Assembly (NCBI GenBank): GCA_947175655.1
Contig: CAMWNQ010000001.1
Span: 1-49,937, forward strand
Source: an uncultured Clostridia bacterium
GTDB taxonomy: Bacteria; Bacillota; Clostridia; Oscillospirales; Ruminococcaceae
Direction of reading: 5' to 3'
DNA: 49,937 nucleotides
Below, piece after piece: positions 1 to 49,937 of this stretch. The position numbers and the translations under genes were made by a program. A model generated the notes under the pieces. It was not told where the DNA came from. It did no database searches and was given only the letters and a program-made list of their open reading frames with translations. How positions within the stretch are numbered: the stretch's first letter is position 1; each line of letters starts with the position of its first letter.

Positions 1-69
1 ACTGGATCATAACATGATTTTGAGGATTCTTAATGAAAATTGATTTCCGTGTGAATTAATAAATATTTC

Positions 70-98
70 TTGCATTTACATATAAAAAATGCTATAAT
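70..98 (+). promoter_or_regulatory. sigma-A promoter for fhs-tsaE-tsaB
   Basis: TTGCAT (70-75), 17-nt spacer, TGcTATAAT extended -10 (93-98); GGAGG RBS before ATG 131. Confidence 0.7.
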
Positions 99-130
99 AA
101 TACTATTATTAAACGGAGGTTGATAAACAT

Positions 131-1807
131 ATGTTGTCAGATATTGAAATTGCTAAAAATGCAGAAATGAAGAGAATAGATGAAATTGCCGGAAAACTCG
201 GAATTTCTTCAGAAAGTCTGGAGCCTTATGGACATTATAAAGCTAAACTTTCAGAATCTCTTTATTCTGAACTAAAATCCAAACCAGATGGCAAACTTAT
301 ACTTGTAACTGCAATAAATCCTACTCCGGCAGGTGAAGGAAAAACAACAGTAAGTGTCGGGCTTGCCGAATCAATGGCTAAAATAGGAAAAAAAGCTGTA
401 CTTGCACTCCGTGAACCTTCATTAGGGCCTGTTTTCGGAATAAAAGGCGGTGCAGCAGGCGGAGGATATTCTCAGGTAGTTCCTATGGAAGAAATAAATC
501 TGCATTTTACAGGTGATATGCACGCTATAACATCAGCAAATAATCTTCTTTGTGCTGTTATCGACAATCATCTTCAGCAGGGAAACGAACTCCGTATAGA
601 CCAGAGACGAATTATGTTTAAAAGATGCCTTGATATGAATGACCGTGCATTGAGAAATATTATAGTAGGACTTGGCGGAAAAATAAATGGTGTACCTCGT
701 GAAGACGGTTTTCAGATTACTGTTGCTTCGGAGGTAATGGCAATATTATGTCTCGCAAGTGACCTTGATGACCTTAAACAGCGTCTTGAAAATATACTTG
801 TTGCATATAATCTTGATGGTGAACCAGTATTTGCAGGTCAACTTGGCTGTTGTGGTGCTATGACAGCACTTCTCAAAGATGCTCTTAAACCTAATCTTGT
901 ACAGACTCTTGAAAACAATCCGGCACTTATCCACGGTGGTCCTTTTGCCAATATCGCACACGGATGTAATTCAATAAGAGCAACCAAGCTTGCACTTAAA
1001 CTTGGTGACTACTGCATAACAGAAGCCGGATTCGGTTCTGATTTGGGTGCTGAAAAGTTCTTTGATATAAAATGCCGTTATGGTAATCTTTCACCTGCGT
1101 GTGTAGTAATGGTTGCAACTATAAGAGCTTTGAAATATAACGGAGGAGTTCCAAAAGCTGAACTCTCAGACGAAAATGTTGATGCACTCAGAAAAGGCAT
1201 TGAAAATCTTAAAACTCATATAGAAAATATGTATAAATATCACGTTCCGGTAGTAGTTGCAATAAATAAATTCCATACCGATACAGAAAAGGAAATTGAA
1301 TTTGTTGAAAATTTCTGTAAGAATATGGGCGTAGATGTTTCTATGTGTGAAGTTTTTGCAAAGGGCGGTAACGGAGGTACTGACCTTGCAAAAAAAGTAT
1401 GCGAAACAATCGAACTCTGTGCAGACGGTGACGATTTCAGACCAATATATAAGCTGGATATGCCTGTAAAGGGAAAAATAGAAACTGTTGCATCTGAAAT
1501 TTATCGTGCTGACGGTGTCAATTATACTGCACAGGCTGAAAAGGCTATCAGTGAAATAGAAAATATGGGATTCGGACATCTTCCTGTATGCATTGCAAAA
1601 ACTCAGTATTCACTTTCAGACAATCCGGCACTTCTCGGAAAACCTGAAAACTTCAAAATTACTGTACGTGATGCAAGACTTTCGTCAGGTGCTGGATTCA
1701 TTGTAATATATACCGGTGACATTCTTACTATGCCGGGACTTCCTAAAAAACCATCAGCTATGCAGATCGACTGCGACGGAAACGGTAATATTTCTGGTCT
1801 GTTTTAA
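131..1807 (+). CDS. fhs: formate--tetrahydrofolate ligase
   Basis: 558 aa; [46 protein letters not shown] motifs. Confidence 0.98.
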
Positions 1808-1827
1808 ATATAAGGGGTTAATTTAAT

Positions 1828-2250
1828 ATGAAATTTATTACAAAGTCCCCAGAAGAAACTATTCTTACTGCTGAAAAAATTGCAGAAAATCTCAAAGCTG
1901 GAGATGTAATTGCATATAAAGGCGGACTGGGTGCTGGAAAGACTACTTTTACAAGAGGAATAGCAAAGGGTCTCGGATTGGGTGATGTTGTTACCTCTCC
2001 GACCTTTGCACTTGTAAATGAATACAGAGGAAAAAATCTTACACTCTATCATTTTGATATGTACAGGATAGAAAACTCCGAAGATTTGGAATTTACAGGA
2101 TATTATGACTATCCTCTGAAAGAAAATATATTCGCTATAGAATGGTCTGAAAATATTGATGATATCCTTCCAGAAAACACCATATATATAACTATAAATT
2201 ATATAGATGATGATACACGTGAAATTATTATTGAAGGAGGTGAGTTGTAA
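1828..2250 (+). CDS. tsaE: tRNA threonylcarbamoyladenosine biosynthesis ATPase TsaE
   Basis: GGLGAGKTTF P-loop, VTSPTF, YHFDMYR, IEWSE. Confidence 0.96.
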   Translation: MKFITKSPEETILTAEKIAENLKAGDVIAYKGGLGAGKTTFTRGIAKGLGLGDVVTSPTFALVNEYRGKNLTLYHFDMYRIENSEDLEFTGYYDYPLKENIFAIEWSENIDDILPENTIYITINYIDDDTREIIIEGGEL

Positions 2251-2253
2251 AAA

Positions 2254-2949
2254 ATGCTGATACTTGGAATAGATACTTCCGGAAAAACTGCGTCTTCTGC
2301 CGTATATGACAGTGAACAGAAAGTTTTTCTCTCAGAGGCATCAATATATACACGTCTTACACATTCCCAGATAATAATTTCGCTTTGCAATGATGTCTTA
2401 AAGCGTGCTGAAAAAAATATCAGTGATATTGATATCATAGCAGTTGCGAATGGTCCGGGGTCTTATACGGGATTACGTATCGGAATATCATCTGTAAAGG
2501 CAATGTCTTTTGTAAGCGGTGCGAAAGTATGTGGAATATCAACATTGGAAAGCCTTGCATATAATAACATTGCTTTTCAAGGCATCATATGCTCTGTAAT
2601 AAAAGCAAGAGAAAACCTTGTATATGCCAGTGCTTATTGTCCCAATTCAAAAGGCGTACTGCACAACATAATTGATGAACAGATTATGCCGTCTGATGAT
2701 TTGATACATTTTATCAACACCCAAGAAATGCCTGTACTTCTCTGTGGTGACGGTGCAGAAGATTTATACAATCAAAAATATTCAAAATCCAAATTAAATG
2801 TCAATCTCGCCCCACCTCATACCCGTTTACAGAATGCTTGCGGAATATGTCTTGCTTCACTTTATCACAATCCGGTAACTCCGGAAGATTTAAGCGTATC
2901 ATATATGCAGAAGGTAAAGGCTGAAAAAGATTTGGAAAAACATAAATAA
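2254..2949 (+). CDS. tsaB: tRNA threonylcarbamoyladenosine biosynthesis protein TsaB
   Basis: ILGIDTS N-terminus, GPGSYTGLRIG; follows tsaE. Confidence 0.95.
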   Translation: MLILGIDTSGKTASSAVYDSEQKVFLSEASIYTRLTHSQIIISLCNDVLKRAEKNISDIDIIAVANGPGSYTGLRIGISSVKAMSFVSGAKVCGISTLESLAYNNIAFQGIICSVIKARENLVYASAYCPNSKGVLHNIIDEQIMPSDDLIHFINTQEMPVLLCGDGAEDLYNQKYSKSKLNVNLAPPHTRLQNACGICLASLYHNPVTPEDLSVSYMQKVKAEKDLEKHK

Positions 2950-2954
2950 ACTTC

Positions 2955-2983
2955 TTGATTTTTTTGTCGAAATATGATATAAT
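2955..2983 (+). promoter_or_regulatory. sigma-A promoter for rpiB-upp
   Basis: TTGATT (2955-2960), 17 nt, TGaTATAAT (2978-2983). Confidence 0.7.
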
Positions 2984-3040
2984 TACTTATAGTTTTTTAA
3001 GACTATTTTCTATAATTTAAATCAGGAGGAAAAATTTTTT

Positions 3041-3475
3041 ATGATTGCTATTGGTTGTGACCACGCAGGATATAAACTTAAAGAATTTCTTATAAACGCT
3101 CTTTCCGAAAAGGGATATGAATTCAAAGATATGGGTTGTAATGGTGAACGTTGCGACTATCCGAATATTGCAGAATCCGTTTGTAAAGAAATCAAATCAG
3201 GAAACTGTGACAAGGGTATTTTAATATGCGGTACTGGTATAGGTATGTCAATTGCTGCAAACAAGATAAAGGGAATACGTGCTTCACTCTGTTCTGACTC
3301 TTATTCAACAAAATATACAAGACTTCATAATGATGCTAATGTTATGTGTATGGGTGCAAGGGTTATTGCTTCAGGACTCGCTGAAGAACTTGCCGAAATA
3401 TTCCTCACAACAAACTTTGAAGGCGGTCGCCATCAGCAGAGAATAGACCTTATTACAAATCTTGAAAACAATTAA
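3041..3475 (+). CDS. rpiB: ribose 5-phosphate isomerase B
   Basis: IGCDHAG, DYP, CGTGIGMSIAANK, HNDAN, FEGGRH. Confidence 0.96.
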   Translation: MIAIGCDHAGYKLKEFLINALSEKGYEFKDMGCNGERCDYPNIAESVCKEIKSGNCDKGILICGTGIGMSIAANKIKGIRASLCSDSYSTKYTRLHNDANVMCMGARVIASGLAEELAEIFLTTNFEGGRHQQRIDLITNLENN

Positions 3476-3508
3476 GAATTATTAAATAATTATGCATTAT
3501 AAATTATA
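3470..3508. repeat. 7-bp lattice array (degenerate), overlaps rpiB stop
   Basis: AATTAAG AATTATT aaat AATTATG CATTATA AATTATA. Confidence 0.75.
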
Positions 3509-3526
3509 TAAAAGGAGGTTTTTAAA

Positions 3527-4156
3527 ATGGCTGGATTACACATTATTGAACACCCACTTATTCAGCATAAAATCTCTCTTATGAGAGATAAAAACACAGG
3601 CACTAAGGAATTCAGAGAACTGGTTTCAGAAATAGCTATGCTTATATGCTATGAAGCTACAAGAGATTTACCTCTTAAAGAAATCGAACTCGAAACTCCG
3701 CTTGCAGTTGCAAAATCAAAAATCATATCAGGAAGAAAAATGGCTTTTGTTCCGATTCTCCGTGCCGGACTCGGAATGACAGACGGTATCACTACACTTA
3801 TACCTGCTGCCAAAATAGGACATATCGGACTTTTCCGTGACCCTGATACTCATAAGCCTGTAAAATATTATTCAAAGTTCCCTGATGATATTTCAGAGCG
3901 TGATGCTGTAGTTGTTGACCCTATGCTTGCAACAGGTTTTTCAGCTTGCACTGCTATTGATGAACTTAAAGCACTTGGTGTTACAAATATCAAGTTTATG
4001 TGTATTATATGCTGTCCTGAAGGTGTTGAGGCTCTCCAGAAAGCTCATCCTGATGTTGATATCTATGCAGGAATTATGGACGAATGCCTTAATGAAAATA
4101 AATTTATTGTCCCTGGCGTAGGAGATGCCGGCGACAGAATGTTTGGTACAAAGTAA
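3527..4156 (+). CDS. upp: uracil phosphoribosyltransferase
   Basis: [41 protein letters not shown]. Confidence 0.97.
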
Positions 4157-4160
4157 TTTT

Positions 4161-4197
4161 AAATCCCTCTTCTTTTTAAAGGAGAGGGATTTTTTTT
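4161..4197 (+). terminator. intrinsic terminator after upp, between convergent upp and pyk
   Basis: aaatccctcttcttt / aaaggagagggattt stem followed by T-tract. Confidence 0.85.
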
Positions 4198-4228
4198 AAT
4201 TTATAATTAATAATTATAAATTATGCAC
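4198..4228. repeat. 7-bp lattice array downstream of pyk stop
   Basis: AATTTAT AATTAAT AATTATA AATTATG CAC in register. Confidence 0.75.
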
Positions 4229-4233
4229 TATCT

Positions 4234-5664
4234 TTAATACTGAATTCCGATTTTTTCAACTTTCATAAGATTTGTAGTTCCGGATATTCCGATAGGAACT
4301 CCGGCTGTTATAACTGCAATATCACCTGATTCAACAAGATTACGTTCTTCAGCAGTCTCAACAGCAACTGCAAAAAGTTCATCTGTATTTGACTTTTCAT
4401 CTATAACATATGGAATTATCCCCCAACTGAGATTGAGCTGTCTGCATACTTTTTCACTTGTTGTACAGCCTATAATCATAGCCTGAGGTCTGTACTTTGA
4501 AATAAGTCTTGCAGTTCCTCCACCTTTTGTTACTGTTATAATAGCCTTTGCATTGAGGTCGTGTGCAGTTGTTACAGTAGCATGTGCAATTGCATCAGCT
4601 ATACTGTTTGTTGCATCTGATTTTGAATTCAAGAACTGATGTATATAATCAATATCCTTTTCAGTAGTTTCTGCTATGAGTGCCATTGTCTTCACGGCAT
4701 CTATTGGAAAAGCTCCAGCAGCTGTCTCACCGGAAAGCATTATTGCACTTGTTCCATCATATATGGCATTAGCAACGTCAGTTATTTCGGCTCTTGTAGG
4801 ACGTGGATTTGTAATCATTGATTCAAGCATCTGAGTTGCTGTTATCACCTGTTTACCTGCTCTGTAACCCTTATATATAAGTGTTTTCTGGATTGCCGGA
4901 ATCTTTTCAAAAGGTATCTCAACGCCCATATCACCTCTGGCAATCATAATACCGTCGGCAGCATCGATAATTTCATCGATATTGTCAACGCCGTCACTGT
5001 TTTCAATCTTTGCAATAATTCTGACATCAAACCAACCAAGACTTTGCGTGAATTTTCTGAGATAATGTATATCAGCTGACGACCTTACAAAACTTGCAGC
5101 AATAAAATCAAAACCCATTTTTGCACCAAATTCAAGGTCATTAATATCGTTGTCGCTCAAATATGGCATAGAAAGCTTTACTCCTGGAACATTTATGCCC
5201 TTATTATTGGAAAGTGTACCCCCGTGAACAACTCGGCATATAATATCATTTCCGGATATCTTTTCTGTACAGAGTTCTATAACACCGTCATTTATAAGAA
5301 TCTGAGTTCCTTTTTTTACATCACGTGGAAGATTTTTAAATGAAATACTACCTCTTTTATTGTCACATATAACGTCATCAGTAGTAAGAATATAAGTATC
5401 TCCGTCATAAATTTCAACAGGCTTGTTATCAGCAAATTTTCCGAGTCTTATTTCTGGACCTTTTGTATCAAGAAGTGTTGCTATAGGAAGATTTAATTCT
5501 TCTCTAAGCTTTACAACCTGTTCAAAACGTTTTCTGTGGATTTCATAATCTCCGTGTGAAAAATTAAATCTGGCAACATTCATACCGTTAAGCATCAGTT
5601 CACGCATAACAGATTCATCATCAGTGGCAGGGCCTATAGTACAAATAATTTTGGTTTTTCTCAT
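4234..5664 (-). CDS. pyk: pyruvate kinase
   Basis: RKTKIICTIGP, RFNFSHG, DTKGPEIR, MIARGDMG, ATQMLESM, MLSGETA. Confidence 0.98.
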   Translation of the reverse strand: MRKTKIICTIGPATDDESVMRELMLNGMNVARFNFSHGDYEIHRKRFEQVVKLREELNLPIATLLDTKGPEIRLGKFADNKPVEIYDGDTYILTTDDVICDNKRGSISFKNLPRDVKKGTQILINDGVIELCTEKISGNDIICRVVHGGTLSNNKGINVPGVKLSMPYLSDNDINDLEFGAKMGFDFIAASFVRSSADIHYLRKFTQSLGWFDVRIIAKIENSDGVDNIDEIIDAADGIMIARGDMGVEIPFEKIPAIQKTLIYKGYRAGKQVITATQMLESMITNPRPTRAEITDVANAIYDGTSAIMLSGETAAGAFPIDAVKTMALIAETTEKDIDYIHQFLNSKSDATNSIADAIAHATVTTAHDLNAKAIITVTKGGGTARLISKYRPQAMIIGCTTSEKVCRQLNLSWGIIPYVIDEKSNTDELFAVAVETAEERNLVESGDIAVITAGVPIGISGTTNLMKVEKIGIQY

Positions 5665-5703
5665 AAGAAAAGCTCCTTTTAAATTTTGATTATATTTATA
5701 TTT

Positions 5704-8055
5704 TTATTTTTTCTTTACAAATTTTGGAGTCATTCGTTTAACTCCGGCATTCTCAAAAGCTATTTCAAGAATAACATTATTTTTATCCACCTCTGAAACT
5801 GAAATAACTTTACCTTCTCCGAAAATTTTATGGACAACTGTATCACATATTTTAAAGCTTACATCAGAATGTTCAGTTTTTGAGACAACTGCCCTGTTTC
5901 TGAGCATCTGCTGTTGAAGAGGTATCGACTGTACAGCTGTTACATCCTTATAATTTGAATTTCTGTGTTTTCTTGAAGAATTTTCCTTCTTTTCAACAAA
6001 ATTCATATCTATTTCTTTTATAAATCTTGATGTTATATTGGGACGTGTCTGACCGAAAAGTGTTCTTGTACCTGCACTTGATATATAAAGCTGTTTTTTA
6101 GCACGTGTTATAGCAACATATGCAAGTCTTCTTTCTTCCTCTATATCATCTTCACTATCAAAAGCTCTTGAACTCGGGAAAAGACCGTCTTCCATTCCTA
6201 TGATGAATACATTATCAAATTCAAGTCCCTTTGCAGAATGAACAGTCATAAGCGTTACACAATCAGTGTTTGATTTGTCCCTGTCAGCTTCACTGTAGAG
6301 TGCAACTTCTTCAAGGAAACCATTAAGATTGCCATCCGGATTTTCTTTGAGATATTCAAGCACATTAGTTTTTAATTCCTTAATGTTTTCCAGACGTTCA
6401 GCACCTTCATCACCCATAGATTTAAGCATATTGAGATAGCCTGTTTTTGATACAACTTCATCAATAAAATCAACAAGTGGAATTGTGTTCACCTTTTCAT
6501 TAAGCAAATCAAAAATTCCGGCAACATTTTTAAGCTGTACCGCCTTTTTTGATATAGGCGGATATTCACTCGCATTTCTCATTACTTCAATAGGAGAAAT
6601 CTGTAAATCACGGCATATCTCTTCTATAAGTGAAACAGTTGCATCACCGATTCCCCTTTTTGGTTCATTTACAATTCTTTTGAATCTAAGCATATCAAAA
6701 GGGTTGTTTATAACATTAAGATATGCTGTAATATCTTTTATTTCCTTACGGTCAAAGAATCTCATACCGCCAAAAATCTTATAAGGAATGTTATTCTTTA
6801 CAAGACACTTTTCTATATTATTTGACTGTGCATTCATTCTATACAGAATAGCATTGTTATTATATCTGTTATCTTTTTTGAAGCTGGATTTTATCTGATT
6901 TACAACAAATTCTGATTCATCATTTTCATCAAGTGATTTATACCATATGATTCTGTTGCCTTCAGCTGAATCAGTCCAGAGAGTTTTTGACTTTCTCTGA
7001 TTATTATTTCTTATAAGAGAATTTGCAACGTTGAGAATATTCTTTGTCGAACGATAATTCTGTTCAAGTCTTATAGTTACTGTATTTTTAAACTGCTCTT
7101 CAAAATTGAGAATATTTTTAATGTCTGCCCCTCTGAACTTATAAATGCTTTGGTCGTCATCACCTACAACACATATATTCTGATGACCTGATGAAAGAAG
7201 TGATACAAATTTAAACTGTGCATAGTTGGTATCCTGATATTCGTCAACCATAATATATTTATATATGTTTCTGTAATATTCAAGCACATCAGGACAGGAC
7301 TCAAAAAGCATAACAGCAAAAAGAATAATATCATCAAAATCCAAAGCGTTAGCCTCTTTCATTCTCATCTGATAGCTGGCATATATTCTTGCAACAGTCT
7401 TTGAACGATAATTACTGCCGGCATTATCAAGAACCTGTTTTGGTGATTCAAGTTTATTTTTGGCAGAACTTATCTCTGAAAGCATCGACTTAGGCGGAAA
7501 ATTCTTTTCCGGTATTTCAAGCTCTGCCATAACTGACTTAATCATTCTCTGACTGTCATCTGAATCATAAATAGTAAAGTTTCTGTCAAAGCCAAGACGG
7601 TCTATATTTCTTCTCAAAATTCTAACACAGGCAGAATGAAATGTTGATGCATTCACATTCAGACCGTCTTGTCCGAGTTTGAGTTCAAGACGCTTTTTCA
7701 ATTCTCCGGCAGCTTTATTTGTAAAAGTAATAGCAAGTATATTTTTAGGATTGACTGGTGAAACGGCAATAGCATCACGTAACTGGTCTTCATTTATATT
7801 GATGCCTTTAAGATATGATTCAACAATTTTTTCATCATAAATATTTCCGGAGGATTCATCATTATAAGCATCTCCGAATTTTATAAGATTTATAATTCTG
7901 TTAATCAAAACCGTGGTTTTTCCACTTCCTGCTCCTGCAAGTATAAGCAGAGGGCCTTTTACCTGAAATACGGCTTTTCTCTGCATCTCGTTCAGACCTG
8001 AAAAATATTTTTCAAGAGCCTTTCTTTTTAAATTGATAAAAGATTCATTTTTCAT
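5704..8055 (-). CDS. pcrA: ATP-dependent DNA helicase PcrA (UvrD family)
   Basis: AGAGSGKT, TFTNKAA, VDEYQD, VGDDDQSIY, LEQNYRS, TVHSAKGLEF, EERRLAYVAITRAK; C-terminal VVHKIFGEG domain. Confidence 0.95.
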   Translation of the reverse strand: MKNESFINLKRKALEKYFSGLNEMQRKAVFQVKGPLLILAGAGSGKTTVLINRIINLIKFGDAYNDESSGNIYDEKIVESYLKGININEDQLRDAIAVSPVNPKNILAITFTNKAAGELKKRLELKLGQDGLNVNASTFHSACVRILRRNIDRLGFDRNFTIYDSDDSQRMIKSVMAELEIPEKNFPPKSMLSEISSAKNKLESPKQVLDNAGSNYRSKTVARIYASYQMRMKEANALDFDDIILFAVMLFESCPDVLEYYRNIYKYIMVDEYQDTNYAQFKFVSLLSSGHQNICVVGDDDQSIYKFRGADIKNILNFEEQFKNTVTIRLEQNYRSTKNILNVANSLIRNNNQRKSKTLWTDSAEGNRIIWYKSLDENDESEFVVNQIKSSFKKDNRYNNNAILYRMNAQSNNIEKCLVKNNIPYKIFGGMRFFDRKEIKDITAYLNVINNPFDMLRFKRIVNEPKRGIGDATVSLIEEICRDLQISPIEVMRNASEYPPISKKAVQLKNVAGIFDLLNEKVNTIPLVDFIDEVVSKTGYLNMLKSMGDEGAERLENIKELKTNVLEYLKENPDGNLNGFLEEVALYSEADRDKSNTDCVTLMTVHSAKGLEFDNVFIIGMEDGLFPSSRAFDSEDDIEEERRLAYVAITRAKKQLYISSAGTRTLFGQTRPNITSRFIKEIDMNFVEKKENSSRKHRNSNYKDVTAVQSIPLQQQMLRNRAVVSKTEHSDVSFKICDTVVHKIFGEGKVISVSEVDKNNVILEIAFENAGVKRMTPKFVKKK

Positions 8056-8296
8056 ATTATTATTACCCCATTCAAAAATATAATTTTTGTGACATAATTT
8101 ACGCCTTCAGAGGTGGTGGCGTTTTTAAAAAATTAAATGTTTTTCATTCGGCAGTTAACACAACAGTATCTATTATATCATATTTTTTGCGTTATGCAAA
8201 TACCTTACAATTTATTTTTTATTATAACATATTTTTTTGTTTCAATCCACGTGATTCTACATGACATAGAATAAAAAGCACTCTTCTATGTATTAT

Positions 8297-8325
8297 AGTA
8301 TACCACATTATTTTTATAATGTCAA
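8297..8325 (-). promoter_or_regulatory. sigma-A promoter facing pcrA (distal)
   Basis: minus strand TTGACA, 17 nt, TGgTATACT; a second weaker promoter (TGaTATAAT at 8172-8180) lies closer to pcrA. Confidence 0.6.
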
Positions 8326-8355
8326 AGACTATATTATATTGCTTCGGAGCATAAG

Positions 8356-8376
8356 AATTCAAAATTATGAATTATA
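8356..8376. repeat. short 7-bp lattice array between divergent promoters
   Basis: AATTCAA AATTATG AATTATA. Confidence 0.55.
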
Positions 8377-8383
8377 ATTCCTA

Positions 8384-8413
8384 TTGACTTTTTACTGTAA
8401 TATAGTGTATAAT
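8384..8413 (+). promoter_or_regulatory. sigma-A promoter for TSCPD gene and DUF218 gene
   Basis: TTGACT (8384-8389), 18 nt, TATAAT (8408-8413). Confidence 0.6.
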
Positions 8414-8450
8414 AAAGACATATTAAAAAATGAAAGGAATGACCTATTTT

Positions 8451-8693
8451 ATGGAATACACATATGTGCCGAGCGGAGTTTGCTCAAGAATGATTACTTT
8501 TGAAGTTGAAAATGAAATTGTTTCAAATGTAAAGTTCATAGGTGGATGTAACGGAAATCTCAAAGGACTTGCAAGTCTTGCAGAAGGAATGAATATTCAT
8601 GATGTAATCGAAAAACTTGAAGGAATCAAATGTGGTATGAAACAGACTTCCTGTCCTGACCAGTTTTCACAGGCTCTTAAACAAGCATTATAA
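8451..8693 (+). CDS. TIGR03905-like TSCPD-domain protein
   Basis: YVPSGVCS, FIGGCNGN, GIKCG, TSCPDQ; start placed at MEYTY (ORF track starts at 8430). Confidence 0.88.
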   Translation: MEYTYVPSGVCSRMITFEVENEIVSNVKFIGGCNGNLKGLASLAEGMNIHDVIEKLEGIKCGMKQTSCPDQFSQALKQAL

Positions 8694-8696
8694 AAA

Positions 8697-9476
8697 ATGC
8701 ATCTGAACCTAATACACATTTTAATTGTTCTTCTTTTTATTCTTCTTGCATTATTTATCGCCCCTTTTTTTGCAGGTATATTCAACATGGGAAATATTGC
8801 CGGAATAATTATGACATCTGCTTTGATTTTCGTATCTTTAAAATACAGATGGATTTATGGTTCTGTCATTGTTCCTTTAAAAAATACTCTTTCAGGCAGA
8901 ATCATTCTGAGCCTGTCGGGTATATTATTAATAGCAGGAATATCAGTTCTAATTATAATAAATTGCTTTATGATATCAAATCTTAATAACAAACCCAGAA
9001 ATGCAAATTCAACAGTAATAGTCCTCGGCTGTAAAGTAAAAGGGACAAGCCCCTCACTTATGCTTAGAAGACGACTGGATTCTGCTTATAAATATCTGTC
9101 CGAAAATCCCAAAGTGAAAGTCATTGTTTCAGGCGGAAAAGGTTCTGATGAAAAAATAAGCGAGGCTGAATGTATGTCAGATTATCTTATTCAAAAAGGC
9201 ATATCACCTGACAGAATCTTTAAAGAAGACAAATCCACATCAACATCTGAAAATCTCAGGTTTTCAAAAGATATTATAGATAAATACAATCTTTCAAATA
9301 ATATAACTATAGTTACTGACGGATACCACCAGACAAGAGCCAGAATGATTGCAGAAAAAATCGGATATGATAATATTACCAGCATTTCTGCTCCTACTTC
9401 ACAATGGCTTATACCTACTTATTGGGTAAGAGAATGGTTTGGGATAATCCAGCAGTTCTGTATAAATATTTTCTGA
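8697..9476 (+). CDS. YdcF/DUF218 (ElyC/SanA-like) membrane protein
   Basis: N-terminal TM helices; IVLG, VSGGKG..SEAECM, EDKSTSTSEN, VTDGYH..RA motifs. Confidence 0.88.
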   Translation: MHLNLIHILIVLLFILLALFIAPFFAGIFNMGNIAGIIMTSALIFVSLKYRWIYGSVIVPLKNTLSGRIILSLSGILLIAGISVLIIINCFMISNLNNKPRNANSTVIVLGCKVKGTSPSLMLRRRLDSAYKYLSENPKVKVIVSGGKGSDEKISEAECMSDYLIQKGISPDRIFKEDKSTSTSENLRFSKDIIDKYNLSNNITIVTDGYHQTRARMIAEKIGYDNITSISAPTSQWLIPTYWVREWFGIIQQFCINIF

Positions 9477-9480
9477 TTTC

Positions 9481-9510
9481 AAACGGATACTATATGTGTC
9501 CGTTTTTTCT
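9481..9510 (+). terminator. intrinsic terminator
   Basis: aaacggatac-tatat-gtgtccgttt followed by T-rich tract. Confidence 0.75.
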
Positions 9511-9531
9511 TTTTTCTTTTTACTTTTATCC

Positions 9532-9560
9532 TTGATTTTTTTATGTTGTAATGATATAAT
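9532..9560 (+). promoter_or_regulatory. sigma-A promoter for moxR operon
   Basis: TTGATT (9532-9537), 17 nt, TGaTATAAT (9555-9560). Confidence 0.7.
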
Positions 9561-9601
9561 AGAAATCGTGAAACAATATAATACAGGAGTGATTAAAAAA
9601 A

Positions 9602-10558
9602 ATGAGTGCGAATTTTCATACATCTCAAATTAATAAAATAGTAAGTGAAGTAAAAAAAGCTGTTATCGGAAAAGATACGGTTATAGTCAAAACTCTCCTT
9701 GCAATGCTCTGTAAAGGTCATATACTGATAGAAGACATACCAGGGGTAGGAAAAACTACTCTTGCCCTTGCATTTTCAAAAGCTCTCGGTCTTAAACATA
9801 ACAGAATGCAGTTTACACCTGATGTTCTCCCGTCAGATGTCACGGGTTTCAACGTCTATAATAAGCTGAAAGGAAGTTTTGAATTCAAGGAAGGTTCAGC
9901 ATTCTGCAATCTGTTTCTTGCGGACGAGATAAACAGAACTTCAAGTAAAACACAATCAGCTCTTCTTGAACTTATGGAAGAAAAAAATATTACTGTTGAC
10001 GGAGTTACTTACAAGCTCCCTGAACCTTATACAGTCATTGCTACACAGAATCCGGTAGGCTCTGCCGGAACACATCTGCTTCCGGAATCACAGCTTGACC
10101 GTTTTATGATAAAATTAAGTATGGGCTATCCGACTATAGACGGTGAAGTTGCAATTCTGAAAGCTAAATATAATTCAAATCCTTTGAGCTATGTACAACA
10201 GGCAGTTAATACTGATATGCTTCTTGAAATTCAGGAAGCAGTCACAAATGTATACATAGATGACAAAATATATTTATATATTGTAAGCATCGCCAATGCA
10301 ACAAGAAATCATCCGCTTATAAAACTTGGAATAAGTCCGAGGGGTACTCTTGCACTTATGAATATATCAAAAGGCATAGCTCTTGCTATGGGACGTGATT
10401 ATGTAATACCTGATGATGTAAGCTATATATGCAGTGATGTATTTGCACACAGAATAGTTTTGAATTCAAAGGCAAAGCTTAATGAAAAAACTGCTGACGA
10501 AATAATAATCGATATCCTCAAATCAGAACCCGTTCCGAAAATTATAGGCGGTAAGTAA
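9602..10558 (+). CDS. MoxR family AAA+ ATPase
   Basis: EDIPGVGKT, RMQFTPDVLPSDVTG, LADEINR, TQSALLE, ATQNP, LPESQLDRF. Confidence 0.95.
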   Translation: MSANFHTSQINKIVSEVKKAVIGKDTVIVKTLLAMLCKGHILIEDIPGVGKTTLALAFSKALGLKHNRMQFTPDVLPSDVTGFNVYNKLKGSFEFKEGSAFCNLFLADEINRTSSKTQSALLELMEEKNITVDGVTYKLPEPYTVIATQNPVGSAGTHLLPESQLDRFMIKLSMGYPTIDGEVAILKAKYNSNPLSYVQQAVNTDMLLEIQEAVTNVYIDDKIYLYIVSIANATRNHPLIKLGISPRGTLALMNISKGIALAMGRDYVIPDDVSYICSDVFAHRIVLNSKAKLNEKTADEIIIDILKSEPVPKIIGGK

Positions 10559-10560
10559 TT

Positions 10561-11751
10561 ATGATAATGATGAAACTGCTTTTCCTGATTCTTATAATTG
10601 CCTGCATATTTTTCAGAATTCTTTATATATGGAACTTCTCAATTGCATTGCTTGCCATAGTATGTACAATTCTGTTTTTCTGTTTTATTATGGTTCTGAG
10701 CTTGAAACACAGTATAAAAATAAATCTTTCAGTATCAGAAAACAATGCTGAAAAGAATACACCTTTTAATGTAACACTGAACGTCATAAATAAAAGTATT
10801 TTTCCGGTTGCAAAGGCAGAAGCTTTTATATCATATCAGAATACAATAAACGGTGATATAAATGAAATTGAACTTTACTTTCCGATACAGGCTAGAAATG
10901 CACAGAAGATAGATTTCCAGCTTACTTCAAAATTCTGCGGAAAAATAAAAGTTCACAGTAACTTCATTATAATATATGATCCCATAAGACTTTTTAAAGC
11001 AAAAATAGCCAAAAACATTGAAACGGAAATAAATATACTTCCTTTATTCCACGAAGTAAACGGATATATAAACGACTCCTGCTATATAGATGACGAAAGC
11101 ACTATGTTTTCTCAGGTAAAATCAGGTGATGACCCCTCGGAAGTGTTTGACTTCCACGAATATCACGAGGGTGACAAGCCTACACTCATACACTGGAAAC
11201 TAAGTTCAAAAAAAGATGAATTCATAGTAAAAGAACTTAGTCTGCCTATAAATGAAAAAATAATGCTCTTTCCGGATATCCGGTGTTATGAATCTTCTGA
11301 ATACACACTGCCAGTTTTTGATACCATTATGGAAAGTTTTATGTCCGTTTCACTGTTTCTTCTTGAAAATCATCATCCGCATTTTACAATAATATATGAC
11401 AGCAAAATGAAAAGTTTCAATGAAATCTATATTAATGATGTGAAAACATTATATGAAATCATTCTTAACGCAATAAATAATGCTGATATAAAATGTAAGG
11501 AAAATCCGGTCGAAAAATTCTTTGAAGAATATCACGAAATATCCTGCTCCTCATTTACTCTCATAACCCACGAACTTGACAGAGAAATAATAAACTGTTT
11601 TGAACAAGGTATTTCATCAGAAATCAAAAATATAATATATGTCACCTCAAACAATGAAGAAAAGGATAATATTCCCTGTTTTGAAAATATAAATCTTATA
11701 ACTGTCTCTGCCGGAAAAGTCAAATCTTCACTTAATGGAATAGAACTTTAA
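10561..11751 (+). CDS. DUF58 domain protein
   Basis: N-terminal TM pair; FHEYHEGD...IHWKLSSK...VKE DUF58 signature; follows MoxR. Confidence 0.88.
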   Translation: MIMMKLLFLILIIACIFFRILYIWNFSIALLAIVCTILFFCFIMVLSLKHSIKINLSVSENNAEKNTPFNVTLNVINKSIFPVAKAEAFISYQNTINGDINEIELYFPIQARNAQKIDFQLTSKFCGKIKVHSNFIIIYDPIRLFKAKIAKNIETEINILPLFHEVNGYINDSCYIDDESTMFSQVKSGDDPSEVFDFHEYHEGDKPTLIHWKLSSKKDEFIVKELSLPINEKIMLFPDIRCYESSEYTLPVFDTIMESFMSVSLFLLENHHPHFTIIYDSKMKSFNEIYINDVKTLYEIILNAINNADIKCKENPVEKFFEEYHEISCSSFTLITHELDREIINCFEQGISSEIKNIIYVTSNNEEKDNIPCFENINLITVSAGKVKSSLNGIEL

Positions 11752-11766
11752 AGGGAGGCAGATAAA

Positions 11767-14439
11767 ATGAAAAAAGAAGTAAAAAATATAAGCGGAATAA
11801 AAATAAATGATAGTATAAAGATGTCTGTCAAGAAAAAAAGAAGAAATTTCCGTGAATTTGAAGCACTGATTATTGCATACTGCGGATTTGCTGGAATCAT
11901 AATGTTCTTTTTAAGTACTTTTGATATTCCTTTTGACCAGAATTCCATTTTAATATCCTCAATAATTTTTTCTGTCTTGTATGGCATAATAAGTACATTA
12001 AAAGGAAAAACGGCTCTTGTTTTTTTCCCCTCAAGTCTTCTGATATTTCTTGCCGGAATACTGAAATACTATGAACAGATTAAAACAGGTTTCTGTCTTG
12101 TATTCAATATAATGTACAAAAGGCTCACAGATACAGGTATAAACTATTTCAAATCAATAAGCCCTATAAATTCCCAGTATAATGTAACACTGTTTATGAT
12201 ATTTATAATATGGCTTCTTGCATTTATTATATTCTTCTTTACAGTTTACAGACCAAATATACTGATTATACTTGCATCAACTTTTCCTGTAATTGAAATA
12301 TGCCTTTATTATGGAATAGAAGTCCCAATATTATGGACTTCCCTTATGATTGGTTATTGGCTTGCAGTGCTTTCAGTATGTCTTACCGATATAGGTGAAT
12401 ACTATGGCGGTGGCGGTGGATTTACAAGAAAAGATGATACTTTCTTTCCAAAACGTAAAATGAAATTCAAAGTAACTGAAAAATGTGGTGTACTCATAAT
12501 TCTTATTACGCTGGTTACATCATTTGCATCTCAGAGCATTATCGATATAACGGGATATGAAAGAACAGACAAAATAAAAGAACAAAGACGTGAACTTAAA
12601 ACCGCCATAAATTCATTTTCACTTGAAGATTTGACAACAAGTATATCAGATATAATAGAACCTCTGGGTATTTCTCTGGAATATCAGGACAACAGACTCG
12701 GAAAATATAATAAAATCTCTTATAAGGGAAAGACAGATTTAATTCTGACTCTTGATACACTTCCGGAAAATGCCCTGTATCTTAAAGGATTTACAGCATC
12801 AACTTATAACAATAATGAATGGTTTGAACTGGATAATGATAAATATGACAGTTTAAATGAAATGTTTGAAAAATATAATATATATCCCCAACAGATACCT
12901 TTTTTTGTAAACTCCAAACTATATAGTACCAATACAAACAAGATAAAAATAGCTTCACAGAAAAAAAGTAATAAATTCTATGTTCCTTATGGCGTAATGC
13001 CAGAAGAAAGCTTTTCATTTAAAAATGACAATACCATAAAAAGAAAAAAAGAAAAAAAATACTCCTTTGAATTTTCAATGCCGGATATCTATTATATATC
13101 CGAAAATCTCCAGCTTACCGGCAAAAACCGTATTGACCTTGATTATTATCATAGTTTTACTGATGAACAGAATCAGACCATATATGATTTCTGTAATGAA
13201 TATGAAAACGGCAGAATGATGAGTAATATCAGCAGTCTGCCTGTACTTACGGATTATGATGCTATGATGAATATGCTTATTGAAAATAAATACAGGGATT
13301 TTGTATATGAAAATTATCTCAGCTATCCGGATAGTGAAGAATTTCAGGAAATCTATAATGAATACTCTGATATTCTTGAAAATGCATCTGTTTCAAGTGC
13401 TTTTGAAAGAATCGATACTCTACAGCAACTGAAAAACAAAATGAATCAGAATGTATCATATACCCTTGAACCCGGTAAAACACCTTCAACAAGGGATTTT
13501 GTAAACTACTTCCTGCTTGAAAACAAAAAAGGATATTGCGTTCACTATGCAACAGCCGGCGTACTTCTTGCACGTATGGCAGGAATTCCTGCAAGATACG
13601 CTACAGGATATATATCTGTAACAGATGATTACAATGAGGCTACAAGAAATATTGCAGACAGTTCGTATACTGTAAAAATTGAGGATAAACGTTCCCACGC
13701 TTGGGCTGAAATATATCTTGATGGATATGGCTGGATTCCTTTTGAATTTACTGCCGGATATTCTAACAATTCAATAGCATCGGAAAATCCTGAAAGTACT
13801 GAAACTACTGCCGTTACAAATGTTACTTCAACAACACAGACCAGAACTACTACTGTATCACATATAAACTCTGGTTCTTCAAAAAATACAAAAAATTCAA
13901 ATACTATAGTATCAAGATTAAATACAACTTCTTTAGTATCCACAACTATAATCACTACAATATCTGGCAACAGTTCACATTCCGGAAAACGTTTCATCAA
14001 TATGACAGATTATAGTATATATCCTGAAATTTTTGTGATGATTTCCATTTTGATATTGATTTTTGTAAGAAGATGGATTATAATAACAGTAAGGAAAAGA
14101 AGACTTTATTCCGGAAATGTAAATCCTAAAAAACGTGTGCTGAATAATTATAAGTATGTTATAAAGCTTTTCAGTTATATGAACGTAAAACAGGAAAATT
14201 TACAGTACAATGAATTTGCTGATAATATTGAAGCAATGTTTGCCGACATACTGTTCAAAAACGGAAACTTCAACAGTTTCAGTGAGATTGTTCTTAAATG
14301 TTCATTTAGCAACTACTCTCCTGACAAAAAGGAACTTGAATTCATATCGGCATTCTCAAAGGAAACTGCATTGAAAATATATAAAAAATCCGGTATAATA
14401 AGAAAAATTTATTTAAAATTCTTTTCTGCTCTGATATAA
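11767..14439 (+). CDS. membrane-anchored transglutaminase-like (Cys-His-acid triad) protein
   Basis: multiple N-terminal TMs; GYCVHYATA (Cys), GIPARYATGY, HAWAE (His), GWIPFEFT; S/T-rich linker then TM and C-terminal cytoplasmic domain. Confidence 0.9.
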   Translation: MKKEVKNISGIKINDSIKMSVKKKRRNFREFEALIIAYCGFAGIIMFFLSTFDIPFDQNSILISSIIFSVLYGIISTLKGKTALVFFPSSLLIFLAGILKYYEQIKTGFCLVFNIMYKRLTDTGINYFKSISPINSQYNVTLFMIFIIWLLAFIIFFFTVYRPNILIILASTFPVIEICLYYGIEVPILWTSLMIGYWLAVLSVCLTDIGEYYGGGGGFTRKDDTFFPKRKMKFKVTEKCGVLIILITLVTSFASQSIIDITGYERTDKIKEQRRELKTAINSFSLEDLTTSISDIIEPLGISLEYQDNRLGKYNKISYKGKTDLILTLDTLPENALYLKGFTASTYNNNEWFELDNDKYDSLNEMFEKYNIYPQQIPFFVNSKLYSTNTNKIKIASQKKSNKFYVPYGVMPEESFSFKNDNTIKRKKEKKYSFEFSMPDIYYISENLQLTGKNRIDLDYYHSFTDEQNQTIYDFCNEYENGRMMSNISSLPVLTDYDAMMNMLIENKYRDFVYENYLSYPDSEEFQEIYNEYSDILENASVSSAFERIDTLQQLKNKMNQNVSYTLEPGKTPSTRDFVNYFLLENKKGYCVHYATAGVLLARMAGIPARYATGYISVTDDYNEATRNIADSSYTVKIEDKRSHAWAEIYLDGYGWIPFEFTAGYSNNSIASENPESTETTAVTNVTSTTQTRTTTVSHINSGSSKNTKNSNTIVSRLNTTSLVSTTIITTISGNSSHSGKRFINMTDYSIYPEIFVMISILILIFVRRWIIITVRKRRLYSGNVNPKKRVLNNYKYVIKLFSYMNVKQENLQYNEFADNIEAMFADILFKNGNFNSFSEIVLKCSFSNYSPDKKELEFISAFSKETALKIYKKSGIIRKIYLKFFSALI

Positions 14440-14458
14440 AATAAAAGGAGGCAAAAAA

Positions 14459-15007
14459 ATGAATATCAAAAACTTTCGCTACAGCTTTGAGGCACTTATT
14501 ATAATCCTTGGTGTTATAATTCTTATAAATCCTATGGTAATCAATACTGTATTCAATGTACTGGGTTTATCAATTATTCTATATAATGTCATAAAATTTC
14601 TTCTTGGGAAAAGCGGTAGGGCTTTTGAATATCCTATGCCGAATTTCATAAGTGGTATATTGCTTGGTGCTTTAGTTATGATAATACCCCATATGGTAGG
14701 ATTCGGCATACCTCTTGTACTTGGATGCTTTGTGCTTTATAACGGCATAGAAAGACTTGTACAGGCGTGGCAGATTAAACAACAAGGTGGTAAATATTTA
14801 ACACCTGTTGTTATAGGAGCTGTATTTACCATTGTCGGAGTGGTAGTGATTATAAATCCATTCAGAACATCAGCATTTCTTTTCAGACTTCTTGGTCTGG
14901 TACTTGCCGGTTCAGGAGTTTTGAAAATTGCATCTGATGTAAAAACAAGAAAACAGAATGAAGATATTATACCTGATATTATTGAAGGTAAAATACACAA
15001 AGATTAA
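14459..15007 (+). CDS. DUF308/HdeD-like membrane protein
   Basis: about six TM segments with repeated G..i..NP motif; GGAGG RBS. Confidence 0.7.
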   Translation: MNIKNFRYSFEALIIILGVIILINPMVINTVFNVLGLSIILYNVIKFLLGKSGRAFEYPMPNFISGILLGALVMIIPHMVGFGIPLVLGCFVLYNGIERLVQAWQIKQQGGKYLTPVVIGAVFTIVGVVVIINPFRTSAFLFRLLGLVLAGSGVLKIASDVKTRKQNEDIIPDIIEGKIHKD

Positions 15008-15047
15008 TTGTTAATTCATAATTAAGAATGCATAATTATGAATTTTA
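15006..15047. repeat. 7-bp lattice array starting in the stop codon of the DUF308 gene
   Basis: AATTGTT AATTCAT AATTAAG AATGCAT AATTATG AATTTTA. Confidence 0.9.
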
Positions 15048-15063
15048 ATCTCAGATAAAATTT

Positions 15064-15099
15064 AAGGCGATTCAGAAATCTGAACCGCCTTGTTTTTTT
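15064..15099 (+). terminator. intrinsic terminator between convergent operons
   Basis: aaggcgattcaga-aa-tctgaaccgcctt then gTTTTTTT. Confidence 0.85.
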
Positions 15100-15100
15100 A

Positions 15101-15128
15101 TATTAAGAATGTATAATTATGAATTATA
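15101..15128. repeat. 7-bp lattice array containing stop codon of 15117-15992 ORF
   Basis: TATTAAG AATGTAT AATTATG AATTATA. Confidence 0.8.
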
Positions 15129-15992
15129 TTTTTTTATTCTGTTTATGATGGTGTGTATTATTATTTCGAGAACTCCGAAAGCAAGCAGTGCTATTTCAAA
15201 GACAGTGAATGAATCAGTAATTCTGTACATAAAAGTTGTAAATGCTGTAAATATTTGCTCCTGCTTTATAACAAAGGCATCAAAGTAATCAGATGATGTT
15301 ATATATACGCAGGGAACAAGTCCTATAATTCCGGATATTATAAATGATATGCCTAACCAGTATAATATGTCCCTGATATTCTTAATACATAACAGCAGGA
15401 GCATTATAATACATATAATGTCAGCAATTACAAATAAATAAGTGAGCTTTTCAAGATAACCTATATACCTTCTTACCTGATTAAATACCCCTCTGTCATA
15501 AAGAGTATCGGTCTTGAATATATCCGCAGAACTGTTAATTATCTTATGTGCAGTATCTATTTCCTTTTTCAACTTGTCATTATATGATGAATCTTTAATA
15601 TAACCATTTTCGTCAGCATAATTTTCAAAGAAATTCGTTATACTGGCATCAAGAGCATCAAAATCAATGTCCTTTGAATACTCCGACTGATTTTTTACAT
15701 ATAAAAATGCATTTGAAATACGGTTTTTTATTATATCATCAAGCCATTCCTGAGATATGCTGTTCATATAGACTTCCGGAGGTATTCCAGTAGAGTTATA
15801 TTTTTCATTGAAAGTTTTTTCAATATAGTTTCTGGTTTTTGATGTCAGGTCTTTTTCATCAATAATTTTTATGCAGGTATTTTCATTCAGTATAACTTTA
15901 TTGGAAATAATACATATACCTGTACCGAGCATTGAGAAAACAAGAATTATTGCAATCAGAACACAGGGAATATAAGTCTTTTTGTTTTTCAT
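15117..15992 (-). CDS. hypothetical membrane protein (third gene of sortase operon)
   Basis: 291 aa; N-terminal TM, soluble helical region, three C-terminal TMs; 5 bp from sortase stop. Confidence 0.8.
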   Translation of the reverse strand: MKNKKTYIPCVLIAIILVFSMLGTGICIISNKVILNENTCIKIIDEKDLTSKTRNYIEKTFNEKYNSTGIPPEVYMNSISQEWLDDIIKNRISNAFLYVKNQSEYSKDIDFDALDASITNFFENYADENGYIKDSSYNDKLKKEIDTAHKIINSSADIFKTDTLYDRGVFNQVRRYIGYLEKLTYLFVIADIICIIMLLLLCIKNIRDILYWLGISFIISGIIGLVPCVYITSSDYFDAFVIKQEQIFTAFTTFMYRITDSFTVFEIALLAFGVLEIIIHTIINRIKKYNS

Positions 15993-15997
15993 TTTTT

Positions 15998-16714
15998 TTA
16001 CTGTTCCCCTTTCTGACCATCTTCAGAATTTATATAGAATTTCTTGTCAACTACCTTGCATACTGCACCGATACGCAAATCAGATGCTCCCAGAACATCA
16101 GGCTTGCAGGTATATAGCGTCAGAACTTCTTCATCTTTAGGGATTATATATTTTTTATTGGATTTCTTAAACTCAACGGTTTCTGTTACTTCATAAGTAA
16201 AAATACCATAGTTTGTAGCTACTTCTACTTTATCACCAGATTCAAGTTTTTCAAGTTCTGAAAAAAATGTATTTACATGTGCTGATATTACGGCATTTCC
16301 GATTTCTCCAATAAGCATAGAACTTGAACTCTGACAAGCTCCCCTTTCGAAAAGTTCAGAATTGCTTCCCCAGTATACAGGCACGTCAAGTTCAAATTTA
16401 TCACTTGAAATTATGGCAAACTGTTCACCGAAACTTGGTCGGATTACTTTTCCTGTTTCAGAAAATTCCTTATCATATTCAACTTTGATTTCATTTTCCT
16501 TTATATTCAGACCTGCTGTAATTCCGTTTGTATCTGGTATAGTTTTAAGACTGTCCATAAATGCAAGATTAAGATAAGTTGATATTTTATTATAAGGCTT
16601 TATAACTGCGACTATTGTTATACCAAGGCATATAATCAATATAAATATCGGAGTAAGAACAGAAATCAGCAAACGTCCTGACTTTTTACTTTCATTTTTT
16701 TTATCTTCATTCAT
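15998..16714 (-). CDS. sortase (class D-like)
   Basis: N-terminal membrane anchor; ISAH (His), LTLYTC (TLxTC Cys), downstream Arg (DLR); F..L..L..GD motif. Confidence 0.9.
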   Translation of the reverse strand: MNEDKKNESKKSGRLLISVLTPIFILIICLGITIVAVIKPYNKISTYLNLAFMDSLKTIPDTNGITAGLNIKENEIKVEYDKEFSETGKVIRPSFGEQFAIISSDKFELDVPVYWGSNSELFERGACQSSSSMLIGEIGNAVISAHVNTFFSELEKLESGDKVEVATNYGIFTYEVTETVEFKKSNKKYIIPKDEEVLTLYTCKPDVLGASDLRIGAVCKVVDKKFYINSEDGQKGEQ

Positions 16715-17562
16715 ATTTTTCTATCGTCCTTTAAAATTTTTCTGAAAATAAAATATATTCCAGCTGATGAGATTGCTATTCCAGCTGATACAAGTGCAAA
16801 AAGCATTCTGTAGTCATATCCTGTATCTTCAACTGTAGCACCTAATCCCGACTGGTCTACAAGAACACCATCATTATTTCTTACTGATACTGATATATTA
16901 TCACCGTCTATATTGTCAACAGTCATATTAAGTCCCATTTGTTCACCAGCTTCAACAAAACGTGAAAGCAATTCAGTTTTATTATCCATAGGTAACTGTT
17001 TTATAATGCTGTTACGTTCTTCAGTCGTGAGATTTTCAATAAATCCTGCTCTTTCATTTTCCGGAAGCGATTGAACATAACTTACCTTATCATCTATAGA
17101 CATATTTATAAAATCTGATGATGATATACCGCCCGACTGATTATCTGATGACGAATCAGAATTATTATTATCAGTATCACCGATTACAGGGTCAGGATTT
17201 GAATCGGAAGTTAAATCCGAATCAGAAACCGAGTCAGGATTTGAATCAGGAACTGAACTGCTATCAGGATTTTGCGGAGTGTCAGTTATACCGAAATATT
17301 GTTTTATAACTAAATCCGAATCAGTTCCATAGAGATGAAGAGTATTTATAGCTGTTTCAAAGTCTTCCGGGGTATAGGCATCAGGATTAGAATAATATGC
17401 ATTATATGCCGACTGTATTATTGATTCCGATACTCCATAACTTCTTGCAACTTCTGCACAGTCATCAATAGTTGCACCGTTAGCGTTCAATGCCGTAAGA
17501 GACATACTGCATACTACTATAAAAGCAGATACAATGCTTTTAAGTTTAGTAAATTTTTTCAT
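16711..17562 (-). CDS. secreted, probably cell-wall-anchored protein with VEDTG sorting signal
   Basis: signal peptide, D/S/N/P-rich linker, C-terminal VEDTG + hydrophobic helix + RKILKDDRKI; 4-bp overlap with sortase start. Confidence 0.8.
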   Translation of the reverse strand: MKKFTKLKSIVSAFIVVCSMSLTALNANGATIDDCAEVARSYGVSESIIQSAYNAYYSNPDAYTPEDFETAINTLHLYGTDSDLVIKQYFGITDTPQNPDSSSVPDSNPDSVSDSDLTSDSNPDPVIGDTDNNNSDSSSDNQSGGISSSDFINMSIDDKVSYVQSLPENERAGFIENLTTEERNSIIKQLPMDNKTELLSRFVEAGEQMGLNMTVDNIDGDNISVSVRNNDGVLVDQSGLGATVEDTGYDYRMLFALVSAGIAISSAGIYFIFRKILKDDRKI

Positions 17563-17619
17563 TTTTGGTTGTCCTCCATTTTATCTTTATATTCTTTCTG
17601 GAATCGCTTCCATATGACT

Positions 17620-17648
17620 ATTATATCTTTATTTTAATCATAAGTCAA
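17620..17648 (-). promoter_or_regulatory. sigma-A promoter for sortase operon
   Basis: minus strand TTGACT, 17 nt, TATAAT. Confidence 0.7.
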
Positions 17649-17658
17649 GTGGAAATAT

Positions 17659-17685
17659 AAAAAAGCCTCCCCTTAAAGGGGAGGA
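17659..17685 (-). terminator. intrinsic terminator after pheT
   Basis: minus strand cctcccct-tta-aggggagg-c-TTTTTT. Confidence 0.85.
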
Positions 17686-17691
17686 AAGGAT

Positions 17692-20085
17692 TTACATACG
17701 AAGTTCTGCACCTAATTCTGCGAGAGCTTTAAGTACCTTTTTCATAGCACTGTCAGCCTGTTCATCATTAAGAGTTCCGTCGTGTGAACGCATTACTATT
17801 GAATATGAAACGCTCTTTTTACCGTCAGCAATCTGCTTGCCCTTGTAAACATCAAAGAGAGTAACTTTTTCAAGTATCTTTCCTACAGCCTTTTTAATTG
17901 CAGACTCAAGCTTTGCAACAGGTATTTCATCATCACAAATTATGCTTAAATCTCTTGTAGTAGCTGGGAATTTAGGCAACGGCTGGTATTTTATATTATT
18001 ATCAGCTGATTCTATAAGTTCTGGAATATTCAATTTTGCAACATATACTTTAGTATTGAAGCCATAATTTTCCTGAACATCCGGATGAACTTCACCAAGA
18101 TAGCCAAGAGGTACATTGTTTTTAAGTATTACTGCACATCTTCCTGTATGAAGTGCAACAGTTTCATCAAAAGCATTGCATTCTGAAGCTCTTACATATT
18201 CAACATCTTTGATATTGAATGATTCAAGTATTTTTTCAACTGTACCCTTTATATCATAGAAATCTACATTATCGCCATACATTCCGAAAGTAAGTCTTTG
18301 CGGTTCATCAGGAAGAGGATTTCCCTCAACAGGTATATATTCCTTGCTTATCTCATAGAGCCTTGCAGAAGGATTTCTGTGACTGTAGTTCATTGAAAGA
18401 ACTTCAAGCATTGATGGAAGTGTAGTTGTTCTCATAACGCTTGTATCTTCTCCGAGAGGATTTGAAATCTTTACTGTATTTCGGAGACTGCTTTCTTCAG
18501 GAAGATTGATTTTATCAAAATACTTAGGTGAAACAAATGAATATGTAGCTATTCCGTAATATCCAAGACTTACAATAATATTTTCAAGTTTCTTTATAAA
18601 TTTCTGTTCAGGAGTGAGTTCTGCTGATGCAACACCCTTGAATTCTGTTGATGGTATATTGTTATATCCATATATTCTGGCAACCTCTTCTGCTATATCT
18701 GCTTTGCATTCTATATCAATTCTGAATGATGGTGCAATAACTTTTCCGTCCTGAACTTTAAAATCAAGTCTTTCAAGATAATCAATCATATCAGCTTCCG
18801 GAATATCAGTACCAAGGAAACTGTTAATCCATTCTGAATTGAATTCAACTGTTGCCGAAGTCTTATCTGTATAATTCTTATCAATTACAGTCCTTATTAC
18901 TTCCCCTGCTCCGAGTTCTTCAACAAGCTGGAATGCTCTTTCAAGACAAGTCATACTTATCTGTGAATCAACACCCTTTTCATATCTCATAGATGCATCA
19001 GAACGCATACCGAGTTTCTTGGCTGTACGTCTTACCTGTACCGACTCAAAATATGCAGACTCAAAAACAACTGTTGTTGTATCGTCCATAATTCCGCTGT
19101 ATTCTCCGCCCATTACTCCAGCTACTGCTACAGGTTTTGACTTATCGGCAATTACAAGCATCTCCGATGAAAGTTCACGTTCAACGCCGTCAAGAGTAGT
19201 TATTTTTTCACCGTCTACGGCATTTCTTACATTTATTTCAGAACCCTCAACATATCTGAGGTCAAAAGCGTGCATTGGCTGACCGTATTCAAGCATTACA
19301 TAGTTTGTAATATCAACAAAGTTATTTATTGGTCTTACTCCGCTTGCTCTGAGTCTCTCACGCATCCATCTCGGAGAAGGTTCAATCTTTACATTCTTTA
19401 CAATACCTGCACAATATCTCTGACACTTTTCTGTATTGTGAACTGTAACACCGAGAAGTTCATTAATATCTCCGTCAACACCCTTGAAAGATGGTACAGG
19501 AATATTAAGCGGAATATTGAATGTTGCTGATGTTTCTCTTGCAAGTCCTGTAACGCTGAGACAATCAGGACGGTTTGATGTGATTTCAAATTCAACAGAA
19601 GTATCATCAAGACCTATTGCTGACTGGATATCCTGTCCGATTTCGCATTCTTCCTGAATGATAAATATTCCGTCTTCAATTGCATAAGGGAAATCGTGCT
19701 TTGTAAGTCCAAGTTCCCCGAGAGAACAGAGCATACCATTACTTGCAACTCCTCTGAGTTTACCCTTTTTAATCTTGACACCGTTAGGGAGAACAGCACC
19801 GTCAAGAGCTACAGGAACAATATCATCTGCGTTTACATTTGACGCTCCTGTTACAATCTGTACAGGTTCATCTTTGCCGACTTCAACCTGACATACTACA
19901 AGGTGGTCAGAATTTTCGTGCGGTACTACCGAAAGAATCTTTCCGACTACTACATTTTTTATATCTGCACCTTCAACTTCAAAAGCTTCTACTTTTGAAC
20001 CGCTCATTGTAAGAGCGTGACAGTAATCTTTTATCGGCATATCAGCTTTTACATAATCTGAAAGCCATTTCATTGACAAATTCAT
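17692..20085 (-). CDS. pheT: phenylalanine--tRNA ligase beta subunit
   Basis: 797 aa; SMKWL, KLRGVASNGMLCS, ITSNRPDCLS, VDITNYV, EEVARIYGY, FP...RDLS. Confidence 0.98.
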   Translation of the reverse strand: MNLSMKWLSDYVKADMPIKDYCHALTMSGSKVEAFEVEGADIKNVVVGKILSVVPHENSDHLVVCQVEVGKDEPVQIVTGASNVNADDIVPVALDGAVLPNGVKIKKGKLRGVASNGMLCSLGELGLTKHDFPYAIEDGIFIIQEECEIGQDIQSAIGLDDTSVEFEITSNRPDCLSVTGLARETSATFNIPLNIPVPSFKGVDGDINELLGVTVHNTEKCQRYCAGIVKNVKIEPSPRWMRERLRASGVRPINNFVDITNYVMLEYGQPMHAFDLRYVEGSEINVRNAVDGEKITTLDGVERELSSEMLVIADKSKPVAVAGVMGGEYSGIMDDTTTVVFESAYFESVQVRRTAKKLGMRSDASMRYEKGVDSQISMTCLERAFQLVEELGAGEVIRTVIDKNYTDKTSATVEFNSEWINSFLGTDIPEADMIDYLERLDFKVQDGKVIAPSFRIDIECKADIAEEVARIYGYNNIPSTEFKGVASAELTPEQKFIKKLENIIVSLGYYGIATYSFVSPKYFDKINLPEESSLRNTVKISNPLGEDTSVMRTTTLPSMLEVLSMNYSHRNPSARLYEISKEYIPVEGNPLPDEPQRLTFGMYGDNVDFYDIKGTVEKILESFNIKDVEYVRASECNAFDETVALHTGRCAVILKNNVPLGYLGEVHPDVQENYGFNTKVYVAKLNIPELIESADNNIKYQPLPKFPATTRDLSIICDDEIPVAKLESAIKKAVGKILEKVTLFDVYKGKQIADGKKSVSYSIVMRSHDGTLNDEQADSAMKKVLKALAELGAELRM

Positions 20086-20182
20086 ATCTTTTTTCCTTTC
20101 GACCTTATTTCATTTGCATCTTTCTGAAAATTTTCATCATATTCATAACAACATGTACATTTATCATTATTGCTTTCTATAA

Positions 20183-21202
20183 TCAGAACTGTTCTAAAAA
20201 TCTCACATCATTTTCATAAAGCAGACGTAAATCATTTATATCATATTTGCCCATTACCATTCTTTCAAGACCCATTCCGAAAGCAAATCCGGAATAAACA
20301 CTGCTATCAATTCCACAGCCTTCAAGAACTTTCGGGTGAACCATTCCTGCACCAAGAAGTTCAATATATCCCTCGTCCTTGCACATTGAACAGCCCTTGC
20401 CACCACAGTTAAAACAGCTTATATCAACTTCACAGCTTGGTTCTGTAAACGGGAAGTGATGAGGTCTGAAACGAAGCTTGCAATCATTACCATAGATTTT
20501 TTTCATAAGAAGTTCAAGAGTTCCCTTTAAATCTGACATTGTTATGCCCTTATCAACTACAAGGCCTTCAATCTGATGGAATATCGGTGAATGAGTTGCA
20601 TCTACTGCATCTGAACGGTAAACTCTGCCCGGAGATATAATTCTTATCGGCGGTTTCTGAGTCTCCATAACGTGAACCTGAACTGATGATGTCTGTGTAC
20701 GGAGAAGTATATTATCACTAATATAAAAAGTATCTTGAGTATCTCTTGCAGGGTGGTCAGGCGGAAGATTGAGAGCTTCAAATACGTGATAATCGTCATC
20801 AACCTCAGGACCATCAGCAATGCTGAATCCCATACCCATAAATATATCCTTTATTTCGTTTTCAACTACGGTCATCGGATGAAGTTTTCCGAGAGACTGA
20901 ACCTTTCCTGGAAGAGTAATATCGATTGACTCTGCCTTCATTTTTTCTGCCTTGGCATTTTCTTTAAGAATGGAGAGTTTTTCAGAAATAGCCCCTTCAA
21001 TATCTGAACGCACCTTGTTTGCGAGCTGACCTATTACCGGTCTTTCATCAGCGGAAAGTTTACCCATCTGTTTGAGTATGGCAGTAAGTTCTCCTTTCTT
21101 TCCGAGATATTTTACTCTTAAATCGTCAAGCAACTTGATTTCCTTACAGGCGGAAAGTTCTTCTTTTGCAAGTGTCTCAATTTTTTCAAGCTGTTGTTTC
21201 AT
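20183..21202 (-). CDS. pheS: phenylalanine--tRNA ligase alpha subunit
   Basis: [40 protein letters not shown]. Confidence 0.98.
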
Positions 21203-21240
21203 TTTATCACCTCATAAAATTAAAATTTAAAATAAATATA

Positions 21241-21478
21241 AAAAAGCCCTGTCCAACAGGACAAGACTTTTAAAAATCTTGCTTATAAACCACCCATTGA
21301 ATAAGAGCCAACACCCTCTACCCTTTAACGCAGGATTTACGTCACCGACTACTGAAAAATTTTCACCAGTGCCACTCGCAGGCGAATTTCAGTATATTTC
21401 AAAATAAATCTGCTTTCAGCCCGTGACAGATTCTCTCTGAAAATTTCCGTATACTTACTTTCCCGTTCATTGTGTTAT
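21241..21478 (-). ncRNA. T-box riboswitch (Phe) leader of pheST
   Basis: minus strand: Stem I AGAGA and GCTGAA motifs, specifier TTC (21384-21386), GGG-TGGT T-box (21289-21292), terminator aaaagtcttgtcc-tgtt-ggacagggcttttt (21241-21271). Confidence 0.9.
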
Positions 21479-21490
21479 ATTATGCTTTAT

Positions 21491-21519
21491 ATTATATCAT
21501 CTTATAATTTATTTGTCAA
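21491..21519 (-). promoter_or_regulatory. sigma-A promoter for T-box/pheST
   Basis: minus strand TTGACA, 17 nt, TGaTATAAT (perfect consensus). Confidence 0.85.
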
Positions 21520-21603
21520 GCACAAAAAACCATATTTTTGTATTGAAATTTTTCAGGATTTATGCTATCATATAATGTAATAATCTATAAAGAGGTGATT
21601 TTT

Positions 21604-22125
21604 TTGGACTGCTTTTCTGAACAGCTTTTAAAACGTGAAGAAACATCCGCTGACAGATTAAAGAAAACTCTTATATATGCCGGCGGAATAATAGTTGTCA
21701 TCGGATTTCTTGCTATGGCGTTTTTTAATATGGGTTCTTCTGTTTCAGTGATAATGCTTGTACTTGCGATAGCTTTCGGATATGGATTATACTATATTTC
21801 GTCATCATTCTACGTTGAGTATGAGTATACATTTACAAACGGTGAACTTGATATAGCAAAAATCCTCGGCAAAAAAAAGAGAGTGGAGCTTTTATCCGCA
21901 GATGTAAGAAAATTCACAGAATTCGGAAAATATTCTGATGATATGCCGGATTCTTCTGATATTACCACTGTTATAAGCTCTGACAACATCGCTTCACACG
22001 AATATTATGCAGAATTTGAGTGTGAAAAATACGGCAAAACAAGACTTATATTTGCTCCGAATGAAACAATGCTTGAAAATATAATGAATTTTCTTCCGTA
22101 TACTGTAAAAAGAAATATCAGATAA
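21604..22125 (+). CDS. DUF6106-like membrane protein
   Basis: TTG start after GAGGTG RBS (ORF track starts 21562); F.EQL.KR, two TMs, EYEYTFTNGELDIAKI..KKKR. Confidence 0.8.
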   Translation: MDCFSEQLLKREETSADRLKKTLIYAGGIIVVIGFLAMAFFNMGSSVSVIMLVLAIAFGYGLYYISSSFYVEYEYTFTNGELDIAKILGKKKRVELLSADVRKFTEFGKYSDDMPDSSDITTVISSDNIASHEYYAEFECEKYGKTRLIFAPNETMLENIMNFLPYTVKRNIR

Positions 22126-22774
22126 GTTTTTTCACAGCTTCCGGAAGTTCTGATATATCATTTATAATAATATCAGCAGTTTGAAGTTCTTCCGGCGAAC
22201 CATATCCATATGCACAGCCAATGGATTTAATATTATTTTTGACGGCCGTTTCCATATCGTGGAAACGGTCGCCTATTATTATAAAGTCACCTGAATAATT
22301 ATCCCTGAACTTTCTGAAAATTTCATATTTGGGAATAAATTCATAAGTCTCGGCACAGTAGACATCATCAGCATCAAAAAAACGATCAAGTCCGAAATTT
22401 CTTGAATGTCTTTCCTGATAACGTTCACGGCAATTGCTAAGGAATATAAGTTTATACCCCTGATTTTTAAGTTCCTGCAATACCTCTTCTGCACCCTCAA
22501 AAAGACAAGCATCACCGTTATCAAGATGTTTTGCCATTTCATTTCCTATAAATTTCCTGCCCTTTTCACGCCATTCAGGTTCAAGATTCGGCTGGAACAT
22601 CTTCCACATATCATCACCGCTGAATCCGAGCCAGTAGCCTATTTCTTTACTGGTATATGATTTTTTTTCTATTTTGCCTTCTGACTCAAGATATTCACAG
22701 ACTTTTCTGAAAGATGGTTCATATATTTTAAGGCAATTATGTATAGTGCCGTCATAATCAAAAACAAGATTCAT
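22118..22774 (-). CDS. HAD-superfamily phosphatase, last gene of rib operon
   Basis: motif I FDYDGT, motif II LSN, K, motif IV IGDRFHD; ATG directly abuts ribH TAA. Confidence 0.9.
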   Translation of the reverse strand: MNLVFDYDGTIHNCLKIYEPSFRKVCEYLESEGKIEKKSYTSKEIGYWLGFSGDDMWKMFQPNLEPEWREKGRKFIGNEMAKHLDNGDACLFEGAEEVLQELKNQGYKLIFLSNCRERYQERHSRNFGLDRFFDADDVYCAETYEFIPKYEIFRKFRDNYSGDFIIIGDRFHDMETAVKNNIKSIGCAYGYGSPEELQTADIIINDISELPEAVKKLI

Positions 22775-23242
22775 TTATGCCTCGATTTCTCTTATAAGAT
22801 TTACCATTTCAATCGCACCCAATGCACAGTCATAACCCTTATTGCCAGCCTTAGTTCCTGCACGTTCAATAGCCTGTTCGATAGTATCAGTAGTGAGAAC
22901 GCCAAACATTACAGGTATATCACTATTTAATGATACAGTTGCGATTCCCTTTGAAACTTCACTGCATACATAATCATAATGTGATGTACTGCCTCTTATA
23001 ACAGCTCCGAGACAGATTATTGCATCATATTTACCGCACTTCGCCATTTTTGATGCGATAAGCGGTATTTCAAAAGCTCCCGGAACCCACGCAACGTCAA
23101 TTGAATTTTCATCAACGTTATGACGTTTAAGACCGTCAATTGCTCCGCCGAGAAGCTTTGATGTAATAAATTCATTAAAACGTGCAGCAACTATGCCCAC
23201 TCTTATTTCCTTTGATATAAGATTTCCTTCATAAACTTTCAT
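22775..23242 (-). CDS. ribH: 6,7-dimethyl-8-ribityllumazine synthase
   Basis: [41 protein letters not shown]. Confidence 0.98.
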
Positions 23243-23263
23243 TTTTTAATACTCCCTTTATTT

Positions 23264-23319
23264 AATTTATAATTTATAATGCATAATTATGAATTCTTAA
23301 TTATGAATTAATAATTGAG
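23264..23319. repeat. 7-bp lattice array between ribBA and ribH, containing ribBA stop
   Basis: AATTTAT AATTTAT AATGCAT AATTATG AATTCTT AATTATG AATTAAT AATTGAG (8 units in register). Confidence 0.92.
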
Positions 23320-24510
23320 AATATGCCCCATTCTGTCCTGTTTGGTTTTGAGGTAGAACAAGTCATAAGCAGTAGCGTCCATCTGTATCGGAACACGTTC
23401 TTTTATTTCTATTCCATAACCGCTTAACTGATAAATCTTATCGGGATTGTTCGTAAGAAGTCTGAGAGTTTTAACACCCAAATCCCTGAGAATCTGAGCA
23501 CCTATATAATATTCTCTCATATCGGGCGGAAAACCAAGTGCGACATTAGCATCAAGAGTATCCATTCCCTTGTCCTGAAGTTCGTAAGCACGGAGTTTGT
23601 TGATAAGTCCGATACCTCTACCCTCCTGTCGCATATAGAGGAGTATGCCCCTGCCCTCTTTTTCAATCTGGGTCATAGCTGACGCAAACTGCTGACCACA
23701 GTCACATCTTGCTGAGCCGAAAGCATCACCAGTAAGACATTCAGAATGAACTCTGCAAAGCAAGTCCTGACCGTCGCCTATATCACCTTTTACGAGTGCA
23801 ACGTGATGTTCACCATTAAGCTTGTTTACATATCCGTAAGCCCTGAATTCACCGTACTTTGTAGGCATTTTCGTTACGGCAACTCTTTCTACAAGTATAT
23901 CATGTATTTTCTTGTATTCCTGTATTGCCTTTATAGTTATGAACTTCATTCCCCATTCCTTTGACTTTTCTTGAAGTTCTTCAGCTCTCATCATAGTACC
24001 GTCATCACGCATTACCTCACAGCACAGACCGCATTCTTTCAGACCTGCAAGCTTCATCAAATCAACAGTAGCTTCTGTATGACCGTTTCTTTCAAGAACG
24101 CCATTTTTTTTTGACATAAGCGGAAACATATGCCCCGGTCGTCTAAAATCTTCCGGCTTTGACGAATCATCAACAACTTTTCTTGCTGTAAGACCTCTTT
24201 CTTCTGCTGAAATGCCTGTTGTTGTATCGACGTGGTCTATTGATACCGTAAAAGCAGTGCAGTGATTGTCAGTATTATCATATACCATCTGAGGAAACTT
24301 TAATTTCTTACAGTACTCCTCACTCATTGGCATACATATAAGACCTTTTGCGTACATTGCCATAAAGTTGACATTCTGTGTTGTGGCAAACTCCGCAGAA
24401 CAAATCATATCACCTTCATTTTCTCTGTTTTCGTCATCAGTCACAAGGATTATTTTACCCTGTCTCAAATCTTCAAGGGCTTCCTCAACTGTATTATACT
24501 TGAATTCCAA
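23308..24510 (-). CDS. ribBA: bifunctional 3,4-dihydroxy-2-butanone-4-phosphate synthase / GTP cyclohydrolase II
   Basis: [44 protein letters not shown]. Confidence 0.98.
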
Positions 24511-24531
24511 TGTTTTTCCCTGCCTTTTTGT

Positions 24532-25044
24532 TTAATATATTTTAAATTCAGAATCGTTTTCCTGAATTTTATCTATCAGTTTATCATTTTTAAATAATTT
24601 ATATGCATCATCATTAGGACTTATCATATTCTGAAAAATCCCTCTTGCATAAATAGTACGGATTGTAAATTTTGAAAAGTCATCCGGAAAATATAACTTG
24701 TGCTTCTGCAAATCGGAAAATAATTTTTTCCACGCATCTTGATTATATTCCGGAAAGTTCCAGAGATTATAAGTCCTATTGTAGTTTATCCACTCCGAAA
24801 CAGGCTTTTGCAGATATTTTTCAGTTGCCTTTATAACTGACTCAAGATTTTCATAATAAAAATAAAATGTCTCCTCACCTTCTTCGTATTCAAGCCAACC
24901 CGATGATATATAATCTATCTGCATTTTATTTTCACGTATATATACTCTTCTGCATATTCCCTGATATTCTGTCAGATAATCTCTTGATACTTCAACAAAT
25001 CCCGAGCCTACCCTTATATATCTTTTTATTTCTTGAATATCCAT
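24532..25044 (-). CDS. hypothetical protein inserted between ribE and ribBA
   Basis: open 170-codon frame; start placed at MDIQEIK after GGATGTGA (track start 25095 reads through the repeat as IIHNYEL); no family recognised. Confidence 0.75.
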   Translation of the reverse strand: MDIQEIKRYIRVGSGFVEVSRDYLTEYQGICRRVYIRENKMQIDYISSGWLEYEEGEETFYFYYENLESVIKATEKYLQKPVSEWINYNRTYNLWNFPEYNQDAWKKLFSDLQKHKLYFPDDFSKFTIRTIYARGIFQNMISPNDDAYKLFKNDKLIDKIQENDSEFKIY

Positions 25045-25065
25045 ATTGCTCTTCACATCCAATCC

Positions 25066-25093
25066 GATTATCAATTCATAATTATGAATTATC
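25066..25093. repeat. 7-bp lattice array at ribE stop
   Basis: GATTATC AATTCAT AATTATG AATTATC; perfect 18-bp palindrome AATTCATAATTATGAATT at 25073-25090. Confidence 0.85.
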
Positions 25094-25745
25094 AAAATCC
25101 GTGTTTTGCAAGAAAATCCATAGTTATACCGGATTTTTCCGACTTATTTTCAAGACTTCCTGAAAAGTTTATAAATTTTTCGACATACTTCCCTATTATA
25201 TCGTTTTCAAGATTCACAATATCTTTTACTTTTTTTTCGGACAATATTGTTTCCTGTTCAGTGTGCGGTATAATTGAAACGCTGAAATTATGGTTTTCAA
25301 TTTTTGCAACAGTAAGACTTATACCGTCAATAGCAACAGAACCTTTTTCAATTATATACTTCATAATATTTTCAGAAGTATGTATTTTATACCATATGGC
25401 ATTATCATCTTTTTTTATACTTATTATTTCTCCTGTACCGTCAATATGTCCGGAAACTATATGACCCCCAAAACGTCCATATGCTGGCATTGCACGTTCA
25501 AGATTTACTGAACTTCCAGTTTTAAGGCTTCCCAGCGATGAACGGCTGAAAGTTTCATTCATAACATCAGCCCTGAATGTCTTTCCGGAAAACTCCGTAA
25601 CAGTAAGACATACTCCGTTTACTGCAATACTGTCACCGATGTGAATATCAGAAAATATTTTCTCTGCCTGTATTTCAAGATATGACTGTGAACCTTTTAC
25701 AATTCTTGTGACTTTACCGATTTCTTCAACTATTCCGGTAAACAT
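25092..25745 (-). CDS. ribE: riboflavin synthase
   Basis: MFTGIVEE, GDSIAVNGVCLTV, VNLERA, GGHIVSGHID, KGSVAIDGISLTV. Confidence 0.97.
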   Translation of the reverse strand: MFTGIVEEIGKVTRIVKGSQSYLEIQAEKIFSDIHIGDSIAVNGVCLTVTEFSGKTFRADVMNETFSRSSLGSLKTGSSVNLERAMPAYGRFGGHIVSGHIDGTGEIISIKKDDNAIWYKIHTSENIMKYIIEKGSVAIDGISLTVAKIENHNFSVSIIPHTEQETILSEKKVKDIVNLENDIIGKYVEKFINFSGSLENKSEKSGITMDFLAKHGF

Positions 25746-26845
25746 CTTTTCTTCACCTTACTTTCTATAAGAAAATCATCATTAATTCTCTTTATTTCTG
25801 AATCATAAAGCATAAAGGCATCATCAGGAAATGCAACACCTTTTCCGCCAACAGATGTTTTTGATGTACTTCCGCCGAAAATCTTAGGTGCAATATAAGT
25901 CTGTACTTTGCTGACTATACCGCTTTCAAGAGCTGACCAGTTAAGTTCACTTCCGCCTTCAAGAATAATGCTGTCAATTTCCAGTTCTCCGAGTCTGACC
26001 ATAAGATTATTTAAATCAATATGACCATTTTTCATATCACTGACCACTATTTTACAGCCTCTTGATTTATATTGTGACTGTCTTTCCTCATCAGTGCAAC
26101 AGGTAGCAATTATAGTTCTGATTTTATCAGCGGTGTTTAATATATTGCAGTCAAGAGGAGTTCTCAGATTAGTATCACATATTATTCGTATTGGATTTAC
26201 TGTATCATCAAGAATATCAGCTCGGCAGTCAAGCATAGGATTATCATTTATTACCGTATTCACTCCGACCATAATTGCTGAATATCTGTGACGGTCAATA
26301 TGCACATTTATACGTGATTTTTCGCCTGTAATCCATTTTGAATTACCAGTATAACAGGCGATTTTACCATCCATAGTCATTGCATACTTCATTATTACAA
26401 ACGGCGTTTTTGTAGTGATATAGTGGAAAAATACTTCATTCAAAGCATCACATTTATCTTTTAATATTCCTGTATGTACTTCTATACCGTGATTTCTCAG
26501 TATCTCAACACCCTTTCCCGCTACAAGAGGATTGGGGTCTGACGAACCTATAAATACTCTTTTTATTTTGTTTTCTATTATTATATCAGTACAAGGCGGT
26601 GTTTTTCCATAATGACAGCAAGGTTCAAGAGTCACATACAAATCTGCTCCCTCAGCTGACTTCCCTAATGCAATACATTCAGCAAATGCATTTCTTTCAG
26701 CATGAAGCGAACCGTATTTTTGATGATAACCAGAAGCAATAATTTCACCGTCTTTTACTATCACAGCACCTACCATTGGATTAGGAGATACAAAGCCCAT
26801 ACCTCTTTTTGCAAGGTTCAATGCATATTTCATAAATTCACTCAA
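25730..26845 (-). CDS. ribD: bifunctional diaminohydroxyphosphoribosylaminopyrimidine deaminase / reductase
   Basis: SPNPMVG, HAE, VTLEPCCHYGKTPPC, DGKIA, EGG; TTG start at 26845 after AGGAGG (track starts 26887). Confidence 0.96.
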   Translation of the reverse strand: MSEFMKYALNLAKRGMGFVSPNPMVGAVIVKDGEIIASGYHQKYGSLHAERNAFAECIALGKSAEGADLYVTLEPCCHYGKTPPCTDIIIENKIKRVFIGSSDPNPLVAGKGVEILRNHGIEVHTGILKDKCDALNEVFFHYITTKTPFVIMKYAMTMDGKIACYTGNSKWITGEKSRINVHIDRHRYSAIMVGVNTVINDNPMLDCRADILDDTVNPIRIICDTNLRTPLDCNILNTADKIRTIIATCCTDEERQSQYKSRGCKIVVSDMKNGHIDLNNLMVRLGELEIDSIILEGGSELNWSALESGIVSKVQTYIAPKIFGGSTSKTSVGGKGVAFPDDAFMLYDSEIKRINDDFLIESKVKKRCLPE

Positions 26846-26863
26846 AAAAAATCTTCCTCCTGA

Positions 26864-26903
26864 AAACAAAAATGCCCCGATTTTCAAAAAAATCAGGGCA
26901 TTT
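26864..26903 (-). terminator. FMN riboswitch expression-platform terminator
   Basis: minus strand aaatgccctgatttt / aaaatcggggcattt followed by ttgtttt, just before ribD RBS. Confidence 0.8.
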
Positions 26904-26950
26904 ATTATGATTACACAATATTAGTTTACAATTTTATTCTATCAAAATTG

Positions 26951-27058
26951 ACCTTCTCACGTCCGGACTATACCGTCGGTACTGGAATTACACCAGTTCG
27001 TGCCAAAGCTTGCGGACTTTTACCGCCGGTAGGGAGTTTCACCCTGCCCCGAAGATTA
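26951..27058 (-). ncRNA. FMN riboswitch (RFN element)
   Basis: minus strand tcttcggggcagggtgaaactccctaccggcggt...agtccgcaa...ggtgtaattccagtaccgacggtatagtccgga...gagaag; upstream of ribD. Confidence 0.96.
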
Positions 27059-27064
27059 TATATC

Positions 27065-27093
27065 ATTATATCACTATATAATATGATTGTCAA
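27065..27093 (-). promoter_or_regulatory. sigma-A promoter for rib operon
   Basis: minus strand TTGACA, 17 nt, TGaTATAAT (perfect consensus). Confidence 0.85.
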
Positions 27094-27121
27094 GAGCTTT
27101 TATAATTATGAATTGAATTTT

Positions 27122-27649
27122 TCAGATTTCGTCCATTGTAGTATTATCATAATTCTGATTTGTATAATACATATCTTGATATTCTTTATTTATATCTCGT
27201 TGTGAATCTTTTTTCTGGTCTTCAAAACGTTCATTGAAATAAGGGAAACCCTTTGCTTGTTTCAGAATATTATATTTTCTGTTCAGTATCATAAACATTG
27301 GCAGACATATTAGTGATGCAAAACAGGATACTATATAAAAAATATACATTGTATAATTACTGTATATGTTAAAATTAAAATTTACAGCAGTAACCATAAC
27401 TGCTATAACACACATTTTGACATCTTTTTTTGTACAGCCAGTTATTCCAAAGAAAAATGCAGTTCCTCTTATAATAATATCCAAAAAATAACTGAATGGT
27501 TTGGGGTGAAGTATAATCATTGCAACATCAAGAAGAAATATCGAAACATTTGCCAGAAGATATATTTTTCCCATAAAATTATACCTTTTCTGATATTTTT
27601 TCATCTGTATTTTACACCAAAACATATTTTCATAATTATTTCTCAACAT
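27122..27649 (-). CDS. hypothetical membrane protein
   Basis: 175 aa with about four TMs and a GFPYFNERF C-terminal motif; short lattice remnant (AATTATG AATTG, 27104-27115) after its stop. Confidence 0.65.
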   Translation of the reverse strand: MLRNNYENMFWCKIQMKKYQKRYNFMGKIYLLANVSIFLLDVAMIILHPKPFSYFLDIIIRGTAFFFGITGCTKKDVKMCVIAVMVTAVNFNFNIYSNYTMYIFYIVSCFASLICLPMFMILNRKYNILKQAKGFPYFNERFEDQKKDSQRDINKEYQDMYYTNQNYDNTTMDEI

Positions 27650-27731
27650 ATATCATCACTTCCCGTTTTATATAAAAATGTAACGTTTATATCATCATAT
27701 GAATATTATAGAACATAGCCGTTTTATGTAA

Positions 27732-28217
27732 TCAGACATCGGCTATATTCATAAGGATACCCGATTTTGTTATGTCTATTATGCCGTATGAAGGTTTTCT
27801 GCCATCTCTTGGAGATGATGCACTACCCGGATTCATAATATATACACCATCTTCATATTTCATAAATCGCTGATGTGTGTGACCATAAAGAATAATATCA
27901 CAATTATTGCTTAAAGCTGATGATTTGAGAGTTTCAAGTCCATATTTGACATAATGATTATGACCGTGTACAGCAAATATTTTATGGCTTTCTTCAGTCC
28001 AAGAAGTAAATACATTAGGTTCACTGCAACCCATATCACAATTGCCCTTTACGTAAAAAAATCGGCTTTCAAGTTCAGGATATTTCTGAATCAGAGTATT
28101 GAATTCATATTTGCCATCACCAAGATGTATAAACATATCGGCATTCATATGCTTTCTTACTATACTTTCAAGAGCACAATAATTTCTATGGGTATCGGAA
28201 CATACAATAATACGCAT
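27732..28217 (-). CDS. YfcE/YsnB-like metallophosphoesterase
   Basis: SDTH, HLGD, KGNCD, VHGH, YGHTH, NPGS. Confidence 0.93.
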   Translation of the reverse strand: MRIIVCSDTHRNYCALESIVRKHMNADMFIHLGDGKYEFNTLIQKYPELESRFFYVKGNCDMGCSEPNVFTSWTEESHKIFAVHGHNHYVKYGLETLKSSALSNNCDIILYGHTHQRFMKYEDGVYIMNPGSASSPRDGRKPSYGIIDITKSGILMNIADV

Positions 28218-28251
28218 TACATTTCACCTCAGATTAATTCTATTTTATTAC

Positions 28252-28280
28252 ATTATACCATATAATGTAATGAAATGCAA
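28252..28280 (-). promoter_or_regulatory. sigma-A promoter for metallophosphoesterase gene
   Basis: minus strand TTGCAT, 17 nt, TGgTATAAT. Confidence 0.6.
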
Positions 28281-28299
28281 GTATGAAAGGAGTTTTTTT

Positions 28300-28548
28300 A
28301 TGAATAAAAATTCTATCAATCCTGACAGCATTAATGGTCTTTTAAATGTTGTAAGCAAAAAGCTTGGAGTATCTCCCGAAAAATTGAAAAAGGAACTCGA
28401 AGAGGGAAAGTTCGACAGTGCTATTGCAGGAATGAGCAAAAGTGATTCAATGAAATTTCAGCAGGCGGTAAAAAATCCGCAGATAGTTGAAAAGCTTATG
28501 AGTACTCCTCAGGCACAGGCTTTATATAACAAACTCTCCGGAAAATAA
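28300..28548 (+). CDS. hypothetical small helical protein
   Basis: ATG at 28300 after AAAGGAG RBS (track starts 28270); 82 aa. Confidence 0.75.
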   Translation: MNKNSINPDSINGLLNVVSKKLGVSPEKLKKELEEGKFDSAIAGMSKSDSMKFQQAVKNPQIVEKLMSTPQAQALYNKLSGK

Positions 28549-28579
28549 TAATCAATATTTAAAGAAAGGGTCAGAAATT

Positions 28580-28987
28580 ATGGATGATATGATGAATAAA
28601 ATAGGGGAAATTCTTTCTGACCCTGAAAGCATTAAACAAATCACCGAACTAGCACAGATGTTTATGTCAGAAGCCGGAAACAGTTCCGAAAACAATAATG
28701 ATACTCCGGTAAATCAGGAAAATCAAGTCTGTACAGATAATGCCCAAAGTTCAGACAACGGGCTGTTCTCCGGATTTGATTTAAGCAGTCTTTTAAAAAT
28801 TCAGGAGGTTATGGGTGCAGTCTCCGGCAAAGATAAAAATGCGGAACTTCTCCTTGCACTCAAACCACATCTGAGTCCCGAAAAGCAGAAAAAAACTGAT
28901 AAGGCTATAAAACTCCTGAAACTGCTTACTATATGGACTCTCTTGAAAGACAGTGGCATTTTGAAAGATTTATTTAATAATTTTTAA
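28580..28987 (+). CDS. hypothetical protein
   Basis: 135 aa; ILSDPES..QI N-terminus and LLLALKPHLS.EK..K.DKAI C-terminal helix pair. Confidence 0.8.
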   Translation: MDDMMNKIGEILSDPESIKQITELAQMFMSEAGNSSENNNDTPVNQENQVCTDNAQSSDNGLFSGFDLSSLLKIQEVMGAVSGKDKNAELLLALKPHLSPEKQKKTDKAIKLLKLLTIWTLLKDSGILKDLFNNF

Positions 28988-29008
28988 TACATTTAGAGGT
29001 GTAAATAA

Positions 29009-29380
29009 ATGGCGGTTTATGATAACAGACAATTCAGCAATATGAGAAATGATGCCATAAGAAGAAGCCGTGAAATGTACAGAAATTCTATGGTCAACAC
29101 TTCGCATTACTCTCAGGGAGACAATTACAAGGAAAACAATATGCCGGATTCAGAAATTATACAAAAGCCAGAAAAAAAAGAAATCATAAATGAAAATAAT
29201 AAAAATAATAATATAAATAATAACTATAATAATAAATCCATTATTCCGGACAGTCTTAGCAAACTGTTTGAAGGCGGTTTTGACAGTGACAAGCTTACTA
29301 TTATAGCACTTATTATTATTCTTGCAAAAGAGGGGGCAGATATGAAACTTATTCTTGCTCTGGGATATATTTTGATATAA
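29009..29380 (+). CDS. hypothetical protein
   Basis: GAGGTG RBS; DAIRRSREM N-terminus, Asn-rich linker, hydrophobic DSDKL..ALI..L.KEGAD..LILAL.YI C-terminus. Confidence 0.8.
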   Translation: MAVYDNRQFSNMRNDAIRRSREMYRNSMVNTSHYSQGDNYKENNMPDSEIIQKPEKKEIINENNKNNNINNNYNNKSIIPDSLSKLFEGGFDSDKLTIIALIIILAKEGADMKLILALGYILI

Positions 29381-29406
29381 CAAATACAATTATGAGGTGA
29401 AACATT

Positions 29407-29658
29407 TTGGAAAGTGAAAAGATTTTTTACATAATATGTGGTATAGTCAGTCTTCTGATGCTTGTTATATACATTTCAAGACGTAGAAGGTTTCTTTCAT
29501 TTATATTTGGTTCTCTTGCAGGTATGACCGCACTTTTTCTTGTATGCAAATACGGTTCACAGATAGGGATAGAAATACCACTGAATATATTCAATTTCTG
29601 CGGAAGCGGTATTCTGGGAATACCGTTTGTAGTATTTCTTGCAATAATATGCAGATGA
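29407..29658 (+). CDS. bofA: pro-sigmaK processing inhibitor BofA family protein
   Basis: 83 aa, TMs, C-terminal IPLN.FN...SGILGIP pattern; TTG start after GAGGTG. Confidence 0.65.
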   Translation: MESEKIFYIICGIVSLLMLVIYISRRRRFLSFIFGSLAGMTALFLVCKYGSQIGIEIPLNIFNFCGSGILGIPFVVFLAIICR

Positions 29659-29663
29659 AAATA

Positions 29664-29692
29664 TTGATTTCAGCATCAAAATATGATAAAAT
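29664..29692 (+). promoter_or_regulatory. sigma-A promoter for pdp
   Basis: TTGATT, 17 nt, TGaTAAAAT. Confidence 0.6.
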
Positions 29693-29725
29693 AGAATAAA
29701 ATAAAATCAACGGAAGTGATGTTTT

Positions 29726-30982
29726 ATGAATATACTTGATATTATATCAAAAGTCAAGCATAAACAATGCCTTATTAAAGATGAAATCTGTTTTTTCATA
29801 GAAAATTATACAAACGGAAATATTCCAGATTATCAGATGTCATCACTGCTTATGGCGATATGTCTCAACTCCCTGACCGACTGCGAAACATATCATCTGA
29901 CAATGGCTATGCTTGAAAGCGGTAAAACTATTGACCTCTCAGGAATAAACGGCATTACTATTGACAAGCACAGTACAGGAGGTGTAGGAGACAAAACAAG
30001 TTTGATAATTGCACCAGCTTGTGCAGTATGTGGTGTATATGTGCCGAAAATGTCGGGAAGAGGTCTCGGACATACCGGAGGTACTATTGATAAACTCGAA
30101 AGCATTGAGGGCTACAGAACCAGTCTCGAATTTGAAGAATTTATCAGTATTGTTAACAAAACAGGCTTTTCAATAATATCACAGAATGAAAATCTCTGTC
30201 CGGCAGATAAAAAGATATATGATTTGAGAAACGCAACAGGTACTGTTGATAGTATTCCTCTGATAGCTTCAAGTATAATGAGTAAAAAACTCGCTGTATC
30301 TGCTGACTGTATTCTTCTTGATGTAAAATATGGTTCAGGTGCTTTTATGAAAACCAGACAGGAAGCTTTGAAACTTGCTGGATTAATGGAAAGTATCGGA
30401 CAAATGGCAGGTAAAAAATGCAGATGTGATGTAACGGATATGAATTCTCCATTGGGTATGAACGTCGGAAATGCACTTGAAGTCAGGGAAGCTGTTGAAA
30501 TACTTCAGGGAAAGAACAAGGGCAGTCTTTATAATCTCTGTGTACAGCTTACAGCGGATATGCTTGAACTCGCCGGCAAAGGAAATAATAAAGAATGTAC
30601 TGAAATGGCTGAAAATGCAATAGATTCCGGAAAAGCCCTTGAAAAATTCCGTGAAACAATAATGCTTCACGGTGGCAATTACAAAATATGTGATGATGTT
30701 TCACTTCTTCCGTCTGCACAATACAGCTACGAAGTAAAGGCGGAATGTGACGGCATTATATCAGAAATAAACAGTGAGGAAATCGGTATGACTTCCCTGT
30801 TACTTGGTGCGGGAAGAATTACTAAAAATCAGACTCTTGATATGACTGCCGGCATAGTTTTTGATTGCCAGAAATATGACAATGTTCAGAAAGGTGACAG
30901 AATTATGACTCTTTATTCTTCAACAATATCCGACTTCTCCGAAATCTCAAGAAGAGCTTTGAACTCTATAAAAATTATGTGA
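29726..30982 (+). CDS. pdp: pyrimidine-nucleoside (thymidine) phosphorylase
   Basis: PDYQMS, DKHSTGGVGDK, KMSGRGLGHTGGT.DKLESI, SSIMSKK, DVKYGSGAFMK. Confidence 0.95.
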   Translation: MNILDIISKVKHKQCLIKDEICFFIENYTNGNIPDYQMSSLLMAICLNSLTDCETYHLTMAMLESGKTIDLSGINGITIDKHSTGGVGDKTSLIIAPACAVCGVYVPKMSGRGLGHTGGTIDKLESIEGYRTSLEFEEFISIVNKTGFSIISQNENLCPADKKIYDLRNATGTVDSIPLIASSIMSKKLAVSADCILLDVKYGSGAFMKTRQEALKLAGLMESIGQMAGKKCRCDVTDMNSPLGMNVGNALEVREAVEILQGKNKGSLYNLCVQLTADMLELAGKGNNKECTEMAENAIDSGKALEKFRETIMLHGGNYKICDDVSLLPSAQYSYEVKAECDGIISEINSEEIGMTSLLLGAGRITKNQTLDMTAGIVFDCQKYDNVQKGDRIMTLYSSTISDFSEISRRALNSIKIM

Positions 30983-30998
30983 ATTTTTTAGATTTTAC

Positions 30999-31027
30999 TT
31001 GACATTTGTAATATTATGTTATATAAT
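30999..31027 (+). promoter_or_regulatory. sigma-A promoter for zinc-ribbon gene
   Basis: TTGACA (30999-31004), 17 nt, TATAAT (31022-31027). Confidence 0.85.
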
Positions 31028-31039
31028 GTATACAATATA

Positions 31040-31074
31040 AATTAAGAATGCAGAATTATGCATTATGAATTATT
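31040..31074. repeat. 7-bp lattice array in 5' UTR
   Basis: AATTAAG AATGCAG AATTATG CATTATG AATTATT between -10 box and RBS. Confidence 0.88.
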
Positions 31075-31096
31075 ATTATTTCAGGAGGTTTTTTAA

Positions 31097-31624
31097 ATGG
31101 GATTTTTCGATAAAATTAAAGATGTTGCCGGTAATGCTGGTGACGTAATAAGCAAAAGTGCCAGAAATGCATCTGACAGCACTAAAAAAATGGTTGAAAA
31201 AAATAAGCTCAAAAGTCAGATTTCCGGTCTTGAAAGAGATATTGAAAAAAAATACACTGAAATCGGTAAACAGTATTTTAAAATAAATTCTGCTAATCCT
31301 TCACCTGAATTTGCGGAAATGATTGACTTTATAACTGCTTCTCAGGAAAAAATTTCTGAACTCCAGAAGGAAATCGCTTCTATTGATAATAAATATTTAT
31401 GTCCTGTATGCGGTGAAGGCATAGCTGAAAATTCAAAATTCTGTCCTTCCTGCGGTTCAAAGTTTGAAAAGCCTGATGAATCACCTGCACCTGCAAAAAT
31501 TCTCTGTCCTAACTGCAACGCTGAAGTTGAAGCAGATGCAAAATTCTGTACTTCCTGCGGTGCTAATTTCAATAAGGATGACAATGCTGAAAGTTTCTCC
31601 GGCAATGATGTGGAAATTCTATAA
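31097..31624 (+). CDS. double zinc-ribbon domain protein
   Basis: MGFFDKI amphipathic start, coiled coil, CPVCG..KFCPSCG and CPNCN..KFCTSCG. Confidence 0.88.
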   Translation: MGFFDKIKDVAGNAGDVISKSARNASDSTKKMVEKNKLKSQISGLERDIEKKYTEIGKQYFKINSANPSPEFAEMIDFITASQEKISELQKEIASIDNKYLCPVCGEGIAENSKFCPSCGSKFEKPDESPAPAKILCPNCNAEVEADAKFCTSCGANFNKDDNAESFSGNDVEIL

Positions 31625-31701
31625 AATAAGAAAAAGTTTACAGATTATATCACATTATGATTAGACATATTGTTAATGATGATAAAAAAGCAAAAAAGAC
31701 C

Positions 31702-31730
31702 TTGACAAATCTGTTTTTATGATGTAGAAT
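31702..31730 (+). promoter_or_regulatory. sigma-A promoter for glutamine synthetase
   Basis: TTGACA (31702-31707), 17 nt, TAGAAT (31725-31730). Confidence 0.75.
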
Positions 31731-31762
31731 AGTTATATCAAGTCAATATTAAATTAATACTT

Positions 31763-31830
31763 AATTGAAACAAAGGCGTTTCGGTTGTAAAAAATTAAAT
31801 TTACAGTCGAAATGCCTTTTTAAGTTTTTT
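31763..31830 (+). promoter_or_regulatory. leader attenuator: ANTAR-type hairpin overlapping intrinsic terminator
   Basis: GAAAC-AAAGGC-GTTTC hairpin (31767-31782) overlaps 5' arm of 20-bp terminator stem 31772-31791 / 31800-31819 with T-tract. Confidence 0.7.
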
Positions 31831-31854
31831 TAAAGTTTTAAGGAGGATTTTATT

Positions 31855-33951
31855 ATGATAGAAAAAAATCAGTCTGTAGCAGATTACTTTGGCTGTAATG
31901 TATTTAGTGATACTCTTATGAGAGAAAGACTTCCTAAGAATATTTATAAATCAGTTATGAAAACAAAGAAATTCGGTGTTGCTCTTGAACAGTCCGTTGC
32001 TGATGTTGTTGCAAATGCAATGAAGGACTGGGCAGTCGAAAAGGGTGCTACTCATTATACTCACTGGTTTCACCCTATGACTGGCGTTACTGCTGAAAAG
32101 CACGACTCATTTATATCTCCTACTCCTGACGGAAATATCATTCTCGAATTTTCAGGAAAAGAACTCGTAAAGGGTGAACCTGATGCATCTTCATTCCCTT
32201 CAGGCGGTCTGAGAGCTACTTTCGAAGCAAGAGGATATACAGCTTGGGACCCTACTTCAAATGCTTTCATAAAAGATGGCACTCTTTATATTCCTACAGC
32301 TTTCTGTTCATATACAGGAGAAATCCTCGACAAGAAAACTCCTCTTCTTCGTTCAATGGAAGTAGTAAGTGAGCAGGCTCTCAGAATTCTGAAACTTTTT
32401 GGAAATACTACTGCTACAAGAGTTACTACTACTGTAGGTCCTGAACAGGAATACTTCCTTGTTGATAAAAAATACTTCGACCAGAGAGAAGACCTCGTTA
32501 TAACAGGCAGAACTCTTTTCGGTGCAAAGCCTCCAAAGGGTCAGGAACTTGAAGACCACTACTTCGGAAATATCAAGCAGAGAGTTTCTGACTATATGAA
32601 AGACCTTGACAAGGAACTCTGGAAACTCGGAATATTTGCAAAGACAAAACATAATGAAGTTGCTCCTGCTCAGCACGAACTTGCTCCAGTATTCACAACA
32701 TCAAATATAGCTGCTGACCATAACCAGCTTACTATGGAAATTATGAAGAAAACTGCTCTTAAACATGGTCTTGTATGTCTTCTTCACGAAAAGCCTTTCG
32801 CAGGTGTAAACGGTTCAGGTAAACATAATAACTGGTCTATCTCATCAAATGACGGTCAGAACCTTCTCGACCCAGGCGATACTCCTCAGGATAATATGCA
32901 GTTCCTTACTTTCCTTTGTGCTATCATAAAGGCTGTTGACGAATATGCACCACTTCTCAGATTATCAGCTGCATCTGCCGGAAATGACCACAGACTCGGT
33001 GCTAACGAGGCTCCTCCTGCTGTAATCTCAATGTTCATAGGAAGTGAACTTGAAGGCGTTATTGAAGCTCTTGAAAACGGTACAGCTTACAAGTCAAACA
33101 GAAACGAAGAATTTGAAATTGGTGTTGATGCACTTCCTAACTTCCCTAAGGATTCAACAGATAGAAACAGAACTTCTCCTTTTGCATTCACAGGTAATAA
33201 ATTTGAATTCAGAATGCTCGGTTCAGCTGATTCAATTTCCTGTACAAATACTATACTTAATACAATTGTTGCTCAGATTCTTGATGAATTTGCAACCGAG
33301 CTCGAAAAGGCTGATGACTTTGAAAAGGCTTTAAAGGAACTCCTTGTAAAGACTATCAAGAAACATAAGAGAATTATATTTAATGGCAACGGCTATTCTG
33401 ATGAATGGCTTGAAGAGGCTGAAAAAAGAGGTCTTCCGAACCTCACTTCAACCGTTGATGCACTTCCAAAGTATACAGACAAGAAATATGTATCAATGTT
33501 TGAAAAATTCAAGGTTTACTCTGAAAAGGAAATCAAGTCAAGAACTGAAATCCTCCTTGAAAATTACAGCAAGGTTATAAATATTGAAGCTCTTACAATG
33601 CTTGACATCACTAAAAAACAAATTCTTCCTGCTTGCATTGCATACACAAAAACTCTTTGTGATTCTGCAATCTCCAAAAAAACTCTTGGCATTGATGAAT
33701 CAGTAGAAAAGTTAATGGCATCAAAGCTCTCATCTCTTACAGCAGGAATTGTAAATGAAGTAAAGGCTCTCGATGAAAAAGTAATCTCTGCTCAGGATTG
33801 CAAAGAAGGTGAAGAAATGGCAAGATTCTATCACGATGAAGTATTCACTCAGATGCAAACTCTCAGAGCATCAGTTGATGAATGTGAAATGTGCGTACCT
33901 GAAAAAGACTGGCCACTTCCATCATATACAAAACTCCTTTTTACAGTTTGA
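31855..33951 (+). CDS. glnA: glutamine synthetase type III
   Basis: 698 aa; [81 protein letters not shown]. Confidence 0.96.
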
Positions 33952-33984
33952 TAAATAAGCTTTCCTCATAATTATCCCCATATA

Positions 33985-34022
33985 AGACCACTGCTGTACT
34001 CGTTTACAGCGGTGGTTTTTTT
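33985..34022 (+). terminator. intrinsic terminator after glnA
   Basis: agaccactgctgta-ctcgtt-tacagcggtggttt + T-tract. Confidence 0.88.
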
Positions 34023-34024
34023 AT

Positions 34025-34052
34025 AATTCATAATTCTTAATTATGAATTAGT
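34025..34052. repeat. 7-bp lattice array
   Basis: AATTCAT AATTCTT AATTATG AATTAGT. Confidence 0.88.
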
Positions 34053-34097
34053 CCCACCCCTCCGTCACTTTGTGACATCTCCCCTGAAATAGGAGGC
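34053..34097. repeat. GC-rich REP-like double-hairpin remnant
   Basis: cccctccGTCACtttGTGACatCTCCcctgaaataGGAGgc; GC island in AT-rich spacer. Confidence 0.45.
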
Positions 34098-34110
34098 AAA
34101 AAAATGACAG

Positions 34111-34148
34111 TATAAAAATAACTCCTCATTTCCTGTGAAATGAGGAGC
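34111..34148 (-). terminator. intrinsic terminator after pyrG/methyltransferase genes
   Basis: ctcctcatttc-ctgt-gaaatgaggag 11-bp stem; T-rich tail on minus strand. Confidence 0.8.
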
Positions 34149-34153
34149 TTTTA

Positions 34154-34825
34154 TTACCATACAAACGGTATCACTTTATACTTTACTTTCTTTTTATATT
34201 CAGCATAGCCATTTAATTCAGTTTCAAGGATTTTTTCTTCATTGCTAATCCTTTTTGCGATAAGAACAGGATAGGCAAGAAAAATTACAGCAGAAAATAC
34301 AGAGCCAAGCACAAACGGCATAGAGAGAAACATAATGAGGGTCACACCGTACATAGGGTGGCGGACAATGCCATATAATCCGGTATCGATTACTTTCTGA
34401 CCTTCCTGCACTTCCACCGTTCGGGATAAATAGGCATTCTCACGTAAAACCTCAGCATAAAGCATGTAGGACAGCAAGAATATAACCGCACCTGTCCAGG
34501 ATACTGAGTCCGGCAGGATAATCCAGCCGTAACGGAAATTGAGTCCTGCCACTCCAAATCCCAGAATAAACATTATTCCACCGAATTTTATAATCAGGCT
34601 TTGTTCTGACTGCTGTTCTCTGACGTTCAGACGTTTTTCCAACAGCTCCGGACTTTTAAACATCATAACAATTCCGACCAGAAACATAGGAACAAACAAT
34701 ATACCCATAAAAAGCCAGGCATTCCAGTAATCCAGTGTTCCGGCAGGTAAAAACAGTAACAGACCTACTATAATCATACCAAATGAAAATTTTAATATTG
34801 CCTGACAAAATAATTTCCTCGTCAT
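34154..34825 (-). CDS. isoprenylcysteine carboxyl methyltransferase family membrane protein
   Basis: multi-TM; EN.YLSRTVEVQEGQKVIDTGLYGIVRHPMY, RI.NEE..L..EL.GY.EY; start placed at MTRKLF (track starts 34894). Confidence 0.88.
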   Translation of the reverse strand: MTRKLFCQAILKFSFGMIIVGLLLFLPAGTLDYWNAWLFMGILFVPMFLVGIVMMFKSPELLEKRLNVREQQSEQSLIIKFGGIMFILGFGVAGLNFRYGWIILPDSVSWTGAVIFLLSYMLYAEVLRENAYLSRTVEVQEGQKVIDTGLYGIVRHPMYGVTLIMFLSMPFVLGSVFSAVIFLAYPVLIAKRISNEEKILETELNGYAEYKKKVKYKVIPFVW

Positions 34826-34868
34826 TTCATTCCCCCTGACTGCACTCTGCCGTTTATAATAGCAATAA

Positions 34869-36539
<1,671 letters not shown>

Positions 36540-36650
36540 CTATTTTACTATTTTTTCAGTCAAAATGCAATAGGAAATCACACTTTTTTTATAAAGAAGA
36601 CTTATTTTAATTTTTAAACAAAAAATATTTTTTAATTTTTCCGATTTCCG

Positions 36651-36679
36651 TTGACTATTTCCGTAGTTTATGATAAAAT
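36651..36679 (+). promoter_or_regulatory. sigma-A promoter
   Basis: TTGACT, 17 nt, TGaTAAAAT. Confidence 0.7.
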
Positions 36680-36740
36680 TATTTTTGATGCATAATATTA
36701 TAATAATTTCCGACAATCTGAAAAGGAGGATTTTTTCTAC

Positions 36741-37124
36741 ATGGCGAAAAATAAAGATTTCAACTATATATGGACTGATAAAAAACGTACAATATTCGGA
36801 CTGCCAATTTCTTTTACCAGATATTTTCTTACAGAAAAAAAACTTATTGTAAGAACCGGATTTCTTAATATCACTGAACTTGAAACTGAACTCTATAAAA
36901 TATGTGACAAAAAACTTACTCTTTCACTCGGACAGCGTATTGTCAACTGCGGTTCAATCACAATATTCAGCAGAGATACTGATACACCTACATTTGTAAT
37001 AAAAAGTGTAAAAAATCCACGAAAAGTCTCCGAACTTCTGGAACAGTATGCCGATGCACAGCGTGACAAGTATGGCACAAGAGGACGTGACCTTCTAAAT
37101 ATCGATGATTCGGATAATGATTAA
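36741..37124 (+). CDS. bacterial PH-domain protein
   Basis: WTDKKR..FGLP.SFT.Y.LT..KL....GF, LGQRI..CGSI pattern; AGGAGG RBS. Confidence 0.8.
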   Translation: MAKNKDFNYIWTDKKRTIFGLPISFTRYFLTEKKLIVRTGFLNITELETELYKICDKKLTLSLGQRIVNCGSITIFSRDTDTPTFVIKSVKNPRKVSELLEQYADAQRDKYGTRGRDLLNIDDSDND

Positions 37125-37148
37125 TAGCAAAGCGAGGTTTTTTTAATA

Positions 37149-38210
37149 ATGCTTACATTTATAACTGAAAAACAATCCTGCTGGGAAAGACTTAAAGCAG
37201 AAAAACGTCCAATTTTTATGTATGGTATGGGTGATGGTGCTTTAAAGATTATGTCAGTATTCAGGGAAAAAAATATCACTCTTTCCGGTATTTTTGCAAG
37301 CGATGAATTTGTAAGGGGTCACTCTTTTCAGGGATACCGTGTACACAGTCTTTCAGAAATAGAAGATTATGTAAGTGACTTTGTAATAGTTCTTGCATTC
37401 GCTGCGGGATATCAGTCACTTGTTGATAAAATTCACGAAATTGCTTCAAAACATCCCCTTTATGTTCCTGATGTTCCTGTTGTCGGAGAAGGACTTTTTA
37501 CTTATGAATACTGCTGTGAAAATGCAGAGGAAATTCAAAAAGTATATGATATGCTCGCTGATGATTTTTCAAGAAAAGTATATGCAAACATAATCAATTT
37601 CAAAATAAGCGGAAAAATTGAATACCTTTCAGCAGTAACTACTCCGAAATCCGAAATATATAAAAAAATAGTAAAACCCGGACTTAATGAACTTTATGTT
37701 GATTTGGGTGCTTATAACGGCGACACTATAGAAGAATTTCTGGATTATACAAGGGGCAGATATTTAGGAATATACGCTCTTGAACCGGACAGAAAAAATT
37801 TCAAGAAATTATGCAAACGCACTAATGATATGAAACACGTATTTGCTTATAACTGTGCGGTGTGGTGCAAGGATACTGAACTTCCTTTTGCAACAAAAGC
37901 CGGAAGACAATCTTCTGTATCTGCAAACGGTGGTACTCTCATAGAAGCCCGTTCAGTAGACAGTATTCTTGGTGGTCAGGCAGCAACTCTTATCAAAATG
38001 GACGTTGAGGGCTCTGAACGTGAAGCGATATGGGGTTCTGCACAGACTATCGCACATTACCGTCCGAAACTTATGGTGTCTCTCTATCACCGCAATGAAG
38101 ATATATTCAAACTTCCATTGCTGATAAAAAGCCTTAATCCTGAGTACCAGCTTTATATAAGACATCAGCTCTATATTCCAGCGTGGGAAACAAATTTATA
38201 TGCCATATAA
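37149..38210 (+). CDS. FkbM family SAM-dependent methyltransferase
   Basis: YVDLGAYNGDT, ALEPD, IKMDVEGSE, LMVSLYH. Confidence 0.92.
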   Translation: MLTFITEKQSCWERLKAEKRPIFMYGMGDGALKIMSVFREKNITLSGIFASDEFVRGHSFQGYRVHSLSEIEDYVSDFVIVLAFAAGYQSLVDKIHEIASKHPLYVPDVPVVGEGLFTYEYCCENAEEIQKVYDMLADDFSRKVYANIINFKISGKIEYLSAVTTPKSEIYKKIVKPGLNELYVDLGAYNGDTIEEFLDYTRGRYLGIYALEPDRKNFKKLCKRTNDMKHVFAYNCAVWCKDTELPFATKAGRQSSVSANGGTLIEARSVDSILGGQAATLIKMDVEGSEREAIWGSAQTIAHYRPKLMVSLYHRNEDIFKLPLLIKSLNPEYQLYIRHQLYIPAWETNLYAI

Positions 38211-38242
38211 AAAAGCCGTGCATAAAAGCACGGTCTTTTTTT
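38210..38242. terminator. bidirectional intrinsic terminator
   Basis: aaaaagccgtgc-ataaaa-gcacggtctttttt between convergent genes. Confidence 0.8.
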
Positions 38243-38244
38243 AT

Positions 38245-38283
38245 AATGCATAATTAAGAATTCATAATTATGAATTATGCATT
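38245..38283. repeat. 7-bp lattice array after pdxK stop
   Basis: AATGCAT AATTAAG AATTCAT AATTATG AATTATG CATT; ends AATGCATAATT / AATTATGCATT are inverted repeats. Confidence 0.92.
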
Positions 38284-38287
38284 GCGA

Positions 38288-39139
38288 TTAAATGTTTTCT
38301 GAAATTTCAGCAAGGTTTTTTATACATTTTTCAAAATATACACCATTCATATAATTTTCCGGTATAGGTAAGGTTGCTTCGATACAGTCAGCAGTAAAAT
38401 TGACTGCTATATCAAGAGACTTCTGCAATGATGCACCCTTAGCTACTGCTCCGGAAAACGCACTTGAAAATACATCACCCGTACCGTGAACATATGCATT
38501 TATATGATTTCTGAATGATGATGCAAAAGTATCAGTGCTTTTCTGATATGCGACAGCACCTTGATGAGTCCCATTTTTCTGTACACCGGTAATAACTGCT
38601 GTATCACATCCTAAATCGGTAAGCTTTACAAGACAGCTTTTTATAAAATCTTCATTGCCATTCTCAGCTTCTGCCTGAGCATATGGAATGTCAAGCATAA
38701 AAGAGGTCTCTGTCATATTCGGAAGAATTATATCTGCTTTTCCGCACAGTTTTTTCATACCGGAAATAAAATCATTCCCAAAACCAGCATATAATACGCC
38801 TTTATCTCCCATTACAGGGTCAACAATTATATAATTTTTTTCGGTTCTGAACATATCAAAGAAATCCGACATAAGCTCTACCTGCTTTACTGAACCCAGA
38901 TAACCTGTATATACAGCATCAAATTCAAGTCCGAGAGATTTCCAGTGTTCAGAAACAGGCATAATATCATCAGTCAAATCCCTGAAAGTATATCCTGTAA
39001 AGCCTCCAGTATGAGTTGAAAGAACTGCCGTCGGTATTACTGACGTTTCTATTCCCATTGCGGAAATAATCGGCAGTGCTACTGTAAGGGAACATTTTCC
39101 GTAGCAGGATATATCCTGAATTGTAACTATTTTTTTCAA
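38288..39139 (-). CDS. pdxK: pyridoxal/pyridoxamine kinase
   Basis: QDISCYGKCSL, PTAVLSTHTG, YTGYLGS, VDPVMGD, PN.TE, GTGDVF; TTG start. Confidence 0.9.
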   Translation of the reverse strand: MKKIVTIQDISCYGKCSLTVALPIISAMGIETSVIPTAVLSTHTGGFTGYTFRDLTDDIMPVSEHWKSLGLEFDAVYTGYLGSVKQVELMSDFFDMFRTEKNYIIVDPVMGDKGVLYAGFGNDFISGMKKLCGKADIILPNMTETSFMLDIPYAQAEAENGNEDFIKSCLVKLTDLGCDTAVITGVQKNGTHQGAVAYQKSTDTFASSFRNHINAYVHGTGDVFSSAFSGAVAKGASLQKSLDIAVNFTADCIEATLPIPENYMNGVYFEKCIKNLAEISENI

Positions 39140-39155
39140 AAATTACACCTCTTAA

Positions 39156-40235
39156 TTATATAAGTTTTCTTTCATCACAGTATTCGCATTCAAGAAGAGT
39201 ATCACCATTGCTTCTGAAACTTTTCGGGAGATACGTTTCAGAATGAGTAATGCAGTGAGGATTGGAACAGCTTATACCCTCATAAACTCTTCCCTTAAGG
39301 ATTTCAGAAGGATTCTGATTTTTGATTATTGTCATAATAAGAGCCATTCTTGCAAATACACCGTTCTTTGCCTGTTTGAAGTATAAAGCTCTAGGGTCTC
39401 TGTCGACTTCATTTGTAATTTCGTCAACTCTCGGCAATGGGTGAAGTACAACAAGGTCATATTTTGCGTGAGTCATCTTTTTTGTATCAAGTATATATGT
39501 ATCTTTCTGGGAGAGATACTCTTCCTCACTTGCGAAACGTTCTTTCTGTATACGTGTCATATAAAGAACATCAAGAGTTCCGATAACTTCATCAAGTGAT
39601 GAAACTTCCTCAAATGTACAGCCGTTAGCAAGTATGATGTCTTTTACATATGACGGAAGTTTGAGTTCAGGAGTCGAGATAAGAACAAATTTATTGTTAT
39701 TGAAACAGCTCATAGCCTTACAGAGTGAATGAACAGTTCTGCCGTAAATCAAGTCACCACAAAGTCCTATTGTAAGATTATCAAGTCTGCCTTTTTCAAC
39801 TTTGAGAGTAACAAGGTCAGTAAGAGTCTGTGTAGGGTGAAGATGACCGCCGTCGCCTGCATTTATTACCGGACAGCCTGCTGTAAGAGCCGCAGCCTTT
39901 GCCGCACCTGAAACAGGGTGTCTTATTACAAGAACATCAGAATAACTGCTTACAATCTTTGTAGTATCTTTGAGGGTCTCACCCTTTGATACTGATGATG
40001 TTGCAGGATTGTCAAATCCTATAATCCTACCGCCAAGTCTAAGCATCGCAGTCTGAAAAGACATCTGAGTTCTTGTTGACGGTTCATAAAAAAGTGTTGC
40101 CATAATCTTTCCATCACATTCGTGTGCATATTTTTCAGGATTTTTTCTTATATCTACTGCAAGGTCGGCAATACCGTTCCACCATTCAACAGGATAATCA
40201 CTTAAATCAATAAGATGCTGATATTCAGAATACAT
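39156..40235 (-). CDS. pyrB: aspartate carbamoyltransferase catalytic subunit with fused PyrI-like zinc domain
   Basis: FYEPSTRT, SKGETL.DT, INAGDG...HPTQ, YMTRIQKER, LHPLPR; C-terminal CSNPHC...CEYC. Confidence 0.95.
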   Translation of the reverse strand: MYSEYQHLIDLSDYPVEWWNGIADLAVDIRKNPEKYAHECDGKIMATLFYEPSTRTQMSFQTAMLRLGGRIIGFDNPATSSVSKGETLKDTTKIVSSYSDVLVIRHPVSGAAKAAALTAGCPVINAGDGGHLHPTQTLTDLVTLKVEKGRLDNLTIGLCGDLIYGRTVHSLCKAMSCFNNNKFVLISTPELKLPSYVKDIILANGCTFEEVSSLDEVIGTLDVLYMTRIQKERFASEEEYLSQKDTYILDTKKMTHAKYDLVVLHPLPRVDEITNEVDRDPRALYFKQAKNGVFARMALIMTIIKNQNPSEILKGRVYEGISCSNPHCITHSETYLPKSFRSNGDTLLECEYCDERKLI

Positions 40236-40288
40236 AATGTAAAACCTCCAGAAAATTTTTTATTTTCCTATTTAATTTTAATTTATAA

Positions 40289-40957
40289 TTACAGTACATT
40301 AGTACCGTTTATAATCATTTCAAATTTAACTCCCAAAAAGATTGATGCTTTTTTACACAACAACATTCTTTGAAGGAATATTTCAAAGTATTCAAGAACA
40401 GAAGATATATTTGTATCTATTTTAAGTTCAAGAATTATTGATGTATGTGCGTCATTGAACTTTACATCCGACATTTCAACGGCATAGTTTACACGATCGT
40501 GTATATCAAAAGTGAGAAAGTCGGAATTTCTTACCCTGCTTCTTCTTACATCGGTCTTATCCGCAATTATAAGAGCTGCGGAAATCGGGTCAAGTGGAAG
40601 ACCCGTTCCCTCGTCGTGATTTCCTATAGCAGAAATTATTGAGCATATTTCACTTGCTGGCATACTCAGATTATCAAGAAGTCTGAATGCCATTACTGCT
40701 CCGCTCTGTGCGTGGTCAGCACGGTTTATGACATTACCTATATCGTGCATCATTCCGGCAATTCTTGCAAGTTCAGCAGTGCGTTCGTCATATCCGAGTT
40801 CAGTAAGAATCATACTTGCAGTCTGTGCAACCTTTTCAACGTGCGGAAAGGAATGTTCAGTATATCCCTGTGCTTTAAGAGCTTTGTCTGCACGTCTTAT
40901 ATACTCCATTATATCAGGATTCTGTTTGATGTATTTATATGTTACAATACTTGCCAT
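40289..40957 (-). CDS. HD-domain phosphohydrolase
   Basis: GYTEH...H, HDIGN, IGNHDE, IIADK; start MASIV after GGAGG (track starts 40981). Confidence 0.9.
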   Translation of the reverse strand: MASIVTYKYIKQNPDIMEYIRRADKALKAQGYTEHSFPHVEKVAQTASMILTELGYDERTAELARIAGMMHDIGNVINRADHAQSGAVMAFRLLDNLSMPASEICSIISAIGNHDEGTGLPLDPISAALIIADKTDVRRSRVRNSDFLTFDIHDRVNYAVEMSDVKFNDAHTSIILELKIDTNISSVLEYFEIFLQRMLLCKKASIFLGVKFEMIINGTNVL

Positions 40958-40979
40958 ATAATAAAACCTCCGATGATAC

Positions 40980-41000
40980 AATTCTTAATTATAAATTAGT
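40980..41000. repeat. 7-bp lattice array containing asnB stop
   Basis: AATTCTT AATTATA AATTAGT. Confidence 0.7.
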
Positions 41001-42875
41001 CAAATAAGTGCCGTTGTTTTCAAAGTAAACCTGATACCATATAAGGAAAATAAATACAGTCCAGATTTTTCTGCTGTTATCAGCTTTACTGTCTCTGTGT
41101 TCATCAAGGAGCTTTACAAGAAGTTCTGTATTAAAAAATTTCTTTGAGCTTTCGTTTTCAAAATAGGAACGTACTATATTATAATATTTATCCTCTTTAA
41201 GCCATACTCTTATCGGTACAGGAAAACCTAACTTTTTCTTTGCAGCGGTTTTGGCGGTCTGACTAGGAGTATCTTTCTTTGCAGCAAGACGCATTGCATA
41301 TTTTGTAATATAAGGAGTATCTCCGTTTGATGAAGCTGTATGTGATACTCTATAACGGCGTGGAATTCTTTGTGCAAGTGACATAACCTGCTTATCAAGG
41401 AACGGTACACGGAGTTCAAGAGAGTTCGCCATACTCATCTTATCAGCTTTGAGAAGAATATCGCCTGCCATCCAGAGATGAAGGTCAAGATACTGCATTT
41501 TTGTTACATCATCTTTACCTTTTACATTATCATAGAAAGGCTTTGTAATTTCCATAGGGTCAGGAGCTTTTGTCTTTATTTTGAGAAGAGCTTTTCGCTG
41601 TTCAGGAGTAAACATATAGGCGTTACCAATAAATCTTTCCTCAACGTCCTTACCCTTTCTCACAAAGAAGTTCACGCCTCTTTTAGCAGGAAGTTTCTGT
41701 GCTATATTTCCGATACCCCTTTTAATAGCTCTCGGGAGTCTGTCATAAGCAGTACCGTCGGGGTCACTGTATACATTATATCCGCCAAAGATTTCGTCTG
41801 CACCCTCTCCGGAAAGTACTACTTTGAGTTTCTTTGATGCAATATTACATACAAAATAGAGGGCTATTGCAGAAGGGTCTGCAAGTGGTTCGTCCATATG
41901 ATACTGTATCTTTGAGATGTTTCCCCAATATTCTTCGGGAGATATTACTTTACTGTTATTTTCTTTTCCGATAGCCTTAGAAAATTCCTTTGCCCAGCCT
42001 ATCTCATTATATTTTTCATCTTTTCCGAATCCGACAGTAAATGTCTTGTCAACATCAGCGATTGCAGCAACATAACTCGAATCTACTCCGCTTGAAAGGA
42101 ATGAACCTACTTCAACATCGGCAATTTTATGTGCCTTTACGGAATCGTGAAATACATCTGATATTTCCTTTACCCAGTCATTGAGCTGAGGTTTTTCGTC
42201 AGCATCAAATTTTACGTCCCAGTATCTTTTTATTACGGTTTTTCCGTCTTTATGTATCAGGTAGTGTGCGGGCGGAAGCTTATATACATTTTCAAAAAAC
42301 GTCTCATTTGTCGGGGAATACTGGAATGTAAGATAATTTTCAAGTGCAGAAGTATTAAGTTCCTTTTTAAAATCAGGATGTTCAAGAAAACTTTTTATTT
42401 CTGAACCAAACATAAAAGTTTTATTCATCTGTGCATAGTAAAAAGGCTTTATACCAAAGAAATCTCTGGCACCAAAAAGCTCCTTTTTATTTTTATCCCA
42501 TATTACAAATGAAAACATTCCTCTGAGCATATTAAGAAGCTCTGCACCGTATTCCTCATAACCGTGTATGAGAACTTCCGAATCAGTATTTGTTCTGAAT
42601 TTGTGACCTGCATCTATAAGCTTCTTACGTATATCCATAAAATTATATATCTCGCCATTGAATACAAGCACCATTGATTTGTCTTCATTATATAAAGGCT
42701 GGTCGCCCTGAGATGTTACATCAATAATACTAAGTCTTCTGTGTCCAAGAGCTATATCACCGTCGATATATTTTCCGTCAGCATCAGGACCTCTGTGCCT
42801 GATTCTGTTCATCATATTTTCTATGACAATATTTGAATTATCAATAAAATTAGTAAAGCCTGTATATCCACACAT
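40989..42875 (-). CDS. asnB: asparagine synthase (glutamine-hydrolysing) family amidotransferase
   Basis: MCG N-terminal nucleophile, HRGPD, HRRLSIID, FNGEIYN, LSSGVDSS, SGEGADE.FGGY, LELRVPFLD. Confidence 0.95.
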   Translation of the reverse strand: MCGYTGFTNFIDNSNIVIENMMNRIRHRGPDADGKYIDGDIALGHRRLSIIDVTSQGDQPLYNEDKSMVLVFNGEIYNFMDIRKKLIDAGHKFRTNTDSEVLIHGYEEYGAELLNMLRGMFSFVIWDKNKKELFGARDFFGIKPFYYAQMNKTFMFGSEIKSFLEHPDFKKELNTSALENYLTFQYSPTNETFFENVYKLPPAHYLIHKDGKTVIKRYWDVKFDADEKPQLNDWVKEISDVFHDSVKAHKIADVEVGSFLSSGVDSSYVAAIADVDKTFTVGFGKDEKYNEIGWAKEFSKAIGKENNSKVISPEEYWGNISKIQYHMDEPLADPSAIALYFVCNIASKKLKVVLSGEGADEIFGGYNVYSDPDGTAYDRLPRAIKRGIGNIAQKLPAKRGVNFFVRKGKDVEERFIGNAYMFTPEQRKALLKIKTKAPDPMEITKPFYDNVKGKDDVTKMQYLDLHLWMAGDILLKADKMSMANSLELRVPFLDKQVMSLAQRIPRRYRVSHTASSNGDTPYITKYAMRLAAKKDTPSQTAKTAAKKKLGFPVPIRVWLKEDKYYNIVRSYFENESSKKFFNTELLVKLLDEHRDSKADNSRKIWTVFIFLIWYQVYFENNGTYLTNL

Positions 42876-42990
42876 ACTTCTGCCTCCCGTAAAAATTGTT
42901 CCAGATTTTTTCTTCTGTAATCTGCCTAATATATTATACTACAATTTTACTGGCATTGCAACAGAAAAAATAAAAATGCAAAATATAATA

Positions 42991-43019
42991 TTGACTTTTT
43001 TTCAGAAATATATTATAAT
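42991..43019 (+). promoter_or_regulatory. sigma-A promoter for greA-lysS
   Basis: TTGACT (42991-42996), 17 nt, TATAAT (43014-43019). Confidence 0.8.
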
Positions 43020-43105
43020 GTAATTCATAATTATAAATTCACAATGCATAATTATGCATTAAATTAATTTTGGAAAGGAAAAGCTATTCAGAAATATATT
43101 ATAAT
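43001..43105 (+). repeat. 19-bp perfect direct repeat flanking a lattice array
   Basis: TTCAGAAATATATTATAAT at 43001-43019 and 43087-43105. Confidence 0.9.
43022..43060. repeat. 7-bp lattice array in greA leader
   Basis: AATTCAT AATTATA AATTCAC AATGCAT AATTATG CATT; perfect palindrome AATGCATAATTATGCATT at 43043-43060. Confidence 0.92.
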
Positions 43106-43132
43106 ATGTGTTTTTAATAGCAGGTTTTTATT

Positions 43133-43606
43133 ATGGCAGTAAAAAAACAAATGTCAGCTGAAGCTTTTGAAAAACTTGAAAAAGAGCTTTCATATCTCGT
43201 AACAGTAAAGCGTGCAGAGGTTGCACAGAAACTTAAAGAAGCCCGTTCTTTCGGAGACCTTTCTGAAAATGCTGAATATGATGAAGCAAAAAACGAACAG
43301 GCTATTCTTGAAGCACAGATTTCTGAACTCCAGTATAATATTGATAATGCTGAAATCGTTGACAATGACAGCATTTCTGTTGACGAAATCGGTATGAGTT
43401 CAATTATGAAGATAAGACGTGTCGGTTCAGATAAAATAGAAACTTTTACAATCGTCGCATCAAATCAGGTAAATGTAAAAGAAGGTAAGATTTCAGACGA
43501 ATCGCCTCTCGGAAAATCTGCCCTCAAAAAGAAAGTCGGAGATGTATTTATAGTAAATGCACCTATAGGCGAAATGGAATATGAAGTTATCGAAATATCA
43601 AAGTAA
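43133..43606 (+). CDS. greA: transcription elongation factor GreA
   Basis: ARSFGDLSENAEYDEAKNEQ, KISDESPLG. Confidence 0.97.
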   Translation: MAVKKQMSAEAFEKLEKELSYLVTVKRAEVAQKLKEARSFGDLSENAEYDEAKNEQAILEAQISELQYNIDNAEIVDNDSISVDEIGMSSIMKIRRVGSDKIETFTIVASNQVNVKEGKISDESPLGKSALKKKVGDVFIVNAPIGEMEYEVIEISK

Positions 43607-43632
43607 TATTACGCAAAGGAAAGATTGTATTT

Positions 43633-45207
43633 ATGAGTGAAATCAAGAACAATATCCCTGAAGAACAGACTGAACAGGATATTAATATTTTAAAGAAAAT
43701 CAGAATTGAAAAGCTTGATGATTTGAAGTCAAGAAATCTAAATCCATATGAAATAACAAAGTATGATGTTACTGCTAAAAATGCTGATTTAAAATCACAG
43801 TATGAAGCTGATGAAAAGAAAATCATTGAAGAAGCTCAGGGTGATGAAGAAAAAATTACAGCAGGTCTCGAAAAAATAAAAGAAAAGAAAGTCAGAATCG
43901 CCGGCAGAGTTATGAGCTGGAGAAATATGGGCAAGGCTAATTTTATTGATGTCCGTGACGGTTCAGACAGAATTCAGATTTATGTACGTTCAAATGATAT
44001 CGGTGCTGAAGAATTCAAGGAATTCAAAAAATGGGACATCGGCGATATAGTTGGTGTTGAAGGATTCGTATTCAGAACAAAAAAAGGCGAAATCTCTATA
44101 CACGCACTTAAAATAGTTCTTCTTTCAAAATCACTTCTTCCGCTCCCTGAAAAATGGCACGGACTCAAAGACCAAGATATGAGATACCGTCAGAGATATG
44201 TTGACCTTATAGTAAATCCGAATGTAAAGGATACTTTCCAGAAGAGAAGTCAGATTTTACGTGAAATAAGAAACTATCTTGACAATATGGGATATCTTGA
44301 AGTTGATACTCCTGTACTTCATACTCTTGAAATCGGTGCTGCTGCAAGACCTTTCGTTACTCACCATAACGCCCTTGATATTGATATGTACCTCAGAATA
44401 GAAACAGAACTCTATTTAAAACGTCTTGTTGTTGGCGGATTTGAAAGAGTTTATGAAGTAGGCCGTATTTTCAGAAATGAGGGTATGGATACTTCACATA
44501 ACCCTGAATTTACTTCTGTTGAAATGTATCAGGCTTACACCGACTATATAGGTATGATGGATATTATCGAGGATATGTACAAGACTATTGCAAGAAATGT
44601 CTGCGGTACAGATGTAATAACCTATCAGGGTACTGAAATTGACCTCGGCAAAAAATGGGAACGTCTCACAATGGTTGAGGCAGTAAAGAAATATGCCGGT
44701 GTTGATTACAACGACTGGGCTACTGATGAAGATGCAAGAGCCTGTGCAAAGGAAAAAAATGTTGAAGTTGATGAGGGTGAAAATGCTACAAAGGGTCACG
44801 TACTTATAGCATTCTTTGATGCATTCGTTGAAGATAAGCTCATACAGCCTACTATTATATATGATTATCCTGTTGAAAACTCTCCTCTTGCAAAGAGAAA
44901 ATCTTCAAATCCTGCTTTCACTGAAAGATTCGAATACTTTATATATTGCAGGGAAATGGGAAATGCCTTCTCAGAACTCAATGACCCTATCGACCAGAAG
45001 GAAAGATTTGTAAAACAGGTTGAAGCAAAACGTGCACAGGGTGCTAATGCAGAAGTTGATGAAGATTTCGTAACAGCTCTTGAATATGGTCTTCCACCGA
45101 CAGGCGGTCTTGGATTCGGACTCGACAGACTTGTAATGCTTCTTACAGATAGTGCATCAATAAGAGATGTTCTTTTATTCCCGACAATGAAACCAATGAA
45201 CAATTAA
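43633..45207 (+). CDS. lysS: lysine--tRNA ligase (class II)
   Basis: YRQRYVDL, GAAARPF.THHN, YLKRL.VGG, FRNEG, HNPEFT, YGLPPTGG.G.G.DRL. Confidence 0.98.
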   Translation: MSEIKNNIPEEQTEQDINILKKIRIEKLDDLKSRNLNPYEITKYDVTAKNADLKSQYEADEKKIIEEAQGDEEKITAGLEKIKEKKVRIAGRVMSWRNMGKANFIDVRDGSDRIQIYVRSNDIGAEEFKEFKKWDIGDIVGVEGFVFRTKKGEISIHALKIVLLSKSLLPLPEKWHGLKDQDMRYRQRYVDLIVNPNVKDTFQKRSQILREIRNYLDNMGYLEVDTPVLHTLEIGAAARPFVTHHNALDIDMYLRIETELYLKRLVVGGFERVYEVGRIFRNEGMDTSHNPEFTSVEMYQAYTDYIGMMDIIEDMYKTIARNVCGTDVITYQGTEIDLGKKWERLTMVEAVKKYAGVDYNDWATDEDARACAKEKNVEVDEGENATKGHVLIAFFDAFVEDKLIQPTIIYDYPVENSPLAKRKSSNPAFTERFEYFIYCREMGNAFSELNDPIDQKERFVKQVEAKRAQGANAEVDEDFVTALEYGLPPTGGLGFGLDRLVMLLTDSASIRDVLLFPTMKPMNN

Positions 45208-45279
45208 CAATTCATAATTAAGAATGCATAATTATAAATTAAGAATGCACCAATTATGCATTATGAATTATAAATTAAT
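45195..45279. repeat. longest 7-bp lattice array, includes last lysS codons and stop
   Basis: AATGAAC AATTAAC AATTCAT AATTAAG AATGCAT AATTATA AATTAAG AATGCAC c AATTATG CATTATG AATTATA AATTAAT (12 units, one 1-bp slip). Confidence 0.95.
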
Positions 45280-45287
45280 AAAAAAGG

Positions 45288-45327
45288 GGGGTACACTGCA
45301 TTTTTTCAGAAAAATACGGTGCACCCC
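45288..45327 (+). terminator. imperfect stem-loop after lysS
   Basis: ggggtacactgcattttt / aaaaatacggtgcacccc; weak T-tail. Confidence 0.45.
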
Positions 45328-45348
45328 TGAATTTTAAGGTGATTTTTT

Positions 45349-46248
45349 ATGGAAGAAAATAAAAAAAATACTCCCCAAGATGATGAAAAGGCAAAAGTCG
45401 GGGAAAAAAGTGTATTTGATGTCCTGAAAGAACAGCGTAAACAGCAGAAACATCAGCAGATGGAATTTGAAAGTAAGATGGCTGAAAAAATCGCTGAGGA
45501 AAAAGAAAAAGAACGCCGTGAATACGAAAAAAAACTACAGAATGAAAAAATAGAACTCCTCCGCATAAAACAGACCAATGCAGAGGAGAGCGATATACTT
45601 CCGATAAATCAGAAGGACGAGGAAATACAGCTTACATTCGGGAAAAAAATTGTAAATTTCTTTTATCTGAATAAATGGTGGCTGGGACTTTTTGCAATGT
45701 TTACAGTTATTGCCGGATTTCTTATATATGACTATGCCACAAAGAAAAATCCGGATATGATACTTCTTTACTTTGAAGAAAATGAAAATATGGACTTGCT
45801 TGCTATTAATGATTATCTGGCAACATTATGTGAGGATTTCAATGACGACGGCAAAGTTCTTTCTGATGTTTATTACATTCCATACACCGGAAACGACCAG
45901 AAAGACTATTCAAGCGGAGCTTCTACAAAAATTCTGGCAGAAATGCAGTCCGCTGAAGCAATGATTGTAATATGCAATAAAAAATCAGAAGAAACTATTA
46001 ACCCTGAATATAATCTTGTAAATCTCGAATCGCTCTATCCTGATAACCCACTTGTAGAAAAATACGGATTTTATCTTAAAGACTCAAAGTTTGCCCAAAA
46101 AATAGGATATGCCGGAGAAATCAATGATGATTTATACCTCGGAATCAGAAAACCTCAGGAACTTGCTTGGGCTTCTCAGAAAGAAATGCAGGAAGTTTAT
46201 GATGATGCTATAATAGTTCTCGACAGAATGATTCAGGACTTGTCCTAA
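45349..46248 (+). CDS. hypothetical single-pass membrane protein
   Basis: charged coiled-coil N-terminus, NFF..NKWW + TM, DFNDDGKV Dx[DN]xDG-like loop; 4-bp 3' overlap with hemW. Confidence 0.8.
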   Translation: MEENKKNTPQDDEKAKVGEKSVFDVLKEQRKQQKHQQMEFESKMAEKIAEEKEKERREYEKKLQNEKIELLRIKQTNAEESDILPINQKDEEIQLTFGKKIVNFFYLNKWWLGLFAMFTVIAGFLIYDYATKKNPDMILLYFEENENMDLLAINDYLATLCEDFNDDGKVLSDVYYIPYTGNDQKDYSSGASTKILAEMQSAEAMIVICNKKSEETINPEYNLVNLESLYPDNPLVEKYGFYLKDSKFAQKIGYAGEINDDLYLGIRKPQELAWASQKEMQEVYDDAIIVLDRMIQDLS

Positions 46249-47339
46249 AAAATCAGATACTCAATAATAGAATTTGATATTAAATATCCCTCAGGCGTAA
46301 GGGATATTTTTTTTTCGTCAAAGTTTATATATCCGGCATTTATAAGATTTTGTATTTTTGGGATTATCTCCGGATATGAAAATCTTTTGCCATATATCTC
46401 AAGACCTTCTTTTAGCCTTAGTCGGAGCATTGCATACTCCTTTTTTCCGCAGGGATTTTCATCAGTCACATATATATCCTGAACCGGACTTTTTATAAAA
46501 CTTTTGATATCCGGTTTTACAGCAAATCTTTTATTTCCAAAGCAAGAATGTGATGACGTTCCTATTCCGAGATAATCTTCACACTTCCAGTATTTATTAT
46601 TGTGAATGCTCTGAAATCCAGACTTGGCAAAATTCGATACTTCATATTGTATAAAACCTTTTTTTTCAAGTGCACTTACCATAAACAAGTACATATCTGA
46701 TATATAATCATCATCAGGAAGTGAATTTATAATATCCGGAGTATTGAAAGCTGTATTTTCCTCAATCTTTAATATATATGATGATATATGGGTTACGGGC
46801 AGTTCCGAAAGTTTTTCTATAGTATATCCGATATTATCAATATTCTGACCTGCCACGCCTATCATCATATCACAGGATATATTTCTGAATCCGACATTTA
46901 CTGCATCTGTAACTGTATTTACTGCTTTTTCTGCTGTATGAGTTCTGCCCAGTGTTATGAGTTCGGACGGTACAAGCGACTGTACTCCCACTGAAAGTCT
47001 GTTTATTCCCATATTATAGAAATCTCTTAATTTCTGACTGTTTACTGTATTGGGATTGACTTCAATAGTAATCTCCGGATTTTCAGACACTTTAAAATTT
47101 ACATTTAAAGCATCAAGTATTCTTTCTATGCAGTCAGCAGGTATAAGAGAGGGAGTGCCTCCGCCGAAATATACTGTATCAATAATATTTTCACTGTTAC
47201 CATAATATATCAGATTTCTTATAACAGCATCAGTATATTTTAAAACGAGTTCTTTGCTGTAACTAACAGAAAAGAAATCACAGTAGGGGCATTTCTTTGC
47301 ACAAAAAGGTATATGAATATATATCCCCAGATTTTTCAT
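46245..47339 (-). CDS. hemW: radical SAM heme chaperone HemW (HemN-like)
   Basis: YIHIPFCAKKCPYCDF, YFGGGTPS, YEVSNF, HN.KYW; downstream of lepA. Confidence 0.92.
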   Translation of the reverse strand: MKNLGIYIHIPFCAKKCPYCDFFSVSYSKELVLKYTDAVIRNLIYYGNSENIIDTVYFGGGTPSLIPADCIERILDALNVNFKVSENPEITIEVNPNTVNSQKLRDFYNMGINRLSVGVQSLVPSELITLGRTHTAEKAVNTVTDAVNVGFRNISCDMMIGVAGQNIDNIGYTIEKLSELPVTHISSYILKIEENTAFNTPDIINSLPDDDYISDMYLFMVSALEKKGFIQYEVSNFAKSGFQSIHNNKYWKCEDYLGIGTSSHSCFGNKRFAVKPDIKSFIKSPVQDIYVTDENPCGKKEYAMLRLRLKEGLEIYGKRFSYPEIIPKIQNLINAGYINFDEKKISLTPEGYLISNSIIEYLIF

Positions 47340-47653
47340 TAAAAACCGTTCTTTCTCTGGGAAACGTCAAGCTTGAAGAAAAATGCATTCACAATCCTAG
47401 GCACAAATATTATAGCAAGCAATGCCGGAATAATCCACAAATCAAGTGTATTAAGAAATGCATATACTATAAATGCAAACATTGCAAAACAAAATACTGC
47501 ATTAAATATAGTTGCACCTTTTCCATTAGCGATTCTCTCTCCGCATTTGGGACAAGGTCTGCCTTTTGAATTAAGCTGTCCAGCGAGTGCCTTTGTAAGA
47601 GGAGTGAAAGTTTTTTCCCCACAGCACGGACATTTATATATACTGTCTTTCAT
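47339..47653 (-). CDS. small CxxC...CxxC zinc-finger membrane protein
   Basis: CPCCG...CPKCG followed by two TMs; stop overlaps hemW ATG (TAATG). Confidence 0.8.
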   Translation of the reverse strand: MKDSIYKCPCCGEKTFTPLTKALAGQLNSKGRPCPKCGERIANGKGATIFNAVFCFAMFAFIVYAFLNTLDLWIIPALLAIIFVPRIVNAFFFKLDVSQRKNGF

Positions 47654-47664
47654 ATAAAAAACTC

Positions 47665-47976
47665 CTACTTTCTTTTAAATATTATATCATCAGGAAAAAG
47701 TTCTGTATCTGTAAAGTCTAAATCCTGTACACTTTCAGCTTCATTATCAATCATAAGTCTGTAAGTTGCAAAGCAGTTTTCCTGATATGGAAGTCTAAGT
47801 ACTTCAAATTTATCGGCACTTTCAATGTTATTTTTTTCAAGTGTATTCAGCCACTTCAAAGCCTTGTCAACAGATTTGAGATTTTTAAGATTTATGATTC
47901 TGTCAGTATCCTGTTTTTTCAATTCGTTCACAATTTCTTTTCTTTTATCGTTCAATATATCTATGACATATTTCAT
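47665..47976 (-). CDS. hypothetical protein
   Basis: 103 aa ORF with GTGGTGA RBS, co-oriented between lepA and hemW. Confidence 0.65.
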   Translation of the reverse strand: MKYVIDILNDKRKEIVNELKKQDTDRIINLKNLKSVDKALKWLNTLEKNNIESADKFEVLRLPYQENCFATYRLMIDNEAESVQDLDFTDTELFPDDIIFKRK

Positions 47977-47997
47977 AGAAAATCACCACACTTTAAT

Positions 47998-48032
47998 AAT
48001 TCATAATTATGAATTCTTAATTATGCATTTAT
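47998..48032. repeat. 7-bp lattice array directly after lepA stop
   Basis: AATTCAT AATTATG AATTCTT AATTATG CATTTAT. Confidence 0.92.
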
Positions 48033-49841
48033 TTAACTGTCGAGTTTAAGAACGCTCATAAATGCTTCCTGAGGTACTTCAACTGAACCTAACTGACGCA
48101 TTCTCTTTTTACCTTCCTTCTGTTTTTCAAGAAGTTTCTTTTTACGTGTAATATCACCGCCATAACATTTTGCAAGTACATCTTTACGCATAGCCTTGAC
48201 TGTTTCCCTTGCGATAATCTTTCCACCGATAGCAGCCTGTATCGGTACTTCAAAGAGCTGACGGGGAATATTCTCCTTGAGTTTTTCAGCAATTTTTCTT
48301 GCTCTTGCATATGCCTTGTCAACGTGTACGATAAATGAAAGTGCATCCACTATCTCACCGTTCAGAAGTATATCAAGTTTGACAAGCTTTGATACTGCAT
48401 ATCCCATAAGTTCATAATCAAATGACGCATAACCCCTTGTTCTTGATTTAAGTGCATCAAAGAAATCATAAACTATCTCATTCAGCGGAAGTTCATAATG
48501 AAGACTTACACGTGTATCATCAAGATACTTCATATCTCTGAAAATACCTCTTCTTTCCTGACAGAGTTCCATAATATTTCCGACAAATTCTGAAGGTGCA
48601 AGAATGTCAGCTTTTACCATAGGTTCTTCCGCAGTCTGGATTAAAGCAGTATCAGGATAGTTGGTTGGATTGTCTATATATATGACTTCTCCGCTTGTAA
48701 GAGTAACTTTATATATAACTGACGGCGCAGTAGTAATCAAATCAAGATTGTATTCACGTTCCAGACGTTCCTGTATGATTTCCATATGAAGAAGTCCAAG
48801 AAATCCGCATCTGAAACCAAACCCGAGAGCTATTGACGTTTCAGGCTCAAATGAAAGTGAAGCATCATTAAGCTGAAGTTTTTCAAGTGCATCACGCAAA
48901 TCACCATATTTTGCACCATCTGCCGGATAGATACCGGAATATACCATAGGATTTACTTTTCTATATCCTGCAAGTGCCTCATCGCAGGGATTTTCAGCAT
49001 TAGTTACTGTATCGCCTACTCTTGTATCGCCTATGCTCTTTATAGATGCAGAAAGATATCCAACTTCTCCGGCATAAAGTTCTCCGGAATTTACAAGCGA
49101 TGATGCATCCATATGACCTGCTTCAACTATGGTAAATTCTGCACCTGTTGACATAAGCTTTATAGTATCACCTGTTTTTACTTTTCCATCCATAACCCTG
49201 ACATATATTATAACTCCCTTATATGAATCATAATAACTGTCAAAAATAAGTGCTTTCAAAGGCTTTTCAGTATCTCCGGACGGTGCTGGAATGTCAGTAA
49301 CTATCTTTTCAAGGACTTCCTCTATATTAAGACCAGTTTTTGCTGATATTTTCGGAGCGTCCATTGCCGGAATTCCTATGACTGACTCAATTTCACTGCA
49401 TACACGTTCCGGTTCTGCTGATGGCAAATCTATTTTATTTACTACCGGTACAACTTCCAAATCATTTTCAATAGCAAGATAAGTGTTTGCAAGGGTCTGT
49501 GCCTCTATTCCCTGAGAAGCATCAACTACAAGTATTGCTCCCTCACACGCTGTCAGTGAACGTGATACCTCATAATTGAAGTCAACGTGTCCAGGGGTGT
49601 CAATTAGATTAAATATATACTCTTCACCGTCTTTTGCAGTATATTTAAGTCTTACTGCACGTGCTTTTATGGTGATACCTCTTTCACGTTCAATATCCAT
49701 ATTGTCAAGAAGCTGTTCTTCCATATCACGGACAGCTACTGTCTCAGTCTTTTCAAGTATTCTGTCAGCAAGAGTTGACTTGCCGTGGTCTATATGTGCA
49801 ATTATACAGAAATTGCGTATTTTATCATTCGCTTTAGCCAA
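48033..49841 (-). CDS. lepA: translation elongation factor 4
   Basis: [61 protein letters not shown]; TTG start at 49841 after GAGG (track start 49901 lies in adapter artefact). Confidence 0.97.
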
Positions 49842-49886
49842 ATTCGATAACCTCATTTCAATTATTGTTTCAGATGGTATTATAAC

Positions 49887-49937
49887 CGGTCGCTTGTACA
49901 CATCTCGGGGCCCACGAAACCGTACGAGACGGGGTAT
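49887..49937 (+). other. sequencing artefact: Illumina Nextera adapter read-through (mosaic end + i7 index + P7 start)
   Basis: 40/51 ungapped identity to CTGTCTCTTATACACATCT-CCGAGCCCACGAGAC-CGTACTAG-ATCTCGTAT; 9 of 11 mismatches are to G; at window end. Confidence 0.93.

What the first reader, a model, noticed from the sequence alone, without database searches (positions are those of the whole stretch)
3470..48032. Dispersed family of strand-symmetric 7-bp lattice arrays at gene junctions
Seen: at least 14 arrays of 3-12 heptamers in strict register, at 3470, 4198, 8356, 15006, 15101, 23264, 25066, 31040, 34025, 38245, 40980, 43022, 45195 and 47998, with weak remnants at 27104, 39154 and 40280. 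Each unit is AATT (or AATG/CATT) plus a triplet drawn mostly from reverse-complement pairs (CAT/ATG, AAG/CTT, ATA/TAT, AAT/ATT), so the lattice reads alike on both strands. Forward and reverse units are interleaved, giving 18-bp palindromes (AATTCATAATTATGAATT, AATGCATAATTATGCATT). All are extragenic or at gene ends; I saw none inside coding regions. Known: heptameric tandem repeats (STRR) occur in cyanobacteria and REP palindromes follow stop codons in enterobacteria; I know no characterised equivalent with this grammar in Clostridia. Inference: simple slippage copies one orientation and would not interleave flipped units, so hairpin-primed template switching, gene conversion or a dedicated enzyme may build them. 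They could be a binding lattice for a DNA- or RNA-binding protein (3 units = 21 bp, about two helical turns) or recombination sites. At about one per 3.5 kb, the genome could hold hundreds.
Basis: partly seen in the sequence, partly recalled or inferred. Interest (0 to 1): 0.85.

Follow-up and report, generated by a model that had tools for sequence, protein, structure and literature searches.

The report
Heptamer hairpin swarm in one domain
Dozens of short 7-base-repeat hairpins, likely gene-less remnants of a small selfish gene cassette, sit at gene ends in just one stretch of about 200 kb of this gut bacterium's chromosome, and that same stretch also shows a bump in GC content and has a repeat at most of its rearrangement joints, which suggests a local zone of DNA recombination.

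Summary
The arrays are real: 66 of four or more cores in the genome against 1-2 in shuffles, and 1 of 82 lies inside a gene. They are not a random two-strand lattice: 42 of 64 are one forward run followed by one reverse run. Such inverted 7-base arms bracket four-helix-bundle (23S-IVS-type) genes in the genus (32 of 36 loci, 0 of 221 control genes), some with the same units. This assembly has no such gene, so the arrays are likely gene-less arms. The scan noted this cassette family before in other genomes (186 notes, one on local spread). New here: not hundreds genome-wide but 82, 73 of them in one syntenic block (about 85-fold denser in its core), absent at the same junctions in the two closest relatives. 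All 6 rearranged junctions in the core carry an array (27 of 72 syntenic ones do). The block coincides with a smooth, lineage-specific dome of third-position GC, away from dnaA and parS. 63 of 64 arrays differ in sequence, so they are likely built unit by unit, not transposed whole. Cause and direction remain inferred.

The parts
3470..3510 (.). Array at rpiB stop / upp RBS; supplies the rpiB stop codon; register slip inside
   Evidence: about 26 bases absent in G152 and G155
4198..4225 (.). Array between convergent upp and pyk, after a terminator-like hairpin; rearranged junction
8356..8376 (.). Short array between divergent uvrD/pcrA-like and TSCPD-domain genes; rearranged junction
15006..15047 (.). 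Array at the stop of the DUF308 gene; with 15101 it brackets a terminator-like hairpin; rearranged junction
15101..15128 (.). Partner array holding the stop of the convergent ORF 15117-15992
23264..23319 (.). Eight-core array at ribBA stop / ribH RBS; extends a TTAATAATT seed that both relatives keep in the same register
25066..25093 (.). Array at the ribE stop, beside an ORF (24532-25095) that G152 lacks here
27104..27120 (.). Weak remnant beside ORF 27122-27649, upstream of the FMN riboswitch
   Evidence: not above chance on its own
31040..31074 (.). Array between a promoter-like stretch and the RBS of the zinc-ribbon gene
   Evidence: 28-36 bases absent in relatives
34025..34052 (.). Array after the glnA terminator-like hairpin
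38245..38286 (.). Six-core array between convergent genes, after a terminator-like hairpin
40980..41000 (.). Short array holding the asnB stop
43022..43063 (.). Six-core array in the greA leader
   Evidence: absent in G152 and G155
45195..45279 (.). Paired forward and reverse arms (about 12 units, 1-base slip) holding the lysS stop
   Evidence: present with small indels in a relative about 91% alike
47998..48032 (.). Five-core array at the lepA stop; reverse complement starts with the commonest 25-mers of the family

Best explanation
The arrays are likely gene-less, often fused, arms of a small selfish cassette in which a four-helix-bundle (23S-IVS-type) gene lies between two inverted runs of 7-base units, and in this lineage they have likely multiplied by recombination-type copying within one chromosomal zone. 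Shown: same architecture and units as cassette arms in relatives; new since the split from G152/G155; placed at stop codon / RBS junctions; nearly every array unique; confined to one block; present at rearranged junctions; block coincides with a GC3 dome. Inferred: a broken or stalled 3' end at an AT-rich TAATT site pairs in 7-base register with an existing array, copies a few units and returns. Because AATT is its own complement this gives mosaics and flipped units; switching between two arrays would give inversions with an array at each end. Inserts survive only where they do no harm, at gene ends, since they carry stops in all frames. The zone is inferred to be recombination- or repair-rich, which would also slow its drift to AT. 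The four-helix pentamer would bind the arms (about one subunit per unit, untested) and the seeding gene would since have been lost or not assembled.
For: 32 of 36 genus four-helix loci tested (36 of 66 matches fetched) have inverted period-7 arms, 0 of 221 control genes; about 14 of the 36, by eye, use the AATT lattice, and G129 (L131) and G014 (L007) use the window's own units. G002 has an internally shortened four-helix gene between such arms and many empty pairs with gaps of 5-570 bases. 10 or more lattice hits in 39 of 49 genomes with the gene against 33 of 112 without (kin are not independent). 42 of 64 arrays are forward-then-reverse. Absent at 7 of 7 aligned orthologous junctions in G152 and G155. 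39 of 61 start within -25..+15 of a stop, null mean 19, maximum 34 in 300; 25 of 64 supply the stop. 63 of 64 distinct. 73 of 82 project into 180-400 kb of G152:C1, peak 260-320 kb. 6 of 6 rearranged core junctions against 27 of 72 syntenic, p=0.004. GC3 shift against G152: core -0.011, tail -0.035, rest -0.056, p=2e-21, smooth along the block, repeated against G155 with more AT-to-GC and fewer GC-to-AT changes.
Against: No four-helix gene or remnant in the assembly (85% complete), and none within 1-1.5 kb of 150 phage, metagenome and genome loci carrying such arrays, so the protein is not shown to be needed. Neighbouring arrays are not more alike than distant ones (p=0.08-0.38), which local templating would favour. 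Rearrangements also occur without arrays: 6 of 6 outside the block and 2 of 3 in the tail, and their rate in the block is not higher. Which lineage inverted is unresolved. Confinement is not general: arrays are dispersed in G094, G046, G024. The forward/reverse vocabulary was chosen from the same arrays, though G002 and G129 arms agree with it. No enzyme was identified.
Confidence: 0.6

Rival explanations
1. Introgression: the block was taken up by homologous recombination from a close, array-rich, GC3-higher lineage; arrays and GC dome are both passengers and nothing special happens locally.
For: One event explains arrays and GC3 together; divergence to G152 is the same inside and outside (0.349 against 0.347), as expected if the donor split after G152; the left edge is sharper than the right.
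Against: The GC3 shift falls smoothly over about 300 kb; genes next to tail arrays are not GC-richer than others (8 genes, -0.057 against -0.035); a donor with the core's density genome-wide would exceed every one of 161 genus genomes (highest 331 pattern hits, while G000 has 222, nearly all in the block).
Confidence: 0.22
2. Host regulatory lattice: the arrays are selected binding sites of a host protein, for example the arginine repressor, whose recalled Firmicute box fits the 18-base palindrome, or a chromosome-organising protein that marks one domain.
For: The central 18-mer fits an ARG-box consensus recalled from memory and many arrays match it within 2 mismatches; argR is present; domain-limited sites are typical of chromosome-organising proteins (general knowledge).
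Against: The arg operon on C45 has box-like sites but no lattice; arrays sit at stops of unrelated genes; they are absent from the same block in G152 and G155; the block is not at dnaA or parS.
Confidence: 0.08
3. Purely mutational: polymerase slippage at 7-base period plus quasi-palindrome template switching in AT-rich gaps, with no link to the cassette.
For: Arrays extend native TAATT seeds in register (ribBA junction); every array differs; heptamers are the commonest long simple repeats in bacteria (Mrazek 2007 as summarised in PMC4679880).
Against: The same units and the same exact 32-mer recur in other species and as cassette arms; 85-fold confinement within an evenly AT-rich genome; 55 of 161 genus genomes have no 4-core hit.
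Confidence: 0.07
4. Binning artefact: the array contigs come from a second organism in a mixed bin.
For: Fragmented assembly (229 contigs); GC3 differs between array and other contigs.
Against: The array contigs tile one continuous block of G152 and G155 without duplicates, grade into array-free contigs, and have the same identity to G152 (79% against 80% amino acid, p=0.59); contamination 1.4%.
Confidence: 0.03

Closest known systems
ORF-bearing 23S rRNA intervening sequences with an S23p / four-helix-bundle gene (Coxiella, Leptospira; PMC4990558, passages read; PF05635, TIGR02436; PDB 2RLD, 2GSC)
   Same: Terminal inverted stem with tandem heptamers of variable number; in the genus the same protein family sits between inverted heptamer arms; closest structures have five chains.
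   Different: Here no gene, not in rRNA but at mRNA gene junctions, 82 copies, arms fused into stems mostly shorter than the 28-bp IVS stem; RNase III cutting untested; regional confinement not described.
REP / REPIN elements with RAYT transposases (PMC3116915, passages read)
   Same: Extragenic palindromic doublets after stop codons, decaying to singlets, tied to a single-copy gene flanked by the same repeat.
   Different: REPs are near-identical copies of a fixed palindrome; these are unit mosaics (63 of 64 distinct) and the linked gene is not a known transposase.
Beggiatoaceae / cyanobacterial TAACTGA heptamer repeats (PMC4679880, first part and passages read) and Geobacter paired heptamer sites (PMC2700814, passages read)
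   Same: Intergenic 7-base arrays of 2-6 units, some split by related units, overlapping stops and lying just before starts; Geobacter sets occur in pairs on opposite strands.
   Different: Mostly direct repeats of one unit; no link to four-helix genes in the passages read ('helix bundle' 0 occurrences in PMC4679880); no regional dome reported.
Heptamer-flanked four-helix cassettes noted earlier by this scan (186 unchecked notes; e1-721905 on local spread)
   Same: Same cassette family, decay to gene-less hairpins, local clustering.
   Different: Here the scale is a 150-220 kb domain with no cassette gene left, arrays at rearranged junctions and a matching GC3 dome; two look-ups for these features returned nothing.

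Membership tests
Four-helix-bundle / IVS-type heptamer cassette | Inverted arms built of 7-base units | tested here: met
   42 of 64 arrays forward-then-reverse; longest fold with z -3 to -10
Four-helix-bundle / IVS-type heptamer cassette | Same unit vocabulary as arms around a four-helix gene | tested here: met
   L131 (G129) and L007 (G014) arms
Four-helix-bundle / IVS-type heptamer cassette | PF05635/TIGR02436 gene between the arms | tested here: not met
   None in G000 (assembly 85% complete), so these are at most non-autonomous derivatives
23S rRNA intervening sequence | Located in an rRNA gene | tested here: not met
   At protein-gene junctions, and one pair around a tRNA-Arg
23S rRNA intervening sequence | Excised from RNA by RNase III | not testable with these tools
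   No RNA holder listed
REP/REPIN-RAYT | Many near-identical copies of one palindrome | tested here: not met
   63 of 64 distinct; commonest 25-mer in 8 arrays
REP/REPIN-RAYT | Extragenic, next to stop codons | tested here: met
REP/REPIN-RAYT | RAYT gene flanked by the repeat | not tested
   No RAYT family search was run
MITE | Fixed ends and target-site duplication | tested here: inconclusive
   Empty sites in relatives about 86% alike are AT-rich seeds; no clear duplication can be read
ArgR (ARG box) regulon | Match to the 18-base box | tested here: met
   Consensus recalled from memory, not from a call; matches
ArgR (ARG box) regulon | At promoters of arginine genes and conserved in relatives | tested here: not met
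   No lattice on the arg contig C45; absent in G152/G155
Simple heptamer tandem repeat (STRR/LSSR) | Direct repeats of one unit | tested here: not met
   Mixed units; only 14 of 64 single-orientation
Known RNA family (Rfam) | Match at gathering score | tested here: not met
   Only the FMN riboswitch at 26947-27060

The most novel reading that the evidence does not exclude
A selfish heptamer element has built its own recombination domain: seeded once, the arrays spread as a wave over about 200 kb by templated unit-by-unit synthesis, became the joints of local inversions, and raised local recombination or repair enough to bend the substitution pattern of a 500-kb region toward GC. This would be a bacterial analogue of a repeat-driven recombination hot domain and a natural test of GC-biased gene conversion in bacteria, with the orphan four-helix pentamer as the protein that reads 7-base units.
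Probability: 0.25. Interest if true: 0.88.

Novelty: new variant of a known kind. Interest (0 to 1): 0.66.

Why it matters
Heptamer repeats are over-represented in bacterial genomes without a known cause, and the four-helix-bundle family is large and without a known function. This genome separates the repeat from its gene and shows what the repeat does alone: it colonises gene junctions, marks rearrangement joints and tracks a regional change in base composition that the two closest relatives lack. The three genomes give an internal control for asking whether short hairpin repeats drive local recombination and GC-biased fixation, or only gather where recombination is already high.

Tried and rejected
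Four-helix gene or remnant in G000: none by PF05635, TIGR02436, my own HMM from 49 loci, or tblastn. GxxExxY nuclease (PF13366): one weak hit under the cut-off, not near arrays. Reverse transcriptase: no hit with a crude motif regex on called genes, not a real family search. DUF6291 remnant between two arrays at the density peak (C113): only 1 of 30 DUF6291 loci in the genus has a lattice, so taken as incidental. Origin, parS or skew switch as the centre: dnaA is on C15, parS cluster on C15/C121/C45, skew does not change sign across the block; my dif-like scan was too loose to use. Neighbour similarity of arrays: not significant. Polarity of inversions: G082 and 30 genomes searched for ackA and pyk neighbours were not syntenic at these joints. 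GC3 against array density in complete G047: rho 0.33, p=0.16 on twenty 8-kb samples. G152's arrays all lie around its four-helix gene, but that is inside a type I restriction operon on an 8.9-kb contig, so it may be an imported island and is not counted as proof of local spread. Close relatives by exact 32-mer in metagenome contigs: 5 loci, none alignable to G000. Sequencing runs: no RNA holder listed. Literature: searches found no paper linking dispersed heptamer arrays to four-helix genes or describing them in Ruminococcus; subscription papers and supplements were not seen (the Geobacter supplementary alignments may bear on this). PMC5524665 and PMC3184786 term searches gave nothing relevant. 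No structure or complex prediction was run.
Full report
Observation. The window is contig C1 of a 1.79-Mb, 229-contig assembly, 85% complete. Gene content and the titles of records that share an exact 32-base array (two Ruminococcus sp., one R. flavefaciens, one Treponema) point to a Ruminococcus-like organism; that name is my inference. In the genome the pattern core-NNN at period 7 gives 66 arrays of four or more cores against 1.2-1.8 in local shuffles and 0-2 at other periods; three-core hits (40 against about 35) are not above chance by pattern alone. Intergenic dinucleotide shuffles give 0 against 10 observed in the window and 0.15 against 55 in the core contigs. I then worked with a filtered set of 82 arrays: 64 of four or more cores (2 of the 66 dropped for atypical triplets) and 18 three-core ones with typical triplets.

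Grammar. Triplets CAT, AAG and TAT lie early in an array and their complements ATG, CTT and ATA late. With that split, 42 of 64 arrays are one forward run then one reverse run, 14 have one orientation and 8 are compound; reverse-to-forward switches number 9 against 56.6 after shuffling. The split was chosen from these arrays, so this is partly circular, but arms in G002 and G129 use it the same way. The commonest size is five cores (26 of 66), the size of one arm in relatives. 63 of 64 arrays differ in sequence, so they are unit mosaics and not copies of one element.

Position. With my own ORF caller, 1 of 82 lies inside a gene and 54 of 69 classed junctions are co-directional. 39 of 61 begin within -25 to +15 of an upstream stop (null mean 19, maximum 34 in 300) and 25 of 64 supply the stop codon. 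At 7 of 7 aligned orthologous junctions the two closest relatives by LepA (G152, G155) lack the array; at ribBA a TTAATAATT seed is kept in register. A relative about 91% alike in two gut-metagenome runs of one study shares the upp-pyk order and carries the lysS array with small indels.

What they derive from. I recalled that four-helix-bundle genes often have 7-base repeats beside them and tested it. TIGR02436 hits 49 of 161 genus genomes (66 matches). Of 36 loci fetched, 32 have inverted period-7 arms, against 0 of 221 short control genes. The unit differs between cassettes; about 14 of the 36, by eye, use the AATT lattice, and those of G129 and G014 use the window's units. The G129 protein is PF05635 (E 1e-31) and matches PDB 2RLD (E 1.6e-42) and 2GSC, both with five chains. 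G002 holds a shortened gene between arms and many empty pairs. Genomes with the gene more often have 10 or more lattice hits (39 of 49 against 33 of 112; kin are not independent). G000 has no such gene or remnant, and none lay beside 150 other loci with these arrays. In print, the Coxiella 23S IVS has tandem heptamers of variable number in its stem before the S23p gene and is cut by RNase III (PMC4990558, passages). The scan's own notes describe this cassette in at least 182 other genomes; I had tested the link before reading them.

Confinement. The long arrays lie on 22 contigs where 52 are expected (minimum 42 in 2000 draws). Laid on G152, 74 of 82 arrays could be placed on C1, 73 of them between 180 and 400 kb, with 8, 6, 4, 7, 11, 18, 11, 4, 2, 1, 1 per 20 kb; 8 were not placed, two of which fall on the next contig toward dnaA. 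The vocabulary occurs 117, 17.7 and 1.4 times per 100 kb in core, tail and rest. G152 and G155 have no four-core lattice in the stretches of this block that I fetched. The block tiles both relatives and has the same identity to G152 as the rest, so a mixed bin is unlikely. It is not at dnaA or parS. Other genomes differ: dispersed in G094, G046 and G024, locally clustered in G129, and in the origin half in complete G047 (28 of 32 loci).

Rearrangements. G152 and G155 share a gene order that differs from G000 by two overlapping inversions with joints at C67:3928 and window 4198, 8356 and 15006, and by one more at C113:4289 / C98:4004-4045. All 6 carry arrays, against 27 of 72 syntenic gaps of 15 bases or more (p=0.004) or 18 of 45 non-operon-like ones. 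Against this, 6 rearranged junctions outside the block and 2 of 3 in the tail have none, the rate is not raised, and G152 and G155 are sisters, so the lineage that inverted is not known. Genes missing in G152 here can also be losses in that stem (aspS is an example), so I do not claim cargo capture (17 of 29 such edges carry arrays, p=0.08).

GC dome. At synonymous codons of orthologues G152 is flat (GC3 0.28-0.29) while G000 has 0.270 in the core, 0.257 in the tail and 0.228 elsewhere (97, 93 and 291 genes; p=2e-21). The shift peaks at 240-270 kb and falls steadily to dnaA, if G152 C2 follows C1, which I assumed; it correlates with array count per 30 kb (rho 0.89, bins autocorrelated). G155 as reference repeats it; at sites where both relatives agree, the core has more AT-to-GC (0.139 against 0.105) and fewer GC-to-AT differences (0.413 against 0.473). 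Genes beside tail arrays are not GC-richer, so this does not look like a patchwork of donor fragments. That such a pattern fits GC-biased gene conversion is my own knowledge; a search for it with these terms found nothing relevant.

Mechanism. Best reading (0.6): gene-less cassette arms, multiplied by in-register template switching in a recombination- or repair-rich zone, filtered to gene ends, and used as inversion joints. Shown are ancestry by architecture and vocabulary, lineage-specific presence, position, uniqueness, confinement and the two correlations. Inferred are the copying step, the role of the pentamer, and the direction of cause; the lack of neighbour similarity counts against the simplest local-copy model. 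A transferred block (0.22) is the main rival; a host operator lattice (0.08), pure slippage (0.07) and a binning artefact (0.03) fit worse.

Verdict. A real feature and a new variant of a known kind: it works like REPINs around a RAYT gene and shares parts with ORF-bearing IVS elements, but belongs to neither by the tests above. The family link was noted before by this scan; the domain-scale confinement with rearrangement joints and a GC3 dome was not found in two look-ups or in the literature searches listed. Interest 0.66.

Noticed in passing
window 26947-27060 (-): FMN riboswitch ahead of the ribD-ribE-ribBA-ribH operon; an extra 187-aa ORF without Pfam match (24532-25095) sits inside the operon and is lacking in G152.
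   Followed up: partly
G000:C113:1991-2676 (L154): Decayed DUF6291 (phage replication-type) gene between a forward and a reverse array at the density peak; a related piece lies on C130.
   Followed up: partly
G000:C47:8987-9300 (L152): tRNA-Arg gene bracketed by two long arrays, next to a lipoprotein gene that G152 lacks, near the centre of the dome; a possible former integration site.
   Followed up: no
L005, L007, L008, L009, L016 (asd-dapA junction); L126/L131/L101-type atpG-atpD and argH loci: The same junctions in different species hold four-helix cassettes with different heptamer units, in either orientation, suggesting repeated replacement at preferred sites.
   Followed up: partly
L164-L166 (G129:C16 545-585 kb; G094:C4 248-288 kb): Array clusters in two other genomes also include the minD-mgsA-hisS neighbourhood that lies in G000's core; may be chance or a position effect.
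   Followed up: no
L213-L218, L242-L245 and other viral loci: Phage contigs carry the same lattice at several gene junctions, four or five in 9-17 kb, with no four-helix gene within 1 kb.
   Followed up: partly
G047:C1: In this near-complete genome 28 of 32 array loci lie in the origin-proximal half, with a 1.1-Mb gap around the terminus.
   Followed up: partly
G000:C15, C121, C45: Eleven parS-like palindromes with a CG-ended variant cluster beside dnaA and through the arg operon.
   Followed up: no
window 43063-43130 and G000:C45 argG leader: The greA leader and the argG leader share a similar stretch (GGAAAGGAAAAGCTAT...TAGCAGGT), perhaps a small conserved leader element.
   Followed up: no
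window 49870-49937; C13 3' end: The last bases of these contigs look unlike the genome and may be adapter or assembly residue.
   Followed up: no
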